Assembly: GCA_008632985.1 (NCBI GenBank) | Contig: QPGO01000292.1 | Location: 1 to 64,000, forward strand | Direction: 5' to 3' | DNA length: 64,000 nucleotides | Source: Psammoneis japonica | Taxonomy: Eukaryota | In this document: positions 1 through 64,000 of the stretch, one piece after another | How the letters are laid out: every line of letters starts with the position of its first letter | How positions within the stretch are numbered: position 1 is the stretch's first letter | Notes under the pieces: model-generated | Told to the model about the DNA's origin: nothing | Database searches by the model: none | Seen by the model: only the letters and a program-made list of their open reading frames with translations | Position numbers and translations under genes: made by a program

Positions 1-353
1 TTTCTCAAGAAGATACCAAGGCCGCTCCTCGTGTCAACAACAACGACCGAGGCGTGCGAGGAAATAACGTCGGATCTCCTCCTGTTTGGATGAACAACAA
101 CAACGGAGGCCTCATTTATTCTTCGAATCAGCTTATTACACAAGCATCTCCTGCACATGGCCAGCAGTTCCCCTACCAAGAGACGTTATGCCATTTGGAA
201 CTTTGTTTCCTCCCACGGCACTCCCCCACATTATAATCAAGCTGCTTCTTATCATGCGCTCCAGCAAGTTGGAATTCCTCCAGAACAACAACAACACTAC
301 ATGAGAAGTCTAGCAGGAAACATACCAATGCAAGTAAATATGTTCCAACTCGG

Positions 354-2542
354 GTGCCTCTTTCTACTCTGCGTCAAGCTGCCGAGCGTCAAGAGTTGCT
401 TTCCATGATTGATTCTTCCAATGCCATGATCAAGCTAGGTCTTGGTGGTGGTGGGCGTCACAAGTCGTGTAGTACAGCCGAGTCTCTGATGAGTGGTGGT
501 TTCGGTGTGACACAAGCAAGGACAAAGTCGGCCTCGCCTGCATCCTCATCGTCGTCGAATAGTAGTGTTGTGGCTACTAGAGAAGATGCAGACGTCAAGA
601 CATCGAAATCAGAAAAGAAAGCAGTCTCTGCATTCGACTTGTACTTTCAAGAACAACGTCAAGCCATGTTACAACAGCAAGACAAGGGCAATGATTTGAA
701 GGACATGGCCAAGGAGATTGGAGCAAGGTGGAAATGTCTCGATGAAGCTACTCGCAAGCGATACGAGGACCGTGCGGCCAATAACTCAACGACTACTACC
801 AAGGTTACTCTGAAAAAGAAGAAGAAAAAACCACTCTCGGCTTATAACATGTTTTTTCAAGATGAACGTCAAGCCATGTTGAGGGACAAGAAGAATGGTG
901 ATTTCAAAAACATGGCCAAGGAGATTGGTGCCAAATGGAAATCTCTGGACAAAGCGACTCGTACCAAGTATGAAGACCGTGCTCAACAAGAACGAGCAAA
1001 CTATCATGGCAAGGACGGATCCATCAAGAGCCGTACGAGTAGTACTGCCAGCAACAAGACGAGTAGTGCCGACAAGGATAGTACCAATGGCAAACCCAAA
1101 AGACCGCTGTCGGCGTACAATTTGTTTTTCAGAGTCCAACGAGAGGCGCTCATTCAACAAGATGATCAGATTTCCTTTGTCGAAATGGGTCGTTTGGTGG
1201 GAGCCAAATGGAAAGAGCTTGCACGGAACAAAAGGCAACACTACGAAGACTTGGCACGAGAAGAAAAGAAAAAGTACTTTAGTGCCATGGAGGATTGGAA
1301 AAAGTCCAAGAACGATCGACAAGAGGCTGCTCGCATCATGGTGAGCAACTTGCAGACGGGGTGGATTCGAGAACATTTTCGACAAGAGTTGCAACAGTCG
1401 CCACTGCTCCCAGAACAACACTGCAATGCCATGAATACAAAAGGGTCCAAGCCGAAAGCGTCCCAAAAGCAAGAGAACAATGGCAAACCCAAGAAACCAC
1501 TGTCGGCGTACAATTTGTTTTTTCAACACGAACGACAAGAAATGATTCGAGTCAATCACAAGGATCGGAAAATCATGGCCAAGGTGGTTGGTGCCAAGTG
1601 GAAGGCTATGAAATGGTCCGAGCGAGAACCTTACGAATTGCAAGCTTCGCAAGCAAAGCAACGATACCGCGAGGCTCTCGAAAAATGGACTGCTGCAAAG
1701 GAATCTCACGACGTTTCTGAAGTCACCAAGACATTAAGGAAGAGTGACGACGACGTCACACGGGAGCCTCCACTCATGTCTATTCGCGGCGGTGGCCCCG
1801 CCGGTGCCATCAAGTCTTACGGCAATGATAAGGACGAGAACGAGTCCTCCGACGCTGAGGAGCAAGCTGTGGACGAGTACTCTGAACAACAAGGCCCTCC
1901 CACGAAAGAGAGCGCAACAGCTTTGGATGCGTCATCTGATGTTGATGATGATGGCGCACAAGCGCAAGACGCCAGCGCCGAGGCTCGTACCGGTGACAAC
2001 AATGTCGCCAAGGCTCCCAAGCGAGGAGAAACATTAAAGTGTTCCAAGTGTGGCACAAGGTTGGCACGCCGGGGTACGTAATTGCAAACTCAAAATATCA
2101 ATAACGTGGCATTCGCAATTCGCTCACTCTACCATTGCTTCCCTTTATAATATCAGCTTGCGTTCAATCCGCGTGTTTGTTGTGCTGCAGTGACATGGAT
2201 TGTGCCGGACACAAGGAGATTCGAGCAAAGGCCGCAATGGACAAGGCCATTCTCAACGGAACGACCGAAATCAACAAACGAGCCGCCGCCAAACGAGCGC
2301 TGGCGATTCGACCGGGTACCTTTCACGAGTCGTCCTTTTCCTACATGGGAGACTCGGCCGTCTTGTGGAGCATTACTGATTTCATGGCGGTGAGCAAGTG
2401 GAAAGATGACGCGGTGCGTCGTGCTCGAAAACGAAAGGCACGACAGGAGACTGTCCCGACCAAGGTGGTGGCTGGCAATCGCAAGCGTTTCAAGACAGTC
2501 ATGGACGAACTGTACAACAAGTCTCTAGAACCAAGCAAGTGA
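354..2542 (+). CDS. Multi-HMG-box protein (4 HMG boxes) with a C-terminal Cys/His cluster; true start probably upstream of 354
   Basis: Four HMG-box starts (KKAVSAFDLYF, KKPLSAYNMFF, KPKRPLSAYNLFF, KPKKPLSAYNLFF), each followed by IGAKWK-like and YE..A motifs. A GT..AG intron at 2074-2156 joins ORF 354-2081 in frame to ORF 2135-2542 (CSKCG...ACVQSACLLCC...CAGH). Confidence 0.85.
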
Positions 2543-2626
2543 GACCGCATGACAATAGATAATAAAAGCTACTAATACATATAGATATTGACAGGAAGGA
2601 TTGGGCATTGTAGAAAAGAGATCTAT

Positions 2627-5545
2627 CTATATGAGTGGAACCAATGGAGGAGTCCACGATGATCTAGCCAAGGGGTGCGTTTTCGTTGTTACTGGCATTC
2701 TTACCCCAATTGTCCATTCGTCGCTCCTGCGTCGTTGTTGCAAAGACATCTTTGGTGTATTCGTATCTCGATTCTTCTTCGTGGAGCGGAGACTTGTTTC
2801 TCTTTCCTTGGAAGGGGCCATCGCAAATCCTCCGGGCCTTCGAGGTAGGTTGCGCTGTAATGCTCGCTTGACTAGCTGTGTCGCAAACGGCAAATCGTCC
2901 GCCTCAAAAGGCGATGGAAAATAGTCTTCTGATTCGGACGGCTCGTCTTCTCCATTAACTTTTAGCCGTCGTCGTCTTTCGCGTGCCGCTTGCTGTTTCA
3001 GGTACAGGTGCTGTCGCCCAACATCAGTGCCGCCGCCAATCACTCGCAGCAAATCACCACTTGGTCCAACCGTGACTTGGTTGTAAAACTCTAAAAGAAC
3101 CTTATCCAACTCTCCTGGTGATAGTTGGAGACGAAGTGTGGGTGATTCCAAAACTGTTTCAATGTCAACGTCGAGACGTTTGTCGAGTTCTGCCACAAGT
3201 CGTATCTGCAGGTCTTTCGGCAACACTGAACCCACAGGCGAAATGAAAAAGGTAAGCCATAACAGCAGATGCAGTGAAGAGACGTATTTAACATACTCAC
3301 CATTACTCTGTTGAATTTCCTGCGATAATCTGGATCGAAATTGGCGGTAACGGTCTCTTGATCGGAGAAGAGTTTTCTTAACTGCATTTCGGGCATCTTC
3401 GTCTTCAATCAATGGCGGCAACGTAATCTGCATTGCACGTGTACGCAACAAATTTCGGTGAGCATAAACCAATGATGGAGAAAACAGTCATGGCAAACAG
3501 TGAGAGAAAAGATTACCTCCACACCAGTTTCGGCGGAGAGCGAGTCTTTTGCCTCTGCTTCTTCCAACGTAATGCACCCAGCAGCCTCCAGACGTTCAGT
3601 AGCGGCATCCCAAGACAATGCGTGGGCGTATTCCTCGGTGAGTGGTTCAGGACAATGTGTCAGAGCATAATAGAGATTGCCTGTATGGAAAACACGAAAA
3701 GAATGGTGAGACATGGCGTGCATCCGGTACGTACGGAAGACTTTGCGCTCATACTCACCGACAAACTCTTCCTTTGTAGTGTATGGAAGACAATTTGGAA
3801 ACTGAGCAAAGAAGTCGTTTGACGGATGGGAAGGTAAAACAACAAACTTGCCCATGGCCAAAGCTTCTGCGACCGTCGTGCACAGCACCTCCGACGTTGA
3901 TGGATTAACAAACACCTTGTGCGTCCAAGCCAACTCCGAATGGTCGATTGGCCCATAAAATGGCATGTCTAGTCGCAACTTCTCAGCTCGAGTTTTGGCT
4001 GCCTCCAAATCAGGACCGCCTCCGTACATATCAACCTTGATCTTCAAACCGGCACTGTTTTCTGCATACTTGAGCAATTCCATGAGCGATCCCAAACCCT
4101 TTGACCATAGCATCTTACCAATAAAGTATATTGTAGGCGTTGCATTCGGACCAAAGATATCGTCGTCAGTTTTCTTCGCCAGTGAATTTGCAACTTGCTG
4201 CCCTGTTGTCAGAAATGTTTGTCGTACTCCATGAACATTTTCAAACCAACTCCTTCTCTGGACAAAACTTGCCCAGAGACCCGCTCAATTTAATGACACG
4301 GTGGCAATGTGCCCGACACATCCAGCTACAAAGAAGTTTCATAGCCGGTGCTCTTATTAATGCGGCCGGTTGCTCTTGCGCGTAAAAGAAATAATTGGTA
4401 TGTATAATTCCAACAACATGCGGAAACTTTGCCGTCCATGATTCACCCGGGGCGCGGTACCAGTTGAGATGCTCGGGCTCTTCTAGAATACAAATATCCA
4501 CTTCCTCTTCCTGCTCGTGTGGTTAACAAAAGTAATGGATCGTTAGCGATAGTGAGACCTTGGCCAAAACAAAGGTCTCGCTGGAACCGTAAAGCGACTG
4601 ACTCACCGGAATCAAAGCAGTGATATCCCCCATGCTGTACAGAGAATTTTCTGCACGCTGCTGCCAAGCTGTGTACCATGCAATTTTCAGATCACGACTA
4701 GGCTGGGGGCAAATTTGCAGTGTCGGCAAGCCACGTTCGAATATACTCTTCTTGTTCCTCAGGGGTGGTAAACAACTTGTTTTTCCCGTACACTCGCTCT
4801 TGGTCTGACTTACGTTCCAACCAAGGTAGCATAAGTGTGACCGCCTGGTGAGCCCGCCTTTAGTCAGATAGGCAGCACGCAGTAACGGATTGACAGCAGT
4901 ACCCGTCATCCACGGCAAGGCGGCGGTAGTTACGATCCATATCTTCTTGGACTTGTCCGATATGTCCGTACGAGGCAGTACTTCTTGATCCGCAGTCGCT
5001 GGAACCGGAGCTGTAAAGTTTCTTAGAACCGCTGCTCTCTCACGATGACGGAGATCAGCAACTTGATCTTCCATCATGGCATCTTGGAAGTCTTCAATCA
5101 CCATGGTAGACTCTTCCTTCTTTTGTGTTGACTGTCTTCCATAAGTCGACATGGGGTATTCACCACCTTCACCAGTTCTCTCCAAATAGTCTGCAATGTC
5201 CTCTGACCACTGCTGTAAAATTCCTTCCCAAGAGGGAAACCCATCAAATCTCTTTGTTTCCATGAAAGATTTTCTCCATCTCGTCGTAAAGTGTGTCTCG
5301 TTATACCGAGAAGTTGAATTTCGAATCTCCTCCAGCGCCCGCTTCCAATACGTCCTTGCAGATTCACGACGTTTGAATTTCTCTCGCGACTTGACGAGAG
5401 GTTCTGTAAAGAGGGATAAACGCTTATCACGCTCATCATGAAGCTGCTTGTTGTCATGGTCCTCTGCAACTGAGCATTCTAGGAGCAATATTATGGAGGC
5501 CAGGAGAACAAACATACCGGTGCCTCTCAACGACATTGGCCTCAT
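2627..5545 (-). CDS. DGD: Digalactosyldiacylglycerol synthase (GT4 family), multi-exon, signal-peptide-like N-terminus
   Basis: Motifs IWIVTTAALPWMTGTAVNPLLRAAYL, DICILEEPEHLNWY, VGIIHTNY, CHRVIKLS, GKMLWSKG and FVNPSTSEVLCTTVAEALAMGK across ORFs 4523-5584, 4241-4501, 3409-4113 and 2627-3472. Introns are present, plus a few apparent frameshifts. Confidence 0.9.
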
Positions 5546-6485
5546 TTTTTCAGAAAATAAAACAGGGAGAACGAAAGTCTCCACTCAGTTTATGACATGA
5601 AGTAGCTTCCTGAAAGTGGCTAATCGTGCTGTAGTGGTATAAGGAAAACTGAAAGGCAGGTTAGCGCACAAGCAAAGACGAAGCTCTTTCTCGCTCGGCT
5701 GTCATCGCGAGTGTCAGTGTTTTGTTCTGCTCGCGGCTCGCGATCGCGGTGGTCGGTTGCGGTTCAACAGGTCGGCAGAAATCAATGTCATTCATCATTC
5801 ACGAAGCATTTTTAATGATACTTTTGTTCATTTATATCTCCGAACATAATATATTTTAAAGGTCACGTGGCTTCATCGCGTGTGACGCGACAGGAGTGAT
5901 CGAGGGCGTCCGCGCGCGGCGCGCGGCTGCATTCAAGAAAACTTTCGGCCGCGTTGCGCGTTGCCCTGTTGACCTGTTGCCACATTGCGCTGCACATTGT
6001 TGTTGTTGTTGTTGCGATCGAAGAATCACCACCGTCCTCTCCTAACGCAAACGAACAAACAGAATCAATGAGCCCAAGCAACCTTTGCGCCTTTTTAAAC
6101 CAAACGACTGTGTCCAATGAAAGTGCCGGAGAACAGCAAGAGAGCGAGACGTGCAAGAGCCTGTCTGTTGCTTGGATTTGCCAGAGAATTTGTGCAATCA
6201 ATTCAAGCATTTGTTCGATCGCATCATCGTCTTGCTCAAAGTCAGCATCCATGAACGGGAAGACATCCAGCAAGCAGCAGGAGAGCAGATCTCCGATCTC
6301 ATCACACAAGAAGTTGCCAAGGAACCGATTCTCGCAAAGAGCTGTTTACAAGGGGAGAAAAAAGATTGATTTTTGGAATTCGCAAAAATGCAAATGGATG
6401 GTCTTTGCTGACCGCGGTTTGCAAGAGCACTCATCGGAATCCCATTCTTCATGAGGCCGTCACACTTCTGATCAATGACGTGTTC

Positions 6486-6761
6486 TGACAGGATTTGAAC
6501 AGGATTTGGGTGCGCGCGAAGTGTCGCGCGCTGTTTAGTTTACCGCGCACAGTTTTGTGTGCTTTAGTTCCGCGCGTTCACGCGCGATGTAGTTTGCTTT
6601 CGAGCCACAAGGCTCACAAGGATGACAACAGCAGCCCGATTGTGCCGACTTGCACGTCTTTCGGCTCCTGCAACGGTCTCTGAGCGGAGACTCATCTGCC
6701 ATTTAGACAGCAGTGAGGAGTCATTGTTTGAATTCTTGCCATTTGCCTTCAATTTCTGTCA
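6486..6761 (+). repeat. 5' LTR of Copia element 1
   Basis: Direct repeat of 12075-12350 with TG...CA ends. Confidence 0.95.
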
Positions 6762-7702
6762 GATTGACAGTCTTGCTCATTGTCAACCCATTGAGCAACC
6801 GCCATCGTTGTTGTTGATTCACCAACGACGCCATTTCAATCCTGCGTGGACCTCCGCATGTGTTCTACATGCGTCGGCAAGTCTGCGCGCATTCAATGCC
6901 AGGGCATCGGCAGGAAGTTAACGTCACCGTCAAGTCTCCTTACCGCTGGACATCTGGATTGATCACACTGCCTTTGATCGCTGAAGACACATGTTCAATG
7001 GTCATGTCCAAGTCCATCCTTGATCAACATCCCTTGACACACCCATTCCTCGGTTAACGGTCAAGAACCCCACATGTTCAAGGATCTCAGTCGCTGAAGA
7101 CATGTGTGTGTGTGCATGTCTTCACGGCCAAGAACCTTTACCCACTCTTCGGACTGCGGTTTTGCCACCACTCTACAAGCACACCGAGTCCATTGCACCT
7201 GATCTGCCCCGGACTGCTGGTGCTCTGCAGTTCTGCCAGGTCCCACGAGGACGACTGTGAGAGCAAGCAGCCGTGATTGCAGCCTACGTTGGGGGCGAGG
7301 GTGCTTTCCTGCGTTTGTTCGTTCGTCCACAGCACCCAACGCCTGTGTCAACTGGCCAGCCTGATCGGGAAATCCAACCGACATAAAATGAGAACGGTTC
7401 AGGGGTCTTGTCCACCTCTAGTCAGCTTACCTGCAGGGGTTTACAACCCGCTACTCCGCTCGTAAGCAACCCAAAGCGCCACTGGCTGCGGGTTCAGACG
7501 TGCCGGCACAACTCTGCGGACCGGACAGGAAGTTTAGCACTTGACAACGAACGGGATAGCAAAGCCCGGCGACTTCTGATTTTAAGACAGTTCAAGATTT
7601 CAAGTCAAGTCCACCTCAAGTCAAGTCTGTTCTCACCCAAGTTTCGAGTCTACCTTCGCTTCCCAACCAGAATTGATTGTCCTGACACCACTTTTGTCTG
7701 CC

Positions 7703-10700
7703 ATGGTTCTCACTCGTCAGCAACAAACCGATGGTTTCGAGCACGTTGTTGGAACCGTGCTTGCCCAAGGTGCTGGGAGTCCTCTTCGTTTGGCTTTGGC
7801 CCAAGACGGCACGGACTCGCATCAGGAACTGTTCACGTTCATGCCGTCCCAAATCGACTCGCTTGAGTACGACAACGGCACTGATGTGATCCCTTTGCCC
7901 CGTGGTCATAAGAACATGTTAGCAGCACTAGTTAGTCTGTACATTGTCAAAGCACACAAAGGTCTTGACGTTGCCAACGACTCCTCTTTGTTCACGCATG
8001 ACGAGTTCCTTGCCCACCGCCTCAGCCCCGACTGCATGTCTTCTGTGTCCATTGGCAGCTCACCCCTTGCACCTCCGCATGTCACCAACCCGACCAAGGC
8101 ACGCGACCCGGTGCGGGACTTCAAGCGAGGCATCAAGCGTGATCCCACCGCTTTCACGGCTCTCAAATCCGACAAGCAGTGGCACACTTGGCACACCTCA
8201 CTTGTGGCACAAGCCCGTGCCCAAGACGTCGAGTGCATTCTAGACTCGTCGTACAAACCGACCAGCCCCGAAGACAAACTGCTCTTTGCTGAACAGCAAA
8301 AGTGCATGTTCGCCGTCTTCGAACGCATCCTTCTCACCGACAAGGGCAAGGCTCTCATTCGCGAAAATGTGGGGTCTTCTGACGCACAGACCATCCACCG
8401 CGCCTTGTCTGAGTGCGCGCTTGCCTCCACCCGTGCATCTGTCGAGTCCTCCACCCTGCTCACGTACCTCACCACCGCACGTCTTGGTGATGGCACTTGG
8501 AAAGGTCCGACCCACGGGTTCATCCTTCATTGGCAAGATCAGTTGCGCAAGTGCGAGGCACTCATCCCGGCCAGTGACCACTTCTCTGAAGGACAGAAGC
8601 GCGTCATGCTCGAGAATGCCGTGCACCCTGTCGAGGAACTCCGTGCTGTCAAGAACCAAGCTGATCAGCATCGTGCGCAGAGTGGCAAGAGCCTCACACA
8701 CGATCAATGCTGTGGCTTGCTCCTCTCCGCGGCAGCTCAGCACGACAGCACGTTTCAACCCAAGACGACACCTCGAGCTCCCCGACGCGCCACACACGCA
8801 CACGACGTCTGCTCCGAGGAACCGTCTGACGATGTGTTCTACGACATTGACAGCGACATTGACGTCCTTCAGGCCAATGCTGCCCACACCCGCGGTCCCA
8901 GCCTCACCGGTGACCAATGGAGACGTCTCCCTCCCGACCACCAACGGATCTGGGATTCGTTGCCCGATTCCTCCAAGGCGATCATCCTTGAGCATTCTCG
9001 TCCGCCTCCCCGCAACCCGCGAGCCAGTGACTGCCATGAGTCTGTTGCGGCCAACCTTCACGACCAACGCCTTGGGAGTGACGGTGATGTCAACTTGTCC
9101 AACACGACTCCTGCTGACTCTGGTGACTCCGCTCCAAATGTGGGTGCCAATTTGGACAATCCCATCATGGCGCACCTCACCAAGTGCAAGTCACTGCCAC
9201 CCGGTGATCTGCAACGTCTGTTGTCTCCTAACCAAGCCCCCAATGCTAGTCGACCGGGGCCATCCGCCGCTTCCTCTGCCCCGCCAGCTTCTGCAGATGA
9301 CATGGAACTCAACGGCCGCACTTGCCGCCGCGTCAACAACCACAATGTCATTTGCTCTGCCTCTGCTCATCGCTCCACACGCACTGGCGCTCTAGTCGAT
9401 TGTGGGGCCAACGGCGGCATTGCTGGCGACGACGTTCGCATCATTGCACGCACCTCTCACCAAGTCGACGTTCAGGGCATTGACGATCATCAATTGGTGG
9501 ACATCCCTGTTGTCACCGCTGGTGCCGTCATTGAGACCCAGCGTGGTCCCGTCATCGCCATCCTCCATCAGTGCGCACACACGGGCAAGGGCAAGACCAT
9601 CCATTCCTGCGGCCAGCTCGAATGGTGCAAACAGGATGTCAACGATCGCTCTGTCAAGGTGCCCAACGGCTTGCAACGCACCGCCACTCCTGATGGCCAT
9701 GTCATCCCCATTGACATCAAGGCCGGCCTGCCTTGTGTTGCCATGCGACCTTACACTGACGCCGAATGGGACACCCTGCCCCCACCTGAACCCATCATCA
9801 AATCTTGCCATGACGACAACCCCATCGATTCTCCTGATGGGGAGATCAGGACACCCAAGATGCCAGTTTTCGATCCGCAAGACATCATTGGACGCACCTT
9901 CCTCATGCAGCCACAAGAGGACGGACAACGCCACAGAGCTCGCATCGTCAAGGCCGTCGAAGACCACGAATGGAAAGTGAACGGCAATCCCGAGCTCACT
10001 GAGTTCGTCTGCTCTGTCAACAATGACGAATGCGAGGAAGTCCTTGCCTGCAATGACATCATGAATCACATTGAGCAAGAAGACGAAGACACTGCTGTTT
10101 GGAAATTTCGACGCATCGTGTCACACGAAGGACCTCTGAAGCCTCACGACCCAACCTGGAAAGGCTCAAGCTACAACATCATGCTTGAATGGGAAAGTGG
10201 GGAGATCACGTCCGAGCCTCTTGCCATCATCGCCAAGGACGACCCCGTCACCTGTGCCATCTACGCACGAGAGAACGGACTCCTCGACACGGATGGCTGG
10301 AAGCGGTTCCGCACCATCGCGAGGCACCAAAAGAAGCTGTTTCGCATGGCCAACCAAGCCAAGCTTCGCTCCTTCCGCACTGCACCTCGCTGCAAGCACG
10401 GATGCGAAGTTCCCCGGAACTGCAAACACGCCATGTCACCAGACGAACGCAACGGCAACCGCAAGTGGGGAGACGCAACTAATCTCGAGATGGACCAACT
10501 CACTCCTCCTGCGGGACACAAGAAGATCCGAGTGCACCTGGTGTGCGACGTGAAACACGACGGTTGCCACAAGGCATGACTCGCAGCCGATGGGCACCTC
10601 ACGGACGTACCCATCGATGGTGTCTGCTCCGGAGCAGTCTCCCTCCGTGGCCTTCGGCTGATGATTTTCCTGGCCGAACTCAACGAGTTGGAGACATGGG

Positions 10701-12030
10701 CCACCGACATTGGCAATGCCCACCTTGAAGCCACCAACAAGGAGAAGCTTTACATTGTAGCCGGACCTGAATTTGGCAAACTCGAAGGACACATCCTTGT
10801 CATCCACAAGGCACTGTGTGGACTGCGCAGCTCCGGTCTCTGCTGGCACGAGCGCTTCGCCGACTGCCTGCGAGCTGAAGGCTTCTTCCCCTGCCGCGCC
10901 GAACCCGACATTTGGATGCGCAGGAACGGCGACCACTGTGAACACATTGCCGTTTATGTGGATGACCTCGCCATTGCCATGAAGGACCCTCAATCTTTCG
11001 TCGACACTCTCACGGAAAAGCACAAGTTCAAGCTCAAGGGTGCGGGACCCATTGAGTTCCATCTGGGTTGCGACTTTTCCCGGGATCCCGACGGAACCTT
11101 GTGCCTGTCTCCGCGCAAGTACATCGAGCGCATGGTCGACAGCTGTGCCCGACTGTTTGGGGAGAAACCCACCACCAACGCCCTGTCACCTCTAGAGAAG
11201 GGTGACCACCCCGAACTGGACACTTCCGAACTGCTGGGACCCGATGGCATTCACAAGTTCCAGTCTCTTGTTGGTTCACTCCAATGGGCAGTGTCCCTTG
11301 GTCGAATTGACATTGCCACGGCCGTCATGTCACTCTCTACCTTCCGAGCTGCACCCCGTCAAGGCCACTTGGATTGTGCCAAATGCGTCTGTGGGTGCCT
11401 CTCCAAGATGCGACACGGTGCTCTCCGCGTTCGCACGGAAGAGCCCGACCATTCGGATCTCCCTGCTCCGGCCTGTGAATGGATGCATTCCGTGTGTGGC
11501 GAAGCAGAAGAGATGATCCCGAAGGACGCTCCACCGCCCCTTGGCAAGTTCGTCACTGCCACCCACTGCGTCGATGCAAACTTGTGCCATTGCATGCTCA
11601 CCGGACGCTCTGTCATGGGAATGCTCCACTTCCTCAACAAATTCCCGGCTGATTGGTTCTCTGAGAAGCAAGCCACCGTGGAGACTGCGACCCACGGGTC
11701 TGAATTTGTTGCCGCAAGGACTTGTGTTGAGCAGATCATCGACCTGCGCATCACCCTGTGCTGCCTTGGCGTCCCGATCCGCAATGTCAGTTGCATGTTC
11801 GGTGACAACAAGTCGGTTGTAGACAGTGCCACCATCCCGCACTCCAAGTTGCACAAGCGACACACCGCACTGTCGTTCCACCGTGTGCGCGAGGCAATTG
11901 CCTCTGGTTGCCTTGAGCTCCACTTCATCGAAGGCTCCCGCAACCCTGCTGACATTCTCAGCAAGCATTGGGGTTGCTCCCAAATCTGGGACCTTCTCCG
12001 CCCCCTCATGTTCTGGAACTTCATTCCATC
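7703..12030 (+). pseudogene. Copia gag-pol remnant (gag, protease, RT, RNase H); integrase core missing
   Basis: ORFs 7673-10579 and 10661-12181 lie in the same frame, separated by TGA at 10577-10579 (HKARL -> HKA*L). No HHCC or DDE motifs between the protease (~9.4 kb) and the region after ~9.8 kb. Confidence 0.85.
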
Positions 12031-12074
12031 CGAAGTCGAATCTGTTTCTGTGACTCCTCAAGCAAACTGGGGAG

Positions 12075-12350
12075 TGACAGGATTTGAACAGGATTTGGGT
12101 GCGCGCGAAGTGTCGCGCGCTGTTTGGTTTACCGCGCACAGTTTTGTGTGCTTTAGTTCCGCGCGTTCACGCGTGATGTAGTTTGCTTTTGAGCCACAAG
12201 GCTCACAAGGATGATAACAGCAGCCCGATCATGCCGACTTGCACGTCTTTCGGCTCCTGCAACGGTCTCTGAGCGGAGACTCATCTGCCATTTAGACAGC
12301 AGCAAGGAGTTGTTGTTTGAATTCTTGCCATTTGCCTTCAATTTCTGTCA
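12075..12350 (+). repeat. 3' LTR of Copia element 1
   Basis: Direct repeat of 6486-6761, followed by the target-site duplication TGTTC. Confidence 0.95.
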
Positions 12351-13779
12351 TGTTCCAGCTCCAGGTGGGACCTCGCAGTGCTGAACTGTGACATCAATGG
12401 TTTTTTGGATCGCGCCGCATGTCACGCACACAGATGGCTACGTGTGATGTTCTACAAAATTGTTTCATGCTTCCCATTTTGCGAAGCCAAAGGCTTTCCA
12501 TTTTCAACATTTGTGACAATGAAAGTGTGCTGGGTGTGTTCTTTGATGTCTGTAGAATGTGCCCATGCAAACCATTGTTCATGTGCCACAAGTGTGAAGG
12601 AGGAGATACGTTCGTAAAATTGCCTCTTTTTCTGTTGGCAATCATTTGTGTTTCAATTGATCAACAAATTTAACATGGAGCTTGCACGCAGAAGTCTGTG
12701 GGCCCAATGTCACACGGAGTCCCACCTGGGATTGGAACCCGTCCAATGTCAACCCGCATGCCTTGCTGTGGAAATGGGGCTGCAAATGCTTCCCTCTGGC
12801 ATGCATCACCTCGGAACATTGTGCTTTGATGCCCTGGATTGTGCGGAGCCATGCGTGGATTTTTGAGCACCCGACCATCATTCAAGACCACCACAAAATG
12901 CTTGAATGTGCCCTCATTCGATGCCATTGTGATGGAGATTGTGAGGCATCCGTTGTTCGTGGAGTCTTGGAGTTTCTGCCTGCAGCTCTAGACAAATGTT
13001 TCCCAGGCAGGTTGCAAGGCATTGTTTCAGGATGGGGAGAGTGCAACTTGGGCTTGGTGGAATGGATGGTTGAGAAGCATCCTGAATGCCTGAAACATCG
13101 TGACATGTGGGGACGGACTGCTTTGCACTGTGCGTGTGAGTCTCTTTCACCTGTTCACTGTGAAATGGATTTTGATCCATCATCAATGGAGAACAGGGCA
13201 AGCATTTGCCGCTTTGTCATGCAAGAGCATCCCGAGGCCATCCGCATCAAGGCACGATGAGGGGGCGGACTGCCACTTCATTGCCTGGCCCGCCAATGTA
13301 ACAGGAGACTGGTCCATGGCTCGTGATTGACATGTTGAAAGCACATCCCAAAGCTGCACACGTCAAGGCGTGCAACAATTGTCCAAAGTTGTCAAGTGTG
13401 CCTTTTGTCCAAGTGATCGGGCCACTCATGCAACAGCAGTCTCAGCTGAAACAAGAGGAAGAATCCCTTGAAGTTGGTAGAAGGCTCTTCAGGGGCTTTT
13501 CTGAGTCTGATGCGGGGGCTGGTGTTGTCCCCAAGAAAACCAGCAAAGCATTCTCCATGTGGGCAACAACTCATGTGGCTGCATTTCAGGATCAACGTGC
13601 TGCCCTTGAGGTGGAGATTGCAGGCATTCAAGAAGCTTTTGAAGGAGATGATGAGGAAAGTGACTTGGAAGGTGGAAGCGATGAAGACTCCTGCGCAGAC
13701 TCTGAAAGTGATGATGAGAGTCTGGGAGCCCAGGCCGACGCTGATGAAGATGATTTGGGTGAGGCGGATTAGGAAGCAA

Positions 13780-16700
13780 GGCCATTCTGAGCAACTGGCC
13801 CTGCGTTTGATGCCCGAGGTGTGGAGGTTGGGGCTGCGTCACTGTGGAGATGCATGCAAAGGCATTGCTGTGGGCATTTGTCACAATCTTGTCTCTTCAC
13901 CTTGAGAAATTGATGAGGAGCAAACTGTTGCAAATCAAATTGAGGCACAAATCAACAGTGCATGTCAGCGCACCGGGCTGGGCGCATTGCATTAGAATGT
14001 CAGCAACCCGGTGGATTGCAGGGCCCCACTTTGCACATTGGACGATTTGATGACTTGCTCATTGCCTGTGCAATTGTGTCTGCATGGGCTTTTGTGTCTT
14101 GACCAAGCTTCCAGAGTGCAAGGCAGGATTCATCACCTTGCAGCCACTGCCAGTGCAACCTCAAGTGCGGCATCTTTCTGTCAGCCATGTGCAGCTGGGT
14201 TTCAGTTTTTTCTTGACAGCAGCCACAAAAAGTGATGGCACTTGCTTTTGGACACAACAATGATTGGCCGTGCTTGCCACATTTTTTTTTCACAGGAACA
14301 ATGTTGTGATGACAACCAGTGGTGATTTTTACAAATGACAATGCCAACAACACAACATGCAACCCAAGCAGCATGATCCAGCAGAGGTGTCAGAGGGCAG
14401 GTGCTTTGGAAATCAGCAAAAGTGTCAGCAGCAGGTTGCTCTGGAAAAGAAAGAGACAATCTTTTTCACCCAGATGAAACACTTGCTTCATTTGAACACT
14501 GCACAAGTTCAAGGTGCCACTGTGACAATTTGGAGATCTTTCTGGGATGAGCAAATTCTGCTGGACAAGAAGTTGTTGTCACTGCCAGAAATGTCCTCAT
14601 GGAGAGGACTTCCTGCCTCTGTGTCAGAGTTGGTGCATTTGGCAGGGTCACACACACACAATGATGAAAACATCAGACAAAAAAGCCTGCAGGCAGGTGC
14701 ATCTGTGGGGGCACAACTTGTTTCTCCACCTCTGATGACTCACAAGCTGTTGTCTCTGATGCTCTCTTCAGCTCTCTGACAAGATCAGTGGTTTGCTTGA
14801 TGCTTGGTGCACTGTCAAAAAACTTCCAGGCATCCTCTCCCAGATGGAGTCTGCTGGCATGTGGCATGTGGTCAAGAAGATCTTGAAGCAGATGGCAGAG
14901 CACCAGAGCAAGCAGCTGCAGCTGGTGTGTGAGTGTTTGCCAAAAACCCACCTTGATGCCTGTTTCTGTTTGTGCCAAGTGCGCCAGTGTGTTGTCAAAT
15001 CACAAAATCAGCACAAGCCAAGTGCTGGCACCACACTTCATTCCTGCACTGCACATTTCCTGAGTGCAACACCTTGCATCTTGTGCCTCCATTCCACAAA
15101 CATGCTGTGTTGAGCAGGATGTGCTGAGAATGAGTCACATGGGTGTTGGAGTCACTTTGGCCTTCTTGTGCACACTGGGATGCCAGCAATGAAAAGAAGA
15201 GACCTTTGTTGCAGCAGTGCTGTTGCTCTTCTTTCTGCAGCAAAGTTCAAACAAATGACCCAGATTTCATCTGAGTCAAAGTTCACCCTCAAGCCAATCT
15301 GCCAAATTTTCAAAGCTTCTGCTTTGTGAATGAGCCAAGTGTGCAATGCGCCACATGAGGGCACCTGGTTGTTCACTAAAAAGAGAGAAGACCATCAGGT
15401 TCTTGGAGAAATGAAAAGTCAGAAAAGCAAGAAGCATGGGTGGGGGCTGTTGGACAAAAAAATCACAACCACACACCCAGCTGCTCTCTCAAAACAAGCC
15501 CATTGCAGCGGGGCTGGGACTTCTTCAGAGTTGCATCATTCTCCATTTTATGCTGATCAGCTTCTCTCAGATTGCTGCAGCACAGGATGAAGAAGAAACA
15601 AACAGAGACTGGCACAACATGAACACAAACACAGCATGCCACAACCTTCCAAAACAATTTTGCACACTCACAAAAAACTCACACCTCATGGCCAAGACAG
15701 CTCTGCCCAAAGAAATGCTGATGTTGCTGTGCTCTTGTCAAAAAAACAAACTTGTGAACAAAACATCTTTTCTTGAGTGTCAGACCAGTGCACCACTTCT
15801 TGTGTCAACCAGCAAAGTTTCAGTGTTGTTCTCCTTCTTTCTTCTTCAAGTTGACCATTGTTCTGGATCAAGTCCCACCCGCACTCAACACACTCTTCAA
15901 AAGAATGAAAACTTGGCAAGCACAAGGCACCAGAAAAACACAACCATGGCAAAGGAAACAGCCACTGAACAAGTGCACTTTTGGATGAAACTGATCTGGA
16001 CTGTGTTGGCACTTTTTGCTGTTTCAACCATTTTCTTTTTTCACAGGTTGTGGCTTGCAGCCCATTGCAACAAAACCCAGCTTCACATTTGTGGAGTGGC
16101 CAGAGCTCAATCAGGATGTTAAAAAAGCATTTTCAATTGCTGACTCCCAGACAGTGTGTTGGTGGTGTGTGGCGTGCAAGAGGAAATGGGAAAACTGCTG
16201 CAATTTTGAGTGCTTTGAAGGGATGGTGCAGAATGATCTCTGTGGGGCTTTCTAAAAAGGGGCACAATGAAGTGCAACATGAGTTTGTCAAAAAGTTGTC
16301 AGGCAGGATCAGTTTTCATTCTTTGCTGCAAAGCCAGATGGAGATTTTGACACAGATTTGTTTGCCGCCTGTCCTGTGTGACCCAGCCATTGTTGTGTCA
16401 ATGAAAGTCCACACTGCTGCAGAAGAGGTTTTGGAGGGATTGCTTGTGATGTGAAAAATTCTGCCGTGCAATTGGCTCAAACAAGATGAGGGTCAACAAG
16501 CAAGGCTTGTTGTGGATCTGTCCAGTTTGTGAGCAGCCACTTCCTCTGGGACAGACCTCACCAAAGTGTGTGTTGCTGAAGCTCACATTGGACCATTCTC
16601 ACAACCAGAGGAAACACTTTGCACTAACCAAAGAATGCCAAAAAGTTTCAAAGATCTTTGATGTTGATTAGAATCCACCACAAAATTGATTGTTGAGAAA

Positions 16701-17640
16701 TTTGTCCCCAGTGTGCTCACACTGCAGAAGGGCAGAAGGTGTGCTGCACTCTTCTTCAAGACAGGAGGCCTCTTTTTTGATGCTGATGTTGTGAAGGAGA
16801 TCATTGAGGAGATTCCAGGCAAACAGAAAAAAACATTGCTTGGGATGAATGAGACTTCATTCTTTTCTGTGACTTTGGTCAAGACATCTTCCACGACTTT
16901 TTCCACAGTTGTGGCTGGTTCTCCAACTCACATGCAGCTGCACATTGTGGAGCAATCAAGCAAGTTGGAGCCATGATGCTGCTGCTTCTCACTGCATGGC
17001 ACAAAGGAGCTGGCAGGCTTGTTCCTTTTCAGCCCTGCACAAAGCACACAAAAACTCCATGTGCTGGCCCAACCACCAAAGCATTGTCACAGCAGGCACA
17101 ACTTGCATGTGTGGTGCTTTGCCATCTCCAACACCACAAACACCAAACAAGACAACAACAGCATCTCAACCACTTCTTTTGTTCTCTGCAAAGTCTCTGC
17201 CATTTGGCATGTTGGTGTTGTCATTTGTGTGAGTTGCTCTTGCTCTTGCATTTTTTTTTGTGTGGCACAGGTGGCACTGGCATGTTGGCAGAGTGACTCC
17301 AAGACCTCCCTGTGATGTTCTTGGCTGTGCTCAGCTGAGAATGTTGATGCTTGTTGTGCTCAGCAGATTTGTTTTGCTCAACCAAGAATGGCTTGTTCAG
17401 CAACATGCATTTTTGTCCCCGGCTGCTCACCTGTGCATTTCTGATCAGCAAAGAATGATGTCACCTCTTGTTGTGTGCTCACTCAGTGGTTTCTTGTCAA
17501 TGCAACAGAATGAAGAAACTCCAAGCACACACTCCAAAAACGTGAAAAGCAAGGCCCCACCACAGCCAAAAACTCTGCGTGATTTCAGCAGCACTGAGCT
17601 GCTTGTGTCAAAACCCGATGACAGCAGTGCCGTGCATGAT
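13780..17640. other. Heavily degenerated DNA nearly devoid of both TpA and CpG (TG/CA-rich); original element not identifiable
   Basis: By eye, only a handful of TA and few CG dinucleotides in about 3.9 kb. ORFs are Cys/His/Gln-rich and nearly Tyr-free. Confidence 0.75.
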
Positions 17641-17659
17641 GAGCGGCCTTCGTTGCTGA

Positions 17660-17995
17660 CAGTGTGGTGACGAAACCACCTGGGGCCACGTGGGTCATGG
17701 AGAAGCTGGCAGCGGGATTGCCAGTTGCACAGTTGGAAAGCCTGGCATCACCAAGGGCGGTCAGACAGTGATCACATCCGATGTGCACCGGATGCGACCT
17801 CGGGCTTTTGTGTTCACCGACACAAATTGCACCCATGGACAGATGGATGGGGTGCCATGGGCCCGATGGAAATTTGCATGATCTTGGAACAAGCAGGCGA
17901 AATGGTGGATTACGGCAGTGTGGGTGACGACGCCGGACCCAAGAAGACATTCCCAGGAAAGCCGCACGTCACATGTGACAACCACTTTGACGGTT
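17660..17995 (+). mobile_element. piggyBac-like transposase fragment (frameshifted)
   Basis: CGDETTWG (D at 17669), KPGITKGGQ, RPRAF/HRHKLH and KPHVTCDNHF (17977-17988). These resemble the piggyBac DE and T.DNYF catalytic motifs, with Y->H. Confidence 0.6.
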
Positions 17996-19246
17996 TTTGG
18001 GCAACCTTGCTGAGTGGAGTCATGAGTGTTTTGGTGAGTGCATCCGCCGTCAAGTTTCTTCCCATTGCGGCCGAATGGGTTCCAGGCTTTACTCTTGGCA
18101 TGGGTCTTGTGGGCGTTGGATTCTCGCGGATTCTTCTTTCTCTCCAGGGGCCAACAAACAGAGCGCAGATTGTGGTGCGCGGCACGTGGTACGTGCGCAC
18201 GCAGGATCAGATTTTTTTTTTCTTGCGGGCATGATGGCGGCGCGGTTGACCCACAGGCTCAAGTTCAAGAAATGGGCTGGTGTGAAGGGCCGCCACGTGA
18301 ATCCCATTTTGCGAACATGGGTTGGCCTGCGCGTCTTTTTGCTGTCTTTTCTACGTGTGTTTTAGCAATGAAATTACGTGCAATCTGAGAATTTTGTTTC
18401 TCCCTCCGACACGGAAGCGAGAGCCTGTTTCTTTGCCATGACGCGACTGTGCCGGCATCTGAGTCGTCTGAAGAATGTGATGATTTCAAAGAACATGATG
18501 TCACTGTGAATGGCAACTCTAGATGCAATGTCACCAATTGCAATGGAAGTTTAAAAAATCAATGCCGCTGCAATCGCAATTGCCACAAACAGATTGTTTC
18601 ATTCTGCAGCGGCATCCACCTTGTCGCAGGGCTTCACGGTAGATTGTGCAATGTGAGCATCAACAGATTCAATGAGGGAATCACACAAACCACAAGCCAT
18701 CAAGTCCATCCGGAATGGTTCAATTTGAATGTGGGCTTGAGATTCGGGAGTGTCGGGATCAGATTCAAGTTTCACTGAACGGCAGCACCTTTCATTTTTG
18801 TTGGACTTTCTGCGAAATTCAACCAAGCCCTTGGATCCAGATCCCTTCTGGATTGAATCCGGTGCATCACTTTCGGCTGTTCCGACTGGAATGCCGCTAA
18901 CCTGGAGCACACGGTGAACGTCTGATGCGTTTGGCCAATTCCCATCAAAGCTTGCCAAGACGTGTGCTGTCAAAAGAATGAGAGCATTGTCAACTCTCTT
19001 TTTAACAGGACAACAACTTTTTTCCTTTCCTGCATTGCTGCTCTTTTCTTGCTGGATGCCATGCCCACAGTGCAAGAACGACGTTGACGGTTGATGATGT
19101 TGGTGTGAGAAAAATGGAAATTCAAATGACAAGTGCTGAATCACGCAGAGATGTGCCGTACGTGCCTTGTCATCGCTCGCAAGATCGCTCAACGCTTGGT
19201 ACGTGGTGCGGCCATGGCGAAAAAGAGACGGCATTTTCACAACAAA

Positions 19247-19340
19247 GGAAGGTGGGGCATCGGTCGCCGACGGCATGTTCGAGCCTTTAGAGCATCGAAA
19301 GGGACCAATGCAATTGTCGGCGACCGATGCCCCACCTTCC
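19247..19340. repeat. Perfect 25-bp inverted repeat with a 44-bp spacer
   Basis: GGAAGGTGGGGCATCGGTCGCCGAC (19247-19271) and its exact reverse complement (19316-19340). Confidence 0.9.
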
Positions 19341-19685
19341 ATTGTGCTCAAAAATCGCGACGGCGTGACGGCGCCATTTTGCCGTGCTTTGTCGCGGTGA
19401 AAAAGGCATGAGAGGTCACGAAAATCCACAATCTGACGGACAGATGACGGACCAAATGTTCGCCAAAAAGGTCACAAATCGGCACATATAAAATTATCTT
19501 AAATGATGGTTGTCAAACATTTGTCCGTTGAGGCGACATGCCAGCCCATTTGTTGAAGTTGAGCCTGTGGTTGACCGGACACACAGAATTGGAAGAGAAG
19601 ACCGCTAAGAGAGTAGAAACACACACACAAGAAACAAGGCTTCACATCACAGTGTATTTTGCTGGGGTCGCAGCGATACGGCAGC

Positions 19686-20660
19686 ATGTTGCTCAAGTTG
19701 ACAACTTTCCTGCTGACCCTTCTCTGCTGCTCAGTGGCGCCGGTGGAAGCAGCTGGCAACAATGATTGCCAGAACATTGACCAGAAATGTCCAGGTTGCT
19801 TTGGCTGCGCACTCTGGTGTCATGAAGTTGCCCATAAAGGCGGCACAGGCTATGAGAAGAAGTTGGTCTTGGTTGAACGAGCCACGGACTACTGCCTTGC
19901 GTCCAATTTTCCGAATGATGGCTGTGCCACAGGCCATTTTCCATTCTTCAGTTGTGAGAACGTCCAGCCCATTTCGGCAACATTCCATTCGTTCATTCCC
20001 GGTGAACTTGAGGTCTTGCGCTCTCCTGAGAGCATCTTCGAGGCCATTGACTCATTGAATGGCAACTTTGACGCGACGTTTGGCAGGCAAGAAAATGTCG
20101 CATCCTTGCAGGAACGTGTCGCCCTGCGCAACTTCACCGAACAAGCCTTCGAGAATGCACTCCTCGATGAAACGATGAGTCCAACCGTCTCGAACAAGCT
20201 CCACGAAGATTTTAGGCTCGATGTAAGTGCTTCCAAGTTGGCAGAGTTGACATCTGCAGAGAGCATCCGTCGCATGTATGATGCTTTCCAGGCATGTGAA
20301 GCTGTCCCAATTGCCAGCATCATTCTCCGTCGCAATTGCATGGAAGGCAACACACACATTGAGTGTCATCATGATGGAAGCATGGCCGTCATGCATGTCT
20401 GGCTGAACGACGATGGTTTAGAAGGAGGCAACCTGATTTGCCTCAATGGTGACGGATCCACCACCGTCGACACAGAGCCTGGCTCTGCTGTGTTTCACGG
20501 ATGGGACCTTGTCCATGGGGTGAACAGTTTCAACGGCACTGGGTGCATCCCAATGTTTGGAGGACAGAAGAACTGGCAGCAAGACATCTTCGCTGACATT
20601 CTTAACTTGGATTCGTCGGAAGACGCAAATGCCGACGGTTCTGTCAATGCTGAACTGTGA
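19686..20660 (+). CDS. Signal-peptide protein with a C-terminal 2OG-Fe(II) oxygenase-like domain; TpA-depleted, possibly inactivated
   Basis: Hydrophobic N-terminus MLLKLTTFLLTLLCCSVAPVEA. HxD (CHHDG), LND...EGGNL and distal HGV motifs. The usual GTRY-like motif reads GTGC. Confidence 0.6.
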   Translation: MLLKLTTFLLTLLCCSVAPVEAAGNNDCQNIDQKCPGCFGCALWCHEVAHKGGTGYEKKLVLVERATDYCLASNFPNDGCATGHFPFFSCENVQPISATFHSFIPGELEVLRSPESIFEAIDSLNGNFDATFGRQENVASLQERVALRNFTEQAFENALLDETMSPTVSNKLHEDFRLDVSASKLAELTSAESIRRMYDAFQACEAVPIASIILRRNCMEGNTHIECHHDGSMAVMHVWLNDDGLEGGNLICLNGDGSTTVDTEPGSAVFHGWDLVHGVNSFNGTGCIPMFGGQKNWQQDIFADILNLDSSEDANADGSVNAEL

Positions 20661-21013
20661 TTTTGATGGAACACCATGCGATGCACCAATTGGGACACCC
20701 CACTTTTTTGTTCAGCTTCATCATTTTCAGTTCTTCATTTCCTTGGCATTGTGTTTAGTCCAATCACATCTTACATCGACGCCCTGCGGCATCCGTCCAA
20801 CGTCTTGGACGTTTCAATGCGCTTTTCACAGATTTTAATGCGACACAATGAACTGTCCCGCACATTGGTCCCTTCCTTTGGAGTGCCTTGCTTTTGGTGG
20901 TTGCAAGTCGGAATTGGGATTGAGGAGGCCAGCGGGTCACTTTCAATCATCTTTTGCTGCAGTGAGGGACCAGGGACCGCGATTCTGGTGCTGGCTTGAG
21001 TGCATTCAGACAG

Positions 21014-22002
21014 TTGGATAAATGCTGTGTGATGATGCTGTGCACAACACATGCCCAAATGTGTGTGCGGAGAAGGGACTCAACAATTGGCCGAGTGGCA
21101 ATTTCTTTGCCTCTTGAGTTGTTGAGAACCTCCCGCACTCGTTGGGCAGGGTGCAGCATTCTGAGTGGTTATGAGTCTTTGCGCTTCCTGAGGTCGCTGG
21201 TTCGAGTCGGCCTCAAATCCAAGCCTCCTTTTCTTTCTCGGCCTGCCCCTTTTCTGCCCCATCCGGGGTGGGCGGTTGGGCTTCGAACCCACTCCTCCCT
21301 TGGCATTGGCCGGATGCGCCACATGGCGCTAACCCATCCGCCTGCCTGACAGAGGGAGTGCATGGTCAAATTCGTAAGTCCGCCGTGCGGATGCGCCACA
21401 TGGCGACAACCCATCCTGCGACGAGAGGGAGAGTTGGATAAATGCTGTGTGATGATGCTGTGCACAACACATGCCTAAATGTGTGTGCGGAGAAGGGACT
21501 CAACAATTAGCCGAGTGGTAATTTCTTTGCCTCTTGGGTTGTTGAGAACCTCCCGCACTCGTTAGGTAGTGTACAGTGTTCTGAGTGGTTATGAGTCTTT
21601 ACGCTTCCTGAGGTCGCTGGTTCGAGTCGGCCTCAAATCCAAGCCTCCTTTTCTTTCTCGGCCTGCCCCTTTTCTACCCCATCCGGGGTGGGCGGTTGGG
21701 CTTTGAACCCACTCCTCCCTTGGTGTTGGCCGGATGCGCCACATGGCGCTAACCCATCCGCCTGCCTGACAGAGGGAGTGCATGGTCAAATTCGTAAGTC
21801 TGCCGTGCGGATGCGCCACATGGCGACAACCCATCCTGCGACGAGAGGGAGAGTTGGATAAATGCTGTGTGATGATGCTGTGCACAACACATGCCTAAAT
21901 GTGTGTGCGGAGAAGGGACTCAACAATTGGCCGAGTGGCAATTTCTTTGCCTCTTGGGTTGTTGAGAACCTCCCGCACTCGTCAGGCAGTGCACAGCATT
22001 CT
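21014..22002 (+). mobile_element. Tandem TRIM-like array (LTR-internal-LTR-internal-LTR, 420-bp period)
   Basis: 149-bp repeats at 21014-21162, 21434-21582 and 21854-22002. The internal 271 bp starts with GGTTATGAG (tRNA-Met-type primer site) and ends with the purine tract GAGAGGGAGAG. GACAG flanks both ends (21009-21013, 22003-22007). Confidence 0.8.
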
Positions 22003-22007
22003 GACAG

Positions 22008-25000
22008 TGTCAGATGCGGGGTCGCTGTTCGAATGTCACAGGATCAAAGGCACGCAAGTGCTCACCGAGTTTGTCGCGTGCCACCCGTCACACGCACTGA
22101 GCACTCGTCTCAAGGCCTGCTGGGAGAGCCCAGAAGTAGCTGAACGGTCTGATGCGATGGACGAATCAGCCTTCTTTGACACCCACGAGGAACTGGAACC
22201 TCTCGACGACCAGAAGCATTTCTTTGACGCTCTTGAGGACTTCATCCCGGATTTCTTCCGGTTTGACGAGCTCTGTCTGCCGCATCATGTCGTGGACACT
22301 GCCCATTTTCAAGATCCTGTGGAGCTGTTGGAGGAAGCAAGTGTTGGACCAGTCGTCCACAACACCTCCACCATCCAACTGCTCACCGGACAATCACAAG
22401 CCGACCTCCTTGCATCCGATCCGCAGGCACTCATCGGTCTGTCGGACGAGGCTCTCACGGTCGTCATGGATGCTGGTGCCACGCCAGCTGTTGCCCCCGA
22501 CAAAGATGATTTTACGGGGCCTGTGACTGCTCCCAAGAAACCCTTGCAGATCAATGGGATTGCCAACGGTCTTGCCATCCAGGGTGCCGGTCCGGTTGCG
22601 TGGGTGTTCACAATGCCGAGTGGGGCTACCACCCAACTGAACACCATGGCATGCCACGTCCCTGGAGCCCGTCAGCGCCTGCTGTCGCCTCAACGCCTCT
22701 TCAACGAAGAGAAGGGGGCACGTGGGAAGTGTGAGGGCGATGAAACCACTTTCCGTTTACACATTGACGGGATGGGCAAGTTGGCCGTGCCATGTCATCC
22801 ATCAAGCCACTTGCCTGTTGCGTCGATGACCAAGGGCGTGTCTGCCGCTCCTCAAGTGAACCTTCAGATCCTCAACGAGGAGAATCAAAACCTCACGGCA
22901 GGCCAAAAGCTTCTTCTCGAAATGCACGCCCGTTTTGGCCATTTGAACTTTGGTCGCGTCCAAGCACTTCTCCGCGCAGTTCCGTTCCTTTCGAACCATT
23001 TCAAGTCCGCAGCGAAGTGTGACCACCCAAGATGCGAGGCACGCAAATGTGCTAAAGGTCATGGACGCTCTCTTGGATCTACTCACAAGTCGACAGTCCC
23101 TGAACGCGACGGGGCCCTTCGAGCTGACCATCTTCGACCGGGTCAGGCTGTCAGCGTTGATCATTTTGAGTCGCGCCTTTTGGGCCGCACCTTCGACTCT
23201 TATGGCAAAGCCACGTCCAAGCAATTCAAGGGCGGTTGCATCTTTGTCGACCACGCCTCTGGCTATGTCCAGGTCGAGCACCAACTGGGTTTCTCCGCTG
23301 TTGAGACGATGCGCGCGAAGCAAGCGTTTGAGAAACATGCTTTGGACCACAGGGTCATCGTCCAAGATTTTCTTGCCGATGGTGGCGCTTTCAAGGCCAA
23401 CGCTTTTGTACAACACACACGAGAACATGAACAACGTCTCCGTTTTTGTGGAACCAATGCCCATCATCAGAACGGCGTCGCAGAGCGGGGTGTCCGCAGC
23501 ATCTCCAACATGGCGAGAGCGATGTTGCTTCATGCATCAATCCACTGGAAGGGGGGAATTGACAGCTCCCTGTGGCCCATGGCAGTTTCTTGTGCCACGC
23601 ACATCTACAATGTCACCCCAAATTCCAAAGGACATTGCCCAGCGGACATTTTCACTGGTTCGACAGTGCCAAGACATCGGTTGCGCGACATTCACACATG
23701 GGGATGTCCAGCGTACGTGCTTGACCCGACCCTCGCTTCCGGGAAGAAGCTCCCGCGTTGGGAGCCTCGCACTCGTCGCGCTTTGTTCGTGGGACTCAGT
23801 GCCATCCATTCCAGCGAGGTTCCTTTGGTCCTCAATCTTCAAACTGGAAGTGTTGCACCTCAGTGTCATGTGGTCTTTGACGATCTCTTTACTGCCGCAC
23901 CATCAATTGAGAGGGAGACGGATCCACCTGATCACTGGGAACACTTGTGCCTCAACCAATCGACATGCATCCCTCTGGAGAAGGATCAGGCAGTTCATTC
24001 ACACGATGAGTGGCTCACCCCTCCAGAGCGTCAACGTAAAGAACGAGAACTAGCCAGAGCAACACGCATTCGCGGGCATTTTGAGCCTGCTCCATCGATT
24101 GCTGTGCCGGATTCACCCACTTCTCGCGACGACGTCACCGATCGAGTCGCACCTGCGACTCAGCAGCCAACGCCACCAGTCCCACCTGCGACTCAAACTC
24201 CTACAGACTCTACGGACTCTACGCCAATTCAGCCACCTGAACCTCAAGATGGTAACGGACTTCCGCCACCCGAAGCACCAACGGAACCAACAGCTCCTCC
24301 CCCAGTCGAGACACCTCCCATGACGAATCCAGAGGGAGTGCCAGGGCTGCGACGGTCTTCACGGTCAACCAAGGGACAGTTCAACTCTGCCAAGTTTGTA
24401 GATGAGGTCTGCTTCAGCTCCGTCGAGGAAATGCCGCTGCCGATCAGACACGAGGCTCAACTGGCGTATCTGGCGACTCTCGAGACGGATTTGGACAGTG
24501 GTGCCATCAATGTCGGCGATCCACGAGCCCACGCAGCTAGCAAGAAAACCAAGGACCCTGACACGCCTTCGTTGCACAATGCTCTGAAAGGTCCGGACGC
24601 CGACGAATGGATTGAGGCGATGAAAATTGAAGTCAACGCACTCATGCATCGTCGAGCCTGGAAAGCAGTCGAGCGTCAGCCGCACATGAATGTACTTCCA
24701 GGCACATGGGCACTAAAGCTCAAGAGACTCCCAGATGGAACCCCTCTCAAGCACAAGGCCCGATGCTGCGTCCGCGGTGATTTGCAGAAAGAAGGAGTCG
24801 ACCACTTCGAAACCCACGCGCCGGTTGTGCAATGGTCCAGTGTCCGACTCATGCTCACTGCGGCATTAAAGGAGGGATGGACTGCACGACAGGTGGACTG
24901 TGCCACAGCCTTTTGCCAAGCTGATGTCGCCGAGGAAGTCCATGTAACACCGCCGAAGGGATTTGCACCAAGGTCGGGACTCAACATGGTTCTCAAACTT

Positions 25001-26250
25001 TTGAAAGGACCACACGGCCTAAAACAGTCTCCCAAGGGCTTCTACGAGAAGTTGCGAGCTGGTTTAACCGAGCGCGGATGGGTGCCTTCAGCCACAGATC
25101 CCTGTTTGTATTTCAAAGAGGGCATGATGTGTGTGGTGCACGTCGACGACACCGTTTTTGCTGGAGCTTCAGCTGAAGCTCTAGAAGCCGAAATTTGCAA
25201 GTTAGGAGTCTCCGACGACGAACATCGCCACGCACTTGAACTTAGAGACGAAGGAGAAGTCGGTGACTTTCTCGGCATCAAGATCGAAAAGCTCTCCGAG
25301 GGTCGATTTCTACTCACTCAACCCGGTCTAATTGACAAGGTCCTACGTGCCGCACAGATGCAGGATTGCAATGGAGCATCTACTCCAGCTCTGCCTGCGG
25401 CCATTGGTGCTGACACGGACGGGCTACCTTTTGATGAACCCTGCGATTATCGCTCAGTTGTTGGAATGTTGATGCACTTGGCAGCGAACAGCCGGCCAGA
25501 CATTGCACATGCCACACATCAAGTGGCTCGATTCTCGTTTGCGCCCCGAGCGTCCCACGCTGCTGCAGTGAAGCGGATGCTCCGATGCCTCAAAGCAACT
25601 GCTGCTGAAGGTCTCATTCTCAAGCCTGCGCAAGATCATCGAGTTGATTGTTGCGTCGATTCTGACTTTGCGGGGTCATTTGGTGTGGAAGATGGTCAAG
25701 ACCCAGTTTCTGTCAAGTCCAGGACTGGATGCCTTGTCTACTGCGCCGGCTGCCCGCTGATCTGGGTGTCCAAGCTGCAGACTCTTGTGGCATTGTCGAC
25801 TGTGGAAGCGGAACATGTCGCACTTTCTCAAGCCATGCGCGATCTCATCCCCATTCGTGAAGTTCTCAAGGAGCTCAACCACCACGCATTCGGAAAGTCT
25901 GACCGCCAAAACCCCATCACGACCCACTCCAAGGCTTTTGAGCTCGCAACCCAAGGCACCGATGACTCGCCTGTAGAGCAGAATGTCCCACCTACGTCCG
26001 TTGTGTACGAAGATAACTCCGCGTGCCTCAAGTTCGCACGTGTGCCCAAGTTGTCTCCGCGAACCAAACACATCGGTGTCCCGCACCACTGGTTTGGGAC
26101 TAAAGTCGAACAATTGGAGATCGACATCCAACCTATCAGCACTCTAGAGCAACTAGCCGATCAGTTCACGAAGGGACTACGGACCGATGCGTTCCGTACG
26201 GCTAGAAAGGCTCTTATGGGCTGGTAAGCTCTCTCGGTTGAGAGGGAGAG
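22008..26250 (+). mobile_element. Second Ty1/Copia (CoDi-like) retrotransposon: pol (protease, integrase, RT, RNase H); gag and 5' LTR not found
   Basis: Open frame to 26227 with VMDAGAT (protease), HARFGH (zinc finger), VSVDHF/LADGG/NGVAER (integrase), VHVDDT (RT) and VDSDFAG/EDN/LADQFTK (RNase H). Purine tract GAGAGGGAGAG at 26240-26250; a putative 3' LTR follows. Confidence 0.9.
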
Positions 26251-26756
26251 TCACGACTCAACGTCATTCTGGTCGCATCTCACGACTACAACCCAGACTC
26301 AGATTTTCTCTTCGAAATAATTAGCTCATCACAAAATCGATTCAAACAGAAGCAACGACATTCGTCATAATTTCTAGACAACGACTTTCAACAAGCGTCT
26401 GTTTACCTCTGTCGCTATTCATATTGCTACCAACCTCCGAGGTCTTATCCATCCTACTCAGCTGTAGGACTGTATCTCGACTCAGACGGCTAATGCGCAT
26501 GCAGATTGCATTGCTGCGTCGCTCCTTTGCGCCGTCCCTCTAGCTAGAGGCATTACTAGAGTGAGTGGTCTTTGGCAGCAGCCCGGTCATTATATAACGC
26601 CATACATAAGTACATTTCCTGCACTAGGAAAGACTGAAGAACTGGAGTCTGGAGTATCGCGCTACTTTAGTGTGTTTACTTTCTTCAGCTGCGTTGATTC
26701 TTCCAAGTCGACCAGCAAAATCTAACCTTCCAAATCTCAAGCGTCTGACGTCTTCT

Positions 26757-27410
26757 TTAGTCATTGAAATAGGGATTGTTAGAGTCGTTCGAATACAAAT
26801 CATCATCGTCGTCTTCCTCTTCTTGTTGCTGTTGCTGCGATTGTTGTTGATTCCCGCCGCGAGAGTCATAGTAGGTGGACGAGCACTTGACAATGGCTCT
26901 TCCGACCGAGCCAATCTGTCGCGAGACACCAGAGAAAATGGGTATAAAGGTGAGAGCGGAATGAAATAAAACGCTAGTTACATGAAACTATCAATCGTCC
27001 ACCCAATTCACTAACCCAATCATCTTTTTCCTTTTCCGTATCGGCATAAATGAGATAGGTAATCTCGGGCGTACTAATTTCGAAGGAATTTCGCTTCTTG
27101 GATTTTAGATCGGCCGATTTGACCGTGGTGCACTGGCTCAAATCAATCATACCGTGGGGCGCATCGTGAGTTGTCTTTGCAAAAAAGAGCTTGGAGCCTT
27201 TGAGGATAAAGTACCGACGACGCCAGTCCTAGTAGATTAAAAAAAAGCATGAGCGAAAAAATCATGATAGAGACTTGAAACTGCATGAATGATTCTTACC
27301 CTCAGCCACATGGACTGCTTGGTAAGCCATCCCTCGAATTCTGCTTGGTTTGTGTCATAGATAATGTTAGTCGTAGGATCAATGTACGGCGGTCTTGTCA
27401 AGCGACTCAT
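26757..27410 (-). CDS. PH-domain protein, 3 exons
   Basis: MSRLTRPP...EFEGWLTKQSMWLR|DWRRRYFILKGSKLFF...PHGMIDL...YADTEKEKDDW|GRAIV, then an acidic tail. Confidence 0.85.
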
Positions 27411-28028
27411 TGTGCTGTCAGAATTATCTGAGTAAGAAACTACGTAGACAAGAAAATCGAAAGGGGCGATAACGCTTGGGAACAGAAGGGACAAAGCACA
27501 ACAATGCCAATGGTTTCTTCGCTGCTTGCTTGGTTCCGGCGTCTGCCGAAATGGCATGGGAGGATTGGTGGCATGGTGTGCGGATGTGCGTGCTCGCGGG
27601 TACCCATAGACTAACTTAGACGAGAACACTGCTGGCAATGCAGACGGACACACTCACAGCAGAACTAACTTCGATCATACAATTTATAAGACAATATACA
27701 TTTATATACAAAAGTTCAACGTGTTCGGTGATGTGTTCTTTTAGAATAATTATGTTCATCATACTCTAATATAATATATATCCACGTGGCCCCATGGGAG
27801 TGCGTTTCAACGGCAGATCCCTTAAATAAAAAATTCGAAAATTTACTTGGCGAAATTCCGCGAACGTGTCAACCGCCCTGCCTGCAAGCTGTTGGCGGTG
27901 AGCAAAAGACGTGTCGGTTTTGCTGTTGCACTTGCTTCCTGAAGTTTTGCTGCTACCGGTACACCTCGACAACAACAACGACAACAACGACCGTCACAAG
28001 TAGTGAACAACAGAACCAACATCGCAAC

Positions 28029-28878
28029 ATGATACCAAGAAGCCTTGCCCTTGTACTACCATGGACGATACTGTTGGTGTACATGCCGCCTGCGACGAAT
28101 GCGTTGATCTCTGCGCATGCCATGCTTTCAGCTCAAAGACTTCAAGGAAGTGCTCCTCCGGCAGTTTCAGCAATGTCGTCCGACAGCATGATGCAACCGT
28201 CATCCCGTCGACGGAAACAAGCACAATACGATGTGAATTGGGACTGGAAGGCTGTTGCGAAGGAGGCATTCGAAGACGACGACAGACCAATCGTTATGTT
28301 TGATGGTGCATGTAACTTGTGCAATGGCGGTGTCAATTTTGCTATTGATCATGACCCGAGAGGTGAGTGTTGAATGATGGGAGAAAGGGTTTGACTCAGT
28401 TGGATGATTGAGTAGAGGTTGTGCTATGGTCGCAGCACAAGCGCGAGAATCGTTCTGCTGTGTTCCACGTAGTTTTTTGATCCACCTTTGTTCCCAACTC
28501 ACCTCTCTTTCTTCATTTTACAGGATACTTTCGGTTCGTCTCGCTACAATCCAAGATTGGACAGTCGTTGCTTCTTAAGAATGGCAAGTCTCCCACAGAC
28601 ATTTCCTCCATTGTTCTTTGCTACCCAGAAAATCATATTTCAAGACGGACGCTGTTTTGCGGATTTCTCAACATTTTGATGCGACACATATGAAGGTTTT
28701 TGGTCATGTCGGACTGGCGGTACCGGCACCGATTCGAGAATGTGTCTATCGCCTGATCTCAGAAAATCGCTATGAGTTTTCCAAGTTGTTGCCCGAAGAG
28801 ATACAAGAGAACTATTACAACCAGTGCCGATTGGACATTGACGGTGAATACGAATCGAGATTTCTGGAGGATCCATGA
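28029..28878 (+). CDS. DCC1-like thiol-disulfide oxidoreductase (DUF393), probably plastid-targeted
   Basis: RPIVMFDGACNLCNGGVNF, intron from ~28363, then FRFVSLQS...VPAPIRECVYRLISENRY. One apparent frameshift. Confidence 0.85.
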
Positions 28879-29743
28879 GGCGGGTCTCCGGAATCTGCTG
28901 TTACGATTAGAGAGTTGAGGTATTTCGAGCGCATGGTAAAGTTACTTAAAATCCGCTCCGCCAATCCTAAATCATTCAAACTGTGGGGCTCGGCACTGCG
29001 AAGGAAAACTCTGGTCAGAGCTTGTTGATTTCTTTGAACCCGCCCCCCTCCATCCGTCCATTCCACCCAAGACTATCTACAGAGCTTCATTCACAATTTG
29101 AGACGATCACGCCGCAGTAAGGCACAGGTAATCAATCTCGTTGGAGCGGCGGTTTGATTCATCTTCAACCCGAACAAGCGTCGTAATCTCTCCACAAACC
29201 AGCATTTGTTTGAGCGTTTTCTTCGCGTTTGATGCAAACTAAAGAAAGCCTTCAACATGTTCCACCTGGGCTTGCTTGTAGGCCTTCTACCACAAGGGTC
29301 CAGCGACAGGTTTCGAGTATCATCAACATGTTGAGCCTGCCGAAATACATGCCAACAGATTCCCATCAGTCGTAAAAGGCAAAGGAGATCTTCTTCTGTC
29401 GGTCGCTTGAGGAAATCAATTACAAACAAGAAGGCATTATCACCGATCTAACGTCAAACAATCCAATTGGTGCAACCGTTATGGGTTTCTCCCCTTCTCT
29501 GGATTAGCAATGCAGGGATAGAGACCAAGCGCTTTGCTTGCTTGCAAGTCAGGCGCTAAGCACACAGAACACGACCCGACTACGCTGTGAGATATTGTCT
29601 GGATTCAAAAGCGCCAAATAACTCGCAGGTTCCCGCGGTTGACGTTTCTTCCAAGGAAATGTATGCTTGAACCGGGTCCACCACCACCAGTAGTTGCCAA
29701 CCTCTGCTCCATCAGTTCCAGGACTTTAGCCGATTTCAAGAGC

Positions 29744-30496
29744 ATGAAACGGGAAAATGACTGGGCGACCGACTTTTTTGAGAGGCAACAGCAAATGATG
29801 CAGCTGCATGGGCAAGCGATGTACCAGCAACAGCAAGAGTTTGAGAAACACAAACGCAAGTGCCAACGCACCGATGACCTGGAAATTGAGTTCATGATGA
29901 ACGCGAGCACTACGCCAACACCCAACAAGCGTTTCAAGTCGAATCACCCATCCGAAACTAAGTCGAACGAGTTCAACGCAACCTTTCCTTCGGCAAAGTT
30001 GGATTGCCCAGCACCATTCAGGCCGAACGAATCGCCCGTTTTCAATGTGAGTCGAACGAGTTCAATGCAACCTCACCTTTGGAAAAGTCGGATGGCCCAG
30101 CCCCATTCAAGCCAAACGTGTCTCCCGTCTTCAATGTGAATCTTGATTCTACGAAGAAGAAGATCAGCTTTGGAAAATTTCACACTAGAGGAAGCTTGAT
30201 TCCCACCACAAGTTTCGCATGAATGACTATGGTGTTGATACGGTCCAAATGAAAAGGAAAATGAATCGAACGAGAAGACCGGCGTTGCCGCTCGGAGTTC
30301 CAAAATTGTCTTTGAGGAAGTTGCATTTGCAGAGGGGGATATTGTGTACTACACCAAGGATGACAAACAGTACAAGGCCAAGATCCTTGAGGCTCACAAG
30401 GACGACAAGCTCAATCCGTATTACTTTGTTCGTGTCTTCAAGCTCACCGGGCCCGTCGACAAGGACACGGAATCCAAATACCTTTCCGCCTTTTAG
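29744..30496 (+). CDS. Hypothetical protein (frameshifted) with short internal repeats
   Basis: Gln-rich start, repeated PAPF(R/K)PN.SPVFNV, and a coding-like C-terminus GDIVYY...AKILEAHKDD..PYYFV. Confidence 0.35.
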
Positions 30497-30864
30497 ACAC
30501 GAGACAGAATTGAAACGCGATCAACAGCAGACGGATACGAAACGAAGTAGAGCGTAGAATGCATGGATTATAGTAGCAATTTTGTACTAATGCAGAGTTT
30601 TCATAATAGACCTCACTAGTCATCTGGGTCCGTTTTGTTCGTCGCATAGTATACCTTCACGATTTTTTTCATGGATCGTCGCCATCGATAAGTCTAGACC
30701 ATCATTTCCATGGCTCGTTCTTGAATGATAATCACGCCATGATGAATAGCCTACTGTTTCTATCAGTATACTACCCATCAAAGTATAGTCAAACCATACC
30801 CTAGCTTAGAGCGCCATTATTATCTATAATATGTTGCGAGAGAAGCATTGCGCTTGTTTTCTTT

Positions 30865-31950
30865 TCAACTATCGGCCAGCGGTCCTAGTTCGACATCACC
30901 ACCGCTTGGATGATCAGTATACGGTTCATCCGGAAGCATCTTTTCCATTTCTTCATCCTCTGGTGGTGGTGTTGCTTGTTGTTGATGATGCCCACCGCCT
31001 CCCTTCTTTCCAAAAAAGTTGAGAACCTTGGCAGATACTCTCACGACGAGTCCGGTAAATTGAATACCATTCCAGAATGTCCCAAATTTGGCAATTGCGA
31101 TAAAACTGAAAACCTGTCCGAATGCATCACTCAAACCGAGTGCCACCAATAAGAATAACATTTCTTGACACATTCGTAAAAAGGCCTGAACTCGATTGAG
31201 TACAAGGAACGCTACTCCCATCAAGATGACTTGCCCAGTTGAATATTGTACATTGAATCAAAGAGCTTATACTCGTACACGCCCGTGCCACCGTCAAAGC
31301 AGAGACTGATAAACAAGAGTAGAATACCAAACATTTGAGACGATTCGCCACCAACATCTTCGTCGGCACTGCTCTTTTTGATCGACTTGGAATCACCACT
31401 GCAGAATGCATACATGGATGGAACGAGGGTTGTGTTAGAAAACAGCTATAACAACAACACGCAGCTGACGTTGCTTGTTGTTTGTTCCATACTATACACA
31501 CCCACCCTACCACAAAGAGTCCCACACCACCGACAATCATGACGACATTGATATATTTCTTTAGTGGATACTTCTTTCCCATGAGAGCCCCCATAATCAT
31601 GACAGGTTCTGGCTTGCAACTCTTGGATAACACTTGAACGGGATAAATCACACAGCGGAGCGACCATACCGAACAAAGGCATTGCCCATAGTGAAACACG
31701 GTATAAATTCCGGTAAATGAGAGCCCTTGGTCAGATTTTCATAACACCGAACAGACTCCAGACTTGTTCGACGCCAGTATATCGCATGCCAAAGGGCACC
31801 TGAAGTGCTGAAAGCGGTAGTGCCTGACGGTTCCGAGTGTCAAAGGTAACATTGTCGAGTTGGAAATCAAAATCAAAAAGAGTCCAGCTGACAATGGCTA
31901 GGGTCGTGACTCCAGGCGACTGTGTTTCCGTGGAACAATCTTACGGTTCG
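30865..31950 (-). pseudogene. UDP-galactose / nucleotide-sugar transporter (UAA, SLC35B-like), degraded
   Basis: YPVQVLSKSCKPEPVMIMG..GKKYPLKKY, ISLCFDGGTG, MYNIQLGK and AFGQVF..IAKFG. Frameshifts are present and the expected helix after AKFG appears deleted. Confidence 0.65.
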
Positions 31951-32002
31951 TCTACATCCTTTTGGATGAACATATCAGCGGGACTATGCGTCTTGTACCA
32001 TG

Positions 32003-32253
32003 GATGAGCATCCATGAGCAAATTCCATCTCCACAAATTTTTGGCATGAGCAAATTCCTTTTTTCGAATTTCTACGGAGTTTACTACTTAGAATCAATAC
32101 TGTAAAGGAATTTGCTCACAGATTTCGGGGGAAATGTGGAATTTGCTCATGGGTTTATGGAATCTGCTCATGGTTTTTTTGTCTTGCTCATGGGTTTTTG
32201 GAATTTGCTCATGGGTTTTTTGTCTTGCTCATGGGTTTATGGAATCTGCTCAC
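32003..32253. repeat. Array of about 10 GCTCA(TGG) / (CA)TGAGC motifs in two opposed orientations
   Basis: Three ATGAGCA copies at 32004-32060 and seven GCTCA copies at 32114-32253, the last six spaced about 20-22 bp apart. Confidence 0.8.
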
Positions 32254-32650
32254 GACTTTCTTCGCAGCACCATGGTGCGCGCGCACCGCGTCGCGCACAT
32301 CCCGATCTTCTGTCTGTCCGTCGGACTAACTTTCGTTCGCGCGACCAATAAGTAGGTTGCATGTCATGCGTCATTCTCAGAAGGTTCTGGAATTACTTAA
32401 GAAGTTAGATCCATTCGTGGTTGAGACACGGGAAATGAAGAGTGTTCCCGCCAGAAACGAAGACCGAAGTGAAACACATGCAACGATCCACCGTAGGAAT
32501 TAGTATGATTGCACGTCGGAATTCACAGAGCCAATCAGAGAGCGCGCCGCTTCCCGATATGTGTTTCACTTGCACGGGCCGCACTTCGCACCTCGCAGAA
32601 ATCATACACTCACACATCGTGCTTTTGACGCTAGCGCTCGCTCCATCATC

Positions 32651-35185
32651 ATGCCCAAGCAACAAAAGGACAGGATTCAACGGCAAGTATCGTCTAACGA
32701 GCCCAGGGTATCTCCACGTCTTGAAGCTCTACGGATTGCAGCACGGATAGCGGCTCACCGTGAAGCACAGCAGCAACAGACACAACCGCTCGCTGATGCT
32801 GCAAACACACCGCGAGGAGTCACATACCATAAGTCATCGCGGAGAACTCCAACCGTCCTGAGTCCCCATAGTATTCATAAGGAGGGTGCTTTTCATTTGG
32901 GGAAATCGTCGAAACGTCCGGAAATTTCTTCGTTAAGCGTCGTGTCGAAACGCTTTTATGAGATTCTCAAGGTGCGTATGGTAGATTTCTTACGGGAGTG
33001 TACGCTTGCTTACGGATATCTCACATAATTGTTCCCCTCAATCATACTCATTCAACGCTGTAATCGCGAAGAGGTCGCCTGATGAGAGCTTGCACCTTAC
33101 AGACGTGGCGAACGAGCTGGGTGTCGCCAAGCGTCGGCTCTATGACACGATTATTGTGTTGGAGGCACTCGGTATGTTGACACGAGACGGCAAAAACAAG
33201 GTCAAGATATGCAATTCCATACACGGCGAGGCTCAAACAAGTGTTCAACAAGAAGAGGAGCAACATCGTGAGCATATACAGAATCTAGACAAGTGGATTG
33301 CTCTCCTCAAGGAGCAACAATCGAAATCTCTAGCGGAGAAAACTCGTCGCTGCCATCGACCGTCTTGCACCAAGCCGTCTGTGCGTGGGACCGCACCTCT
33401 CTCGCCGTTTGTGCCCCTCCAGGATCCATATTGGATATTCCCAACAAGAGCAAACGTGGAAACACCTTCACAATGCGTCTTCCAGAAAAGAAAGGCTCTA
33501 CCGAGCATACTTTGGAAACCTACTTGTGGGAGGGGGAGCAAGAAGAATGCAAGTCTCGAACTCTTCCACCTAGTAGTAGTTCGCCATCACTTCCTCGACA
33601 AGTCTCCATGCAGGGACAGAATTTGACACCCGAATCTCGTAAGCTACATACCAAGTCCGATGCTGCACCTCCTATCAACCTGTATGATCCTGATATTGCG
33701 ACACTACCACCCCGCGGACACCGTCAAGTATCATACTTTGACAGTAGCACTACGGCACGGAGCGAGATGGAACATAAAGATCCTGCAGCTAAAGACCAAC
33801 CTCAAGGCGCCCGCCAACCGCAGCAGGAACTATCTCCGTTTCGTCAAGTTTCATACTCGTGGACGGTCCAGAAGCACGCTGTGAGTCCGGCTATGAGAAT
33901 GGCGTTCCTCCTCCACCACGTCCGCCAGCAAGCTGTGCCGCGGTCGTTTCGGGAGTGCATCCTTCGCCTCATCAGCCAACAAGTCGCGGCATGTCCGACA
34001 TTGATTGGGTCAAGGCGGCGTCCATTACGCCCAATCATGGTCCTCCTCCTCCACCACCATTGCTAAACAGGCAAGTTCTTCAGATTGGGCCACTGCAGCG
34101 GCGAGTCCACCCAAGATCAACGACTGTCCTCCGCCTCCTCCGCTACTAGCGCAGTCGAGCTCTATGGAATGGGCCAAGACGGTGTCGAGTCCGTCAAAGT
34201 ATCCAGATTGTCCATTGCCTCCACCACTTCTAGCACATTCTATCTCTTCGGAGTGGAACAAGAACGTGTTGAGTAGCATGGCGACGTACAACGACTGTCC
34301 TCCTCCTCCTCTACTGGCGCAGTCCAGTTCGTCCGAGTGGGCCAAGAAGGTGTCGAGTCCAGTCACAAAGAATACGGCAGCTCCTCCTCCTCCCTTGCTT
34401 ATCCAATCAAGCTCCATGGATTGGAAGAAGGCCAAGGAGATGACGACGAGTCCCACTTTTGCCAAGAATTCGTCGTGTCCCCCGCCTCCGGCGTTTCTTG
34501 CTCAAACGAGTTCATCGGATTGGTCAAAAAGGTGCCCAGTACCAGCCCTTCCAAGTACAGCAGTTGTCCCCCACCCTTGCTCAAACAGAATAGCTCTTCT
34601 GATTGGGGTACGAATGCATCGAATTGTCCACTACCACCGCTCCTAGTGAAAGCGAGCTCTATGGATTGGAACAAAAACAAGGCGTCGTCGGGCCGTGGGC
34701 AAGCTCATGCCAAGCTTCCGACAGGTCCTGCTCCTCCACCCTTTCTTTCCTACACCAGTTCTTCGGAATGGTCAAAGAAGATATCGTCGAGTAGCCCAGC
34801 TTTTTCTAAGAAGTGTCCTCCTCCGCCCTCCTTCTTTTCACAGTCGAGTTTCTCGTCGGATGGGACGACCCCCAAGAAACCAAGTGTTTGGTCCAAGGTA
34901 CTATCACCCGCATCTCAGACAGGCTCCACGGACAGTAGTACGAAAAAAACACCAATGGCGCCTCCTCTTTTGCTGGCCCGTCGTAGCAGCAGTGACATGT
35001 TGCCTCTTCCGCCCCTCTTTGCCTCGTGCTCGTCCGAGTTCACCTTTCAAGGAGGGCTCAGCAACAGCGGCAGCTCCACCAAGGAAAAGGAAGACGAGGG
35101 ATGGATGAAGCTTGACGATGATTCAGAACCGGAGTATCGTTTCAACCATCGTGCTGCTCTTGTTCCTCGTCATGTGTCCTTGTAA
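32651..35185 (+). CDS. E2F/DP-family transcription factor with a long repetitive C-terminus (intron, apparent frameshifts)
   Basis: SSLSVVSKRF...LHLTDVANELGVAKRRLYDTIIVLEALGMLTRDGKNKV matches the E2F winged helix (RRxYD), followed by a coiled coil and a marked-box-like AVCAPPGSIL. Confidence 0.8.
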
Positions 35186-35685
35186 GTCGCGTGGAATATT
35201 CGTCATCGACATAAAGGTTTCAAGGATGCGCTCTTCTCGGCAAAAAGACTTTTTCTGGAGGAATTGGATCCGTGTAACCATGCATATTTACATAGATACA
35301 TATTTTGAAGATACAGTAGTGCTGCAAACAGAATCTGAAACACTCCTTTGCTCTACCGACCGTACTGTACAAAGTGCCATGATGTTGTCAAAAAAGGCAT
35401 TTTGTGAACGAAAAGTAATATAGAACATACGTCTCTTTAGTTTGGATACGCCACGAAACTTGAATCTTCCATCTTAGTGCCATATATTTTATATATCCGT
35501 TTAACCATATGTAAGGTCGCGACAAAAAGTACCGTTCATTTTTCCAAGACTCAGGAACTTTAACACACACGACCGCATTCTCTCACGACATCACATCTCG
35601 CAGGCATTGATGCAGTGAAAGAAAAAGTTCGACCGAGTGTTTTGTGTGCAACCAAAACCCATACGCCTTTTTTTTGCAGTCTACC

Positions 35686-36443
35686 ATGGGTTCCTGTCAG
35701 AGCCAACCAGATGTCATAGAACCAGCCACCAAGGATTCTTTCAGGTCACCGCAATCCACATCAACGCGAAGCTTGGACGCGAATAGCACTCTGGACGGAG
35801 ACATGAGTACTTTGCAAGAAGCGCCGTCACAGCGAGGCGTGATGGATGGCAAGGATGTAATGCTAGAATTTGGAGATCAAAGGTATGTTGGTAGTATATG
35901 TTTTGAAGCTAGAGAAACTTATGGTAGATTACTACCCTGCTCCAACCATTCTCCTCATTGTCATCTTGCATCGCCCTGCCTCTTTGCTCGACTCCAACGA
36001 CGAAATCAGCTTTTCTACCTTTGACCCAAGATCACTTTATGGAGGTCATACAGCGGGTGGTGGAGGAGAAGGAGCTGAAATGTCTGACGGAGTTACCCTT
36101 AGCTCCTTTTACATGACATCCACGACGAACTCATTAGTTGGGGACACGATGCGGACGACGATTCGTTCTTTTTCAGTCATGATCCACAGGAGCAAGTATT
36201 GGCGATCGAGGCACCACCCGGCAAGTTGGGTTTAGTCTTGGATACACCGGGTTCATCACCACCAATTGTACACACCATAAAGGATTTTTCGCCTTTGAAG
36301 GGAAACTATTCGAGGGCGACAAGCTGTTGGCGCTGGACGACGAAGACGTCCGGTTTTATACTGCCGTACAAATATCCAAGATGCTCAGCAGGAAGAGTGC
36401 ACATCCAAGAAGAGTTTTCACCATAAGTCGAGTGACGAGTTAG
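35686..36443 (+). CDS. PDZ-like domain protein with an N-myristoylation-type start
   Basis: MGSCQS start; IEAPPGKLGLVLDT...PIVHTIKDFSPL...GDKLLALDDEDVR. Intron and frameshifts are present. Confidence 0.7.
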
Positions 36444-37419
36444 GATTTGGGAAATCATGCCCAGGCTGGCGCGAAGGAGCATGTTGCTTATTACAATGTA
36501 GCAAGCAGGCATCTATGCTGAGAAACCTTGTTCGTCCGTGAGGAGAAAAGAGAGAATTTGTATGCTATATCAAGTCTAAATCGATCAAGAAGAACTGTAT
36601 CTGTGGCTAGTTTACCGCCTTATAAGAAGCATACTTGCCCAATTCAATACGTACCTCCCAACGTATTGTCTCTCTGTGTGATTACTTCATCCAGTCGATA
36701 TCGCTGATGCGTTGCATCTTTTTGGCAATAAGTCAAACCTGGCACTACTGCCTTCTTTCTCGACCACTCAGTTTGATACATGCTTTGGATTCAGTCAGCT
36801 TCAATTCAAGACATCTTACGGGCATCGCACGAACTGATTGGTTGCTAGGTAGTCAAGGGATTCTTACTTGTGCTCATGTTGATCTACCACTTCAGAATAA
36901 TGCTACAGTATCTTCTGTGCCGACGGTATAATACAAGGTGCACACGATTGAGCCCGACAATGCAATAATTTCTTTTGTTCAGCCGTTGAGTAGCGAATAA
37001 AGGTGAAACAAGAACAGGATGCCAAATAAAACCGAGCACAGCAGCTTTCTGGAAGCATTCGAATGGCATACTTCGTGTAAGTTGTTGAAACATTCAATCA
37101 CTATCTTCGAAAGGAACGATTTCTGTTTCTTGTTTCTCACCTGCTTACTTTCTCTGTCAGGTTTGTGAACACAAGAATGTGTTGGCTTGGAAAGAATGGT
37201 CTTGGGGTATCAAGTCGCTTATCTATCCCTGGAACGACAACACGTGAGGTGTGCAAACACTAACTTGGGGGTTACTATACCTCTACTGAAGACGGTGAAG
37301 ACGATACCTGAGTTTTCATACCGTCGAAGCGAGAATTGATTGTACATGCCTCAGTGTTGTCGATTGACGAGCTACACTCTCATGCAACGAGCCTAGTACA
37401 CACTGACAAGGTTGGCGAG

Positions 37420-38990
37420 GACGAACTAGCCGCTTTCGACGAGACAAAGCGTCAATGGCATTCAAGTATCCCCAGTTTTCATGAGCTCATAATCGACTGG
37501 AGAGGGGTACCAAAACTTCCTCATACCCGTCACTGTCGTCGAGGCGAAGCTAACTATTGTATGTGCTTGTTTCAAGAACAAAAACAATAATGGACAGTCG
37601 CCAGGGCATGAACGAATATCAGTGGCGTATTTAAGAACCAACAAAGAAAAGCTACAAAGTTGTTGTCTAGTTTAAACCTACAAGTTACTAAAGAGAAAGG
37701 AAATATTGTTGTGCCTACTACCTAAAAAGCCGTGAACTGGAAGATTGTTAAGTAGGGGTCTTTTGCCCCGGGGTTTTGGTTGAGAGTTTTTTTTTCCGTT
37801 CTGTGGGCCTGAGCCAGGGCAGCTGTGCCCGAGGAGGGGGATGCCGTACTACTAAGCTCGCCTTTTACACCACTTAGCAGGGTCTTATACCCTTTCTCAC
37901 CTCAGATGCTATTCACTCCTTTTCTTAGTTTGGCCTCTTTTCAATTTTTTCGCTCAATAATACCACACGGTATAGACTTTGGTGGATAACAAGTGTCACT
38001 AGCCGATCCACCCCTGTCCTGCGGGAAGGCGTATCCACAGTAATACTGACAGAGTCCCGGTTCTAGTGCCTTGTTTCCTTTTTAATGTCTCAGAACGCTC
38101 TCGTCACCAAGGACTGTTTTGTACTGGAGGAAGAACCCGGTCCACATCATACGCAATCACAAAAATGAACGCAACTACACCCAAGCCGAATCCAGCGTAA
38201 TCCAACCATTCACCACAATCATCCGTCGTCATGAAATTCCAATAGTAAGTATTGAAGGAAAGAACAGCATCATGGACACTGAGACGCTCCTTCTCAACAT
38301 ACGAATGAAAACAATCAATCACACGGATGATGTGTGGTGCTCCACAATCGGGGTGTCAAACCATCGACAAGAAACCTCAATCTCATGTCGTGGAGAATCT
38401 GAGCATCGAATATGGACTCTAAACAAACGCCACGCAGAGTCCAAACACGAGATACAGTTCCTCTACGACACGAGACTGAGAACACTACTCCTTCGAGTCG
38501 ACGGCGATCATGGTAGCGGCAGGCATCACGCAGGCGTTGTCTGACTTGAGTATAGAAAAGTCCATGGTTGAGAAAGCATACAATACAAACCGCGGCCTTC
38601 GTTCTTACCCCAAAAACAACCCTGACAATTCTCTGTTTCGATGAATTGTGACCAATGAGTGATGTTCCGATCAGCCCATCACGCTCCTCGGCATACCAGG
38701 AATGCGTAGATTCTACACGAAATTCCGAAACACGACTCATTTAACGATTGTTAGGATCAGGTTTTGCGAGTGCAATGAAGGTGTTGGCTCAACTGATAAG
38801 GTTTTCAAACGGTCATTTTTCAGCTACCCTTCTCTTCCCTTGTACCGTCGTCAACAACCGCCGTCACGGTTTCTCACGGTCTCCACGGTGCTCTTGCGGC
38901 GCACAGCGTGGGCCGGCTAATAGACTGTTGTCGGAGGGAAGTTTCGCAAGTTGAAGTTCGCATGCGATCTTTCGCGCGCGTTTATTATTT
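37420..38990. repeat. Copy 1 of a ~1.5-kb direct duplication
   Basis: Matches ~41920-43520. Near-identical at 37750-38720, with more diverged flanks. Includes a 72-aa minus-strand ORF at 38104-38322. Confidence 0.9.
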
Positions 38991-39100
38991 GAGAATCGGA
39001 CGGGCATTTACCACACAGTGCATGATTTCAACACCGACCATCGGCGTTCCCCAAAACGGTCCTGGCTTTCCTAGCAGTTCTAGTTGCTTTTGCGATTCAA

Positions 39101-40153
39101 TTGGATTTCGGCATAGAACTGCATGAGTGGTCAACTCGACAACCCCGAGTTGATCTGCTTGAGAATAGGAACAGCGAAGACGAAACAAGCTCGGGTGTTC
39201 TTGTTCAATTCTCGAGTCGATCCGAGACCTTGGTTGGCCGAATCTTTTACCCGGTGAATGACACAGATCAACCGCCACCCGTTATCATCCTTGCACATGG
39301 CTTGGGACTTTCGCAAGACTGTTCTCTTACAGGGTTTGTAGAGGCGTTTCGCGGAGCAGGATTTGCCGCCTTTACATTCGACTACGCAACGTTTGGCATG
39401 TCGACCGGCACTCCGCGTCATCAGGTACACCCGGAGAATCATATAATGGACATTAAAGCGGCCATATCCACACTTAAGGAACGTTCTGCCCAGCTCCAAA
39501 TCGATGCGTCCAGGACGGCGCTGTTTGGAACTTCTCTTGCGGGGGGGCATGTGCTCCGTGTGGCAGCCGAGACAAGGGATAACGAGTTGCGCTGCATCAT
39601 ATCACAGATCCCACACCTTGCAAGTGGTGCCGAATCTGCTTTTGGAACTATGTTACGGGCTCCTGGGTCAACTTTGCTGAGTGTAGGAAAATTGGGTCTT
39701 GCTGCAGTCCGCTGGGTGGTTCAGTGGACGATGGGCAGGTCTTTGTACGTGCCTCTTGTTGGCCTACCTGGTTCGCTAAGTCTGATGCAGAACGATGGTG
39801 ACTTTGAGGGATATCTTTCCTTGACACCAGAAAATGGTGGGAAATTTGATTGGCGAAATGTAGCAACACTTCCGTCGTCTACTCGAATCCTGAAGTATCG
39901 ACCGCTAGACGCCGTTGAGAACGTGCAAACTCCAGTCTTAATGATTGCAGCCGAAGAAGACACACTCTGCCCTGCTATTCACGTCGAGACAGCTAGAAAA
40001 CTAATCGACAGACGCGATACTGAGGTCGTAATACTCAAAGGCGCCCGCCACTTTGATCTCTATCGTGGGGAACAGCATGATGAATCGGTTCGTGCATGTT
40101 TAGCGTTTCTGCAAAAGCACATGTCAAAGGACAGTACCCGATATCCTAGATAA
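39101..40153 (+). CDS. Alpha/beta hydrolase (start uncertain)
   Basis: ILAHGLG, FDYATFGMSTG, nucleophile elbow GTSLAGG, AAEEDTLC (Asp) and GARHFDLY (His). Confidence 0.85.
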   Translation: MDFGIELHEWSTRQPRVDLLENRNSEDETSSGVLVQFSSRSETLVGRIFYPVNDTDQPPPVIILAHGLGLSQDCSLTGFVEAFRGAGFAAFTFDYATFGMSTGTPRHQVHPENHIMDIKAAISTLKERSAQLQIDASRTALFGTSLAGGHVLRVAAETRDNELRCIISQIPHLASGAESAFGTMLRAPGSTLLSVGKLGLAAVRWVVQWTMGRSLYVPLVGLPGSLSLMQNDGDFEGYLSLTPENGGKFDWRNVATLPSSTRILKYRPLDAVENVQTPVLMIAAEEDTLCPAIHVETARKLIDRRDTEVVILKGARHFDLYRGEQHDESVRACLAFLQKHMSKDSTRYPR

Positions 40154-40165
40154 GAGAAACGGTAG

Positions 40166-41740
40166 ATGCAAAACTTTCAAAAACGTGGCACTTTGCTCTA
40201 TAATAGTTATGATAAATCATTAATCTGGACGCAGCCAAAGCGTTTCTATTCGTTTGGAAAACATACGAATGGTCTTGCGAGGAATGCGAATTGCGGAATG
40301 ATATACTACTCACAAATATATGTTCAGGGTTTTTCTCCGTCGACAATACGTGAAAAGCTGCAAAGGAATCCGACGCAGCAGCACGCCAAAAAGGTTTGCG
40401 TGATTGGCGGTGGTGTTAGTGGTTTGACAGCGGCCGCCGAACTCGGTCAAGATGCGATTTTGCTCGAATCGAGTGCAACGTTGGGAGGACGAGTTCAATC
40501 CGATCTTGTGGAGGGCTTTATTCTGGACCGAGGCTTTGCGGTCTTTATTGAGGAATATCCTGCCGCCAAGAAATTGCTAGACTACGATCGATTAGATCTC
40601 CATCAATTTCTCCCGGGAGCTCTCATCAAAACAAACGACAGAACTGATCTAGCCAGGGTAGTTGACCCACTTCGAGGCGGCGATCTACTCACAGCTCTCT
40701 TCACACCGGTAGGAACCTTTCGAGATAAGCTTGCCATGCTGCCCTTGCTTATCAACGTTCGAACCAAGTCGATACAAGAACTATTTCAGGAACCTGAAAC
40801 CGATACTTTGAGCTATCTACAAGATCGATTTTCAAACGATATGATTTCTAAGTTCTTCAAACCCTTTTTGCAAGGGATTTACTTGTGTCCCCTGGAGGAA
40901 CAGTCTTCTCGCATGCTATTATTCGTAATGAAAATGTTCTCGGAAGGCGCTGCAACACTTCCGGCAAAGGGTATGCAGGCTGTAGCCGATCAACTTGCTG
41001 AGAAAGCAACCAATGCAGGGGTAGAAATATGCAGAAACCGACGAGTAACGAGTATTTCGAAGGAATCTGACGGGTTCTTGATCAAGTGTTCTGGCGGACC
41101 AAACGTTGTCGCCGATTCAGTAATTTGCGCAACAGAGGGACCAGCGGCGAAGAAGGTCCTATCCACATTTCAAGGACTCGACTCTCTTGCTGATGGTCCA
41201 GATCAACCACAACGGTCTGTGGGCTGTCTCTATTATACTTTCAATACGCCCGTACCAGTTTCAGATCCCATTCTTATCTTGAATGGCGTGGACAACGAAA
41301 CTGAGAGTCTCCCCGTTAACAACATCTGTTTTCCGTCTGTGGTCAGTAGCAGCTATGCTCCTCCTGGCTATGGGCTTTGCAGCGTTACAGTGCTGGGACA
41401 TGTCATGGAATCGTTCCAGGATAGTACCGACGAGCTTGACACAGCTGTTCGCAGACAACTGGTATCCTGGTTTCCTGACTACGAAATGGACATTCTGGAA
41501 AAATGGAACCTGAAAGGCACCTACCACATCAAAATGGCACAGCCGGCACAATTGTATGGTCCAATGCCGGCTATTGTGAACGGCGGTCGAACGTGCGATT
41601 CCTTTCTCGGTCAGCAGCTTCCGCCTGGTCTGTTTGTTTGTGGCGACTACATGGCAACTGCCACCCTCAACGGCGCACTTGAAAGTGGTTTGTCGGCCGC
41701 AAGAGCTGCGTCGACACACATCATGGCGCAGGAAAAGTAA
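40166..41740 (+). CDS. Flavin-containing amine oxidoreductase family protein (true start likely downstream of 40166)
   Basis: VCVIGGGVSGLTAA, LGGRVQSD..EGFILDRGF and CGDYMATATLNGALESG. Confidence 0.9.
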   Translation: MQNFQKRGTLLYNSYDKSLIWTQPKRFYSFGKHTNGLARNANCGMIYYSQIYVQGFSPSTIREKLQRNPTQQHAKKVCVIGGGVSGLTAAAELGQDAILLESSATLGGRVQSDLVEGFILDRGFAVFIEEYPAAKKLLDYDRLDLHQFLPGALIKTNDRTDLARVVDPLRGGDLLTALFTPVGTFRDKLAMLPLLINVRTKSIQELFQEPETDTLSYLQDRFSNDMISKFFKPFLQGIYLCPLEEQSSRMLLFVMKMFSEGAATLPAKGMQAVADQLAEKATNAGVEICRNRRVTSISKESDGFLIKCSGGPNVVADSVICATEGPAAKKVLSTFQGLDSLADGPDQPQRSVGCLYYTFNTPVPVSDPILILNGVDNETESLPVNNICFPSVVSSSYAPPGYGLCSVTVLGHVMESFQDSTDELDTAVRRQLVSWFPDYEMDILEKWNLKGTYHIKMAQPAQLYGPMPAIVNGGRTCDSFLGQQLPPGLFVCGDYMATATLNGALESGLSAARAASTHIMAQEK

Positions 41741-41919
41741 TTTCGAATGATTCATGTTTGAGATGTGGACGAAGATGCATCTCGGCACAAAACTCACTTG
41801 GAAAAATTTAGCATCGCTCCTCAGGCATTTATTTTTTGATAATCGAATAGCTTGAAGCTATTGTCACTCAAGGTGGTTGATCGCAGCAGCTACTAAGATG
41901 CAAAATGCGAGGTTTCTTG

Positions 41920-43520
41920 ACGAACCAGCAGCTATCACAATGGTTGCGAGCTTTTTGACGCGGGCGAAGCGGAAAGCGAGACGAAGCGGCTGCGGTTTCC
42001 AAGTTCCTCTGTCTTATGAGCTCGTAAAGATAGTCCACTGGAGAGGGGTCGAAAAAAATCATCATAGATGCGACGGCCTATCCGTCAATGTCATGCAGAC
42101 AAAGCTACCTATTGAAGGTATTTGTTTCAAGAACGAAAACAACAGTGGCCAGTTTGTACCGGTAATGGATATTTGAACCAACAAGAAAAGGCTGCAAAGT
42201 TGTTGTCTAGTTTAAATCTACAAGTGCCATAAAAAGCAAAGGAAGTAATACTTACCGTGCCTCCTTAATACATATAAAGCCGCGAAGGAAGATTGTTGAG
42301 TAGGGGTCTTTTGCCCCGGGGTTTTGATGGAGAGTATTTTTTTTTCGTTCTGTGGGCCTGAGCCAGGGCAGCTGTGCCCGAGGAGGGGGATGCCGTACTA
42401 CTAAGCTCGCCTTTTACACCACTTAGCAGGGTCTTATACCCTTTCTCACCTCAGATGCTATTCACTCCTTATCTTAGTTTGGCCTCTTTTCAATTTTTTG
42501 GTTGCTCAATAATACCACACGGTATAGACTTTGGTGGATAACAAGTGTCACTAGCCGATCCACCCCTGTCCTGCGGGAAGGCGTATCCACAGTAATACTG
42601 ACAGAGTCCCGGTTCTAGTGCCTTGTTTCCTTTTTAATGTCTCAGAACGCTCTCGTCACCAAGGACTGTTTTGTACTGGAGGAAGAACCCGCTCCACATC
42701 ATACGCAATCACAAAAATGAACGCAACTACACCCAAGCCGAATCCAGCGTAATCCAACCAATCACCACAATCATCCGTCATCATGAAATTCCAATAGTAA
42801 GCATTGAAGGAAAGAACAGCATCATGGACACTGAGACGCTCCTTCTCAACATACGAATGAAAACAATCAATCACACGGATGATGTGTGATGCTCCACAAT
42901 CGGGGTGTCAAACCATCGACAAGAAACCCTCAATCTCATGTCGTGGAGGTTCTGGAAGTCGAATATGGACTCTAAACAAACGCCACGCAGAGTCCAAACA
43001 CGAGATACAGTTCCTCTACGACACGAGACTGAGAACACTACTTCTTCGAGTCGACGGCGATCATGGTAGCGGCAGGCATCACGCAGGCGTTGTCTGACTT
43101 GGCTATAGAAAAGTCCATGGTTGAGAAAGCATACAATACAAACCGCGGCCTTCGTTCTTACCCCAAAAACAACCCTGACAATCCTCTGTTTCGATGAATT
43201 GTGACCAGCGTGAGTGATGTTCCGATAAGGGCATCACGCTCAGCGACATACCAGGAATGCGTAGATTCTACACGAGTTCCGAACCACGACTCATTTCACG
43301 ATTGTTAGGATCAGGTTTTGCGAGTGTCATGAAGGTGTTGGCTAAAAACTTTGACGGAGGAAGTGTGCTGAAAACGGCATCCACGTCCAACAGCCACGTC
43401 GAGTCGTCGTCCTCGTCGCCTCGTCCCCGCTTGCTTTTTCATGGTGATGCTGGCCGCGCCGGAGGGAAGTTTCGCAAGTTGAAGTTCCCATGCGATCTTT
43501 CTTGCGCGAGTTTGAAAATC
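41920..43520. repeat. Copy 2 of the ~1.5-kb direct duplication
   Basis: Matches 37420-38990. Includes the 72-aa ORF at 42656-42874 with 4 amino-acid differences. Confidence 0.9.
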
Positions 43521-46500
43521 TGAAGCGCAGCAACATGCGTTTCTCCGGCGCTGGGAGCCTCCATGGCAGGGCAGCTGCAACGACATCCAACGGCACTGCC
43601 CAAGTCACAAAAATGGCCCCTGCTGTTGGCAATGCAGAGCATGTGGTGGATGAAGCCAGCTTTGAGGTTGCAGAGCTTTTCGTTAAAAAAACACACCCTG
43701 AGTCTGTTCAAATGAGCAAGACGGGCAGCTTCCACTTCGTGCCTTGCATCTGCAAAGAACAGTGTCAAAAGAGGTGCAGCTTCTTCTCAGTGAGAAACAT
43801 CTGCAAGGTGCACAGCAGTTGACACAACATGCCAAGGCAGCCTCCCCCCCCTCCACTCTGTGTGCTTTTTTGTTCTCTTTTTGTCGACGAGTGGCGCTGG
43901 AATTGTCACACAGCGCAGTCAGCTCAAGCAAAGCTTCCTTTGCCAGTGAAAAGGTTGGTGGATCAGGTGCCTCCCTGTGCAAGGGATCTGAGTTGGCAGT
44001 GATGGTGGGAGGGATGGATCTGGGGGGAAGGTGGATTCTTCAGATGTCTCACCCGGAGGAGAGGACAAAGACGCAGCAAGAGTGCCAGGGAACACTTCGC
44101 AATGAGAGGAGTCACTGCAATGTTCATCCTCCTCCTCCTCCTCCTCGGCTTCTTTGTTGGGGGGGCGTGGCCTCTGGGTTGTCAGCAGGTGGGAAACTGG
44201 GTGGGTTGTCATCTCCATTGAAGTCTGTGGTGGAATTTGCTGCTTCGTCTTCCTCAGAGGCAGCAATGGATGACTGACAAGCAATTTGCTGTTCTTGGAA
44301 AACAAAAATGGTGGCATGCAACAACTGGCTCAATTGAGTTGTGGAAGACACACTGGAGCGGGGTGCATTTTGCCAGTGGTGGTGGTGGTGGCAAAAAGGC
44401 ATGAAGAGCCAAGAGTCAGATTGGAAAAGGAAGGCGCCATGGATGCAGGATGAAATGATTTGATGCTTGTTCACAACCATTTGTTGGTGTGCAGGTGTTG
44501 GATTGATTTTTCAGCAAAGTTGTTGAGTGGAAACTTGGTTGATTTTTGAGTGGGAGTCACTGGGCAGGGTGGCAACAGAGCTGTTAGAGAGCTGGCCGTA
44601 AAGAGACAGTGGACATCATGGCACGAGCATGTTCAGAGATTGAAGATGAAAAGTTTTGAATTGGAGGGAGGATCTGTTTAAAATTGAGTGCAGATGTGCA
44701 GCTAAACAAAAAAATGCAGGGAGGGGGGGACACCATCCAGGCAAGCAAAAAACACACAGAAGGGAAAAAGACAACCATCACATGCACACATCGTCCGCAA
44801 GACTCAGCCACATCCATCACGTCACTTCAGTGTGCTTCAGCACACACCCAAAAAAAAACACCACAGCAGCAGTGGAGGATGATGGTCATTGTGGAGCAGC
44901 AGATGAGCCCAGCCAATGTTGGATGGTGATCATGCCAGGGTGATGCAAGGCACAGCGAAGGTGAGAGAACATGATGCAAAGGAAACACTGTTCCTCAGTG
45001 TCACGCTCACATTCGATGACAAGGAAACAGAGGAAACAGGCATGCTCTGCAGAGATTATGAACAGAGCTGTGGCCCCAAGATGATGGACGGGATGCTGCA
45101 GGATTTGCGCATGCCAGAGCAAAAAAACATGCCTGTGCTCCTGCCTGTGGCTTGCGATGAAACAAAAAAAGATGCAACAGGAGTGGCCAGCAACCAAGGG
45201 GTCAAATGCATGCCAGGTGCAGGAGGACAAGCTTCACAGTGAGTGATGATGAAGGGTGCAATGAGAGCAGCCATTGCCATTGCCAACAGTGTCGTCACTT
45301 GCTTTCCCTTCTGCAAATGAAGCTCTTTGTGCATGCTGCAATGACAACAATTGCATCTTGCAGTCCACGGATGGATTCCAAGATCTTGCTTGGGAAACCC
45401 AGCTTTGCAGACAGTGTTCTGTGACTTCATGCTGCACCCAGTTGTCAGAGACACATGCTGGAAAGAGCGCATTTCCAAGAACAAGAGGACGGGCACAGCG
45501 TGTGCCAAGGCGTTTGCCCACACATGCTTCTCAAGAACAACTGCGATGCATGGCATGCCAACCACAAGAGCCAAAACAAGGGTGGGACTTTGATGTCGGA
45601 TTGCAATGTGGAGTCGGTTGACAATGGAGCAAGAGGGAAGCAACAACATGTGTGAGACCATCATGCCAGACCTCGTGACAGCCAAGGAGAAGGGCAGCCA
45701 GGACAAGAGTGTGTTTGTGCTGCTCCAGAAAGATCCACAACAGCCACTGGAGGAAGAAGGTCTGTTGGTGTAAGAACCAAAACAGAGGTTCAAGGACACA
45801 AGGGAAGAGTCAGTTGCAAAATGGGGCACGGTGGTCAAGAAATTCAGAGACAAGCCAAAGACTGCAGCTTGAGCCACAGCTCTGACCGAGGCCACAACAG
45901 TGCTTGTTGACATCCAAAACGATGCGGGTGCATCCAGCAAGAAGAGAAAGGTTGTCAGAACACTCAAGCATTTCACGCAGCCAAAAGACACAGGCTGGAG
46001 GTGCAAGACACCAAGAAAGTGCAAAGGGTGGTTGCCAAAGGCCAACAAGTTCTTTGCTGACATGGTCATGGAGATCAAGCAAGATGTTGCAAGCGGACGC
46101 CTCAGCCAGTGGGAAGAGCTTTGCAGAGCCATCACAACTGAGTGAGATCAACGGGCAGCAGAAGAAGCACTGGGCAGCTTGGATGATGAAGTTGACCACC
46201 AGGTCAACTGTGCCAAAATCTATGAACTGGAGTTGGTGCCAGTTTAGTTGAGATTAACTTGGCAGCAATGACTCACATTCACACTTGTTGACAATCGATT
46301 GCAGCAGAGACACACAATGAATGGACGAGACAATGGAAAACATTGTTTGAACGTGCAAGTCAACCAATTGACTGTGACAGCAAAGATTGAAAATGAGCCC
46401 CAATGCTGAGTTTGGCAATCACCCAGTCAGCAATGACGAGCCAAGTGAATTCCCACAAAGGAACTCATTTGGATCTGCAAACTGATTGGGTTTCACCTCA

Positions 46501-49420
46501 CTCATTGAAATCAATGACTGTTTGTTGATGTCCCTGGACATTTGTTGGCATGCATGGACATCCACTCATTTTTGGTCACACCCATTTGTGATGAACAGGT
46601 GTGATTTGTGTTGAATGGCAATGGCCCATCACAAATGAATTTGTGTGCCGACACTCACACTCACACACGCTGTCTGCAACATTGTCCGTTGGTCCGACCA
46701 CAAGACAATTCATGGAAATGGGCCTCTGATGATGTGTGCACCTGCACAGCAGGAGTGATTTGCAGGCAGAAGCAGGAAAGCTGTCATCAGCTCCTTCTTG
46801 ATTGAAAAAATCCAAGCAGGATGGTCAAGGGTGCATGTGTGTTTCTGCAGGTCACAGAGACCTCCTTTCTCTGACTGGAAAGCTGCAGAGGGCATTTCCC
46901 CCTGCAGCTTGACAACCCACAAGTCGAGGACAAACGTGCACCACTGCCTCTCCACATGGCTTGCAAGGATGGTTGGAATTGCCAGCCAAAAGTGGAGTCA
47001 CTTCAGAGCTGTCCCTGCACATTTGAGATTGCACAGGATGCTCTGCAAAGGTGTGCAAACCAAACCATGAATTTCCAGTTCACTGCTGGGCCTTTCAAAA
47101 GTGTGCCAATCAAAATTCTCTTCTTGTTGCCATGCACCCACACACTCAAAAAGTGCCCAACTCAGTTGAGGTTTGCAGCATGGGTTGCTGGCACACTGAA
47201 GCTGCCTCTGGAGCATGCAAAACACAACAAAAAAGTCTTTGAATGTCTGGCATGGTGCATTTGTCAGAGGGATCTGGCTTTTCTGTTGCACCCAATGTTT
47301 GAGGACAGAGGCACTCAAGGCAGCAGTGAGTGCACTTGCTGTGGCTTTTCAAGCATTTTCCAGCCCAAGTGGACAAAACTTGGGGGTCCAACTGGACATT
47401 TCCATTGCATGTTGCATGGCTTTTGTGGATGACATGCACTCAAAAGATCAGCTGGCAACCTTTGTTGGACAAGCACCCCCCCTCACTTTGAGGACAAAGC
47501 AGACAGAAAATGAGTGGCTGAAGCTGCTGAGAAGAATGAGATGTTGTGCACTTGCCAGCATCAGGCAAAGATGACACATCCCTGTGCACAGCTCTGCTGC
47601 ACAAGATTTGAGACATGAGAACAAGCAGAAGAAAAAGGAAGTGGCCAATCCACGTGCAGAGCACCAAAGCTGCTGCAACAGCAAAAAGAGCTCAGTGTGT
47701 TGCAGCCAAGAGAAAATGAGGCACTTTCACTCTAAAGACATGTTCAAAGATGACAACTTTGCATGGGACAAGAATGATGAGAACAAATTGATCCCACACT
47801 TCTCGGATTGATGGCAAGAGAAGTTCTGCACTCGCATTGGTGCTGCCCCTGGGATTGTCCAGTGGTGCTGTGCACCACAGGCAGCAAGGAAACAGCCCAC
47901 AGCCAACAAGAAGTGGTGTTGGTGCAACAGCTCTGCACTCTGGTGCACTCAAAACCACTGCTGCTAGCCCACACATGTGGCTTGTGCAGCACTGCTGGTG
48001 GCACAACTCTTTCATGTGGAGCTCAAGATCAATCGCCAAGGGATTCCAGCAATTGCGTGAGCATGAAGGCTTGCAAAGCTGACCACCAATCCCCCATGGT
48101 CAGCCCAACATGTGCTCATTGGAGAGCTGTTTGAGGGCACGCCACTTGGACAAGGAGTTGACGTTCTTGCCATTCCAGACAAGGCAGTGTGTGCCAACTG
48201 TCTGGAGGGAAAGCATCAAGGCCACAGCAAGATGCAGCAAGGAAGAAGCTGTGCAGCTGGGGCCTTCTTCTGAGATTGCTGTGATGTCTCATGTCAATTC
48301 AAAAATTGCAGCACATCACAAAGATGCCTGCGCACTGTGCTGATTTGTCTCAACATGCCAGCAATGAGAGACAAAAAGTGCAGGAAGCACCAAGTTTTTG
48401 GGAAATGTCTTGTTTCCATTTTTTGGCTCAGAACATGCAAGATGGTGTCCTTGTGCAGCTTCCAGCAGGAGGAAGTCAAAGATTGCAACAAAGCATCAAG
48501 CATGCAATGATGCTGGTGTGAGCAAAGGGGGTGAGAAAACCATGCCACAGTTTCAAATCATGATGTGCAGTGCCGACGTCATTTCGTGCATTGTTGAATG
48601 CCTTCATTGAATGACTTGTGAGTGATGTTTCCATTTTGGAAGGGCCAAAGAATCTCATTTGTTTCTGAGCTTCCAAGCTGCAATCACAGCAAATGTCCAG
48701 TGTTTTGGAATCCATCCAAGAACATGCAAATTGGCTGCAGATGGGCTCATTTGGTGTGGGGTCTCCCTTTTGACATGGAGAGGCTGCACTCAGCTCAGAC
48801 TGGCATTCTTGGAAGCAGTTGCCATTGCACCCTTCCTCACACCATGCTCTTGTGGCCATCACATCCTGCAACAAAGCTGATGGTCTTGTTTTTTTTTTTT
48901 GTGCATGACAAGGGCAGAAGATCTGGGTGAGAAATGCCTTCAGTTGGCAAAGGGGTTGTCAGAGACCCCCCAAGCACAATCAAGAACGTTGGTGCTGGTG
49001 GAGCTGGGGTGCTGACATCCCCGGGTGACAGATCTTCCAGGTGACTGCAGCTGCAGAATTGCCACGGAGGAGGCATTGCACTCTCTGGCCAATTTCCCCC
49101 CCCCCAAACAATCTTTTTGGGTGGTGGAGTCCTGGCTGACAACGAATCAAGTCGGGTCCCGAGAACGGCCACCACTTGGTGTCCCGGTTCTCTGGGGTTC
49201 CTCAGACGGGAACCGGCGAATGGTGCACCGGCGAATGGGAAAAGCGTTAGAATTTCAAACGAAATCCGTTGAACTGCACAGTGCTGACATTTTTATGTCA
49301 CCAAACGGAAGCAATAAGTGGTCATGTGTCGATCATGCTAGCCCGGGTCCAGCACCCATGTCTGCCTCCTCGGGCGTGAGGATGCGTTCACCCTTGGACC
49401 AGAATGTGGTGACAAAATAG
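43520..49420. other. Heavily degenerated, TpA- and CpG-depleted block, probably a DNA-transposon relic
   Basis: Only about 15-20 TA dinucleotides seen in ~5.9 kb. Coding-like traces remain (AFAH.LLKNNCDAW, KGWLPKANKFF), but no domain I can name. Confidence 0.7.
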
Positions 49421-49551
49421 AGAATGTAACGTTTAATCACTACTCTCTCCGTACAATCGCAAAAGGCGAAGACAACAACTACTACTGTATGCTATTCTCG
49501 TTACACTTAAGAAGAGAGCCCAATCGTCCTCTCACAAAGGACCAATCGTCT

Positions 49552-50346
49552 TTAGAAGCCTGCAGCAACAGTTGGATCCTGAGGAGGAGCACCCTCCATA
49601 CCAAGTGGCATGGCCGCCGCAGCGGCTGCAGCCGCAGCTGCTGCAGCCGCAGCTTCCTGTTGAGCAATCAAAGTAGCGGGACTCGGCTCTTCTTTCGGTT
49701 CCATAATTGTAACAACATCATCTAAAGGAATCTTTGGTCCCTGTACACCGCTAGGATCATGCGGAAGCATGATACTGACCTTAATTCCAATAACACCCTG
49801 ACGCATAAGTACGTGACGGACGGCAGTATCCGTGTAAACCTGACCAGCATGACCAGTCTTGATCATGTACCCGTCACCAAATTTCATTGCCTTAGCACGC
49901 TGTCCTCGCAGTTTTCCAGTCACAATAACTTCGACACCCTTGGCGGATGCTTCCATGACGAAACGGACCACACCATAGCAAGCACGGCGAACAGCCAATC
50001 CTCCGAGAAGCTTGAACTTGAGAGACTCAGCTTGTGCCTGCGCACAGAGTCCACGGTTCTGCACACGCTCCGCGTAAAGCTCGACGGCTCCGTCGGCAAA
50101 GTTGAAACGCTTCTGCACGACACTCGTGAGTTCACGAATTCGCTGTCCCTTTTCTCCAAGGACAGACTGGGTGCGAGTAGCACGAATAATGATTTCCGTG
50201 CGGTGAGGGGTGGTCCTCACCTCGACGCCAGCGTAACCATCTTCGGCCAATTCAGAAATCAACAACTCGTTGAGCTCAGCGTTGAAGACACCGTCAGCGA
50301 CAAACTTGCGCTTGGTGGAGAGACGACTGCGGCGAGTAGCAGACAT
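49552..50346 (-). CDS. RPS3: 40S ribosomal protein S3 (uS3)
   Basis: [52 protein letters not shown] and GKLRGQRAK. Confidence 0.97.
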
Positions 50347-50889
50347 GTTGGAGAATCTGAGTTTTGAAAAAAGCGAGAAAGAAAAAGTGAGCAGAAGAAC
50401 CCGGAATGAGCAAAAGCACCGGGAGATTACGCTGATAGAAATTATTAACGACTCGTTTCCGATCTTTGGCTCTCTATCTGACACCAGTACGATCATTTGA
50501 CTTCGTTACGACAATTGCATCAAAAGATATTCGCTTGCGCTTGTTTCGCCATGGTCAACGTACCAAAACACTTGCTTTCGAACGACGGAATGATGTGCGA
50601 CACTGAGCTTGTCGAGGTTGTTACGTACTTCTTCAGTACTTTTTGTAGCATGTAGAAGTAGTACCTATACGAAGTAGAAAATCTCCAGTATTGCGGTAAG
50701 TTGAACGGAATCTGGAGTCTTAGAAGTGAGAGTTTCTCTATTATTTTTAAAAATATTGCGGTGAACGGGCAGACGAAAGCCCGTGGAAGAACTTACTAAC
50801 TAACTCGAACCTCGAACGAAATCTCGATGTGGTTTTGAGTTTTGATCGTCGTCATAGTCGATCACAAAAAACTTGCTGGTAAGTACACC

Positions 50890-52330
50890 ATGGTGATGAT
50901 TCGCTGCTCTGACATTGTTGCTGTTGTTTGTAAAGCACAATGCCATCACCGCAGCACTTCAAGAAACCAGCACATCACAACGAGGTGGGGTTGTCTTCTT
51001 TATGTGGTGAGCGGCGGTGTTTGTTTTGAGTTGCTGAATGGGTTTGCAAGTGGACTTTGGCACAGCCCACACAAAGCAATGTCACTCACCATGTCATTGC
51101 TTTTTCTGTTTTTCTCCTCCTTCTCACACTCATCACATGCATGGCCTCCTCTTTGTTGGCATGACACGTCAAAACAAACAACAGCGCACCCCCAGGAGCA
51201 ACAAGAACAAACCGCTTTGCTGCACAGCATTGTCATTGCAGCAAGTCCCAACATCATGGTTCCTGTTGTTGCACTGTTCAGTGCTGTTGCATTGACACCC
51301 AAGTTGCGCCCTTCCTCCTTTCTCAGGTGCCTCTGCCGTTCCTCTGGCGGCCACTCTGAAAATGGAAAAGTGACACAAGGTGTTCACTTGGGTCAAACTC
51401 TGCCTGGGACTGGCCTGTCAGTGCCAATGATTTGCTCAATGCAAACACCACAATCACTGTCTTGCAGTTTTGAGGTCTGGATCCCTGCTTGCACAAAGCA
51501 GTCATTGTCATGGCTTGTGAGAACTTGCTCTCCAAGCACAAAGGAAGCACTCCATTTTTTGGGGCTGCTCGACCTTCCAATGAACTCAAACTGGCATGTC
51601 CAGAAGTTGGCATGCTTTCTCTGCAGCCACACAAATGTCCCCATGAAAACTGAGCCAATTGTCATTTGGAAAGCAATGGACAGCACACCTCAACTCACCA
51701 TCTGGTTTCTCAAGAAGCAAGCTGACCACTGAGAAATCATCAAGGTGATTGTTGGAGCGGGGCTCATCACAACTGTGACTGCCTTGAAAAAGAAATCAAA
51801 GAGCCATTTTCAAGAACTTCCATCAAATGCTGCTTTTAGCTCTTCTTTAAACCAGTCCACAATGCAGCCAAACAGCAAGCTGCAATTGGTCCAGCGATCC
51901 AAACAAGTCACAACAGACCCCCCTTTGGGCAAAGAGATCAACAACGCTGAAACAGAGCTTGCAAAACAGTTGCTCCTCCCCAACATCCACCTCCCCAACA
52001 TTGAGGGGTGGTGACACTCATGATTGGTGGAGTCAGTGATGTGATGACTGCTCTCCAGCCCACCACACAACCCACTGCACTGTGACTGGAAATGTCGCCA
52101 ATGACACCATTGTGGCATCCCCCCTGGAGCAGATCTGTGTGGCCTTTTCCACTTTGACCACCATCCAGCAGCATTGCTGCCAGTCCCGAACCAGTCCCAA
52201 GCCAGTTTGTTCAACGAGTCCTCGGGCAGTTGTGACCTCAGCACCCACCTGCACAGCGTTGAGACCAACATTGAAGGTCTCCATCAGTCCCTGGACACAT
52301 CTGATTGCAACAGCAAAACAATGCGGACCA
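50890..52330. other. Short TpA/CpG-depleted degenerate relic between host genes
   Basis: Same TG/CA-rich composition as the other old blocks, with normal composition on both sides. Confidence 0.7.
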
Positions 52331-52664
52331 GCAATAGAGAGATGATGTAACAACATCTAGGACAGCATTATAGCGTGTGCTAGTAGATCAGAGAGAATGT
52401 GAGAAGAGTGCTTCCCTCGTGACGACTGTTCTCCAAATTGTTGACGCTTCCAGCAGGGATCACATCTTATGAAATGAGGTGAATTCACTGGGTGATCATG
52501 ATCCGCCAAGCGAGATGGACCCTTCTTGCTATGAGGTTGTACGCACAAATGAGACACTGGGCTAGTTGGACGCAATCGAAACAAATGCTGGTCCAAGATC
52601 TAGAGCAGTTCTATGAACAAATGAGGCACTGGGCTAGTTGAACGCATCGAAATACTACAGGTTG

Positions 52665-53637
52665 TCACATAGGCTCAATTTTCTGCTCCTCCACACCAGC
52701 GACCACTTCATCGTCTTCCTTTTCTACCCAAATAGGCTGCGATCTCTGGTAGTCATCAAACTCCAACTCTGGTTGTGATTCAAATCCCTTGTGAGGAAGT
52801 TTCCTTCTGGGTTGCTTCCTTGCAGCTTCACGACGTTGTTCGCGATTCATTGTAGTCGTGTCCAGTTCCGGTTCTTCCTCTGGATACTCGGATTCAAAGT
52901 CGCCATCGTATTCGTCGTCGTCGCCATCGTCTATACCAAACAGCTCCTCGTCGCTTAGGTCGTCGCCTTCTAATTCACGAACGACAAAATCGTCTCTATC
53001 GGTTGCTTCACTCAGTCCCTCTTGAATACAGCTTCTGTTCGTCTCGAGCAGCCTTGCTCTTTTTGACGTAGACTTCGTTTTCCTTTGGTTTCCGTTTCCC
53101 CTGATGGAACTGTAACTTTCGCCCCATAAGCTGTTGATTGGAAGTATTGCAAACCTCCATGGCCGAGGTGGCATGAATAGGACTCTGAAACATGATGAAT
53201 CCATAGCCCTTGCTGTTTCCCGTTTTCCAATCACGAATTATTTTAATAGAGCAAATCGTTTGATCATGTCCCAGACGCTGCACAAGAAACCTCTTTAAAT
53301 CCTCCTCGTTTGCTTTGTATGGTAAATTGCCACAAAATACCTTGCAGGGATCCACAAAGCGTTTCGTTCCCGGTCGTCCTGCATTGGAGATTCGTTCCGC
53401 GTTGACTTGTGCCAATTTCCCACCCCCTCTATTGGAACGGCTTCTTCTCGATACCTTCATTGAAAGTTGATTATTTGATGGAGCAGCAGGCGAACTTCTT
53501 GGCGCTGTTCTTGTTGTTGCTGTTGAAAATATTCTGTGATTGGCTGTCGGAACCACAAAGGAATAAGCCCGTGAACAAGTCACAGCAAACGTGGATGCCA
53601 AGTACCACAGGATTATAGACTTGTTTATAAGCGTCAT
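52665..53637 (-). CDS. RRM RNA-binding protein, probably plastid-targeted, with an acidic C-terminus (frameshift near 53030)
   Basis: Bipartite-like presequence (AYSF), RNP2 VFCGNL and RNP1 KGYGFIMF. Confidence 0.8.
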
Positions 53638-54155
53638 GGTGAGCGAATAAGGTCGGAGTAGTTACAGTAAGTCGCCGACAGTAGTAGCTCGTCAACAATC
53701 GACAACGCAAGAACAAAGAACAAAAGGCGAACGAAAATGGGCCATAAAAGCGGTGGTGTCGAAATCGCGTCTTGCTGTCGCTCCCAATGTTGTTACCTGT
53801 TTACCGCTTACTGGATTCCTACGAACGATTTGTACCACATTCTACACAGCAAAGCCTTTCTCGCAAAGTGCCGCCCACCGACGGACCTCGCCTCCTCATC
53901 GTCGCTTTGCATCACGTTGTGATTTAGTTTACATCGTTGAGATCGGTAAGGCCATGGCGTTATGTTTTATACCAAGTAGCCGATACCAACACGCTGATTG
54001 AATGTGTCGGTATGACGAAAGAGCGATCCTCGCTCGAAAAGATTTGCTGAAATCATGGTCGTGGTCTGGTGGTCTGTCTGTCCCTCTTTGATAACAACAT
54101 ACTTCTTTCTCACATTTTGAACTTGTTACTTTCTCTTTCTGATAAGACTGTCACA

Positions 54156-54572
54156 ATGAAATACTCTTCATCCGTCTCTTCATCTCGCCGCAAGAGCCGC
54201 AAGGCTCATTTCTCGGCTCACTCGGAGGCTCGCCGTAAGCTCATGTCTGCAAACCTTTCCAAGGAGCTTCAGGCACGTCACGGAGTCCGCAGCATGCCGA
54301 TTCGCAAGGACGATGAGGTTCTGATTACACGCGGTGTATACAAGACTCGTGAAGGCAAGGTCACGGCTGTGTACAGGAAAAAGTGGGTTGTTCATGTTGA
54401 CCGAATTTCCAGAGAAAAGGCAAACGGGGCAACTGTTGATGTGGGTATCCCGGCGTCGTCCTTGACCATTACGAAACTCAAAATGGATAAGGACCGTAAG
54501 GCAGCTTTGGAGCGCAAGAGCAAAAGCAGCACCAGTAAGACCGAGGATGCCACTATGAGCAATGTGGATTAA
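54156..54572 (+). CDS. RPL26: 60S ribosomal protein L26 (uL24)
   Basis: [30 protein letters not shown] and REKANGATV. Confidence 0.97.
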
Positions 54573-55386
54573 ACTATATAGTTATACTAAGTAAAAACTA
54601 ATGCTCCATTCAGAAACACTTCAAACCATGGTATCTGGCATTCTCAGATTCCGCAGCCGTATTGTTCAGTAGTTTGGTCATGAAACTGGTTCTTAACGAC
54701 TTGAGTGTCATCCGCTGCTGTTCTGAGAATGCTTGGTCAAAAGCTAGTGCTCCCGAATCACAACAGTTCAAACAACATGTCTGACTGTCTGACCTACCGG
54801 TACCAACTGTACATGAGTTTTGTAAAAAGCGAATGACTCTGCCAAAAAAGCTAGTAGCTATGTTTTCTGCTTTGCCTTACTTGCATTGCGCTAAAATAGC
54901 TTTGCTTGCTTGCTTGGCTTGGCTCTCCGCTTTTTTTCCTGATGAAACGCGAAATAAATCTAGGGCCCTACTAGCCTCTAGGCCTGATAAGGTAAGTCCC
55001 TGGCGCAGCAAAAGAGAATCTCCTTTTCCTTGCTGTGAGACAAGAAAAACGGAGATACAACCTGAATTTATGGCTTACTTCAACCGCAGCTCTAGTCTAG
55101 AGAATGCAACAGATTTTGAGCCGAGTCTTAGAAACCGTAGAGTACTCAGAGTCACGCTCTCTAGGTCTAACTCTTCAGTAAAGATGCGTCATCCTGGGAC
55201 TGGTCAACTTAACGAGCACACTCAGCACCAAACGTTTCCTCTAGAGTAGAATCTACTTATCTCGACGAATGTAACTTTTTTTAAAGAACCTGCATAGGAT
55301 TAGAGGTTTTACTACCATAGCACATGTTGCACACTCTCCGATGTTTTTGCAAGAAAGATATTTTGTGTTCAAACGCCTTTTGGTAT

Positions 55387-57362
55387 TTAGACCGGAAGTC
55401 CACCCCGACGAGGGCCAAGAACGTTGTCAGCCTCCGCCATTTCGCCAAGGCCCAAAATGTTTTGGCACTTGAGGTCGGCAAAGCACTGTTCAAGTCGCGC
55501 GACGGTGTTCGCCTCGCCAGCCCGCAAGCACTCACGCGGCTATGTCGAACAAACAAGACGAGTACAAAAGCACATTACGAGTGAGAATGCTGTACAGACA
55601 GAACAGCACGAGGCCGATTGCAGCAGGTTCAACTTACATCGTAATACTTCTTGTTGGGCTTGTCCTCTGATGTTTCACAGGCAAAGAGAAGCACAGCGTT
55701 TAGTGACGTAGCATTCTCAGACAGACAGTTCATGCCGTCAATACTCACCTCCTTCTGGGTTTCCGATTTGCTTTTGCAAGTAGTCGTGGTATTTGGACTC
55801 GAAGTTCTTGATGCCCTCCCAATAGCTCCATTGAGTGTCCGTGTCAATGTTCATCTTGATGACACCGTATCCAATGGCTTCCTGGATATCGCTGACATCT
55901 GAACCACTACCACCATGGAACACAAACGCTACAGGCTTTTTATCCGCTGGTGCTTCGTCTCCGATCTTTTCGCTGATGTATTCCTGGGCCCGGGTCAGAA
56001 TTTTTGGCTCGAGTTTGACATTTCCCGGGCTGTATACACCGTGGACGTTTCCAAACGCAGCGGCAACTGTGTACATTGGAGAAATCGGTTGAAGGGCCTT
56101 GTACACCTCATAAATTTCCTCTGGCTTCGAATAAAGATCCTCAAGAGGGGTGTCAGTGTTGTCGACGCCGTCCTCTTCACCGCCGGTGATGCCAAGTTCC
56201 ATCTCCAAAAGCAGACCGATTTTCGACATGCGTGCAAGATAATCCTTACAGATTTCAATATTCTCTTCGATTGGTTCTTCCGACAAGTCAATCATGTGGG
56301 ACGAGAAAAGGGGCTCACCGTGATCCTTGTAATAACGCTCAGATGCCGCAATGAGTCCATCCACCCACGGCAGAAGCTTCTTTGCACAATGATCAGTGTG
56401 AAGAATTACAGGAACACCGTACTGCTCTGCCATCGTTCGTACATGGAAAGCGCCCGAGACTGCTCCGGCAATGGCTGCTCTGTAATCTTTGTTGTCGAGG
56501 CCTTTACCACCATAGAACTGCCACAACACAAACCAACAATTCAGCCAGAGTAATCACGACGACACAGTGGCTTTCCGTCATTCAAAAACTTACCTGGGAA
56601 CCACCTGAAGAAAACTGAATAATAATTGGGGCATCGTTCTTACGAGCCGCCTCCAAACAAGCATTAATTCCGGAGGAGGAGACACAGTTGACAGCTGGAA
56701 TGGCATATCCTAACGAAACAGGCGCGAAGAGGAAATCGGGTGAGATTTTTTCTTCTTGCCAGATTGTGACGAAAAAAGCCTCATGACATTTTCATACAAA
56801 ACTCGATAGTGTCGAAAATTTTAGCCAGAGTACGTCAAACACCACGTCACTAAATTTGCGAGGTTGATCATAGCGATCGAAAAAAGCCTTCTCGACCATG
56901 AGATTTTCAGAGCAACGCGAAGGAATGAAGAAAAGGCAACGCTTCATAATTCCTAAACCTTTCATGTCTAGGACTCCTATGAAGCTGAACTCATTTTCTT
57001 CGCTATGTCGGCTCAAACATGATGAAGCATCACGCTTTTCAATGCAGCATCGCGGAGGCACCTTGAAAAGCAACTGTACACGAAATTGATCCCTCTTCCG
57101 AGATAAATTCTTATGACTTACCATTCTCCTTTGCATGTTTCAATAAATCAAGTTGAGCCTGTCCAGTCAAAACACCTGGGTGCACACTCGCCGGCATGTT
57201 GGGGTATCCGTCAAGAGCACATTCGTCGGTACAGGGAAGGCCCAATTCTTCGGACATGGCGTCGAAGAGCGCAGTACTTTTGCCGGCATATCCTGCAGGT
57301 GATACAAAGCCACCAACAGAAGACACCAAAGAGAGCGCCGAAAGCGCAAGAGCTAACTTCAT
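55387..57362 (-). CDS. FBAC2: Plastid class II fructose-bisphosphate aldolase (FBAC2 type), multi-exon
   Basis: Presequence, AIPAVNC, QFSSGGSQ|FYGGKG, LHTDHC, FSSHMIDLS, ELGITGGEEDG, FGNVHGVY, VFHGGSG, KMNIDTD, KPNKKYYD|PRE and a C-terminal RRGGLPV. Confidence 0.93.
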
Positions 57363-58455
57363 GATGTCCGTCGTTTTTTTTTGAATCCGATTTGGTGAAG
57401 AGATGTGAAGAAGAGAAGGGCTTCACACCGCACCGCCGATTGAAGTACGTACTGTACGTAGAATTCTACGATGGTCCTCCTACGTATCCGACGAGGCGAT
57501 GCTTCGTGCGTGTCAAGCTTGCTTCTGTCGCGTGCACTGGAGGAGTCGCGCAGCCCGAGACGGAAACATGATGCCATATGGTAGCAAAGATACATGCTAC
57601 CACTTGAAGAGTTCCTAGCAGGTCCCTACCCTTGATCTTTGTTCTGTCTCAGGTTCACTATTCACGACATTACAAGGATTGTGGCTCTACAAGAGAAACT
57701 GAAATTCGCTCATGAATGTCAGTGGATCTTGCCGTAAAAACGAAAGAAGATCTCTTGCATCTGCGAACTGTTTTGCGTTGGTTGAGTGATGCCGAAGTTG
57801 CTGCGAACGAGCTCGTAATGTTCAAATTGACATTCTCTCATTTTCTTGTCAATCTCGCCCAAGTGCCCTTTCAGATTTCAAAAGATATATAGGAAAACCA
57901 AAGCGCTATACTGTGTTGTGCAAATGAAAGAATGACATGAATAAAGATGGATATGGTCGGCTGGTAAAGATCGCACCCAGTACTCATGAAGTTGATACAC
58001 ATGATGTGGACATGAGACTATGGATAGTAGTGCGTTGATTGAGGATAGGGTATGGATCTGGTTCGACATGGCTGATGGGTGTCGGGTCGATCGACGGACC
58101 ATGGTATCTTTCTAAGAGGTATTGATTATTCATGTACGAATAAATACCAATGTCGGAAACAAATTTTCAAACTTCAGTAGGCGTACGTACGTCACTACCA
58201 GAAAAAACTCCCTCCGACACTGGCCTGAAATTGCACAACCCAACACCACGTCTCTTTTCACGGTGCGTACAACGTCAGTGCATATTCGTATTGTGACGTT
58301 TGCAATCTTCGCCTCATATCCTGTTACGTAGCACTAAAACCGCCATCACAAGAGACGGAGGCGCTGTGAGAAGCAAGGCGAAAGGGAGGCAAGCTTTCTT
58401 ACTTTTTCTCGGCACTTGTGAGACAGTAGCAACAGCAACAACATCATCCACCAAG

Positions 58456-60347
58456 ATGCAGTCTCAGAATCCCGGACACGGCCCCGAACTTCGCGGTTCC
58501 AACATTACCCTCGGAACGATCACCAAGCCCACCGAGGAAGACAATCGTCAAACGAAAATTGTCTGTACATTGGGCCCCGCCTGTTGGGATGTGGATCAGT
58601 TGGAGGAGCTTATCGATGCCGGAATGAGCGTTGCTCGTTTCAACTTCTCGCACGGCGATCACGACGGACACAAGGCATGTCTAGACCGTTTGAGGGAGGC
58701 TGCTAAGAACAAGAATAAGCATGTCGGTACGTTTTTTGCCGACAAATAGTGGTCTTTGTCTCGTCACGTCAGCTTTCGGTGTGCGCGCGTAGCATAGTAC
58801 TATGATTCTACCCGAGCGAATCTTTTTCTTCGAGAAAAGCTATCTTGTTCCACAACTGCTTATGATGCTCACTATTCTCACTCAACCTCTATTTTCTTCG
58901 CATTACCATAGCTGTCTTGTTGGATACGAAGGGACCAGAAATCAGGTCTGGTTTCTTTGCAGACGGCGCTAAGAAAATTGATCTCGTCAAGGGCGAGACA
59001 ATTGTGTTGACTTCTGACTACACCTTTCGGGGGAACAACAAAAAGCTCGCCTGCTCCTATGCTTCTCTAGCTACATCTGTAGCTCCTGGGCAGAGCATTT
59101 TGGTTGCTGATGGCTCGTTGGTATTGTTGGTGGTCTCGACTGATGTTGATAATGGCGAGGTGACATGCCGCATTGAGAACAACGCGTCGATCGGCGAGCG
59201 GAAGAACATGAATCTCCCCGGTGTCGTTGTGGACCTTCCCACGCTTACCGAAAAGGATATTCGGGATATTCAGGAGTGGGGTATCAAGAATGAAGCCGAT
59301 TTCGTTGCTGCAAGTAAGTTTTATTTTGCGTCGTATTAGTTACTGAGAGCTATCATGGGTATCTCACAGCCCAAATTGTTTTTCACCAAATTTTAGGTTT
59401 TGTTCGCAAGGCGTCCGATATTAAGACGATCCGTGAGGTTCTTGGCGAAGAAGGCAAACACATTCAGATAATTGCAAAAATCGAGAACCTTGAAGGTTTG
59501 GAAAACTATAACGCGATCTTGGCCGCGACCGACGGAATCATGGTTGCCCGTGGTGATTTGGGTAGGTTATTCAACAAGTGCTTCGAGAGCATCTGCCAAG
59601 TCATAACTACGTTTCAACTGATCTTGTACTGTTTGTCCTACTTCTCGTTTAGGTATGGAAATCCCTCCCGAGAAGGTCTTTCTGGCCCAGAAAATGATGA
59701 TTCGTGAGGCCAACATCGCTGGTAAGCCCGTCATTACCGCGACGCAAATGCTCGAGTCCATGATCTCCAACCCCCGTCCGACTCGTGCCGAGTGTTCCGA
59801 TGTCGCCAACGCTGTGCTGGATGGAACCGACTGTGTCATGCTTTCCGGAGAGACCGCAAACGGAGAACACCCCACCGCCGCCGTTCAGATCATGGCCTCT
59901 ACTTGTTGTGAAGCAGAGTCTGCCGTCAACTTTAATTCTCTCTACCAAGCTGTCCGTAACTCAACCCTCAACAAGTATGGACACTTGAGCACGTCAGAGA
60001 GTATCGCCTCGTCTGCTGTGAAGACCGCCATTGATGTCAATGCCAAGGCGATTATTGTTTGCAGTGAATCGGGCAAAACCGCCACCCAGATTGCCAAGTT
60101 CCGCCCCGGACGTCCTGTCATGGTTTTGACCACGTCCCCGACCGCAGCACGGCAGTGCTATGGATGCCTCAAGGGAGTACAGAGTGCGATTTTGCCCTCT
60201 CTGGAGCACACCGACAAGGTCGTCAACAAAACCATCGAGGGATGGCTCAAGAGTGGAGTTGCCAAAGCTGGTGACCCCGTTGTCGTTGTCCACGGAACAA
60301 CCGCCCGTGTTGGCGGAACTAACGTCATGCGTATTCAATATGCCTAA
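58456..60347 (+). CDS. PK: Pyruvate kinase, 4 exons
   Basis: [57 protein letters not shown] and [10 protein letters not shown]. Confidence 0.97.
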
Positions 60348-60643
60348 GATGTTTGAGTAACAAAGCACTATATCTTTCAAAAGCTAGTCGATCATTTGCC
60401 AAGTCTAGACAAAAACTTGAAATGTTATGTCTCAGATCTCCGGATGGACGGAGCGGGAAGTTTTCCGTATAGTTACAGTACCTTTATTCTTACGAATAAA
60501 TAGCTCCACTCGACTCTGACACTCGTTGTCAAAACTCAATGAATCTCGTACATTGAAACAAACTTTCAGGGTACAGCGTGCAGATCCAAGGCTTTTCCAT
60601 CGCGAGTAGGATGACAACTGTATAGTAGGATAATGACGTACGG

Positions 60644-63600
60644 GCGGTTGCCACCGCTTTGCTCATGCGTGCTTCGTATCGGGGATGGACGAGCGCGCTC
60701 CTGGAGTGAAACGGTGGGTTCAAACCACTGGTCGCGCGCTCTCTTCTAAAGTGATGTAAATCTCATGGAATGCATTGTGTGCTTGGAGTGGAGATGGCTT
60801 TACTAGCGCTGTGAAAGGTTTTCTCCCTACCCAAAGCTGGACGGTAGGGCCAGAGGGCGGGAGAGGTGGGAGCGATTAAACTGTGCTGACGACCGTGGCT
60901 TGTCTTTGTCGATCTTGAAAGAATGAGACAGACCGGTGACCGAAGAAAAACAACAACCAACCCTTGCAGCACGTTCAACGTGCGTACGTGGTTCAACAGG
61001 TAATGGGTCTTCTCCCCGATTCTGGCACTGGATGAGGACAGCGGTTGCCACCGCTTTGCTCATGCGTGCTTCGCATCGGGGATGGACGAGCGCGCTCCTG
61101 GAGTGAAACGGTGGGTTCAAACCACTGGTCGCGCGCTCTCTTCTAAAGTGATGTAAATCTCATGGAATGCATTGTGTGCTTGGAGTGGAGATGGCTTTGC
61201 CAGCACTGTGAAAGGTTTTCTCCCTGCCCAAAGCTGGACGGCAGGGCTTCCAGCGCCACCCACTGATGTGCAGGCGGTGCAGCAGCTGGCCAAACATGTC
61301 TTGGGATTGGGCGGGTGGGCCCGTCTGGAGGGCTGGTGGAGCACTGTCATGGGGCGATGGGCACTTCAGCATTCGGGTGAAGCACGAAATTGCCCCCAGC
61401 GAGCATGGCTTGCGCAAATCCGCGCATGGTGGGCTCGGCTTGGAGGTGCAGATGGCGCAGCATCTCGTCAGAGCGCCAACGGCCTAAGAGACGGATTGGG
61501 TCGGTGTCGACATGGGCACACAGCAGTGCCGTTGTTCCTGCTGCACGAAGGCAGCGGGATGAGACATCGGCCGGTGTGAAGCCCAGGTTCTCGGGACCCA
61601 GGGCAACAATGGCGGTGCGGAGTGCCGACGTCATGTCAGCAGGGGAGACGGCGTGCCACCTGTCGTTTTCAAAATGCACCCCCAGGGGGGTGTCGGGTTG
61701 CGCTCCGCAGGTGCGCAAGTGGACAACTCGGCGGACGAGGGCCCTGGTTGGGCAAAGGTCTGGGTGGCCTGACAGGCCGTGCGCAATGACTTCGCCGCGC
61801 ACTCCATTTTTCTGGGCAGCAAAAGTGAGGGAGCTGAGGGTGGTGGCGAAGAGGGCAGGGGCTGCAGTGGTGAAGAGGTTCAGATGCACTCCGCCCGAGG
61901 CCAAACGAAGGTCTGCCAGGCAAAACGGAGTGGTGTCAGATGGTGTGGCTGTGCACTCACCCGGGCAAAGCAAAAAGAAAAAGGCGATTGCGATCATGTC
62001 CGCAATGGCCCGGGTGCCGGCGCTGTTGCCAAGGGCGGCGGCGTGCAAGATCCAGAGGAGGACGCTGATGGGGACTGGTTTGACACGATCGGGCGGCGGA
62101 TCCTGTTTCTTGTAAAAATGGATTTGGCGGGTGAGACGGAAATCCAAGCCGCCCTGGGGTGTGAGACGTGGGTCCGCGGACCCCATTGCAGCGAACATCT
62201 GCCCAACCGACCGCAAGGCATCCTCAGCGGTGCGTGCCCGGACGGGATTGCCTCTTGGTGCGATGACGCTGGTGTGGAATCGATGGAGGAACACTTGGAG
62301 GAAGAGGATGGGATTGCAGGTGTCTTCGAGAAATGGACTGATGGCCAGTTGGCGGCAAAAGTCGATCCAAAGGTGCCAGTGGGTGTCGGCGGCGGAGGCT
62401 CGGGAAGTGGCAATGCCACGCTGCACTGCTTCCTGCGCAGCGCCGAGATCACGTAAGAACGCAGTTCGGGTGGCGGGGTCCACAGACGCCAAGACTTGCT
62501 CTGTGGGCAAGTGGAGTTCAAATGCGAAAGGAACGCGACGTCAGACAAGTGTTGCAAGCGCGAAGCGTCGTCACCCGCTTGGTTCCAAGTGCCCGGGTGG
62601 CAATCATGGAGGCCCATGTAACGGTGTTGGCGTTGATGGTGCGCTTGAAGCCGGAGGAGCTTTGAAGCCGGTTTGACTGTGGCAGCCGATCCCTTGCATT
62701 GCCAGCACATGGTGCCAAGGTTGTCGGCACGGTTGAGGTTGGTGCGCTCGCGGATGTCGCACGTGTCAGCAGCTGCGCAGGTGTGGACGATGCTGCCAAC
62801 CAGTTCGAGGTCGGTGTTGGTGATGGGTCCGTGTGGATTCTCGTGCGTGGCAAGCAAGTCGGAGATGTCCTTGGGAAATCGCAGGCGCCACGCAATGGGG
62901 CCTGCGTCACGTTGGATGCGACGTCGGCCAGAGGAATGGCGCAGCTTGGCGGCTCGTGGGACTGCGGTGGGTGTTGGTGCGATCACCCCGCCGGCCCCGT
63001 GGCCGGCAGCGTCGTGACAGCCATGAACAGTTGGAGGCAGTGGTGCGAGCTCTTGGATGCGGACGGGACATGAGTCCAGAGTCTGGCGCAGATCACGGAA
63101 ATCGTCCAGTGTGGAATGTGCGTTGGCCACAAGTCGGATGCGTGAGTCCGGTGCAGTGTGGCGGAGGGCTTCCTGCATTCGGAGAACAGGCCTCGAGAGC
63201 CGGGTGTGGCTGCCGCGAGTGAACGCAGTTCTCCCAGGAGTTTCTGACAATCCTGAACGGCAACGCGTTTGCGTGAGCGGGGGAAATCCTTGTGGAGTGT
63301 GTCGTGTGGTCGTGCACGCCGGCGAGGAGCAAGTCGAAGTGTCATTGACAAGGTGTCAATTAACCAGCCTAACACTTCTTTCTGTGTAGACCATGTGGCG
63401 TCACCCTTGCGGAGCTTTTTGACTGATGCGGGTTCTTTGCGGGCGGCAACGTCGTTGGAGTCCGTGGGGCAGAAAACATCGTCGATGGCGTGCAGCAACA
63501 CGCGATGTGTGTTTCTCCGGGCTGCGGCGGACCCCTGCGCGGCGCCGATGAAGTCATCGACGTATGTGTCAATGCAAGCGAGGCGCCGGCGGCGGCTTGG

Positions 63601-64000
63601 GTGTTGAGGTGTGGGTCCGGCGACGTTGGAATCGGCGCGGCAATTGTTGCCGGTGGTGGAGTTGGCTGGGGTGCATGGGTTGGCACCCGACTGGATGCCA
63701 ATTGCTCCAATGGGTGTGGTGGTGCCGTTGTGGCGCGCACTGGCTGTAAGTCAGCCAGGTCTGCTGCCGTCTCGGCAGCGGCGCTGAAACACGGTGGCGA
63801 ACAGGCCCATCCCACAGGGAGCCGTGTGGGTGTGGCCACCAATGGGGGTTCTCCCGGCAGGTGTGGGAAAACCACCCCGAGTCGTTGGGCGTCATCGGGG
63901 TTAAGGTGCATCCGATGGAAGCCATCAGCGAGGTCGACTTTCACAAGGTAAACCCGGCCGTGCGATGGATTTGCCAGCAAGATGCGGCGCAGCAAACGGT
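60644..64000 (-). mobile_element. Tyrosine-recombinase retrotransposon with split direct repeats (Ngaro/PAT-like); runs off the window end
   Basis: RT fragments (KVDLADGF, TYVDDFIG, KEVLGW), RNase H (HDAAGHGAGG, DLEL, DN, DDASR), recombinase ORF, and 207-bp direct repeats at 61041-61247 and 60644-60850 separated by 190 bp. Confidence 0.88.
61347..62510 (-). pseudogene. Tyrosine recombinase of the Ngaro-like element, catalytic residues mutated
   Basis: FFFLLCPGEC (expected LLRPGEY), QKNG, LRAAG and LGRWRSDEMLRHLH (expected RYLH). Frame open for 387 aa. Confidence 0.85.

Follow-up and report, generated by a model that had tools for sequence, protein, structure and literature searches.

In fungal RIP, C becomes T, chiefly in CpA context, so that TpA steps and stop codons arise. 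Hypermutation at TpA itself has been described in Bigelowiella natans, where A→G and T→C changes arise at TpA only, at about 1000 times background, and strike integrated giant-virus and virophage DNA; RT and DDE domains are over-represented there in gene sets of low TpA content (Mettrop et al., bioRxiv 10.64898/2026.01.13.699255). Diatoms are unmentioned in that preprint, and a literature search found no published diatom case of TpA→TpG/CpA hypermutation. The DNA analysed here is a 64,000-nucleotide stretch from the diatom Psammoneis japonica (the window), in which an earlier note had discerned such a signature and called it undescribed. With the matching B. natans signature, obtained by mutation accumulation, that description no longer holds. 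The data presented below make it very probable that transposable elements of this diatom undergo TpA→TpG/CpA hypermutation at the DNA level after insertion, as regards specificity, polarity, action on both strands and confinement to elements.

TpA is nearly absent from the transposon blocks and normal in the flanking host DNA, as had been proposed. The observed/expected ratio (O/E) of TpA is 0.61 in host DNA (1353 TA in 32.4 kb), as against 0.04-0.27 in seven blocks (204 TA in 29.9 kb), namely 0.18 in the Copia1 block (6486-12350), 0.05 at 12351-18000, 0.17 at 18001-21000, 0.27 at 21001-26250, 0.04 at 43450-49300, 0.05 at 50900-52250 and 0.12 at 61050-64000. The change is abrupt, within about 200 bp; the leftmost edge lies between 5857 (final dense TA) and 6043 (next TA), in agreement with the start at 5862 given earlier. 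TA-rich islets of about 200 bp also occur, and element edges are spared. The frequency of TA falls from 0.042 in host DNA to 0.002-0.013 in the blocks while that of TG+CA rises from 0.142 to 0.164-0.224, so that the summed YpR frequency is steady (0.240 in host, 0.238-0.259 in blocks). The rise in TG+CA matches the loss of TA or, in three blocks (A2, B and C), the loss of TA+CG (loss 0.079-0.080, gain 0.077-0.082). AA, TT, AT and the remaining dinucleotide steps are the same in blocks as in host DNA, the two products are strand-symmetric (2900 TG, 2891 CA), and TAA+TAG drop from 17.7 to 4.1 per 1000 trinucleotides. CpG O/E is down to 0.23-0.26 in the blocks at 12.4-18, 43.5-49.3 and 50.9-52.3 kb; in the four young blocks, loss of CpG lags behind that of TpA by a factor of 5-23.

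Copia1 (6486..12350, + strand) allows the mutations to be placed in time. It is a complete LTR retrotransposon with LTRs at 6486-6761 and 12075-12350, TG..CA termini and a 5-bp target duplication (TGTTC), inserted into an element of unknown family whose flank (5858..6485) has a TpA O/E of 0.08 and a CpG O/E of 1.10. The LTRs differ at ten positions, every one a transition at a YpR step (10/144 YpR sites, 0/132 other sites, p=0.002). Since Copia1 has both LTRs and a target duplication, and since its LTRs differ at YpR steps alone, its mutation took place after insertion and at the DNA level. All element repeat pairs pooled give 37 YpR transitions and 3 other changes, with 2 transversions among the 40, in contrast to 19 and 88 in a host duplication (p=3e-17). 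In the 420-bp tandem units 5' of Copia2 (21009..22004, +), the middle unit still has TAs that are gone from units 1 and 3 (in 8/8 and 5/5 TA-type differences the middle unit is the one with TA). Likewise, the 207-bp direct repeats at the edge of a Ngaro/DIRS-like element (60644..61247; outer copy 60644-60850, inner copy 61041-61247) show six differences, five of them TA-type, the outer copy always having TA and the inner TG or CA.

The proteins encoded by the elements record the same change. The open Copia2 polyprotein frame (21899..26227, +, 1442 aa; RVT_2, E=6e-35) has its Tyr codons destroyed, YVDD now reading HVDD, and contains 0.69% Tyr as against 2.2-3.9% in 120 homologues. At its 21 Tyr columns (Tyr in at least 80% of aligned homologues), 4 Tyr, 8 His, 6 Cys, 2 Phe and 1 Trp are found, whereas 419/465 other conserved columns are kept (Fisher p=4e-13). 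One-step replacements at conserved columns (n=48) comprise 29 of the TpA→TpG/CpA type (16 TpG, 13 CpA), 1 CpG-type, 5 other A:T>G:C, 0 other G:C>A:T and 13 transversions, the script favouring the TpA route where several exist. The process is not a general AT→GC bias. TAs are retained in the final 130-250 bp of the Copia2 3' end. In the Copia1 RT ORF (10661..12181, +; RVT_2), five Tyr columns hold 1 Tyr, 2 His and 2 Cys, and 72/74 other conserved columns are kept (p=5e-5). The third case is a recombinase-like ORF of the Ngaro/DIRS-like element (61350..62540, -; 745 homologues of about 380 aa), with 1 Tyr, 1 Cys and 1 His at three Tyr columns and 136/153 other columns kept (p=0.04): Y363 (Tyr in 118/119) has become His and Y196 Cys. 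R192 (Arg in 120/120) has become Cys via CGC→TGC, and R89 His. The same block, with its TpA O/E of 0.12, contains an RT fragment of this element (63372..63998, -) that extends past the window end and matches RVT_1 at E=0.006 only, under the curated cut-off.

Tyr→His/Cys replacement, which the earlier note had ascribed to four elements of three classes, is thus borne out in Copia2 (14/21), Copia1 (4/5) and the recombinase (2/3), conserved columns other than Tyr being about 90% intact. The motifs DIGNAHLEA, KALCGL, ATHGSEF, PGEC and RHLH do fall on Tyr-conserved columns; HCVDANLCH stayed under the thresholds. The piggyBac-like class could not be confirmed: its DNHF motif was located at 17977-17988, within one or more unclassified old elements poor in TpA and CpG (12351..18000; TpA 0.05, CpG 0.25, TG/CA 1.8), for which a Pfam search gave zero matches even at E≤5. 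An open, TpA-poor frame of unknown family (19617..20657, +; TpA O/E 0.16) also gave no Pfam match; among the variant places listed, a second copy in read sets X1/X2 has TA at 19712 and 19726 where the window has TG. Two further unclassified blocks are TpA- and CpG-poor, one at 43347..49250 (TpA 0.04, CpG 0.26; edges 43343|43684 and about 49248) and a short one at 50931..52335 (TpA 0.05, CpG 0.23).

The following pathway would account for these observations. In inserted elements, the A:T pair of TpA is changed to G:C, so that one strand gains TpG and its complement CpA; other dinucleotides are untouched, and hypermutation ends at the element edge. The agent would be an enzyme guided by silent chromatin. 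Deamination of an adenine preceded by T, with the resulting hypoxanthine read as G, is the most likely of the chemistries considered, and is proposed tentatively, at somewhat less than even odds. A slower parallel route in the same DNA would turn methylated CpG into TpG/CpA, so that old elements lose TA and CG alike. Tyr codons, catalytic ones included, are lost, and Ile, Thr and similar codons following a T are also altered. Because TpA hypermutation can create no stop codons, long open frames persist in dead elements.

Alternatively, a TET/JBP-type dioxygenase might oxidise the thymine of TpA in silenced elements to 5-hydroxymethyl- or 5-formyluracil, giving T→C by mispairing with G during replication, and hence A→G on the opposite strand. 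Oxidised thymines do miscode with G and, TpA being self-complementary, A→G and T→C at this step are indistinguishable in sequence; I nevertheless consider this chemistry unlikely, and know of no thymine modification in diatoms. Dinoflagellate transposons carry 5hmU as a silencing mark, with TA/TC sites favoured in older work (PMC11572971). Against this, the genome-wide 5hmU map of Breviolum is reported to be free of sequence preference (PMC11071213), and TpC is not depleted here (TC O/E 0.93-1.14 in blocks, 1.16 in host).

Still less likely is that no dedicated enzyme exists and that silent chromatin is subject to a lack of repair, or to error-prone patch synthesis by a Pol eta-like polymerase once 5mC has been deaminated, with the errors falling at TpA. 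Pol eta favours A→G at WA, and the DNA hit at TpA also carries CpG decay. In diatoms, DNMT5a methylates the CpG sites of elements (PMC9998398). Yet ApA/TpT, which such synthesis should affect, are undepleted (1.07-1.44 in blocks, 1.14-1.15 in host), which makes the Pol eta idea of the earlier note a poor fit, and both the scarcity of transversions in element pairs and the unchanged 132 non-YpR LTR sites disagree with it. Since TpA loss runs so far ahead of CpG loss in the young blocks, it did not arise as a side effect of repair at CpG.

Whatever the chemistry, the trigger could in principle be duplication sensed by homology, as in RIP, and the earlier note spoke of repeat targeting. Copia1 and Copia2 are indeed high-copy by summed depth (67,000-134,000 and 3,400-7,000, as against 37-100 for single-copy parts). 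However, a 1.39-kb host duplication, serving as a non-hypermutated internal control (37440..38792, +, and 41977-43346; copies 89% identical and 3 kb apart), has a TpA O/E of 0.68 and 0.70 and an ordinary spectrum (107 substitutions, 47 transversions, 9 TA-type), so that repetition alone is not the trigger. In addition, the most depleted stretch (13-17.6 kb) has, at ≥90% likeness, a depth close to that of single-copy DNA, the mutations stop short of element edges instead of running past them, and damage is unequal among the units of one tandem array. A homology-sensed trigger is therefore improbable; targeting tracks transposon or silenced DNA, not repetition as such. The interpretation given in the earlier note is thus supported in part.

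Miscalling of a modified base, with TA written as TG or CA, might be suspected because modified bases are to be expected in repeats such as these blocks, and because the assembly may have been made from the public runs X1-X3 themselves (one sample, one study). These runs appear from depth and exact matches to be accurate short reads. Independently built X1 contigs (word depth about 28-38) reproduce TA-free stretches with 0 differences over 432, 384, 1381 (15442-16822), 555 and 376 nt. Furthermore, copies vary stably between TA, TG and CA at one site: among the variant places listed (40 of 400), other Copia1 copies have TA at 10440, 10545 and 11496, positions at which the window reads CA or TG; and for the CA of the window at 10397-98, the counts imply TG in 17 contigs and TA in 7. 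For TG-versus-CA doublets, a CpG origin is also possible. Finally, the LTRs of a single element are unlike, P0242, which comes from a separate dataset, carries another arrangement of His and Cys in the Tyr columns, and TG+CA gains balance CpG and TpA losses. An artefact is thus very unlikely.

Equally hard to sustain is the idea that these families are naturally TpA-poor, for instance through selection against UpA in RNA. TpA is mildly low everywhere, host DNA included, and many copies have the same TG or CA; that one product is common to most copies at some sites (TG in about 93% of depth at 8015-16) implies that some of the missing TA had gone from the source copies beforehand and was not lost in this copy. 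But all 120 Copia2 homologues have normal Tyr content, 80 related loci have a TpA O/E of 0.38-0.87 (0.12 here) in a metagenome scan whose pattern contained an intact PGEY motif and so tilted toward unmutated relatives, near-invariant Tyr residues are replaced, and LTR divergence at TA postdates insertion. Least probable of all is editing of element transcripts by an ADAR-like enzyme, fixed by reverse transcription: ADARs favour a U on the 5' side of their target A (bioRxiv 10.64898/2026.01.13.699255, discussion), yet sense-strand editing predicts Tyr→Cys only, whereas His equals or exceeds Cys here (8 to 6; 13 CpA to 16 TpG), LTRs within one insertion differ, and unclassified blocks and non-coding flanks are equally hit.

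Hypermutation of inserted elements at TpA can finally be set beside known systems. To my knowledge, nothing comparable to dinoflagellate 5hmU marking exists in diatoms. That marking, in another SAR lineage, resembles the present case as a base modification on transposons for which TA/TC sites were once reported as favoured; it serves as an epigenetic mark, has not been described as mutagenic, and lacks context preference in the recent map (PMC11572971, PMC11071213). APOBEC3 (on cDNA) and ADAR (on dsRNA) are likewise base editors directed against mobile or viral nucleic acids and selective for the neighbouring base, but they work before integration, on single-stranded cDNA or RNA, with a bias to one strand, whereas in the diatom both strands are hit equally and after integration. 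Decay of methylated CpG is matched by the CpG→TpG/CpA change, with corresponding gain, in three blocks and in invariant Arg codons; by itself it leaves TpA alone. RIP shares heritable point mutation limited to mobile or repeated DNA, in sharp contrast with genes; the diatom process, distinct from RIP as from CpG decay, as had been claimed, destroys TpA, removes stops and leaves a duplicated host segment alone. B. natans is a chlorarachniophyte in which de novo events were recorded in culture, while the diatom case is known from its accumulated footprint alone; the diatom is near saturation as against a TpA O/E of 0.45 in the B. natans viral region, its targets are LTR and Ngaro/DIRS-like retroelements, and CpG decay goes alongside. 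Common to both are changes almost solely of the A→G/T→C type, all at TpA, that give TpG and CpA and are confined to foreign DNA; TpA-poor, CpA+TpG-rich clusters, in which RT and DDE domains are enriched, are found throughout the B. natans genome.

TpA is nearly absent from the repeat blocks of the window and normal in their flanks (observed/expected ratio, O/E, 0.04–0.27 against 0.61 in host DNA), as the earlier note had described. In per-kilobase dinucleotide ratios over the window, TpA O/E is 0.00–0.36 over 6–26, 43.5–49, 51–52 and 61–64 kb and 0.39–0.76 elsewhere. By block it amounts to 0.18 for the LTR retrotransposon Copia1 (6486–12350), 0.05 for 12351–18000, 0.17 for 18001–21000, 0.27 for 21001–26250, which holds the second element, Copia2, 0.04 for 43450–49300, 0.05 for 50900–52250 and 0.12 for 61050–64000, in the Ngaro/DIRS-like element. 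The blocks contain 204 TA in 29.9 kb and host DNA 1353 in 32.4 kb, and the block edges are sharp at 200-bp resolution (between 5857 and 6043, between 43343 and 43684, at about 49248, at 50931–51001, at 52335 and at 61001–61144).

Three old blocks (12.4–18, 43.5–49.3 and 50.9–52.3 kb) are low in CpG as well (O/E 0.23–0.26), the value in the Copia and Ngaro/DIRS-like blocks being 0.84–0.92. Summed, the four pyrimidine-purine (YpR) steps make up 0.240 of dinucleotides in host DNA and 0.238–0.259 in each block. Within this sum, TA drops from 0.042 in host DNA to 0.002–0.013 in the blocks, and CG, at 0.056 in host DNA, is reduced to about 0.015 in the old ones, while TG+CA rises from 0.142 to 0.164–0.224; in the old blocks the mass balance closes, a loss of 0.079–0.080 facing a TG+CA gain of 0.077–0.082. 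The other 12 dinucleotides, including AA/TT and AT, are host-like in the blocks, where only TA (and, in the old blocks, CG) is down and only TG and CA are up, so that the change is not a general drift from AT to GC, nor an effect of WA motifs. The equality of TG and CA counts in the blocks (2900 and 2891) indicates that both strands are affected alike. In the four younger blocks, −ln(remaining), with host O/E as the start, is roughly estimated at 0.8–1.6 for TA and 0.07–0.18 for CG; in the old ones the estimates are 2.5–2.7 and 1.3–1.5, respectively. Early on, TpA loss would have been some 5–23 times ahead of CpG loss.

The polarity of the changes was read from coding sequence. Conserved columns of the Copia2 polyprotein frame (21899–26227, + strand) were taken from pairwise BLASTP, a Tyr column being one with at least 80% Tyr. 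The 120 homologues listed in the first search are 40–64% identical to it and all contain 2.2–3.9% Tyr; in the 1442-aa frame of the window, Tyr makes up 0.69%, His 4.7% and Cys 2.5%. Its 21 Tyr columns hold Tyr in 4 cases, His in 8, Cys in 6, Phe in 2 and Trp in 1, other conserved columns being kept in 419 of 465 cases (Fisher p = 4e-13), and the polymerase motif YVDD reads HVDD. In the reverse transcriptase frame of Copia1, compared with 150 library representatives, 5 Tyr columns hold one Tyr, two His and two Cys, with 72 of 74 others kept (p = 5e-5); at a threshold of at least 60%, 11 Tyr columns hold 2 Tyr, 3 His, 4 Cys and 2 Phe, with 145 of 158 others kept. The recombinase-like frame at 61–64 kb (61350–62540, − strand), compared with 120 of 745 homologues, has one Tyr, one Cys and one His in 3 Tyr columns, with 136 of 153 others kept (p = 0.04). 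His replaces a Tyr found in 118 of 119 homologues, PGEY has become PGEC, and two invariant arginines carry CpG-type changes (R192, CGC to TGC, and R89 to His). The conversion of conserved Tyr to His or Cys reported in the earlier note is thus borne out in these frames. The 63 replaced conserved columns of Copia2 yield 48 one-step codon paths, of which 16 are TpA to TpG, 13 TpA to CpA, 1 CpG-type, 5 other A:T>G:C, none other G:C>A:T and 13 transversions, so that 29 of 48 lie at TpA, the script taking the TpA path first when several exist. In direction, 34 A:T>G:C steps stand against a single G:C>A:T step, the CpG-type one; the polarised spectrum is TpA-specific, beyond a general AT-to-GC bias. 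Strand-coordinated runs of His or Cys were not found along Copia2 (6 runs versus about 7.9 expected, by hand count).

Judged from related sequences, low TpA and Tyr loss are not a family trait. Of 555 confirmed metagenome loci that encode relatives of the recombinase-like frame, 80 were kept for analysis, and these have TpA O/E of 0.38–0.87 at 44–63% G+C, the scan pattern having held an intact PGEY motif and hence being biased to unmutated copies; the copy in the window has 0.12 at 61% G+C. With these values, and with normal Tyr in the Copia2 homologues, intact family members give no sign of sharing the Cys and His of the window. A homologous protein from another public dataset, P0242, is 67% identical to the recombinase-like ORF and contains 0.5% Tyr. 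Five Tyr columns read HCHYC in P0242 and FYCHH in the window; P0242 was thus struck independently, and one further organism or population, at the least, is probably subject to this process.

The bases themselves were compared with reads from one public sample (three runs, one study), which is possibly the source of the assembly and whose library type is not on record. Contigs of this sample, with a word depth of about 28–38 in single-copy parts, showed 0 differences over 432, 384, 1381, 555 and 376 nt, including 15442–16822, where TpA O/E is 0.03–0.05. From depth and exact matches I infer that the reads are accurate; the TA-free stretches are confirmed, in a sample that may be the assembly's own. 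Summed depth reaches 67,000–134,000 for Copia1 and 3,400–7,000 for Copia2, so that both are large families, Copia1 amounting to about 2000 depth equivalents. In one run, 322 of 388 variant places are transitions. Among the 40 of 400 variant rows on which the detail rests, 17 belong to Copia1 and comprise four CA-to-TG doublets (8 rows), 3 TA sites, 4 CpG-type sites and 2 others; at 10440, 10545 and 11496 other copies have TA. At 10397–98, where the window has CA, counts imply TG in 17 contigs and TA in 7, and at 8015–16 TG accounts for about 93% of depth. Since one product dominates at some sites, some of the loss must have come with source copies that had been altered before, and the Copia families evolve under TpA pressure besides decaying in place.

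Repeat pairs inside elements date the changes. The Copia1 insertion is complete: its LTRs have TG..CA termini, it is flanked by the target duplication TGTTC, and the LTRs of one element are identical at integration. Its LTRs show 10 differences, all transitions at YpR steps (one TA/TG, one TA/CA, two CG/TG and three adjacent TG/CA doublets), that is, 10 changes at 144 YpR positions versus 0 at 132 others (p = 0.002). As most TA sites but none of the 132 non-YpR positions changed, the excess over background would, as a rough sign, be at least 100-fold. Three further element repeat pairs behave alike, and the pooled element pairs give 37 YpR transitions versus 3 other changes, with 2 transversions in 40 differences, two of the pairs sharing one unit and thus not being fully independent. 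A host-side direct duplication (37440–38792 and 41977–43346; 1.39 kb, 89% identical) provides an internal control: its TpA O/E is 0.68 and 0.70, and its 107 substitutions include 47 transversions and 9 TA-type changes (p = 3e-17 versus the element pairs). The duplication flanks an alpha/beta hydrolase gene (39101–40153) and an amine oxidase gene (40166–41740), and its second copy stops exactly at the start of the TA-free block (43346). The 120 listed matches of the amine oxidase are 49–62% identical, and those with organism names are all from diatoms (Nitzschia, Seminavis, Cylindrotheca, Pseudo-nitzschia, Fragilaria, Epithemia, Attheya and Amphora).

Two observations speak against repetition alone as the trigger: the duplication is untouched, and the depth of the most depleted block is close to single-copy. 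Element edges are spared, not overrun, and have a normal TA density: the Copia2 frame keeps 9 TAs in its last 130–250 bp (edge 26101–26225), and at five sites of a 207-bp repeat the outer copy (60644–60850) has TA but the inner one TG or CA. In a 420-bp tandem array, all TA-type differences (8 of 8 and 5 of 5) have their TA in the middle unit. Islets some 200 bp long with normal TA density (7401–7600, 7801–8000 and 21401–21600) lie inside otherwise TA-free elements, where they may have been protected locally or restored by gene conversion from copies with less damage. Surviving TAs are scarce in ATAT, ATAC and ATAG (0.07–0.22 of host share) and relatively common in TTAA and CTAA (2.8–2.9), a neighbour bias that hints at a wider recognition context; the analysis of tetranucleotide gains is confounded by base composition. 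Special patchiness of the surviving TAs was not shown (dispersion 1.74 in blocks versus 1.49 in host DNA).

RVT_2 is present in both Copia elements, and Copia1, with TG..CA termini and a 5-bp target duplication, is of the Ty1/Copia type. A 3' LTR of Copia2 was not detected within the window; beyond the end of its frame at 26227 the DNA is host-like, which suggests a 3' truncation of this copy. In Pfam, none of 70 open frames from the unclassified blocks (12.4–21, 43.5–49.3 and 50.9–52.3 kb) scored above the cut-offs. The piggyBac-like class assigned in the earlier note could not be upheld: neither 17233–17667 nor 17671–18231 has any Pfam match at E ≤ 5, and hence none to the transposase domain DDE_Tnp_1_7, and the region presents a short DNHF motif alone. 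The Ngaro/DIRS-like element has a 207-bp direct repeat and a weak RVT_1 match (E = 0.006); its recombinase-like ORF belongs to a family of about 380 aa with 745 homologues and no Pfam domain, whose conserved R..RPGEY..GRWxS..Y pattern I take to be that of a tyrosine recombinase. An open frame of 347 aa at 19617–20657 (+ strand), of no known family, lies inside an element block with TpA O/E 0.16; a second copy in the reads, 6–9% different over the covered parts, has TA where the window has TG, and the frame may be a captured or duplicated gene since hypermutated. The region upstream of the first block is bordered by a host gene of ordinary composition (354–2081, + strand), which contains four HMG boxes (HMG_box in Pfam, E = 1e-43).

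TAA and TAG together drop from 17.7 per 1000 trinucleotides in host DNA to 4.1 in the blocks, TGA being unchanged, and per 10 kb there are 38 open runs of at least 100 aa in blocks versus 23 in host DNA. With TAA and TAG erased, dead elements accumulate long open frames on either strand (7600–12200, 61300–64000 and others), and gene finders may make spurious protein calls there. Profile searches are blinded by the process, RVT_2 alone having been recovered. In genomes with this process, gene counts are maybe inflated and transposon content underestimated, and LTR-divergence ages would be wrong if YpR sites are counted.

The process is a TpA-specific, strand-symmetric A:T to G:C one, which acts after insertion, is confined to elements and runs beside CpG decay. 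The most likely chemistry would be deamination of adenine 3' of T, by an enzyme that would be guided by silent chromatin. The natural target of tRNA adenine deaminases, A34, has the universal U33 before it, and it was from a tRNA enzyme that the adenine base editors of the laboratory were evolved; I know of no natural TpA-specific DNA adenine deaminase, so such an enzyme would be of practical interest. Oxidation of thymine at TpA is possible instead, and would leave the same footprint in sequence as adenine deamination. A passive repair defect fits poorly with the strict TpA specificity and with the lead over CpG decay. The Pol eta-like polymerase put forward in the earlier note, which would give A-to-G changes at both TA and AA together with some transversions, is disfavoured by unchanged AA/TT O/E and 2 transversions in 40 differences. 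Editing of sense RNA before reverse transcription, as by ADAR, which predicts sense-only A-to-G changes and identical LTRs, is excluded by post-integration LTR divergence, by similar numbers of His and Cys (8 versus 6; CpA 13 versus TpG 16 in Copia2) and by damage in non-coding flanks, all of which place the process on chromosomal DNA, as the earlier note had proposed. Returning to enzymatic modification at TpA, a tentative proposal, possible rather than probable, is that diatoms and chlorarachniophytes share an old chromatin-guided defence enzyme, a 5'-TA DNA adenine deaminase or a thymine oxidase of the same footprint, that would disable transposons and viruses once integrated, at a rate hundreds of times background and without making stops. 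Its gene would then be findable by presence/absence profiling over both lineages and over diatoms with and without the footprint.

Among known systems, fungal RIP runs in the opposite direction, as the earlier note had held: it changes C to T at CpA and makes TpA and stops, whereas the window loses TpA and TAA/TAG. RIP is triggered by duplications longer than a few hundred base pairs; the 1.39-kb duplication is unmutated, which would tell against such a trigger only if its age and its identity at origin were such as to allow one. CpG decay driven by 5mC is probably reflected in the CpG O/E of 0.23–0.26 of three blocks and in the changes at R192 and R89. Diatom elements are described as CpG-methylated through DNMT5a, and diatoms as carrying RID-related DNMT4 genes of unknown role (PMC9998398). 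In dinoflagellates, transposons are reported to be marked with 5hmU (PMC11572971), and a genome-wide 5hmU map to show no context preference (PMC11071213). The closest likeness is with the chlorarachniophyte Bigelowiella natans, where, according to a preprint on mutation-accumulation lines, the mutation rate of two integrated viral regions is about 6e-7 per site per generation, with A-to-G or T-to-C in 210 of 211 changes in the NCLDV region and 20 of 20 in the virophage region, all at TpA and arising de novo in living lines at about 1000 times background (bioRxiv 10.64898/2026.01.13.699255). That genome has 124 TpA-poor, CpA+TpG-rich clusters, low-TpA genes are enriched in RT and DDE domains, and a DNA adenine deaminase resembling ADAT2 is put forward by the authors; neither diatoms nor stramenopiles are mentioned (bioRxiv 10.64898/2026.01.13.699255). 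Literature searches found no diatom report of TpA hypermutation. The earlier interpretation was right in kind, TpA to TpG/CpA on element DNA, but its 'undescribed' has been overtaken by the B. natans precedent, and its 'repeat-targeted' is not shown. As in B. natans, changes in the window are almost only A:T to G:C transitions (in Copia2, 34 versus 1 reverse, beside 13 transversions; in element pairs, 37 YpR transitions versus 3 other changes), losses are restricted to TpA and yield TpG and CpA (CG too in the old blocks), and the signal is confined to mobile DNA, with normal flanks and edges within about 200 bp. B. natans offers de novo events in lines, the window an accumulated footprint alone. 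The diatom case is a second, distant lineage of a just-described process, with a footprint far deeper than in B. natans. What the preprint showed for one organism can thereby be studied by comparison, the gene being sought through genomes with and without the signature.

Follow-up and report, generated by a model that had tools for sequence, protein, structure and literature searches.

The closest described system is that of Bigelowiella natans, for which the available part of a recent preprint (Mettrop et al., bioRxiv 10.64898/2026.01.13.699255, 2026) reports mutation of TpA to TpG or CpA as measured in mutation-accumulation lines. The changes are almost solely A to G and T to C at TpA and are local to integrated foreign DNA, their long-term trace is a clustered depletion of TpA with enrichment of CpA and TpG, and the authors propose a defence role with an ADAT2-like adenine deaminase as the candidate enzyme. 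The word retrotransposon is absent from the preprint text available. For diatoms, the accessible text of Maumus 2009 (PMC2806351) contains neither 'dinucleotide' nor 'RIP', and the SPLASH diatom paper (PMC9258296), in its accessible part, is unrelated to the TpA process. In the literature searched, TpA to TpG/CpA mutation is described solely in B. natans, and no report of such a process in diatoms was found. The heavy transitions of RIP kill elements and distort their divergence. A statement that RIP inflates LTR ages was found in no paper in the literature searched; in the accessible part of one study of a RIP-like process (PMC10502011), LTR divergence and a RIP-like index are used separately.

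The locus examined here lies in contig QPGO01000292.1 of the diatom Psammoneis japonica, in a stretch of 64 kb (the window, to which all positions refer). A protein search with the window's amine oxidase points to a diatom, since all hits bearing a species name among the 120 listed come from diatoms, the best hit being 62% identical; the aldolase matched clusters with bacterial labels alone and was uninformative on the organism. A repeat search of the window finds one 276-nt direct repeat pair (6486-6761 and 12075-12350) that is 96% identical with a spacing of 5589 nt. It is a true LTR pair, because the repeats have TGACAG...CTGTCA ends, and thus TG...CA termini, and are flanked on both outer sides by the short target duplication TGTTC. 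The element at 6486..12350 is a dead Ty1/copia-type LTR retrotransposon in a diatom chromosome, with the following parts and surroundings.

5986..6485, no strand: 5′ flank outside the element, TA-poor like the element, CG near normal (dinucleotide counts)
6481..6485, + strand: target-site duplication TGTTC, 5′ copy; the identical five bases abut each LTR on its outside
6486..6761, + strand: 5′ LTR, 276 bp, TGACAG...CTGTCA (alignment to the 3′ LTR)
7586..10576, + strand: single gag-pol frame, first part, 997 codons (open reading frame; no Pfam family)
10577..10579, + strand: sole in-frame stop, TGA (Arg in 101 of 105 homologues at that position)
10580..12178, + strand: gag-pol frame, second part, 533 codons, continuing into the 3′ LTR (copia-type reverse transcriptase)
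10616-11143, + strand: reverse transcriptase RVT_2, residues 13-188 of the second part (Pfam)
12061..12074, + strand: purine-rich tract ending GGGGAG and abutting the 3′ LTR, likely polypurine tract
12075..12350, + strand: 3′ LTR, 276 bp (alignment to the 5′ LTR)
12351..12355, + strand: target-site duplication TGTTC, 3′ copy (alignment)
12351..26200, no strand: 3′ flank, TA-poor throughout, each kb having TA at 0.01-0.36 of expectation (1-kb profile)

The internal frame encodes a copia-type reverse transcriptase (PF07727, RVT_2; E = 4.6e-20, 72.7 bits against a cut-off of 31.6), and this part has 2707 homologues at E <= 0.001, the best 69% identical. The 997-residue upstream frame has no Pfam match even at E <= 10, integrase, gag and protease included. 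Full-length homologues of 1400-1700 residues carry PF07727 alone in their precomputed Pfam lists; the integrase of this clade is therefore not seen by Pfam. The junction of GGGGAG with the 3′ LTR recurs in other copies of the family, in contigs of run X1; all four runs (X1-X4) derive from a single sample in a single study, which probably also gave the assembly, and are not independent.

LTRs are identical at insertion, each part of an LTR being copied from one RNA region in reverse transcription. The two LTRs now differ at seven places comprising 10 bases, all of them transitions, with no transversions and no indel columns; alignment and substitution classifier match exactly the seven dinucleotide differences listed in the earlier note.

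LTR position 51-52, TA/TG: 6537 A in the 5′ LTR, 12126 G in the 3′ LTR
LTR position 100, CG/TG: 6585 C in the 5′ LTR, 12174 T in the 3′ LTR
LTR position 116, CG/TG: 6601 C in the 5′ LTR, 12190 T in the 3′ LTR
LTR position 141, CA/TA: 6626 C in the 5′ LTR, 12215 T in the 3′ LTR
LTR position 156-157, TG/CA: 6641-6642 TG in the 5′ LTR, 12230-12231 CA in the 3′ LTR
LTR position 229-230, TG/CA: 6714-6715 TG in the 5′ LTR, 12303-12304 CA in the 3′ LTR
LTR position 237-238, CA/TG: 6722-6723 CA in the 5′ LTR, 12311-12312 TG in the 3′ LTR

TA is scarce in both LTRs (5 against 15.6 expected in the 5′ LTR, 5 against 15.9 in the 3′ LTR) and CG is not (21 against 18.2 and 19 against 17.7, or 1.07-1.15 of expectation), with 19 CpGs intact in both. 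If TA is the parent of the differing TA-type sites, each LTR shows two TG and two CA outcomes, which means that neither LTR was hit on one strand alone. At least 8 of 18 TA-site copies have been hit, against 2 of 42 CpG copies, so that CpG decay in the pair is about ninefold slower per site than the TA process. Four TA sites were never hit, an estimated six were hit in both LTRs and two in one; this concordance exceeds the prediction of independent hits at equal rates, and hot and cold sites are therefore needed. Repeated hits at the same hot sites, on either strand, are evident from the TG/CA doublets. None of the four TAs surviving in both LTRs is preceded by A or followed by T, and three of the five differing sites have such a neighbour, a pattern that agrees with the context bias across the window.

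Because 52% of the possible transitions in this LTR belong to a TA or CG class, little can be concluded from the four single sites by themselves (0.52^4 = 0.07). If 10 places were drawn at random from 276, three adjacent doublets would arise with P = 0.0026. Repeats elsewhere in the window serve as controls. A duplication in TA-normal DNA (37.7/42.3 kb) has 4 of 28 substitutions in the TA/CG classes, with 12 transversions and 10 indel columns, against 7 of 7 in the LTR pair (Fisher p = 4.9e-5). In TA-poor DNA, repeats other than LTRs carry the same signature (12 of 15 in the tandem array at 21012-22004 and 6 of 6 in the pair 60644/61041). When repeat pairs are pooled, 25 of 28 substitutions fall in these classes in TA-poor DNA and 11 of 61 in normal DNA (p = 1.4e-10).

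Composition along the window delimits the affected DNA. The element has TA at 0.18 of expectation and a GC content of 0.56, against 0.49-0.50 around it. TA-poor blocks occupy 6-26, 44-49, 51-52 and 61-64 kb, with TA at 0.00-0.36 and TG+CA at 1.24-1.93 of expectation in 1-kb bins, and bins with Pfam-detected host genes have TA mostly at 0.4-0.8. The TA-poor domain extends past both LTRs, with 3 TAs against 35.3 expected at 5986-6485 and 8 against 63 at 12351-13350. The 5′ flank is a repeat too, contigs with 21-24 differing letters matching 6071-6477, and the 3′ flank contains older DNA that has lost both TA and CG (13-18 kb), the tandem array at 21012-22004 and a second copia frame at 21899-26224. 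Local TpA depletion with an excess of TG+CA clusters in repeat DNA and spares genes; a clustered depletion of this kind is also the long-term trace in B. natans. The view of the earlier note that the mutations arose in chromosomal DNA after integration is supported, since the LTRs differ and both have changed, TA is lost outside the element, and repeats other than LTRs share the signature.

In the coding part the change runs from TA to TG or CA. The reverse transcriptase part, compared with 120 homologues, deviates at 37 of 286 conserved columns: 19 deviations are explained by a single TA>TG or TA>CA change, 5 by CG>TG, 1 by another transition and 9 by transversions, and 3 need at least two changes. 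The gag side deviates at 20 of 151 conserved columns (6 TA-type, 4 CG-type), so that 25 of the 57 deviations in both parts fit a single TA>TG or TA>CA change. Of the conserved tyrosines, 19 of 23 are lost (13 to Cys, 4 to His, 2 to Phe) and 4 kept, 17 of the losses being to Cys or His. Losses amount to 13 of 15 in the second part of the frame (10580..12178; 9 Cys, 3 His, 1 Phe) and 6 of 8 in the first (7586..10576; 4 Cys, 1 His, 1 Phe). The reverse transcriptase part keeps all 13 His, both Cys and all 9 Trp at its conserved columns. A strand bias in this part was considered and dropped, Tyr>Cys (9) and Tyr>His (3) not differing significantly (p = 0.15). Three homologues are likewise Tyr-poor. 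CpG-type damage to the frame consists of four Arg>Cys changes and one Arg>stop, the TGA at 10577..10579, which from the homologues' arginine reads as a probable CGA to TGA (CpG to TpG) change; TAA and TAG stops are absent from the 1531-codon frame. The LTRs have taken CpG hits at 2 of 42 sites, a smaller share than the 5 of 20 at Arg codons inside the element (p = 0.03), so some of the internal damage may be older than the insertion.

Other copies of the family add breadth to this picture. In run X1, 12,250 contigs match the element, and transitions account for 379 of 434 variant places. Among the 40 of 438 variant rows listed, 24 have CA or TG here and TA elsewhere, 5 have TG here and CG elsewhere, one is a TG/CA doublet and none lies inside the LTR. 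At many of the listed sites the copies with TA are in the minority (8-59% of depth), so the direction of change is not given by the contig table alone. Contig depth summed across the element exceeds that of the flank by a factor of hundreds and is not a copy number. The window holds no second copy of the family, and a degenerate 30-nt LTR pattern gave 0 loci in metagenome_contigs and likewise 0 in viral_contigs.

We consider it probable that a dominant process turning TpA into TpG or CpA, together with slower CpG decay, mutated the element in place after insertion. A Ty1/copia-type retrotransposon would have inserted into repeat DNA with two identical LTRs. The dominant process would convert A:T to G:C at the A of TpA on either strand, giving TpG or CpA, and would be confined to transposon and repeat DNA, sparing neighbouring genes. 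It would explain five of the seven LTR places, two of them (TA/TG and TA/CA) hit in one LTR alone and the three doublets hit in both LTRs on opposite strands, leaving TG in one and CA in the other. The slower process, ordinary CpG-to-TpG decay, would account for the two CG/TG places and the single stop codon. As for the chemistry, the proposal made for B. natans is the most likely one here too, with a deaminase that favours a 5′ T converting adenine to hypoxanthine; UV damage at TpA and routes linked to 6mA were also weighed on general grounds. The spectrum, its post-insertion timing, the involvement of both strands, its restriction to a domain and, in the coding part, the direction from TA to TG or CA are themselves observed at this locus.

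The alternative that fares best, although we think it improbable, is that CpG decay explains most of the pattern, the doublets deriving from ancestral CpGs hit on opposite strands and the TA/TG and TA/CA differences being unrelated random transitions. TG and CA are both products of CpG deamination, the pair contains two plain CG/TG differences, and this copy has private CG>TG changes, namely 5 among the 40 of 438 rows listed, the four Arg>Cys and the Arg>stop. In Phaeodactylum, according to the accessible text of PMC2806351, CpG methylation is found on LTR retrotransposons. Against it stand the 19 CpGs intact in both LTRs and their CG, which is above expectation. Opposite-outcome double hits from CG would number 0.03 at the LTRs' own CpG rate (P of at least three = 3e-6) or 0.75 at the internal rate (P = 0.04), and a TA parent predicts 2.0-4.4 doublets. 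In the three-copy tandem array 9 kb away, single sites (columns 132-133 and 141-142) show TG, TA and CA, so that the third state is TA and not CG, and TA is for this reason the likely parent of the three LTR doublets. CpG decay also leaves the element's TA loss and the Tyr>Cys/His changes without explanation: it covers two of the seven LTR places, the Arg>Cys and the Arg>stop, and not the TA-type places.

Gene conversion or recombination with diverged family copies might instead have patched one LTR, so that the differences would not be local mutations. The family is highly repeated, as the matching contigs of run X1 indicate, and one other copy, at a loose contig end, has the 3′ LTR states (CA and TG, not TA) at two of the doublet sites. 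The matching 5-bp target duplication speaks against exchange between elements, the places are scattered over 51-238 with identical sequence between them and would need several short tracts, and the donor variants would themselves still need the TA and CG processes in chromosomal copies. We regard this explanation as unlikely.

Edited retroelements are known from animals. Editing before integration, in which an ADAR-like enzyme acting on RNA or a deaminase acting on a cDNA strand made the A-to-G changes, fits adenosine deaminases in their 5′-neighbour preference, which the TpA (UpA) context matches (bioRxiv 10.64898/2026.01.13.699255, available part). It is nevertheless contradicted already for the LTR differences and is very improbable. 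RNA editing would leave the two LTRs alike, a single RNA region being the template for each part of an LTR, and if one cDNA strand had been edited, every LTR would show changes in one direction, not two TG and two CA; the same signature is found in the flanks and in repeats that are not retroelements. ADAR-type editing would produce sense A>G changes identical in both LTRs and limited to the element, whereas these LTRs differ and the flanks are equally TA-poor. The hits on both strands in both LTRs argue against editing of RNA or cDNA; together with the flanks and the other repeats they support the earlier note in setting aside RNA editing and reverse transcriptase error as causes. Least credible is a RIP-like C-to-T process in reverse (CpA or TpG to TpA, with TA derived): TA/TG and TA/CA are directionless by themselves and TA is a minority state at many listed sites, but TA is strongly depleted and not enriched, and GC is elevated. 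Conserved Tyr gave way to Cys or His, and none of the conserved columns for His (13) or Cys (2) shows the opposite change. The frame is free of TAA and TAG stops, and the doublets and three-state sites require TA as the hub.

If a TA-directed mutator does work on transposons in diatom chromosomes, these important primary producers of the sea would have a genome defence whose chemistry is the reverse of that of RIP. Ages from LTR divergence would be inflated by it, and the earlier expectation that such dating overestimates age holds here: raw divergence is 3.6%, yet the 132 positions outside Y-R steps contain none of the 10 differing bases. A long open frame in transposon DNA is no sign of function, since the loss of TA takes away TAA and TAG codons and is unable to produce new stops. 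Such DNA will also mislead gene finders and repeat classifiers. The LTR pair supplies a timing beyond the reach of composition alone. More tentatively, and as a joint claim rather doubtful, diatoms may have a DNA adenine mutator, directed by chromatin or by repeats, that attacks integrated transposons on both strands, erases TpA about tenfold faster per site than CpG decay, prefers ATA/TAT-flanked TpA and represents the same ancient defence as in the rhizarian B. natans, which would then be widespread in SAR and make LTR pairs a natural clock.

Among known systems, CpG decay of methylated transposons, through deamination of 5-methylcytosine, fits the older CG-poor islands, both CG/TG places and the changes of Arg to Cys or stop, but cannot yield the TA/TG or TA/CA differences or Tyr>Cys/His. 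Ascomycete RIP and the RIP-like TCG mutation of Microbotryum (PMC10502011, accessible part) share with the diatom process context-specific transitions in chromosomal transposon copies. Unlike RIP, which turns C to T, makes TpA and lowers GC, the diatom process removes TpA and raises GC (TA 0.18 of expectation; GC 0.56 against about 0.49), and RIP creates stop codons where the TpA process cannot. The comparison with B. natans, as far as the available preprint text goes, is closer. The host there is a chlorarachniophyte and the targets are an integrated giant virus and virophage, whereas here a diatom retrotransposon is affected; its NCLDV region keeps TpA at about half the genome level, against an erasure to 0.00-0.2 of expectation in the diatom; and the diatom process, with CpG decay alongside, is known from sequence comparison, that of B. 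natans from mutation-accumulation lines. In both, TpA becomes TpG or CpA according to strand, locally in foreign or repeat DNA of the chromosome, and A:T to G:C change at TpA on either strand, the mark of B. natans hypermutation, accounts for five of the seven LTR places if the doublets are TA-derived.

The repeat search returned one direct repeat pair of 276 nt, 96% identical at a spacing of 5589 nt, which forms the LTRs of a Ty1/copia-type retrotransposon. Both copies start with TGACAG and end with CTGTCA, and the matching TGTTC directly outside each (6481-6485 and 12351-12355) is thus the target-site duplication of one insertion event.

Features of the element and of a second copia-type frame
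6486-6761, 5' LTR
7586-12181 (+), single frame in the internal 5.3 kb
10577-10579, TGA, the one break in that frame
12075-12350, 3' LTR
21899-26224 (+), second, unrelated copia-type frame of 1442 codons with RVT_2 and a retroviral SH3-like domain

The downstream part of the element's frame encodes a copia-type reverse transcriptase (RT; Pfam PF07727, E = 4.6e-20) with 2707 homologues at E <= 0.001, of which the best 120 are 55-69% identical and include one named from the diatom Cylindrotheca fusiformis. The upstream 997 residues, the gag side, remain without a Pfam match at a cut-off as loose as E <= 10. PF07727 is likewise the sole Pfam family of full-length homologues of 1400-1700 residues, the named ones from Nitzschia and Epithemia, and the missing integrase call therefore reflects the divergence of this clade from Pfam rather than a property of this copy. 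The second frame lies in TA-poor DNA and contains 0.7% Tyr and 4.7% His; no LTR pair was found for it within the window.

All differences between the LTRs, at seven places and ten bases, are transitions, and the alignment has no indel column; it recovers exactly the differences listed in the earlier note.

Differences between the LTRs (LTR position: 5' LTR / 3' LTR)
51-52: TA / TG
100: CG / TG
116: CG / TG
141: CA / TA
156-157: TG / CA
229-230: TG / CA
237-238: CA / TG

The pair holds three double-hit sites, and fast loss of TA (to TG or CA) is cleanly separated from slow loss of CpG. Since 52% of all possible transitions in this LTR belong to the TA or CG class, little can be concluded from the four single sites by themselves. 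The unusual part of the pattern is the three adjacent doublets: at least three adjacent pairs would arise among 10 positions drawn at random from 276 with a probability of 0.0026, and all three observed are TG vs CA. Other repeats in the window allow the share of TA/CG classes to be compared between TA-poor and TA-normal DNA.

Repeat pairs and their substitutions in TA/CG classes
37745-38700 / 42294-43253 (37.7/42.3 kb, ~960 bp), TA-normal: 4/28, with 12 transversions and 10 indel columns
29961/30050, control, TA-normal: 4/14
692/899, control, TA-normal: 3/19
21009/21429, tandem array, TA-poor: 12/15, including 2 TG/CA doublets
60644/61041, TA-poor: 6/6

The LTR pair differs in this share from the 37.7/42.3-kb duplication (Fisher p = 4.9e-5), and the pooled pairs give 25/28 in TA-poor vs 11/61 in TA-normal DNA (p = 1.4e-10). 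The ~960-bp duplication, whose copies are 97% identical and 4.55 kb apart, flanks the hydrolase and amine oxidase genes; its spectrum is ordinary and it served as a control. All 6 differences of the 207-bp pair 60644-60850 / 61041-61247 are TA/CA (3), TA/TG (2) or CG/CA (1). This pair sits at the edge of a TA-poor, GC-rich (0.61) block that continues past the window end, and none of the 8 ORFs of the block has a Pfam match.

Two parents can account for a TG that faces CA: TA by an A>G change, or CG by a C>T change, each on either strand. Four lines, all drawn from this window, favour TA as the probable parent of the doublets. A tandem array 9 kb downstream has three copies, which at columns 132-133 and 141-142 read TG, TA and CA, and for these two three-state sites a TA hub requires two changes and a CG hub three. 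This array (21012-22004; 420-bp unit, 2.4 copies) lies inside a TA-poor block, and further sites in it keep TA in one copy with CA or TG in the others. CpG decay in the LTRs is slow, with 19 CpGs intact in both and 2/42 copies changed; at that rate 0.03 CG-derived doublets are expected (P = 3e-6 for three or more). The higher internal rate (5/20 Arg codons) raises the expected number to 0.75 (P = 0.04), while a TA parent predicts 2.0-4.4 doublets. Surviving TAs are flanked as ATA/TAT in 31/392 slots in TA-poor DNA vs 738/2650 in gene DNA (p = 2e-20). TATA accounts for about a fifth of the gene slots with such a flank (148/738), too small a share for hits on an adjacent TA to explain the avoidance. 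The TAs kept in both LTRs (positions 56, 80, 105 and 219) all lack the ATA/TAT flank, which is found at positions 141, 156 and 237. Such hot and cold sites explain why the LTRs agree more than independent hits at equal rates predict. Among 25 polarised hits, T follows the hit A in 13 and A precedes the T in 12, which suggests an extended context preference of the TA process, strongest at ATAT.

The element is dead, and the kind of damage it carries gives the direction of mutation. Conserved columns were defined against 120 homologues for the RT part and 65 for the gag side. The RT part deviates at 37/286 such columns: one TA>TG (14) or TA>CA (5) change would suffice for 19 of them and CG>TG for 5; the rest comprise 9 transversions, 1 further transition and 3 that require at least two changes. 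The gag side deviates at 20/151 columns, of which 6 are TA-type and 4 CG-type; the others are 3 transversions, 1 transition of another kind and 6 columns with multiple changes. Across both parts, 4 conserved Tyr are kept and 19 lost (13 to Cys, 4 to His, 2 to Phe), while the RT part keeps all conserved His (13/13), Cys (2/2) and Trp (9/9). In composition, the RT part has Tyr at 0.6% vs a homologue mean of 4.6% and Cys at 4.7% vs 1.2%. The single stop occupies a column with Arg in 101/105 homologues and is read as a probable CGA to TGA change. Since the TA process cannot make stop codons, the 1531-codon length of the open frame says nothing in favour of function. Among the 120 homologues, 98 have no Tyr to Cys/His replacement, 18 have one and three have many; the latter (P0108, P0015 and P0061; other records, 63-67% identical) have replaced 10, 7 and 5 of 18 conserved Tyr columns with no loss of Arg. 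These Tyr-poor homologues hint that other records or species may bear the TA-erasing signature too.

Four sequencing runs, all from a single sample and study, supplied further copies of the family; they are probably what the assembly was built from and hence not independent. In the first run, 12,250 contigs match 6000-12060 at 80% likeness; summed depth over the element is hundreds to thousands of times flank depth, which is no measure of copy number. Transitions make up 379/434 variant places in this run. Contexts were taken from 40 of 438 variant rows, all 40 outside the LTRs: this copy has CA where others have TA in 13, TG where others have TA in 11, and TG where nearly all others have CG in 5; 5 rows are transversions and the remainder other changes. 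At 6992-6993 this copy reads TG, with CA in 94% of depth. In those 40 rows TA is often the minority state among other copies (8-59% of depth), so that the table is evidence of recurrent variation at TA sites but not of its direction. The direction comes instead from the protein comparison, together with composition and the three-state sites.

The element has TA at 0.18 of expectation, TG at 1.47 and CA at 1.38 (GC 0.56), against TA at 0.40 for the whole window (GC 0.50). In 1-kb steps, TA-poor blocks (0.00-0.36) span 6-26, 44-49, 51-52 and 61-64 kb, and TA is mostly 0.4-0.8 elsewhere. The block that contains the element runs from about 6.0 to about 26.2 kb. The depletion extends past both LTRs, with 3 TAs vs 35 expected in 5986-6485 and 8 vs 63 in 12351-13350. 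All Pfam-recognised host-gene ORFs sit in TA-normal stretches, and the second copia-type frame in a TA-poor block.

Host genes in TA-normal stretches
237-2078 (+), protein with four HMG boxes; box-coding repeats 692-775 / 899-982 are 76% identical
40166-41737, amine oxidase
Also glycosyltransferase, UAA transporter, E2F, hydrolase, ribosomal proteins S3 and L26, RRM protein, class II aldolase and pyruvate kinase

The best match of the amine oxidase is 62% identical and, among the matches listed, the species-named ones are all diatoms (Nitzschia, Seminavis, Cylindrotheca, Pseudo-nitzschia, Epithemia, Fragilaria, Attheya and Amphora). This assigns the genome to a diatom at some distance from the species named. 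Islands at 13000-18000, 44000-49000 and 51000-52000 have TA at 0.00-0.07 and CG at 0.05-0.41 of expectation, TG+CA at 1.66-1.93 and no Pfam match. They resemble repeat DNA of greater age, old enough for the slow decay of CpG to have drawn level with the fast loss of TA. Open frames of at least 80 codons that overlap 6000-13000 number 38 across all six frames, and other TA-poor blocks are similar; such frames are long because TAA and TAG stops are lost, and are not evidence of genes.

Reverse transcription makes both LTRs identical, and differences between them therefore arose later. If one cDNA strand were edited before integration, a single LTR could carry the marks, but all in one direction; with TA as the parent, each LTR holds two TG and two CA outcomes. 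The flanks are also as TA-poor as the element, and repeats that are not retroelements bear the same signature. RNA editing would be copied identically into both LTRs and, as the earlier note had argued, does not explain their differences. Together these observations place the process in chromosomal DNA, on both strands, and support the note's claim of mutation after integration. The best explanation, which we regard as likely, is a TpA-directed A:T>G:C mutation that would act on both strands after insertion, with a slower CpG decay that would proceed alongside. The chemistry would be adenine deamination; we infer both this and the targeting signal. All 10 differing bases lie in pyrimidine-purine steps, and the other 132 positions show 0 differences (95% upper bound on divergence 2.2% vs 3.6% raw), which bears out the suspicion that LTR dating overestimates age. 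LTR dating is unreliable here.

A search of the literature on diatoms or on a TpA>TpG/CpA signature found nothing beyond one 2026 preprint on Bigelowiella natans. That preprint reports that in mutation-accumulation lines the rate within two integrated viral regions is raised 1000-fold, with changes there almost only A>G and T>C, all at TpA; clusters poor in TpA and rich in CpA+TpG occur in the same genome, and the authors' candidate is an ADAT2-like deaminase (10.64898/2026.01.13.699255). It mentions neither diatoms nor retrotransposons, whereas the present case concerns a retrotransposon in a diatom. The kind of signature is therefore known from B. natans, and the present case extends it to a new lineage of hosts and a new class of target.

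What the first reader, a model, noticed from the sequence alone, without database searches (positions are those of the whole stretch)
21014..22002. Three tandem copies show TG, TA and CA at the same site, fixing the mutation direction
Seen: homologous sites 21143/21563/21983 read TG/TA/CA, and 21152/21572/21992 read TG/TA/CA. Other sites read CA/TA/TA (gccNNaat), TG/TA/TG (aatNNgcc), CA/TA/CA (two sites) and CA/TG/CA. The two internal copies differ by TG/TA twice, CA/TG once and CG/TG twice. Only two differences in the array fall outside this pattern. Inference: TA is the only observed state one step from both TG and CA, so TA is ancestral and the copies mutated independently on either strand. 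The middle copy is the least hit.
Basis: seen in the sequence. Interest (0 to 1): 0.85.

Follow-up and report, generated by a model that had tools for sequence, protein, structure and literature searches.

The report
TA-erasing hypermutation of diatom transposons
Three tandem repeat copies beside a retrotransposon in a diatom genome differ almost only at TA/CA/TG sites, and comparison with related elements shows TA being converted to CA or TG across the transposon-rich parts of this region, the opposite direction to the repeat-induced point mutation known from fungi.

Summary
A 420-bp array (21012-22004, 2.4 units) has 18 variable columns, and 16 of them are transitions inside YpR steps. Independent tests do support that direction. 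The adjoining Ty1/copia ORF keeps 5 of 28 conserved tyrosines against 526 of 609 other conserved residues. Its one-step changes are 41 A>G/T>C against 4 G>A/C>T, mostly at TpA. A second copia family repeats this, keeping 2 of 10 tyrosines. Read contigs carry TA where the window has CA/TG. The array is one patch of a window-wide pattern. Sharply bounded transposon blocks have TpA o/e of 0.00-0.3, against 0.4-0.9 in genes and a median of 0.63 in 80 related elements. Some blocks have also lost CpG. Both strands are hit equally, and LTRs diverge this way after insertion. My best reading is a transposon-confined, DNA-level TpA>CpA/TpG hypermutation in a diatom, with the enzyme unknown. Two things remain open: no outgroup covers the array's own sites, and no read spans the array.

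The parts
21012..21431 (+). Array copy c1 (full 420-bp unit). Under the favoured polarity its first 245 bp (21056-21256) are heavily hit. It keeps 4 TA steps.
   Evidence: TpA o/e 0.21
21432..21851 (+). Array copy c2 (full unit), the TA-rich and least-hit copy, with 12 TA steps.
   Evidence: TpA o/e 0.58. A stand-alone contig copy of 21431-21588 differs at only 2 positions.
21852..22004 (+). Array copy c3 (partial, 153 bp), which runs directly into the truncated copia ORF.
21143..21158 (.). Hot-spot cluster of five adjacent YpR steps plus the transversion at 21150. Homologous positions are 21563-21578 and 21983-21998. It holds both three-state (TG/TA/CA) sites.
21899..26227 (+). Open frame of a 5'-truncated Ty1/copia element (protease, integrase, RT, RNase H; no gag, no LTR copy in the window). 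The catalytic YVDD motif reads HVDD. Conserved Tyr is kept in 5 of 28 columns. The frame stays open because TAA/TAG codons are erased.
19617..21008 (+). TA-poor flank, with a 347-aa open frame that has no homologues. A second version in the reads carries TA at 16 places where the window has CA/TG, and never the reverse.
6001..25950 (.). Contiguous TA-depleted domain of nested transposon material, with sharp edges near 6100 and 25950. It contains the array as a TA-normal island (21257-21928).
6486..12350 (+). Second copia element. LTRs are 6486-6761 and 12075-12350. The ORF 7586-12181 has one in-frame TGA. TpA o/e is 0.17 with CpG intact. The LTRs differ at 10 positions, all YpR transitions, including three CA/TG steps.
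12501..17500 (.). Block that has lost both TpA and CpG. In 14001-17500 there are 0-2 TA and 1-4 CG per 500 bp, and CpA/TpG o/e is 1.8-1.9. The sequence is complex, not a simple repeat.
43344..49247 (.). Second block depleted of both TpA and CpG, with sharp edges.
51002..52334 (.). Third, short block depleted of both TpA and CpG.
60644..61247 (+). 207-bp direct repeat pair (60644-60850 and 61041-61247). Copy 1 lies in TA-normal DNA and keeps 5 TAs. Copy 2 lies inside the TA-poor block that starts near 61002, and reads CA or TG at those 5 steps.
61002..64000 (.). TA-poor, GC-rich block with CpG intact and overlapping long frames on both strands. There is a weak RVT_1 hint below the Pfam cut-off.

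Best explanation
The three copies record a mutation process that converts the dinucleotide TpA into CpA or TpG, an A:T to G:C transition at one of its two base pairs. The process acts on DNA, takes either strand with equal frequency, and stops once the step is no longer TA. In this diatom genome it is confined to transposon-type blocks with sharp edges, works in patches of a few hundred bases, and runs to near saturation in old blocks. Loss of CpG, the ordinary decay of methylated CpG, is a separate and slower component seen only in some blocks.

In the array, c2 and the start of c3 lie in a spared patch and keep the ancestral TAs. c1 (21056-21256) and c3 from 21929 onward lie in hit patches. 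The base next to the TA sets the susceptibility of each strand: 5'-TAT > TAC > TAG > TAA, read on the strand whose A changes. This explains why c1 and c3 often resolved the same TA in the same way.

Shown here: direction, dinucleotide specificity, strand symmetry, context rule, block confinement, separation from CpG loss, action after integration, and absence from related elements elsewhere.

Inferred: the process is enzymatic and targeted at transposon chromatin. The chemistry is either deamination of adenine in 5'-TA-3' (A to inosine, read as G) or a modification of the thymine that pairs with G. The sequence cannot tell these two apart.
For: Direction:
- At 637 columns conserved in 44 homologues, the copia ORF keeps Tyr in 5 of 28 columns and other residues in 526 of 609 (Fisher P = 7e-15).
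- Of 69 unambiguous one-step deviations, 22 are A>G and 19 are T>C, against 3 G>A and 1 C>T.
- Of the 22 A>G changes, 18 follow a T. This holds for 10 of the 14 where the T belongs to the previous codon. Of the 19 T>C changes, 16 precede an A.
- Replicate in the second copia, against 83 homologues: Tyr is kept in 2 of 10 columns and other residues in 100 of 114. There are 6 A>G (all after T), 4 T>C (all before A), 2 C>T (both at CpG) and 1 G>A.
- None of the 44 + 83 homologues shows this Tyr loss.

Reads:
- The family majority has TA where the window has TG (22346, 100% of depth) or CA (22485, 97%; 22762, 79%).
- In the flank, the alternative version has TA at 16 of 30 differing places and the reverse at 0 of 30. 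TpA o/e is 0.53 in that version against 0.14 in the window.

Blocks:
- TpA o/e is 0.00-0.3 in transposon blocks against 0.4-0.9 elsewhere, with edges sharp to tens of bases.
- In 80 related copia loci from metagenomes, TpA o/e has a median of 0.63 and a range of 0.37-0.88.

DNA level, after integration:
- The LTR pair 6486/12075 differs at 10 positions, all YpR transitions, with 3 CA/TG steps while 19 CpGs are intact.
- In the 60644/61041 pair, only the copy inside the TA-poor block has lost its TAs.
- Strand symmetry is 34 A>G to 34 T>C among 68 inferred events.

Context rule:
- Survival of TA by tetranucleotide runs from ATAT 0.012 to TTAA 0.46. It fits a product of two per-strand escape values.
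- The favoured strand was the one hit in 28 of 38 informative events (P = 0.0025), and in 12 of 16 in the array.
Against: - No outgroup exists for the array's own variable sites.
- In the frame that continues into the ORF, c2 has two stop codons (TAA at 21476, TAG at 21563). At three codons next to the junction, homologue columns fit c3's CA states (A, H, I) better than c2's (V, Y, V). This weighs little, because upstream of these codons 0 of 10 conserved homologue columns match the window, so the A segment is not demonstrably coding-derived.
- Under TA-ancestry c1 and c3 must have been hit in parallel at five sites.
- Depth suggests that the three variants are each multi-copy, so the hits may not have happened at this locus.
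- Why c2 was spared inside a depleted domain is unexplained.
- The read set may be the data the assembly was made from, so its agreement with the window is not independent.
- At 22484 and 22346 no contig carries the window's letter.
- No enzyme or DNA modification is known to me that does this, and the genome was not available to look for one.
- Everything rests on one 64-kb window.
Confidence: 0.62

Rival explanations
1. RIP-like cytosine deamination. The ancestral states were CA, TG (and CG), and c2 was hit by C>T at CpA/CpG on both strands, so TA is derived.
For: - At three sites c1 and c3 agree and c2 alone has TA, which is the cheaper reading on an unrooted tree.
- c2's TAA and TAG are stops in the frame of the adjoining ORF. 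Homologue columns fit c3 better at three codons.
- c2's TA states form one contiguous patch, 21476-21896.
- Diatoms encode DNMT4 enzymes related to fungal RID, of unknown function (PMC9998398; passages read).
Against: - In both copia ORFs, C>T/G>A changes are rare (4 of 69 and 3 of 16) while TA>CA/TG dominates.
- Transposon blocks are TA-poor rather than TA-rich, with TpA/ApT of 0.03-0.3.
- c2 and the alternative flank version sit at the genome's baseline TpA level, not above it.
- The two TG/TA/CA sites would need a CG ancestor hit four times each, while 22 CpGs are untouched.
- A separate copy elsewhere shares c2's TAs.
- The coding argument is weak.
Confidence: 0.12
2. The three units did not diverge in place. 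They are family variants that arose in different copies or in a master element, and were brought together or copied as a block by recombination, template switching or gene conversion. The TA>CA/TG process may still be the source of the differences.
For: - Summed contig depth at the hot spot is about 5000 (c1), 2400 (c2) and 4900 (c3), against 40-79 in the flank.
- 108 of 493 laid contigs are at least 99% like the window.
- Only one array position (21556) appears among the best-supported variants.
- A stand-alone A segment with c2's states exists elsewhere.
- c2's TAs cannot derive from c1 or c3.
Against: - Depths are sums over all contigs laid and are no copy number.
- 46 variant rows were not shown.
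- The LTR pair and the 60644/61041 pair show that the process does act in place after duplication.
Confidence: 0.3
3. Methylated-CpG decay only. The variable steps were CG, deaminated on one strand (giving TG or CA) or on both in succession (giving TA).
For: - CG is one step from TG and from CA.
- CG/TG differences exist (21284, 21381).
- CpG loss is real in other blocks.
- The family majority has CG where the window has TG at 22288 and 22614.
Against: - No copy shows CG at any of the ten TA/CA/TG steps, while 22 CpGs are intact in all copies.
- TG>TA or CA>TA would need non-CpG deamination.
- This cannot explain Tyr>His/Cys or TA loss with intact CpG in copia 1 (TpA 0.17, CpG 0.86).
Confidence: 0.04
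4. A-to-I editing of transposon RNA (ADAR- or ADAT-like, with a 5'-U preference), fixed in the genome by reverse transcription.
For: A>G changes have a strong 5'-T preference, and the elements are retrotransposons.
Against: - T>C on the coding strand is as frequent as A>G (19 against 22; 34 against 34 overall).
- The LTRs of one insertion differ by the same changes, and LTRs are identical at integration (established knowledge).
- The flank and the unclassified blocks are hit too.
- The edges do not follow transcript ends. TA density is already normal from about 25974, inside the ORF.
Confidence: 0.04
5. Artefact. The cause could be base-calling or polishing errors at modified bases in repeats, or alleles collapsed into a false tandem array.
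For: - Only 51% of the sampled 31-mers of 19600-23600 are in the best run.
- No contig spans the array.
- At 22346 and 22484 no contig has the window's letter.
- 20940-21008 differs from the only contig laid there.
Against: - 540 bases of TA-poor flank (20400-20939) match contigs exactly, and a discrete second version co-exists at similar depth (38 against 31.7).
- No TA/CG double differences occur, although a strand-mix error model would produce them.
- TA loss is complete over kilobases of complex sequence, and follows a multiplicative context rule.
- The amino-acid consequences are coherent in two ORFs.
Confidence: 0.07

Closest known systems
Repeat-induced point mutation (RIP) of fungi. 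Described from my own knowledge, plus abstracts seen in search listings: PMC2621366 and PMC3318451.
   Same: Transition hypermutation tied to one dinucleotide. It is confined to repeats and transposons, is patchy, hits both strands, and runs to saturation in blocks with sharp edges. It inactivates coding sequence.
   Different: - RIP is C:G>T:A at CpA (CpG or TpCpG in some fungi). It creates TpA and AT-rich, stop-rich sequence.
- Here the change is A:T>G:C at TpA. It destroys TpA, raises G+C and erases TAA/TAG stops.
- The host is a diatom.
- Dependence on homology is not shown. An 89%-identical 1.4-kb repeat pair in normal DNA is not affected.
Decay of methylated CpG to TpG/CpA in silenced transposons. 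Diatoms methylate transposons (PMC9998398; passages read).
   Same: A self-complementary YpR step is lost to CpA/TpG on either strand. This is present here as a second component in blocks 12501-17500, 43344-49247 and 51002-52334.
   Different: It cannot produce TA>CA/TG. TpA loss occurs with CpG intact in both copia elements and in the array.
A-to-I RNA hyper-editing (ADAR) and the ADAT-type mRNA editing of fungi, with a 5'-U preference. Recalled; the abstract of PMC3197674 appeared in the listing.
   Same: Adenine is read as guanine, with a preference for a 5' T/U and dense clusters.
   Different: Those act on RNA and would mark one strand only. Here both strands are hit equally and the changes arise after integration.
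APOBEC3 editing of retroelement cDNA. The abstract of PMC479043 appeared in the listing.
   Same: Host-driven hypermutation of retroelements with a dinucleotide context.
   Different: APOBEC3 deaminates cytosine on minus-strand cDNA and gives G>A on one strand, before integration.
Very-short-patch repair and the scarcity of CTAG in E. coli (recalled, not from a call).
   Same: The net drift is TA>CA/TG inside a palindromic context, through T:G mismatches resolved towards G:C.
   Different: That is a weak genome-wide bias limited by the rate of replication errors. It is not a block-confined process that removes over 90% of TAs. CTAG is not a preferred context here (survival 0.18, mid-range).

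Membership tests
Repeat-induced point mutation (RIP) | Mutations are C:G to T:A transitions. | tested here: not met
   Outgroup-polarised changes are 41 A>G/T>C against 4 G>A/C>T, and 10 against 3.
Repeat-induced point mutation (RIP) | CpA (or CpG) is the target, so that TpA rises and CpA/TpG fall (high TpA/ApT index). | tested here: not met
   TpA/ApT is 0.03-0.34 and (CpA+TpG)/(ApC+GpT) is 1.3-2.0 in the affected blocks.
Repeat-induced point mutation (RIP) | Triggered by sequence duplication, with both copies of a repeat affected. | tested here: inconclusive
   The affected blocks are transposon-like and the family is multi-copy. One copy of the 60644/61041 pair and one version of the flank are spared. 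The 37440/41977 repeat (89% identity) is unaffected.
Repeat-induced point mutation (RIP) | Depends on a RID/DNMT4-type enzyme and acts before meiosis. | not testable with these tools
   No whole genome is held. Diatom DNMT4 exists in some species, with function unknown (PMC9998398).
Methylated-CpG decay | CpG is lost, with matching gain of TpG/CpA. | tested here: not met
   For the array, 22 CpG steps are unchanged, 2 are CG/TG, and CG is never seen at the TA/CA/TG steps. The feature is met only in other blocks.
RNA A-to-I editing fixed by retrotransposition | A>G on the transcribed strand only. | tested here: not met
   22 A>G against 19 T>C on the coding strand, and 34:34 over 68 events.
RNA A-to-I editing fixed by retrotransposition | Changes arise before integration, so the two LTRs of an insertion carry them identically. 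| tested here: not met
   The LTR pair differs at 10 of 276 positions, all of this type.
Ty1/copia LTR retrotransposon (the element next to the array) | RVT_2 reverse transcriptase, with integrase upstream of it. | tested here: met
   RVT_2 E = 6e-35 at residues 920-1165. Full-length alignment to diatom copia polyproteins at 38-57% identity.
Ty1/copia LTR retrotransposon (the element next to the array) | Two LTRs and a gag region. | tested here: not met
   Nothing between 20500 and 22300 recurs elsewhere in the window, and the window-wide self-comparison finds no repeat pair bracketing the ORF. Homologues have about 800 further N-terminal residues that are absent here.

The most novel reading that the evidence does not exclude
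This diatom has a genome-defence activity that edits duplex DNA at 5'-TA-3' in transposon chromatin. It would be either a natural DNA adenine deaminase or a thymine-modifying enzyme whose product pairs with G. The activity converts A:T to G:C on either strand until every TA is gone. It would be a chemical mirror image of fungal RIP that evolved independently, and it leaves stop-free, GC-enriched transposon fossils.
Probability: 0.35. Interest if true: 0.95.

Novelty: new variant of a known kind. Interest (0 to 1): 0.85.

Why it matters
- Transposon-directed point hypermutation is known as cytosine deamination (RIP in fungi, APOBEC on cDNA) or as RNA editing. A DNA-level, TpA-specific A:T>G:C process outside fungi would be a new branch of genome defence. 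It would also point to an enzyme activity of practical interest, a natural A:T>G:C DNA editor.
- It makes an open question testable: what do diatoms do to transposons beyond methylation?
- There are practical consequences. TAA and TAG fall from about 17-18 to about 4 per kb in affected blocks, and stop-to-stop frames of 100 aa or more rise from 22.5 to 38.6 per 10 kb. Dead transposons therefore look like long intact genes, such as the 1442-aa frame here with HVDD in place of YVDD.
- Tools built around RIP indices would miss the signal, because it runs the other way.
- Divergence-based dating of LTR pairs would be wrong in this genome.

Tried and rejected
- My impression of tRNA-like pieces in the unit was wrong. 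ARAGORN finds none, Rfam finds none at gathering score, and the only hits are chance speF matches at E = 0.7.
- No whole genome is held for the window, so no census of the family was possible.
- The flank ORF 19686-20657 has no homologue among 1425 candidates, so it gives no outgroup.
- A 25-base conserved stretch of the unit gave no match in metagenome contigs or viral contigs.
- Three look-ups of earlier findings of this scan returned nothing.
- The Atlas look-up of the aldolase fragment gave no usable taxonomy.
- A Pfam scan of 36 frames from the depleted blocks found nothing above the curated cut-offs, so the nature of those blocks is unknown.
- I tried to use the coding frame of the A segment as an outgroup. 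MAFFT's placement of P0001 residues 1-27 is spurious, and 0 of 10 conserved upstream columns match. Only the last few codons may be homologous. The test is inconclusive.
- No contig spans the array, and 46 variant rows were not shown, so neither the array nor the family state at its variable sites could be read.
- I considered a base-calling artefact from reads of the two strands at a modified palindromic step. I rejected it because TA/CG double differences are absent and the same long molecules would cover all three copies (and reasoning).
- GC-biased gene conversion was rejected because it has no TpA specificity.
- Selection against UpA in transcripts was rejected because catalytic and conserved tyrosines are destroyed.
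- Eight completed literature searches found no report of TpA>CpA/TpG hypermutation. The library lacks most subscription journals, so this is no proof that none exists.
Full report
1. THE OBSERVATION

Tandem Repeats Finder reports one array at 21012-22004, with period 420, 2.4 copies, 95% matches and no indels. I call the copies c1 (21012-21431), c2 (21432-21851) and c3 (21852-22004, 153 bp).

- TG/TA/CA at 21143/4 and at 21152/3
- CA/TA/TA at 21056
- TG/TA/TG at 21089
- CA/TA/CA at 21099 and 21147
- CA/TG/CA at 21157/8
- between c1 and c2 only: TG/TA at 21181 and 21256, CA/TG at 21304/5, and CG/TG at 21284 and 21381
- two outliers, 21117 (A/G/G) and 21150 (G/T/T)

There are 18 variable columns, and 16 lie in YpR steps, which hold 47% of the columns (P = 3e-4). 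Of the 12 steps that read TA in some copy, 8 vary, against 4 of 87 other YpR steps. Twenty-two CpG steps are identical in all copies, and no step pairs TA with CG.

2. SETTING

The window is eukaryotic, and no genome is held for it. All named relatives of its amine-oxidase gene are diatoms, at up to 62% identity. The best relatives of the transposon protein include Fragilaria crotonensis and MMETSP transcripts.

The array abuts an open frame, 21899-26227 (1442 aa), with an RVT_2 domain (E = 6e-35). This frame aligns over its length with diatom copia polyproteins at 38-57% identity. Most of those proteins carry about 800 further N-terminal residues (gag) that are missing here. No LTR or second copy of the array exists in the window. 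The element is therefore 5'-truncated and joined to the array near 22004.

Contigs of the only runs found give summed depths of 2400-15900 over the array and element, against 40-79 in the flank. The family is therefore multi-copy. No contig spans the array.

3. THE SAME SPECTRUM ELSEWHERE IN THE WINDOW

- The LTRs of a second copia (6486-6761 and 12075-12350) differ at 10 of 276 positions. All are YpR transitions: three CA/TG steps, two CG/TG, one TA/TG and one TA/CA.
- A 207-bp pair (60644 and 61041) differs at 6 positions: five TA against CA/TG, with TA always in copy 1, and one CG/CA.
- An older pair in ordinary DNA (37440 and 41977, 89% identity) has a mixed spectrum and normal TpA.
- In the flank, contigs show a second version at similar depth (31.7 against 38). 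Of 30 differing places, 16 have TA in that version where the window has CA or TG. The reverse occurs at none.

4. POLARITY

I therefore used outgroups.

First copia ORF. I aligned it with 44 homologues (A1).
- At 637 columns conserved in at least 70% of homologues, the ORF deviates at 106.
- Conserved Tyr is kept in 5 of 28 columns (Y>H 9, Y>C 8, Y>F 4), and Ile in 14 of 26 (I>V 8). Taken together, all residues other than Tyr are kept in 526 of 609 columns (Fisher P = 7e-15).
- Of 69 unambiguous one-step deviations, 22 are A>G and 19 are T>C, against 3 G>A and 1 C>T.
- Of the A>G changes, 18 of 22 follow a T. This holds for 10 of the 14 where the T belongs to the preceding codon.
- Of the T>C changes, 16 of 19 precede an A.
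- The catalytic YVDD motif reads HVDD.

Second copia ORF (10583-12178). This is an independent replicate against 83 homologues.
- Tyr is kept in 2 of 10 columns and other residues in 100 of 114.
- There are 6 A>G (all after T), 4 T>C (all before A), 2 C>T (both at CpG) and 1 G>A.
- No other protein in either alignment shows this loss. Median Tyr retention is 93% and 82%.

Reads agree. The family majority has TA where the window has TG (22346) or CA (22485, 22762), and CG where the window has TG (22288, 22614).

The process TA>CA/TG is thus established for this genome region, together with ordinary CpG>TpG.

5. BLOCK STRUCTURE

In 500-bp bins, TpA o/e is 0.4-0.9 in 1-6000, 26001-43500, 49001-51000 and 52501-61000. 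It is 0.00-0.3 in most bins of 6001-26000, 43501-49000, 51001-52500 and 61001-64000.

CpG is normal in the two copia elements and in 61001-64000. It falls to 0.0-0.46 in 12501-17500, 43501-49000 and 51001-52500, where CpA/TpG reach 1.8-2.0. TA loss and CpG loss are therefore separable.

The doubly depleted stretches are complex sequence, not simple repeats, and have no recognisable domains.

The edges are sharp. Examples are 43343 then 43684 then 49248, and 61001 then 61144.

Eighty related copia loci from metagenomes have a median TpA o/e of 0.63 (range 0.37-0.88). Only one has a 1-kb stretch below 0.2. The TA-rich states (c2 at 0.58, the alternative flank at 0.53) therefore sit at the unmutated baseline, and the TA-poor states are the departure.

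6. PROPERTIES OF THE PROCESS

- Strand symmetry is exact: 34 A>G to 34 T>C among 68 inferred events.
- Survival of TA in depleted blocks relative to normal blocks depends on the tetranucleotide:

| Tetranucleotide | Survival |
|---|---|
| ATAT | 0.012 |
| ATAG | 0.029 |
| ATAC | 0.036 |
| ATAA | 0.075 |
| GTAC | 0.115 |
| CTAG | 0.18 |
| CTAC | 0.20 |
| GTAA | 0.205 |
| CTAA | 0.40 |
| TTAA | 0.46 |

- These values fit a product of two independent per-strand escapes, set by the base 3' of the changing A: T 0.11, C 0.34, G 0.43, A 0.68.
- With that rule, the favoured strand was the one hit in 28 of 38 informative events (P = 0.0025), and in 12 of 16 in the array. It accounts for c1 and c3 agreeing at 21089, 21099 and 21147 and differing at the palindromic GTAC step at 21152.
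- The process acts after integration, as the LTR pair shows. In the 60644/61041 pair it acts on the copy that lies inside a block and not on its twin outside.

7. READING OF THE ARRAY

Under this polarity the hits fall in two patches, 21056-21256 and from 21929 into the ORF. A spared stretch, 21257-21928, contains c2.

A 917-base contig carries a stand-alone copy of 21431-21588 in unrelated flanks. It has only two differences from c2, one of them an additional TA (21556). So c2's TA-rich state recurs independently.

Evidence against:
- c2 has TAA and TAG in the frame that continues into the ORF.
- Three homologue columns next to the junction fit c3's states better.
- However, 0 of 10 conserved columns further upstream match the window, and MAFFT's placement there is spurious. 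I therefore give this little weight.
- Depths suggest that the c1-, c2- and c3-type variants are each multi-copy, so the differences may predate this locus.

I put TA-ancestry at the two three-state sites at roughly 70%.

8. MECHANISM

Shown:
- A:T>G:C at TpA
- either strand hit with equal frequency
- dependence on neighbouring bases
- patchy action, saturating in old blocks
- confinement to blocks
- action after integration
- restriction to this lineage

Inferred: an enzyme acting on duplex DNA in transposon chromatin. The chemistry is either adenine deamination at 5'-TA or a thymine modification that pairs with G. These two cannot be told apart from sequence, because the step is its own complement.

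Other mechanisms fit less well:
- RNA editing fails on strand symmetry and on LTR divergence.
- RIP-type cytosine deamination fails on direction.
- CpG decay fails on the intact CpGs.
- An artefact is unlikely, given exact contig matches over 540 TA-poor bases, two discrete versions of the flank, and the absence of TA/CG pairs. But the runs may be the assembly's own data.

9. WHAT IS KNOWN

Eight completed full-text searches found no description of such a process.

I read passages of one paper, PMC9998398. It reports that many diatoms encode DNMT4 enzymes related to fungal RID, with unknown function, and mentions no hypermutation. I also read passages of PMC9258296, which were not relevant. 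All other papers were seen as listings and abstracts only.

The comparisons with ADAR/ADAT preferences, APOBEC, very-short-patch repair and RIP thresholds are from my own knowledge.

10. VERDICT

The finding is larger than stated: a transposon-confined, TA-erasing hypermutation, plus separate CpG decay, in a diatom. Three things remain open: polarity at the array's own sites, the reality of the array, and the enzyme.

Noticed in passing
window 12501-17500, 43344-49247, 51002-52334: Kilobases of complex sequence with almost no TA and almost no CG (for example 0-2 TA and 1-4 CG per 500 bp in 14001-17500). CpA/TpG o/e is 1.8-2.0. No protein domain is recognisable, and the origin is unknown.
   Followed up: partly
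window 6001-25950 and 61002-64000: TAA and TAG are about four times rarer in TA-poor blocks (4.1 and 3.5 per kb against 17.1 and 18.3). Many overlapping long open frames therefore appear on both strands. These frames are by-products of stop loss and would mislead gene prediction.
   Followed up: yes
window 20564-20939 (and 20400-20716 in run X2): Contigs show two versions of the flank at similar depth (38 and 31.7) with 30 differences in 376 bases. They may be two haplotypes, only one of which is TA-depleted. Whether the other haplotype carries the insertion is unknown.
   Followed up: partly
window 37440-38792 and 41977-43346: A 1.4-kb direct repeat at 89% identity brackets a hydrolase gene and an amine-oxidase gene. 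It has a mixed substitution spectrum and normal TpA (0.68 and 0.70). Duplication alone therefore does not draw the TA-erasing process.
   Followed up: partly
window 25974-26227: TA density returns to normal about 250 bases before the stop codon of the copia frame. The edge of the depleted domain therefore does not coincide with the end of the element.
   Followed up: no
window 10577-10579: A single in-frame TGA splits the second copia frame into 997 and 533 residues.
   Followed up: no
window 21300 and 21485/21180: Read contigs show family variants of the unit. One is a 6-base deletion at 21300, in about 40% of the depth. Another is a form that joins 21485 to 21180.
   Followed up: no
window 237-2081: An open frame with four HMG boxes and internal repeats (611-982, 1085-1548).
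   Followed up: no
L028 (metagenome contig, 7824 bases): This is the only one of 80 related copia loci with a 1-kb stretch of TpA o/e below 0.2 (0.16; G+C 0.57, CpG normal). It may be a mild case of the same process in another organism.
   Followed up: partly
window 29961-30139, 32137-32252, 34102-34361: Short tandem repeats (89 bp x2, 21/41 bp, 84 bp x3.1) in ordinary DNA. I did not examine them.
   Followed up: no

Follow-up and report, generated by a model that had tools for sequence, protein, structure and literature searches.

Probable TpA erasure in retrotransposon DNA of the diatom Psammoneis japonica: catalytic tyrosines replaced without new stop codons

Catalytic residues of several retrotransposon enzymes are replaced in a 64,000-nt stretch of Psammoneis japonica DNA (contig QPGO01000292.1, positions 1 to 64,000; hereafter the window), and these replacements are very probably the coding read-out of a process that is confined to transposons, acts after insertion and converts TpA to TpG or CpA, together with a slower CpG decay. 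As proposed, A:T pairs at TpA in transposon-derived domains would be changed to G:C on either strand (TA to TG or TA to CA), with CpG decaying more slowly to TpG or CpA in the same domains. At the protein level, changes of Tyr to Cys or His would deprive the recombinase of its nucleophile and the YVDD box of the RT of its Y, and T|A junctions between codons would give changes such as Thr to Ala in the protease DTG motif. A mutation type known from one preprint on an unrelated alga is extended here to diatom retrotransposons, alongside CpG decay.

TA-poor zones were delimited across the window as runs of 300-bp windows scored by observed/expected TA. Eleven runs were found, with ratios of 0.05-0.21; most gene regions lie at about 0.4-0.76. 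Ten of the eleven are on or next to DNA derived from transposons. TG and CA reach 1.3-2.0 of expectation in these runs, and complex, non-repetitive sequence inside the zones reaches TA ratios of 0.00-0.05. Depletion is confined to foreign or repeat DNA, the zones coinciding with transposon DNA, and host genes are spared; the ribosomal protein S3 gene (49552-50505), which lies between two zones, has a ratio of 0.54-0.60. The domain over the recombinase element (60901..64000, no strand), delimited by dinucleotide ratios, has a TA ratio of 0.107 (measured over 60901-63500) and a nearly normal CpG ratio of 0.91. CpG decay is strong only within TA-erased domains, and where TA has already fallen to ~0.1, CpG stays at 0.85-1.0 of expectation, so that CpG loss trails TpA loss. 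The flanking context of surviving TAs also shows a real contrast, but one between transposon zones and genic DNA that is confounded by sequence type.

The recombinase is the last gene of a putative tyrosine-recombinase retrotransposon, an open frame of 387 aa on the minus strand (61347..62510) that encodes a Cre-like tyrosine recombinase. It was aligned with 80 of the 120 relatives listed, out of 790 matches (46-69% identity), and the window copy departs from them in 28 of 192 strongly conserved columns. An earlier note, made from the sequence alone, had read the nucleophile codon as CAT; this is borne out on the minus strand at 61452..61454, where His353 replaces the nucleophile Tyr within WRSDEMLRHLHLQ by a change of TAT to CAT (TpA to CpA). 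Of the 80 relatives, 79 have Y at position 353, and the lone exception, with C, is the environmental relative P0002, which itself has C or H at four of five conserved Tyr positions. Sister copies were visible only through contigs of the public run X1, which is possibly the window's own source sample and not independent of it; all three X1 contigs covering 61454 read A, giving a TAT nucleophile codon in the other copies. The box-I Arg in the motif LLRPGE, which all 80 relatives share, has become Cys182 (TGC, 61965..61967, minus strand). The earlier note was right about this change but not about its attribution to TpA, CGC to TGC being a CpG transition. Cys186 (TGC, 61953..61955, minus strand; TpA to TpG) in turn stands where LLRPGEY has a conserved Tyr, found in 76 of the 80 relatives. 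Replacements of CpG type outnumber those of TpA type in this ORF (10 against 5), and the Arg182 to Cys and Arg79 to His knock-outs are both attributable to CpG decay. Only one of five consensus Tyr is kept, compared with 163 of 187 other conserved columns (p = 0.0017). The window recombinase has His353 and Cys182 where the superfamily characteristically has the nucleophile Tyr and the box-I Arg, and is, to judge from these residues, almost certainly a dead member of it.

The same residues could in principle be a native trait, if the lineages were TA-poor and Tyr-poor and active relatives carried His, Cys or Ala at these sites. The recombinase family is indeed natively GC-rich (relatives reach 0.55-0.64 GC), so that the element does not owe its high GC to TpA erasure. 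In the Copia lineage of the window, Pfam rve matches 0 of 8 proteins even among relatives, and rve was rejected as a measure of decay for that reason. Nevertheless, H353 or C182 occurs in 0 of 80 recombinase relatives and H1081 or A192 of Copia2 (see below) in 0 of 54; the condition set by the earlier note for refutation, that active relatives naturally carry these residues, thus fails at the sites tested. The sister copies in X1 carry the TAT nucleophile codon. TA ratios are at least 0.38 (0.38-0.88) in all 80 metagenome sequences related to the recombinase element, and relatives on average keep most of their Tyr. The signature is thus not native to the element family, and a native origin is scarcely credible.

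Copia2 (21899..26227, plus strand), identified from its ORF and domain matches, has an open frame of 1442 aa with protease, integrase, RT and RNase H. An RVT_2 RT (E 6e-35) within a polyprotein of this order is that of a Ty1/Copia element, and the frame aligns to residues 758-2100 of a 2100-aa relative. Neither gag nor an LTR pair was found by relaxed tblastn and word-7 blastn, and Copia2 is a pol-only fragment. The suggestion that this ORF looks intact but is probably dead can therefore be kept in part: the frame is open, the element is otherwise incomplete, and its deadness is deduced from its residues. In the alignment with 54 of the 120 relatives listed, out of 514 matches, the YVDD box is present in 54 of 54, with Y at position 1081 throughout. 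The window copy has His1081 (CAC, 25139..25141, plus strand; context V-H-V-D-D) through a change of TAC to CAC (TpA to CpA), giving HVDD. In the protease, the plus strand reads GAT GCT (D-A) at 22469-22474, and Ala192 (GCT, 22472..22474) turns the D-T/S-G motif into DAG; the step from GAT ACT to GAT GCT is TpA to TpG across a codon boundary. All 54 relatives have DTG or DSG (T in 31, S in 23, A never), and the closest ones appear to carry T at position 192, since those S-carriers that were listed, the first 12 of 23, all stand at rank P0146 or lower. Both motif changes had been proposed beforehand and are upheld. The catalytic Asp and Glu residues are all intact in the window copy, and their codons are beyond the reach of TpA erasure. 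An HVDD RT or a DAG protease might retain some activity.

Over its whole length, 106 of 631 strongly conserved Copia2 columns are replaced. A single step of TA to TG or CA accounts for 38 of these, and 57 are transversions or multi-step changes, which are put down to ordinary divergence or decay instead of TpA erasure. Copia2 keeps 5 of 28 consensus-Tyr columns, whereas of the remaining conserved columns it keeps 520 of 603 (Fisher p = 8e-15), and it has 17 changes of Y to C or H, where the 54 relatives, taken by leave-one-out, have a mean of 0.54 and a maximum of 3. A comparison of Pfam RVT_2 scores, which had been suggested as a check, places Copia2 (121.4 bits) below all eight relatives (125-154); it is the lowest of nine proteins for both RVT_2 and SH3_retrovirus, and the Pol_BBD and gag_pre-integrs matches are lost.

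The third element, Copia1 (6486..12350, plus strand), is bounded by 276-bp LTRs at 6486-6761 and 12075-12350 that are 96.4% identical, and has an RVT_2 match at E 5e-20. Its pol is open save for one TGA at 10577-10579. Copia1 retains YVDD, and the knock-out of any single site is thus a matter of chance. In a comparison with 40 of the 150 relatives listed, with matches spanning most of the query, its RT-RH ORF keeps 2 of 11 conserved Tyr, with 8 as C or H, versus 127 of 146 other conserved columns (p = 2e-6).

Taken over the recombinase, Copia2 and Copia1, conserved Tyr is kept in 8 of 44 columns and 28 are now Cys or His, in relation to a mean Tyr retention of 0.86-0.90 in relatives. Conserved Cys (11 of 12) and His (20 of 22) are largely kept in the column analysis, which means that restoring TAs by reverting every Cys and His would alter genuine ones too, while picking the reversions with a profile and rescoring them with it would be circular. 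Tyr is the residue class lost when changes of Y to C or H are counted against others in the three elements. Both Tyr codons are TAY, so that erasure turns Tyr into Cys (TGY) or His (CAY); the idea of the earlier note that TA erasure kills transposon enzymes through their Tyr codons agrees with these counts. It had also been stated that TA to TG or CA rarely creates stops, and the outcome is stronger: enumeration of all codon contexts showed that it makes no sense codon a stop, and when 85% of TA was erased by forward simulation from 3945 intact codons taken from relatives, 200 runs produced 0 stops. An equal number of random changes in these codons gives about 9 stops and RIP-type changes about 44. 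By enumeration, CpG decay can yield a stop only through CGA to TGA, and RIP yields stops from CAA, CAG and TGG. Since TAA and TAG are destroyed and no sense codon becomes a stop, frames would remain open while the enzymes are inactivated, and the loss of tyrosine with no stops gained follows directly from TpA erasure. The claim that frames stay open holds for the 387-aa recombinase and 1442-aa Copia2 ORFs, but not for the pol of the recombinase element, which has two frameshifts. On the residues seen, the enzymes of all three elements are almost certainly inactivated. At a large scale the effect on open frames is modest, with stops falling from 36.4 to 24.8 per 1000 triplets; TA-poor zones make up 47% of the window, and 23 of 42 ORFs of at least 200 codons fall within them.

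The substitution and stop counts also bear on neutral decay driven by an overall bias from AT to GC, or by GC-biased gene conversion, with nothing specific to TpA. The elements are also dead through frameshifts and truncation, and some of the divergence is of other types than TpA, both of which suit such decay. However, changes of A>G or T>C in Copia2 number only 7 outside TpA versus 38 at TpA, the near-complete absence of TA from complex sequence is incompatible with a context-free bias, and the 1442-codon ORF contains 0 stops where random change predicts about 9 per 3945 codons. The probability of neutral decay as the explanation is consequently close to negligible.

Repeats within the window show when and on which strand the TpA process acts. 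A 420-bp tandem repeat found by self-comparison (21009..22004, plus strand), upstream of and overlapping the Copia2 ORF, has 24 differing positions between copies, nearly all TA versus TG or CA, and its copies hold 4, 12 and 2 TAs. The 3' terminal repeats of the recombinase element, identified by repeat comparison (60644..61247, minus strand), include two 207-bp copies, B1 (61041-61247), inside the mutated domain, and B2 (60644-60850), which retains its TAs. The two are 97% identical, and five of their six differences are TA in B2 versus TG or CA in B1. The 10 differing positions of the Copia1 LTR pair form seven sites, of which two are TA versus TG or CA, three TG versus CA and two of CpG type. 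(Double differences of TG versus CA are explicable by an ancestral CG as well as an ancestral TA.) Because the LTR pair, the tandem copies and the 207-bp repeats differ at TA sites, mutation occurred after insertion, and because Y>C and Y>H occur equally often in the three elements (14:14), both strands were affected. With ancestral states taken from consensus and sister copies rather than from a rooted tree, A:T to G:C change at TpA, on both strands and with TpG or CpA as the product, is seen alike in repeat pairs, replaced codons, Y>C/H changes and sister copies. Among the 33 best-supported variant sites in X1, seven have TG or CA in the window and TA in other copies, and none the reverse; between-copy changes in X1 comprise 156 transitions versus 26 transversions. 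Roughly 20 polarised repeat-pair events show no preference for a 3' T, and a 3' A is rare, contexts having been judged by eye.

These observations leave little room for ADAR-like A-to-I editing of retroelement transcripts that is fixed on reverse transcription, by which copies would arrive premutated. All three elements replicate via RNA, and ADARs are described as preferring U 5' of the edited A (10.64898/2026.01.13.699255, Discussion). Editing of sense RNA, however, yields only A>G on the coding strand, and hence Y>C, whereas Y>H is equally common. Furthermore, the Copia1 LTRs, identical at insertion, now differ at TA sites, as do the tandem-repeat copies, and one 207-bp terminal-repeat copy was mutated while the other, 190 bp off, was spared. 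RNA editing is therefore regarded as very improbable, and mutation of the inserted DNA is preferred.

Mutation after insertion invites comparison with known systems. RIP in Neurospora and other ascomycetes produces dense transitions in repeated or transposon DNA on both strands, likewise after insertion, and inactivates elements, but it changes C to T, makes TpA from CpA and TpG, and lowers GC. The direction here is the opposite, TpA being destroyed and not made. A 1.2-kb duplication of 94% identity, which served as a control, is moreover unmutated, with 77 differences of mixed type, and one 207-bp repeat copy is spared, unlike the situation in RIP; duplication alone does not seem to be the trigger. 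APOBEC3 edits C to U in the minus-strand cDNA of retroelements before insertion, giving strand-pure G>A and stops via TGG to TAG. The present case resembles it as a context-dependent hypermutation, in APOBEC3 the work of a deaminase, that leaves dead retroelement copies, and differs in that both strands are altered after insertion and no stops arise. There is also a likeness to the decay of methylated CpG in silenced transposons, in which a self-complementary dinucleotide is likewise lost to TG and CA, in the same domains. Targeting probably follows chromatin state rather than sequence homology.

The closest parallel comes from Bigelowiella natans, in which DNA of giant viruses and virophages that has integrated into the genome undergoes TpA hypermutation (Mettrop et al., bioRxiv 2026, 10.64898/2026.01.13.699255). 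In a full-text search of the literature this was the sole match for a TpA-erasing signature, with none for diatoms. The main text of the preprint reports mutations measured de novo that are near-exclusively A:T to G:C, all at TpA, with TpG or CpA resulting depending on the strand, and restricted to foreign DNA, with low-TpA coding sequences enriched in RT and DDE domains (10.64898/2026.01.13.699255). The host there is a chlorarachniophyte (Rhizaria) and the targets are viral insertions, whereas here they are retrotransposons of a diatom; the end state alone is seen here and is far more complete (TA observed/expected 0.0-0.2 versus 0.45 in the B. natans main text). The accompanying CpG decay is absent from that account, and its main text contains no mention of tyrosine, stop codon, flanking, trinucleotide or diatom.

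With regard to chemistry, the leading idea, taken by analogy from the Bigelowiella preprint, is that adenine may be deaminated to inosine; its main text favours an ADAT2-like adenine deaminase as the candidate (10.64898/2026.01.13.699255). A different chemistry, in which the T of TpA is modified, for example hydroxylated to 5-hydroxymethyluracil (5hmU) by an enzyme of TET/JBP type as a mark of silencing that now and then mispairs with G, or in which a methylated adenine of the palindromic TpA is deaminated, much as 5mC is at CpG, would leave the same trace, as TA is self-complementary and T>C and A>G are thus indistinguishable. According to one article on dinoflagellates, 5hmU is enriched on transposons and aids their silencing, and older work cited there found T in TA and TC to be preferentially replaced (PMC11572971). 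The restriction of strong CpG decay, the footprint of cytosine methylation, to TA-erased domains also fits a shared targeting of silenced chromatin. Conversely, the TA/TC preference was not recovered in another species, as reported in PMC11071213, and mutation at such a rate by 5hmU or 6mA is an assumption; these chemistries are considered unlikely, and adenine deamination remains the preferred candidate. It may be speculated, with considerable doubt, that diatoms possess a dedicated DNA-editing defence on silenced chromatin that is homologous to the Bigelowiella process and old within the SAR supergroup, and that, by removing all Tyr codons and two of the three stops, it disarms tyrosine-dependent transposon enzymes (the recombinase nucleophile and RT YxDD) while leaving frames open, so that gene finders and transposon annotators would miscall the elements intact.

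An open frame is routinely read as a sign of possible transposon activity, and this reading is not valid in this genome. The dominant process cannot close frames yet removes most tyrosines, and an open ORF is thus no sign of life. Diatom transposon annotations and gene predictions would be inflated as a result, and so would the number of elements counted as 'intact'. The count of Tyr-to-Cys/His changes provides a simple test at the protein level that can be used without sister copies, and it flagged P0002.

The link of the recombinase to known families came from a fold search alone, sequence comparison giving none: Pfam, including Phage_integrase, had no match for the window ORF or two relatives, a search of PDB sequences with an 81-sequence profile found no recombinase, and hhalign against P1 Cre gave a probability of 0.3%. 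The AF2 model (pLDDT 89.8, with segment 338-356 below 50) is matched to Cre by Foldseek at E 3e-6 and, in the VIA comparison, at best with Z 17.0 and an rmsd of 3.9 over 269 residues. Cre occupies each of the first 19 rows of that comparison (Z 14.5-17.0, 262-279 residues, rmsd 3.6-4.6), followed by integron integrase, XerH, Tn1549 Int and lambda Int (Z 11-13.6) and then by type IB topoisomerases. The predicted model has the two-domain fold with a C-terminal catalytic domain that is typical of the superfamily. In the 80 relatives the catalytic set is conserved, R182, K234, R319, R322 and W345 each in 80 of 80 and Y353 in 79. The spacings of R, K, R, R, W and Y (52/85/3/23/8) are near those of Cre (28/88/3/23/9 for R173, K201, H289, R292, W315 and Y324, from P1 cre), where residue equivalence was set by motif, spacing and aligned ranges (model 22..347, Cre 25..324) rather than by residue-by-residue superposition. 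The family has Arg where Cre carries His289, and the window copy, unlike Cre, is without the box-I Arg and the Tyr.

Upstream of the recombinase, tblastn with the ORF2 of intact relatives located a pol (RT/RH) gene that is cut by the window end (62177..63998, minus strand). It is spread over three frames by two frameshifts, near 63176 and 63601; other copies in X1 have one extra base after 63176 and two bases missing at 63601. The RVT_1 match to this pol is weak (E 0.0062), and that to the relatives' ORF2 (E 3.8e-5) falls below Pfam's cutoff. The units of the relatives consist of ORF1 (700-740 aa, no Pfam match), ORF2 (about 870 aa) and then the recombinase ORF, and the window carries about the last 620 residues of ORF2, then the recombinase. 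This order of RT before recombinase would agree with that of tyrosine-recombinase retrotransposons (DIRS order, Ngaro/PAT-like), which have neither a DDE integrase nor a protease. The relatives' contigs close into units of about 5.9 kb, and two of the five examined circularise via 127-nt identical ends. On the other side of the recombinase, the 190-bp segment A2 (60851-61040) lies between B1 and B2, all on the minus strand, and the arrangement B1-A2-B2 would represent the 3' part of a split direct repeat, with the 5' end of the element outside the window. Loose ends of other copies in X1 fall at 60841-60848 and 61042, which are both borders of A2, and read depth peaks at 60763-61125.

All four codons that the earlier note had described as damaged catalytic positions were re-read in the window as reported. 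In the 387-aa recombinase ORF of a probable tyrosine-recombinase retrotransposon (61347-62510, minus strand), the nucleophile position reads CAT (His353; 61452-61454) within WRSDEMLRHLHLQ, and the box-I Arg position reads TGC (Cys182; 61965-61967) within FFFLLCPGEC. In the 1442-aa ORF of the element Copia2 (21899-26227, plus strand), CAC at 25139-25141 gives V-H-V-D-D and GAT GCT at 22469-22474 gives D-A-G. Relatives numbered 790 for the recombinase (E <=0.001; 80 of 120 listed were aligned) and 514 for Copia2 (E <=1e-10; 54 of 120 listed were aligned). Recombinase column 353 is Y in 79/80 relatives, the single exception being C, column 182 is R in 80/80 and column 186 is Y in 76/80; Copia2 column 1081 is Y in 54/54, and column 192 is T in 31/54, S in 23/54 and A in 0/54. 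The possibility that active relatives natively carry the window residues finds no support in the aligned relatives, because their columns 353, 182, 1081 and 192 lack those residues, and the original observation is confirmed by codons and columns alike. D191 and G193, which flank column 192, are invariant in relatives and intact in the window copy, as is each Asp or Glu column examined across the integrase, RT and RNase H domains. The named Copia relatives are from Fragilaria crotonensis. In the protease motif of a second Copia element, Copia1 (V-D-C-G-A-N, window 8900-8960), Cys occupies a position at which Copia proteases usually have Ser or Thr.

The identity of the recombinase draws on structural modelling. 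The ORF had no match in a Pfam search, nothing was found in a profile search of PDB sequences with the recombinase family, and hhalign against P1 Cre gave a probability of 0.3%. The AlphaFold model from an 81-sequence alignment (pLDDT 89.8) matches Cre along its whole length (Foldseek: E 3e-6, TM 0.57-0.72). In VIA-align, 269 residues aligned with Z 17.0 and rmsd 3.9, pairing model 22..347 with Cre 25..324; Cre fills the top 19 rows of its ranking, ahead of other tyrosine recombinases, and type IB topoisomerases come after these. The predicted fold is clearly that of a tyrosine recombinase. The family-invariant residues R182, K234, R319, R322, W345 and Y353 are spaced 52/85/3/23/8, compared with 28/88/3/23/9 for Cre R173, K201, H289, R292, W315 and Y324 (positions verified in the P1 cre product), the catalytic role of which is established. 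The local motif is also alike (LLRPGE in the family, LLRIAE in Cre). Y353 is taken as the putative nucleophile from its motif, its spacing and the range of the structural alignment, model segment 338-356 being of low confidence. Two metagenome loci of relatives (unit lengths 5919 and 5937 bases) have contig ends identical over 127 nt, the pattern left by an assembler when it closes a circular form or an element bearing split direct repeats.

Tyrosine has been lost far more often than other residues, as assessed (Fisher) in columns with a consensus of 70% or more among relatives. Copia2 has kept Tyr in 5/28 columns vs 520/603 for other residues (p = 8e-15), and 17 of the lost Tyr have become Cys (8) or His (9); when each of the 54 relatives was tested leave-one-out, Y>C/H changes had a mean of 0.54 and a maximum of 3. 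The recombinase has kept 1/5 vs 163/187 (p = 0.0017). For the Copia1 RT-RH ORF (10580-12181), matched segments were aligned from 40 of 150 listed representatives, those covering most of the query; Tyr was kept in 2/11, with 8 now C/H, vs 127/146 for other residues (p = 2e-6), and relatives showed a mean of 0.30 and a maximum of 2. Copia1 retains YVDD, so damage at any given site is a matter of chance. Seen on the coding strand, Y>C is A>G and Y>H is T>C, and over the three elements the two stand at 14:14.

Replacements of other kinds accompany those at TA. In Copia2, 106/631 conserved columns are replaced, of which 38 fit one TpA step (TA>TG 22, TA>CA 16), 3 CpG decay and 8 other transitions, while 32 need a transversion and 25 several steps. 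In the recombinase 28/192 are replaced: 5 TpA-type, 10 CpG-type, 4 other transitions, 6 transversions and 3 multi-step. The single TA process put forward in the earlier note fails to account for box-I Arg>Cys (CGC>TGC) or Arg79>His (CGC>CAC), since both are CpG transitions.

The persistence of open frames follows from the genetic code. The earlier note had held that TA>TG/CA rarely creates stops; enumeration of all codons in all flanking contexts strengthens this, as such changes never turn sense codons into stops and they remove TAA and TAG. The only new stop that CpG decay can make is CGA>TGA, and under RIP-type changes CAA, CAG and TGG can become stops. When 85% of TAs were erased in silico from 3945 intact codons of two relatives (~279 hits), ~181 residues changed and 85% of Tyr was gone, and none of 200 runs produced a stop; random changes, equal in number, yielded ~9 stops (range 3-16), and RIP-type changes ~44. 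In the window, TAA and TAG number 229 per 59,772 triplets in TA-depleted zones vs 1,218 per 68,172 elsewhere, TGA is about unchanged (1,255 and 1,266), and stops per 1000 triplets fall from 36.4 to 24.8 in the zones. The gain in frame openness over the window is modest: 23/42 ORFs of at least 200 codons lie inside zones spanning 47% of it.

The description of these elements as intact-looking holds for the open 387-aa recombinase and 1442-aa Copia2 frames and otherwise needs correction. Copia2 aligns only to residues 758-2100 of a 2100-aa relative, and its gag and LTRs were not found, relaxed searches included. Copia1 has a single in-frame TGA (10577-10579). The pol of the recombinase element (62177-63998, minus strand) is spread over three frames; compared with other copies, which carry an additional base following 63176 and lack two at 63601, the window copy has two frameshifts. 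The decay of Copia2 is visible in Pfam scores of the unaltered proteins. Its RVT_2 score lies below those of all 8 relatives scored with it (121.4 vs 125.2-153.9 bits), as does SH3_retrovirus (24.5 vs 29.5-38.3), and Pol_BBD and gag_pre-integrs, matched by all 8, are absent. The lack of an rve match in Copia2 is a family trait, because 0/8 relatives match it.

Runs of TA-poor 300-bp windows define eleven zones, of which ten lie in or next to DNA derived from transposons: 5901-7400, 8001-12200, 12201-19600, 19701-21400, 21701-24200, 24301-25000, 25401-26100, 43301-49400, 50801-52300 and 60901-63500. TA observed/expected is 0.05-0.21 in TA-poor runs and ~0.4-0.76 in most gene regions; the eleventh run (29601-30300) has 0.247. 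TG and CA are elevated (1.3-2.0), and the zones are complex sequence rather than low complexity. CpG is strongly depleted (0.05-0.4) only where TA is depleted too, and TA loss is ahead of CpG loss. The zones 12201-19600, 43301-49400 and 50801-52300 consist of complex sequence despite a TA of 0.00-0.08 and a CpG of 0.05-0.4; of five long ORFs scanned there, none reached the Pfam gathering cutoff, one giving a weak sub-threshold match, and these zones are presumably older relics with both decays further advanced. The recombinase element has TA observed/expected of 0.107 vs 0.38-0.88 in 80/80 metagenome relatives, many of which are as GC-rich; the TA loss, unlike the high GC, is therefore not native. 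The window is gene-dense eukaryotic sequence, and the named relatives of its host amine-oxidase gene (40166-41740) are all from diatoms (best identity 62%), including Nitzschia, Seminavis, Cylindrotheca, Pseudo-nitzschia, Fragilaria and Epithemia. The ribosomal protein S3 gene (49552-50505) has normal TA (0.54-0.60) within a 1.4-kb gap between the TA- and CpG-depleted zones 43301-49400 and 50801-52300. Among surviving TAs (179 in depleted zones vs 1420 in the rest of the window), TTAA and CTAA/TTAG are about three-fold enriched and ATAT, ATAC/GTAT and ATAG/CTAT five- to twelve-fold depleted (chi-square p = 2e-18), which hints at a 3' neighbour effect (T favoured, A disfavoured) in a comparison confounded by sequence type; the few polarised events in repeat pairs did not confirm the 3' T preference.

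Repeat pairs in the window, identical when made, differ almost only at sites of the TA vs TG/CA type. The 276-bp LTRs of Copia1 (6486-12350) differ at 10 positions, or 7 sites: 2 TA vs TG/CA, 3 TG vs CA and 2 CpG-type. Nearly all 24 differing positions of a 420-bp tandem repeat upstream of Copia2 are TA vs TG/CA. So are 5 of the 6 differences between the 207-bp terminal repeat copies in the recombinase element, where the copy lying beyond the depleted domain has TA and the one within it TG/CA. A control 1.2-kb direct duplication in normal DNA (37628-38789, 42170-43343) shows 94% identity and 77 mixed differences; it is unmutated, so duplication alone seems to be no trigger. The duplication lacks TA depletion and flanks two host genes (hydrolase, amine oxidase), and its second copy ends at the start of a depleted zone (43301). 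RNA editing prior to reverse transcription could also replace tyrosines, but the 14:14 balance and the differences between LTRs and between tandem repeats argue against it; a both-strand change of DNA after insertion is therefore favoured. Other copies of the recombinase family were present in contigs of a public DNA sequencing run, which may be the window's own sample and thus represents sister copies, not independent confirmation. All three contigs at 61454 read A, giving a TAT nucleophile codon. At the 33 best-supported variant sites (142 further variant places lie outside this split), the window has TG/CA against TA in 7 and the reverse in 0, and TG/CA against CG in 11 with 3 reverse; 5 are TG-vs-CA doubles and 7 of other kinds. 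Between-copy changes comprise 156 transitions vs 26 transversions. Targeting by position or chromatin state, not homology, is suggested because the borders of the mutated domains of Copia2 and the recombinase element are out of step with element ends. Copia2 TA loss ends near 26100, ~130 bp short of the ORF end. In the recombinase element, the final copy of the terminal repeat (60644-60850), ~300 bp from the stop of a pyruvate kinase gene, keeps 7 TAs, and its twin (61041-61247) 2.

Tyrosine damage is the protein-level corollary of a TpA process that has barely been described so far. A full-text literature search found the signature in one preprint and none for diatoms: in Bigelowiella natans, integrated giant viruses and virophages are reported to undergo de novo A:T>G:C mutation at TpA only, and an ADAT2-like adenine deaminase is proposed (10.64898/2026.01.13.699255). 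A term search of the main text of that preprint gave no mention of tyrosine, stop codons, flanking context or diatoms. For the window, adenine deamination is the leading inference for the chemistry. Thymine-directed chemistry may act instead, TA being its own complement and the two hence indistinguishable by sequence; dinoflagellate transposons are marked and silenced by 5hmU, which was reported at TA and TC (PMC11572971), a context that data from another species did not bear out (PMC11071213). The interpretation in the earlier note is upheld for tyrosine loss and the lack of new stops, and revised for the cause of the box-I change and for intactness; the enzymes of the window elements are predicted to be inactive. 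In a metagenome protein with 67% identity to the window recombinase, 4/5 conserved Tyr are Cys/His, with Cys at the nucleophile position, so such damage is also present beyond this assembly, in a related element.
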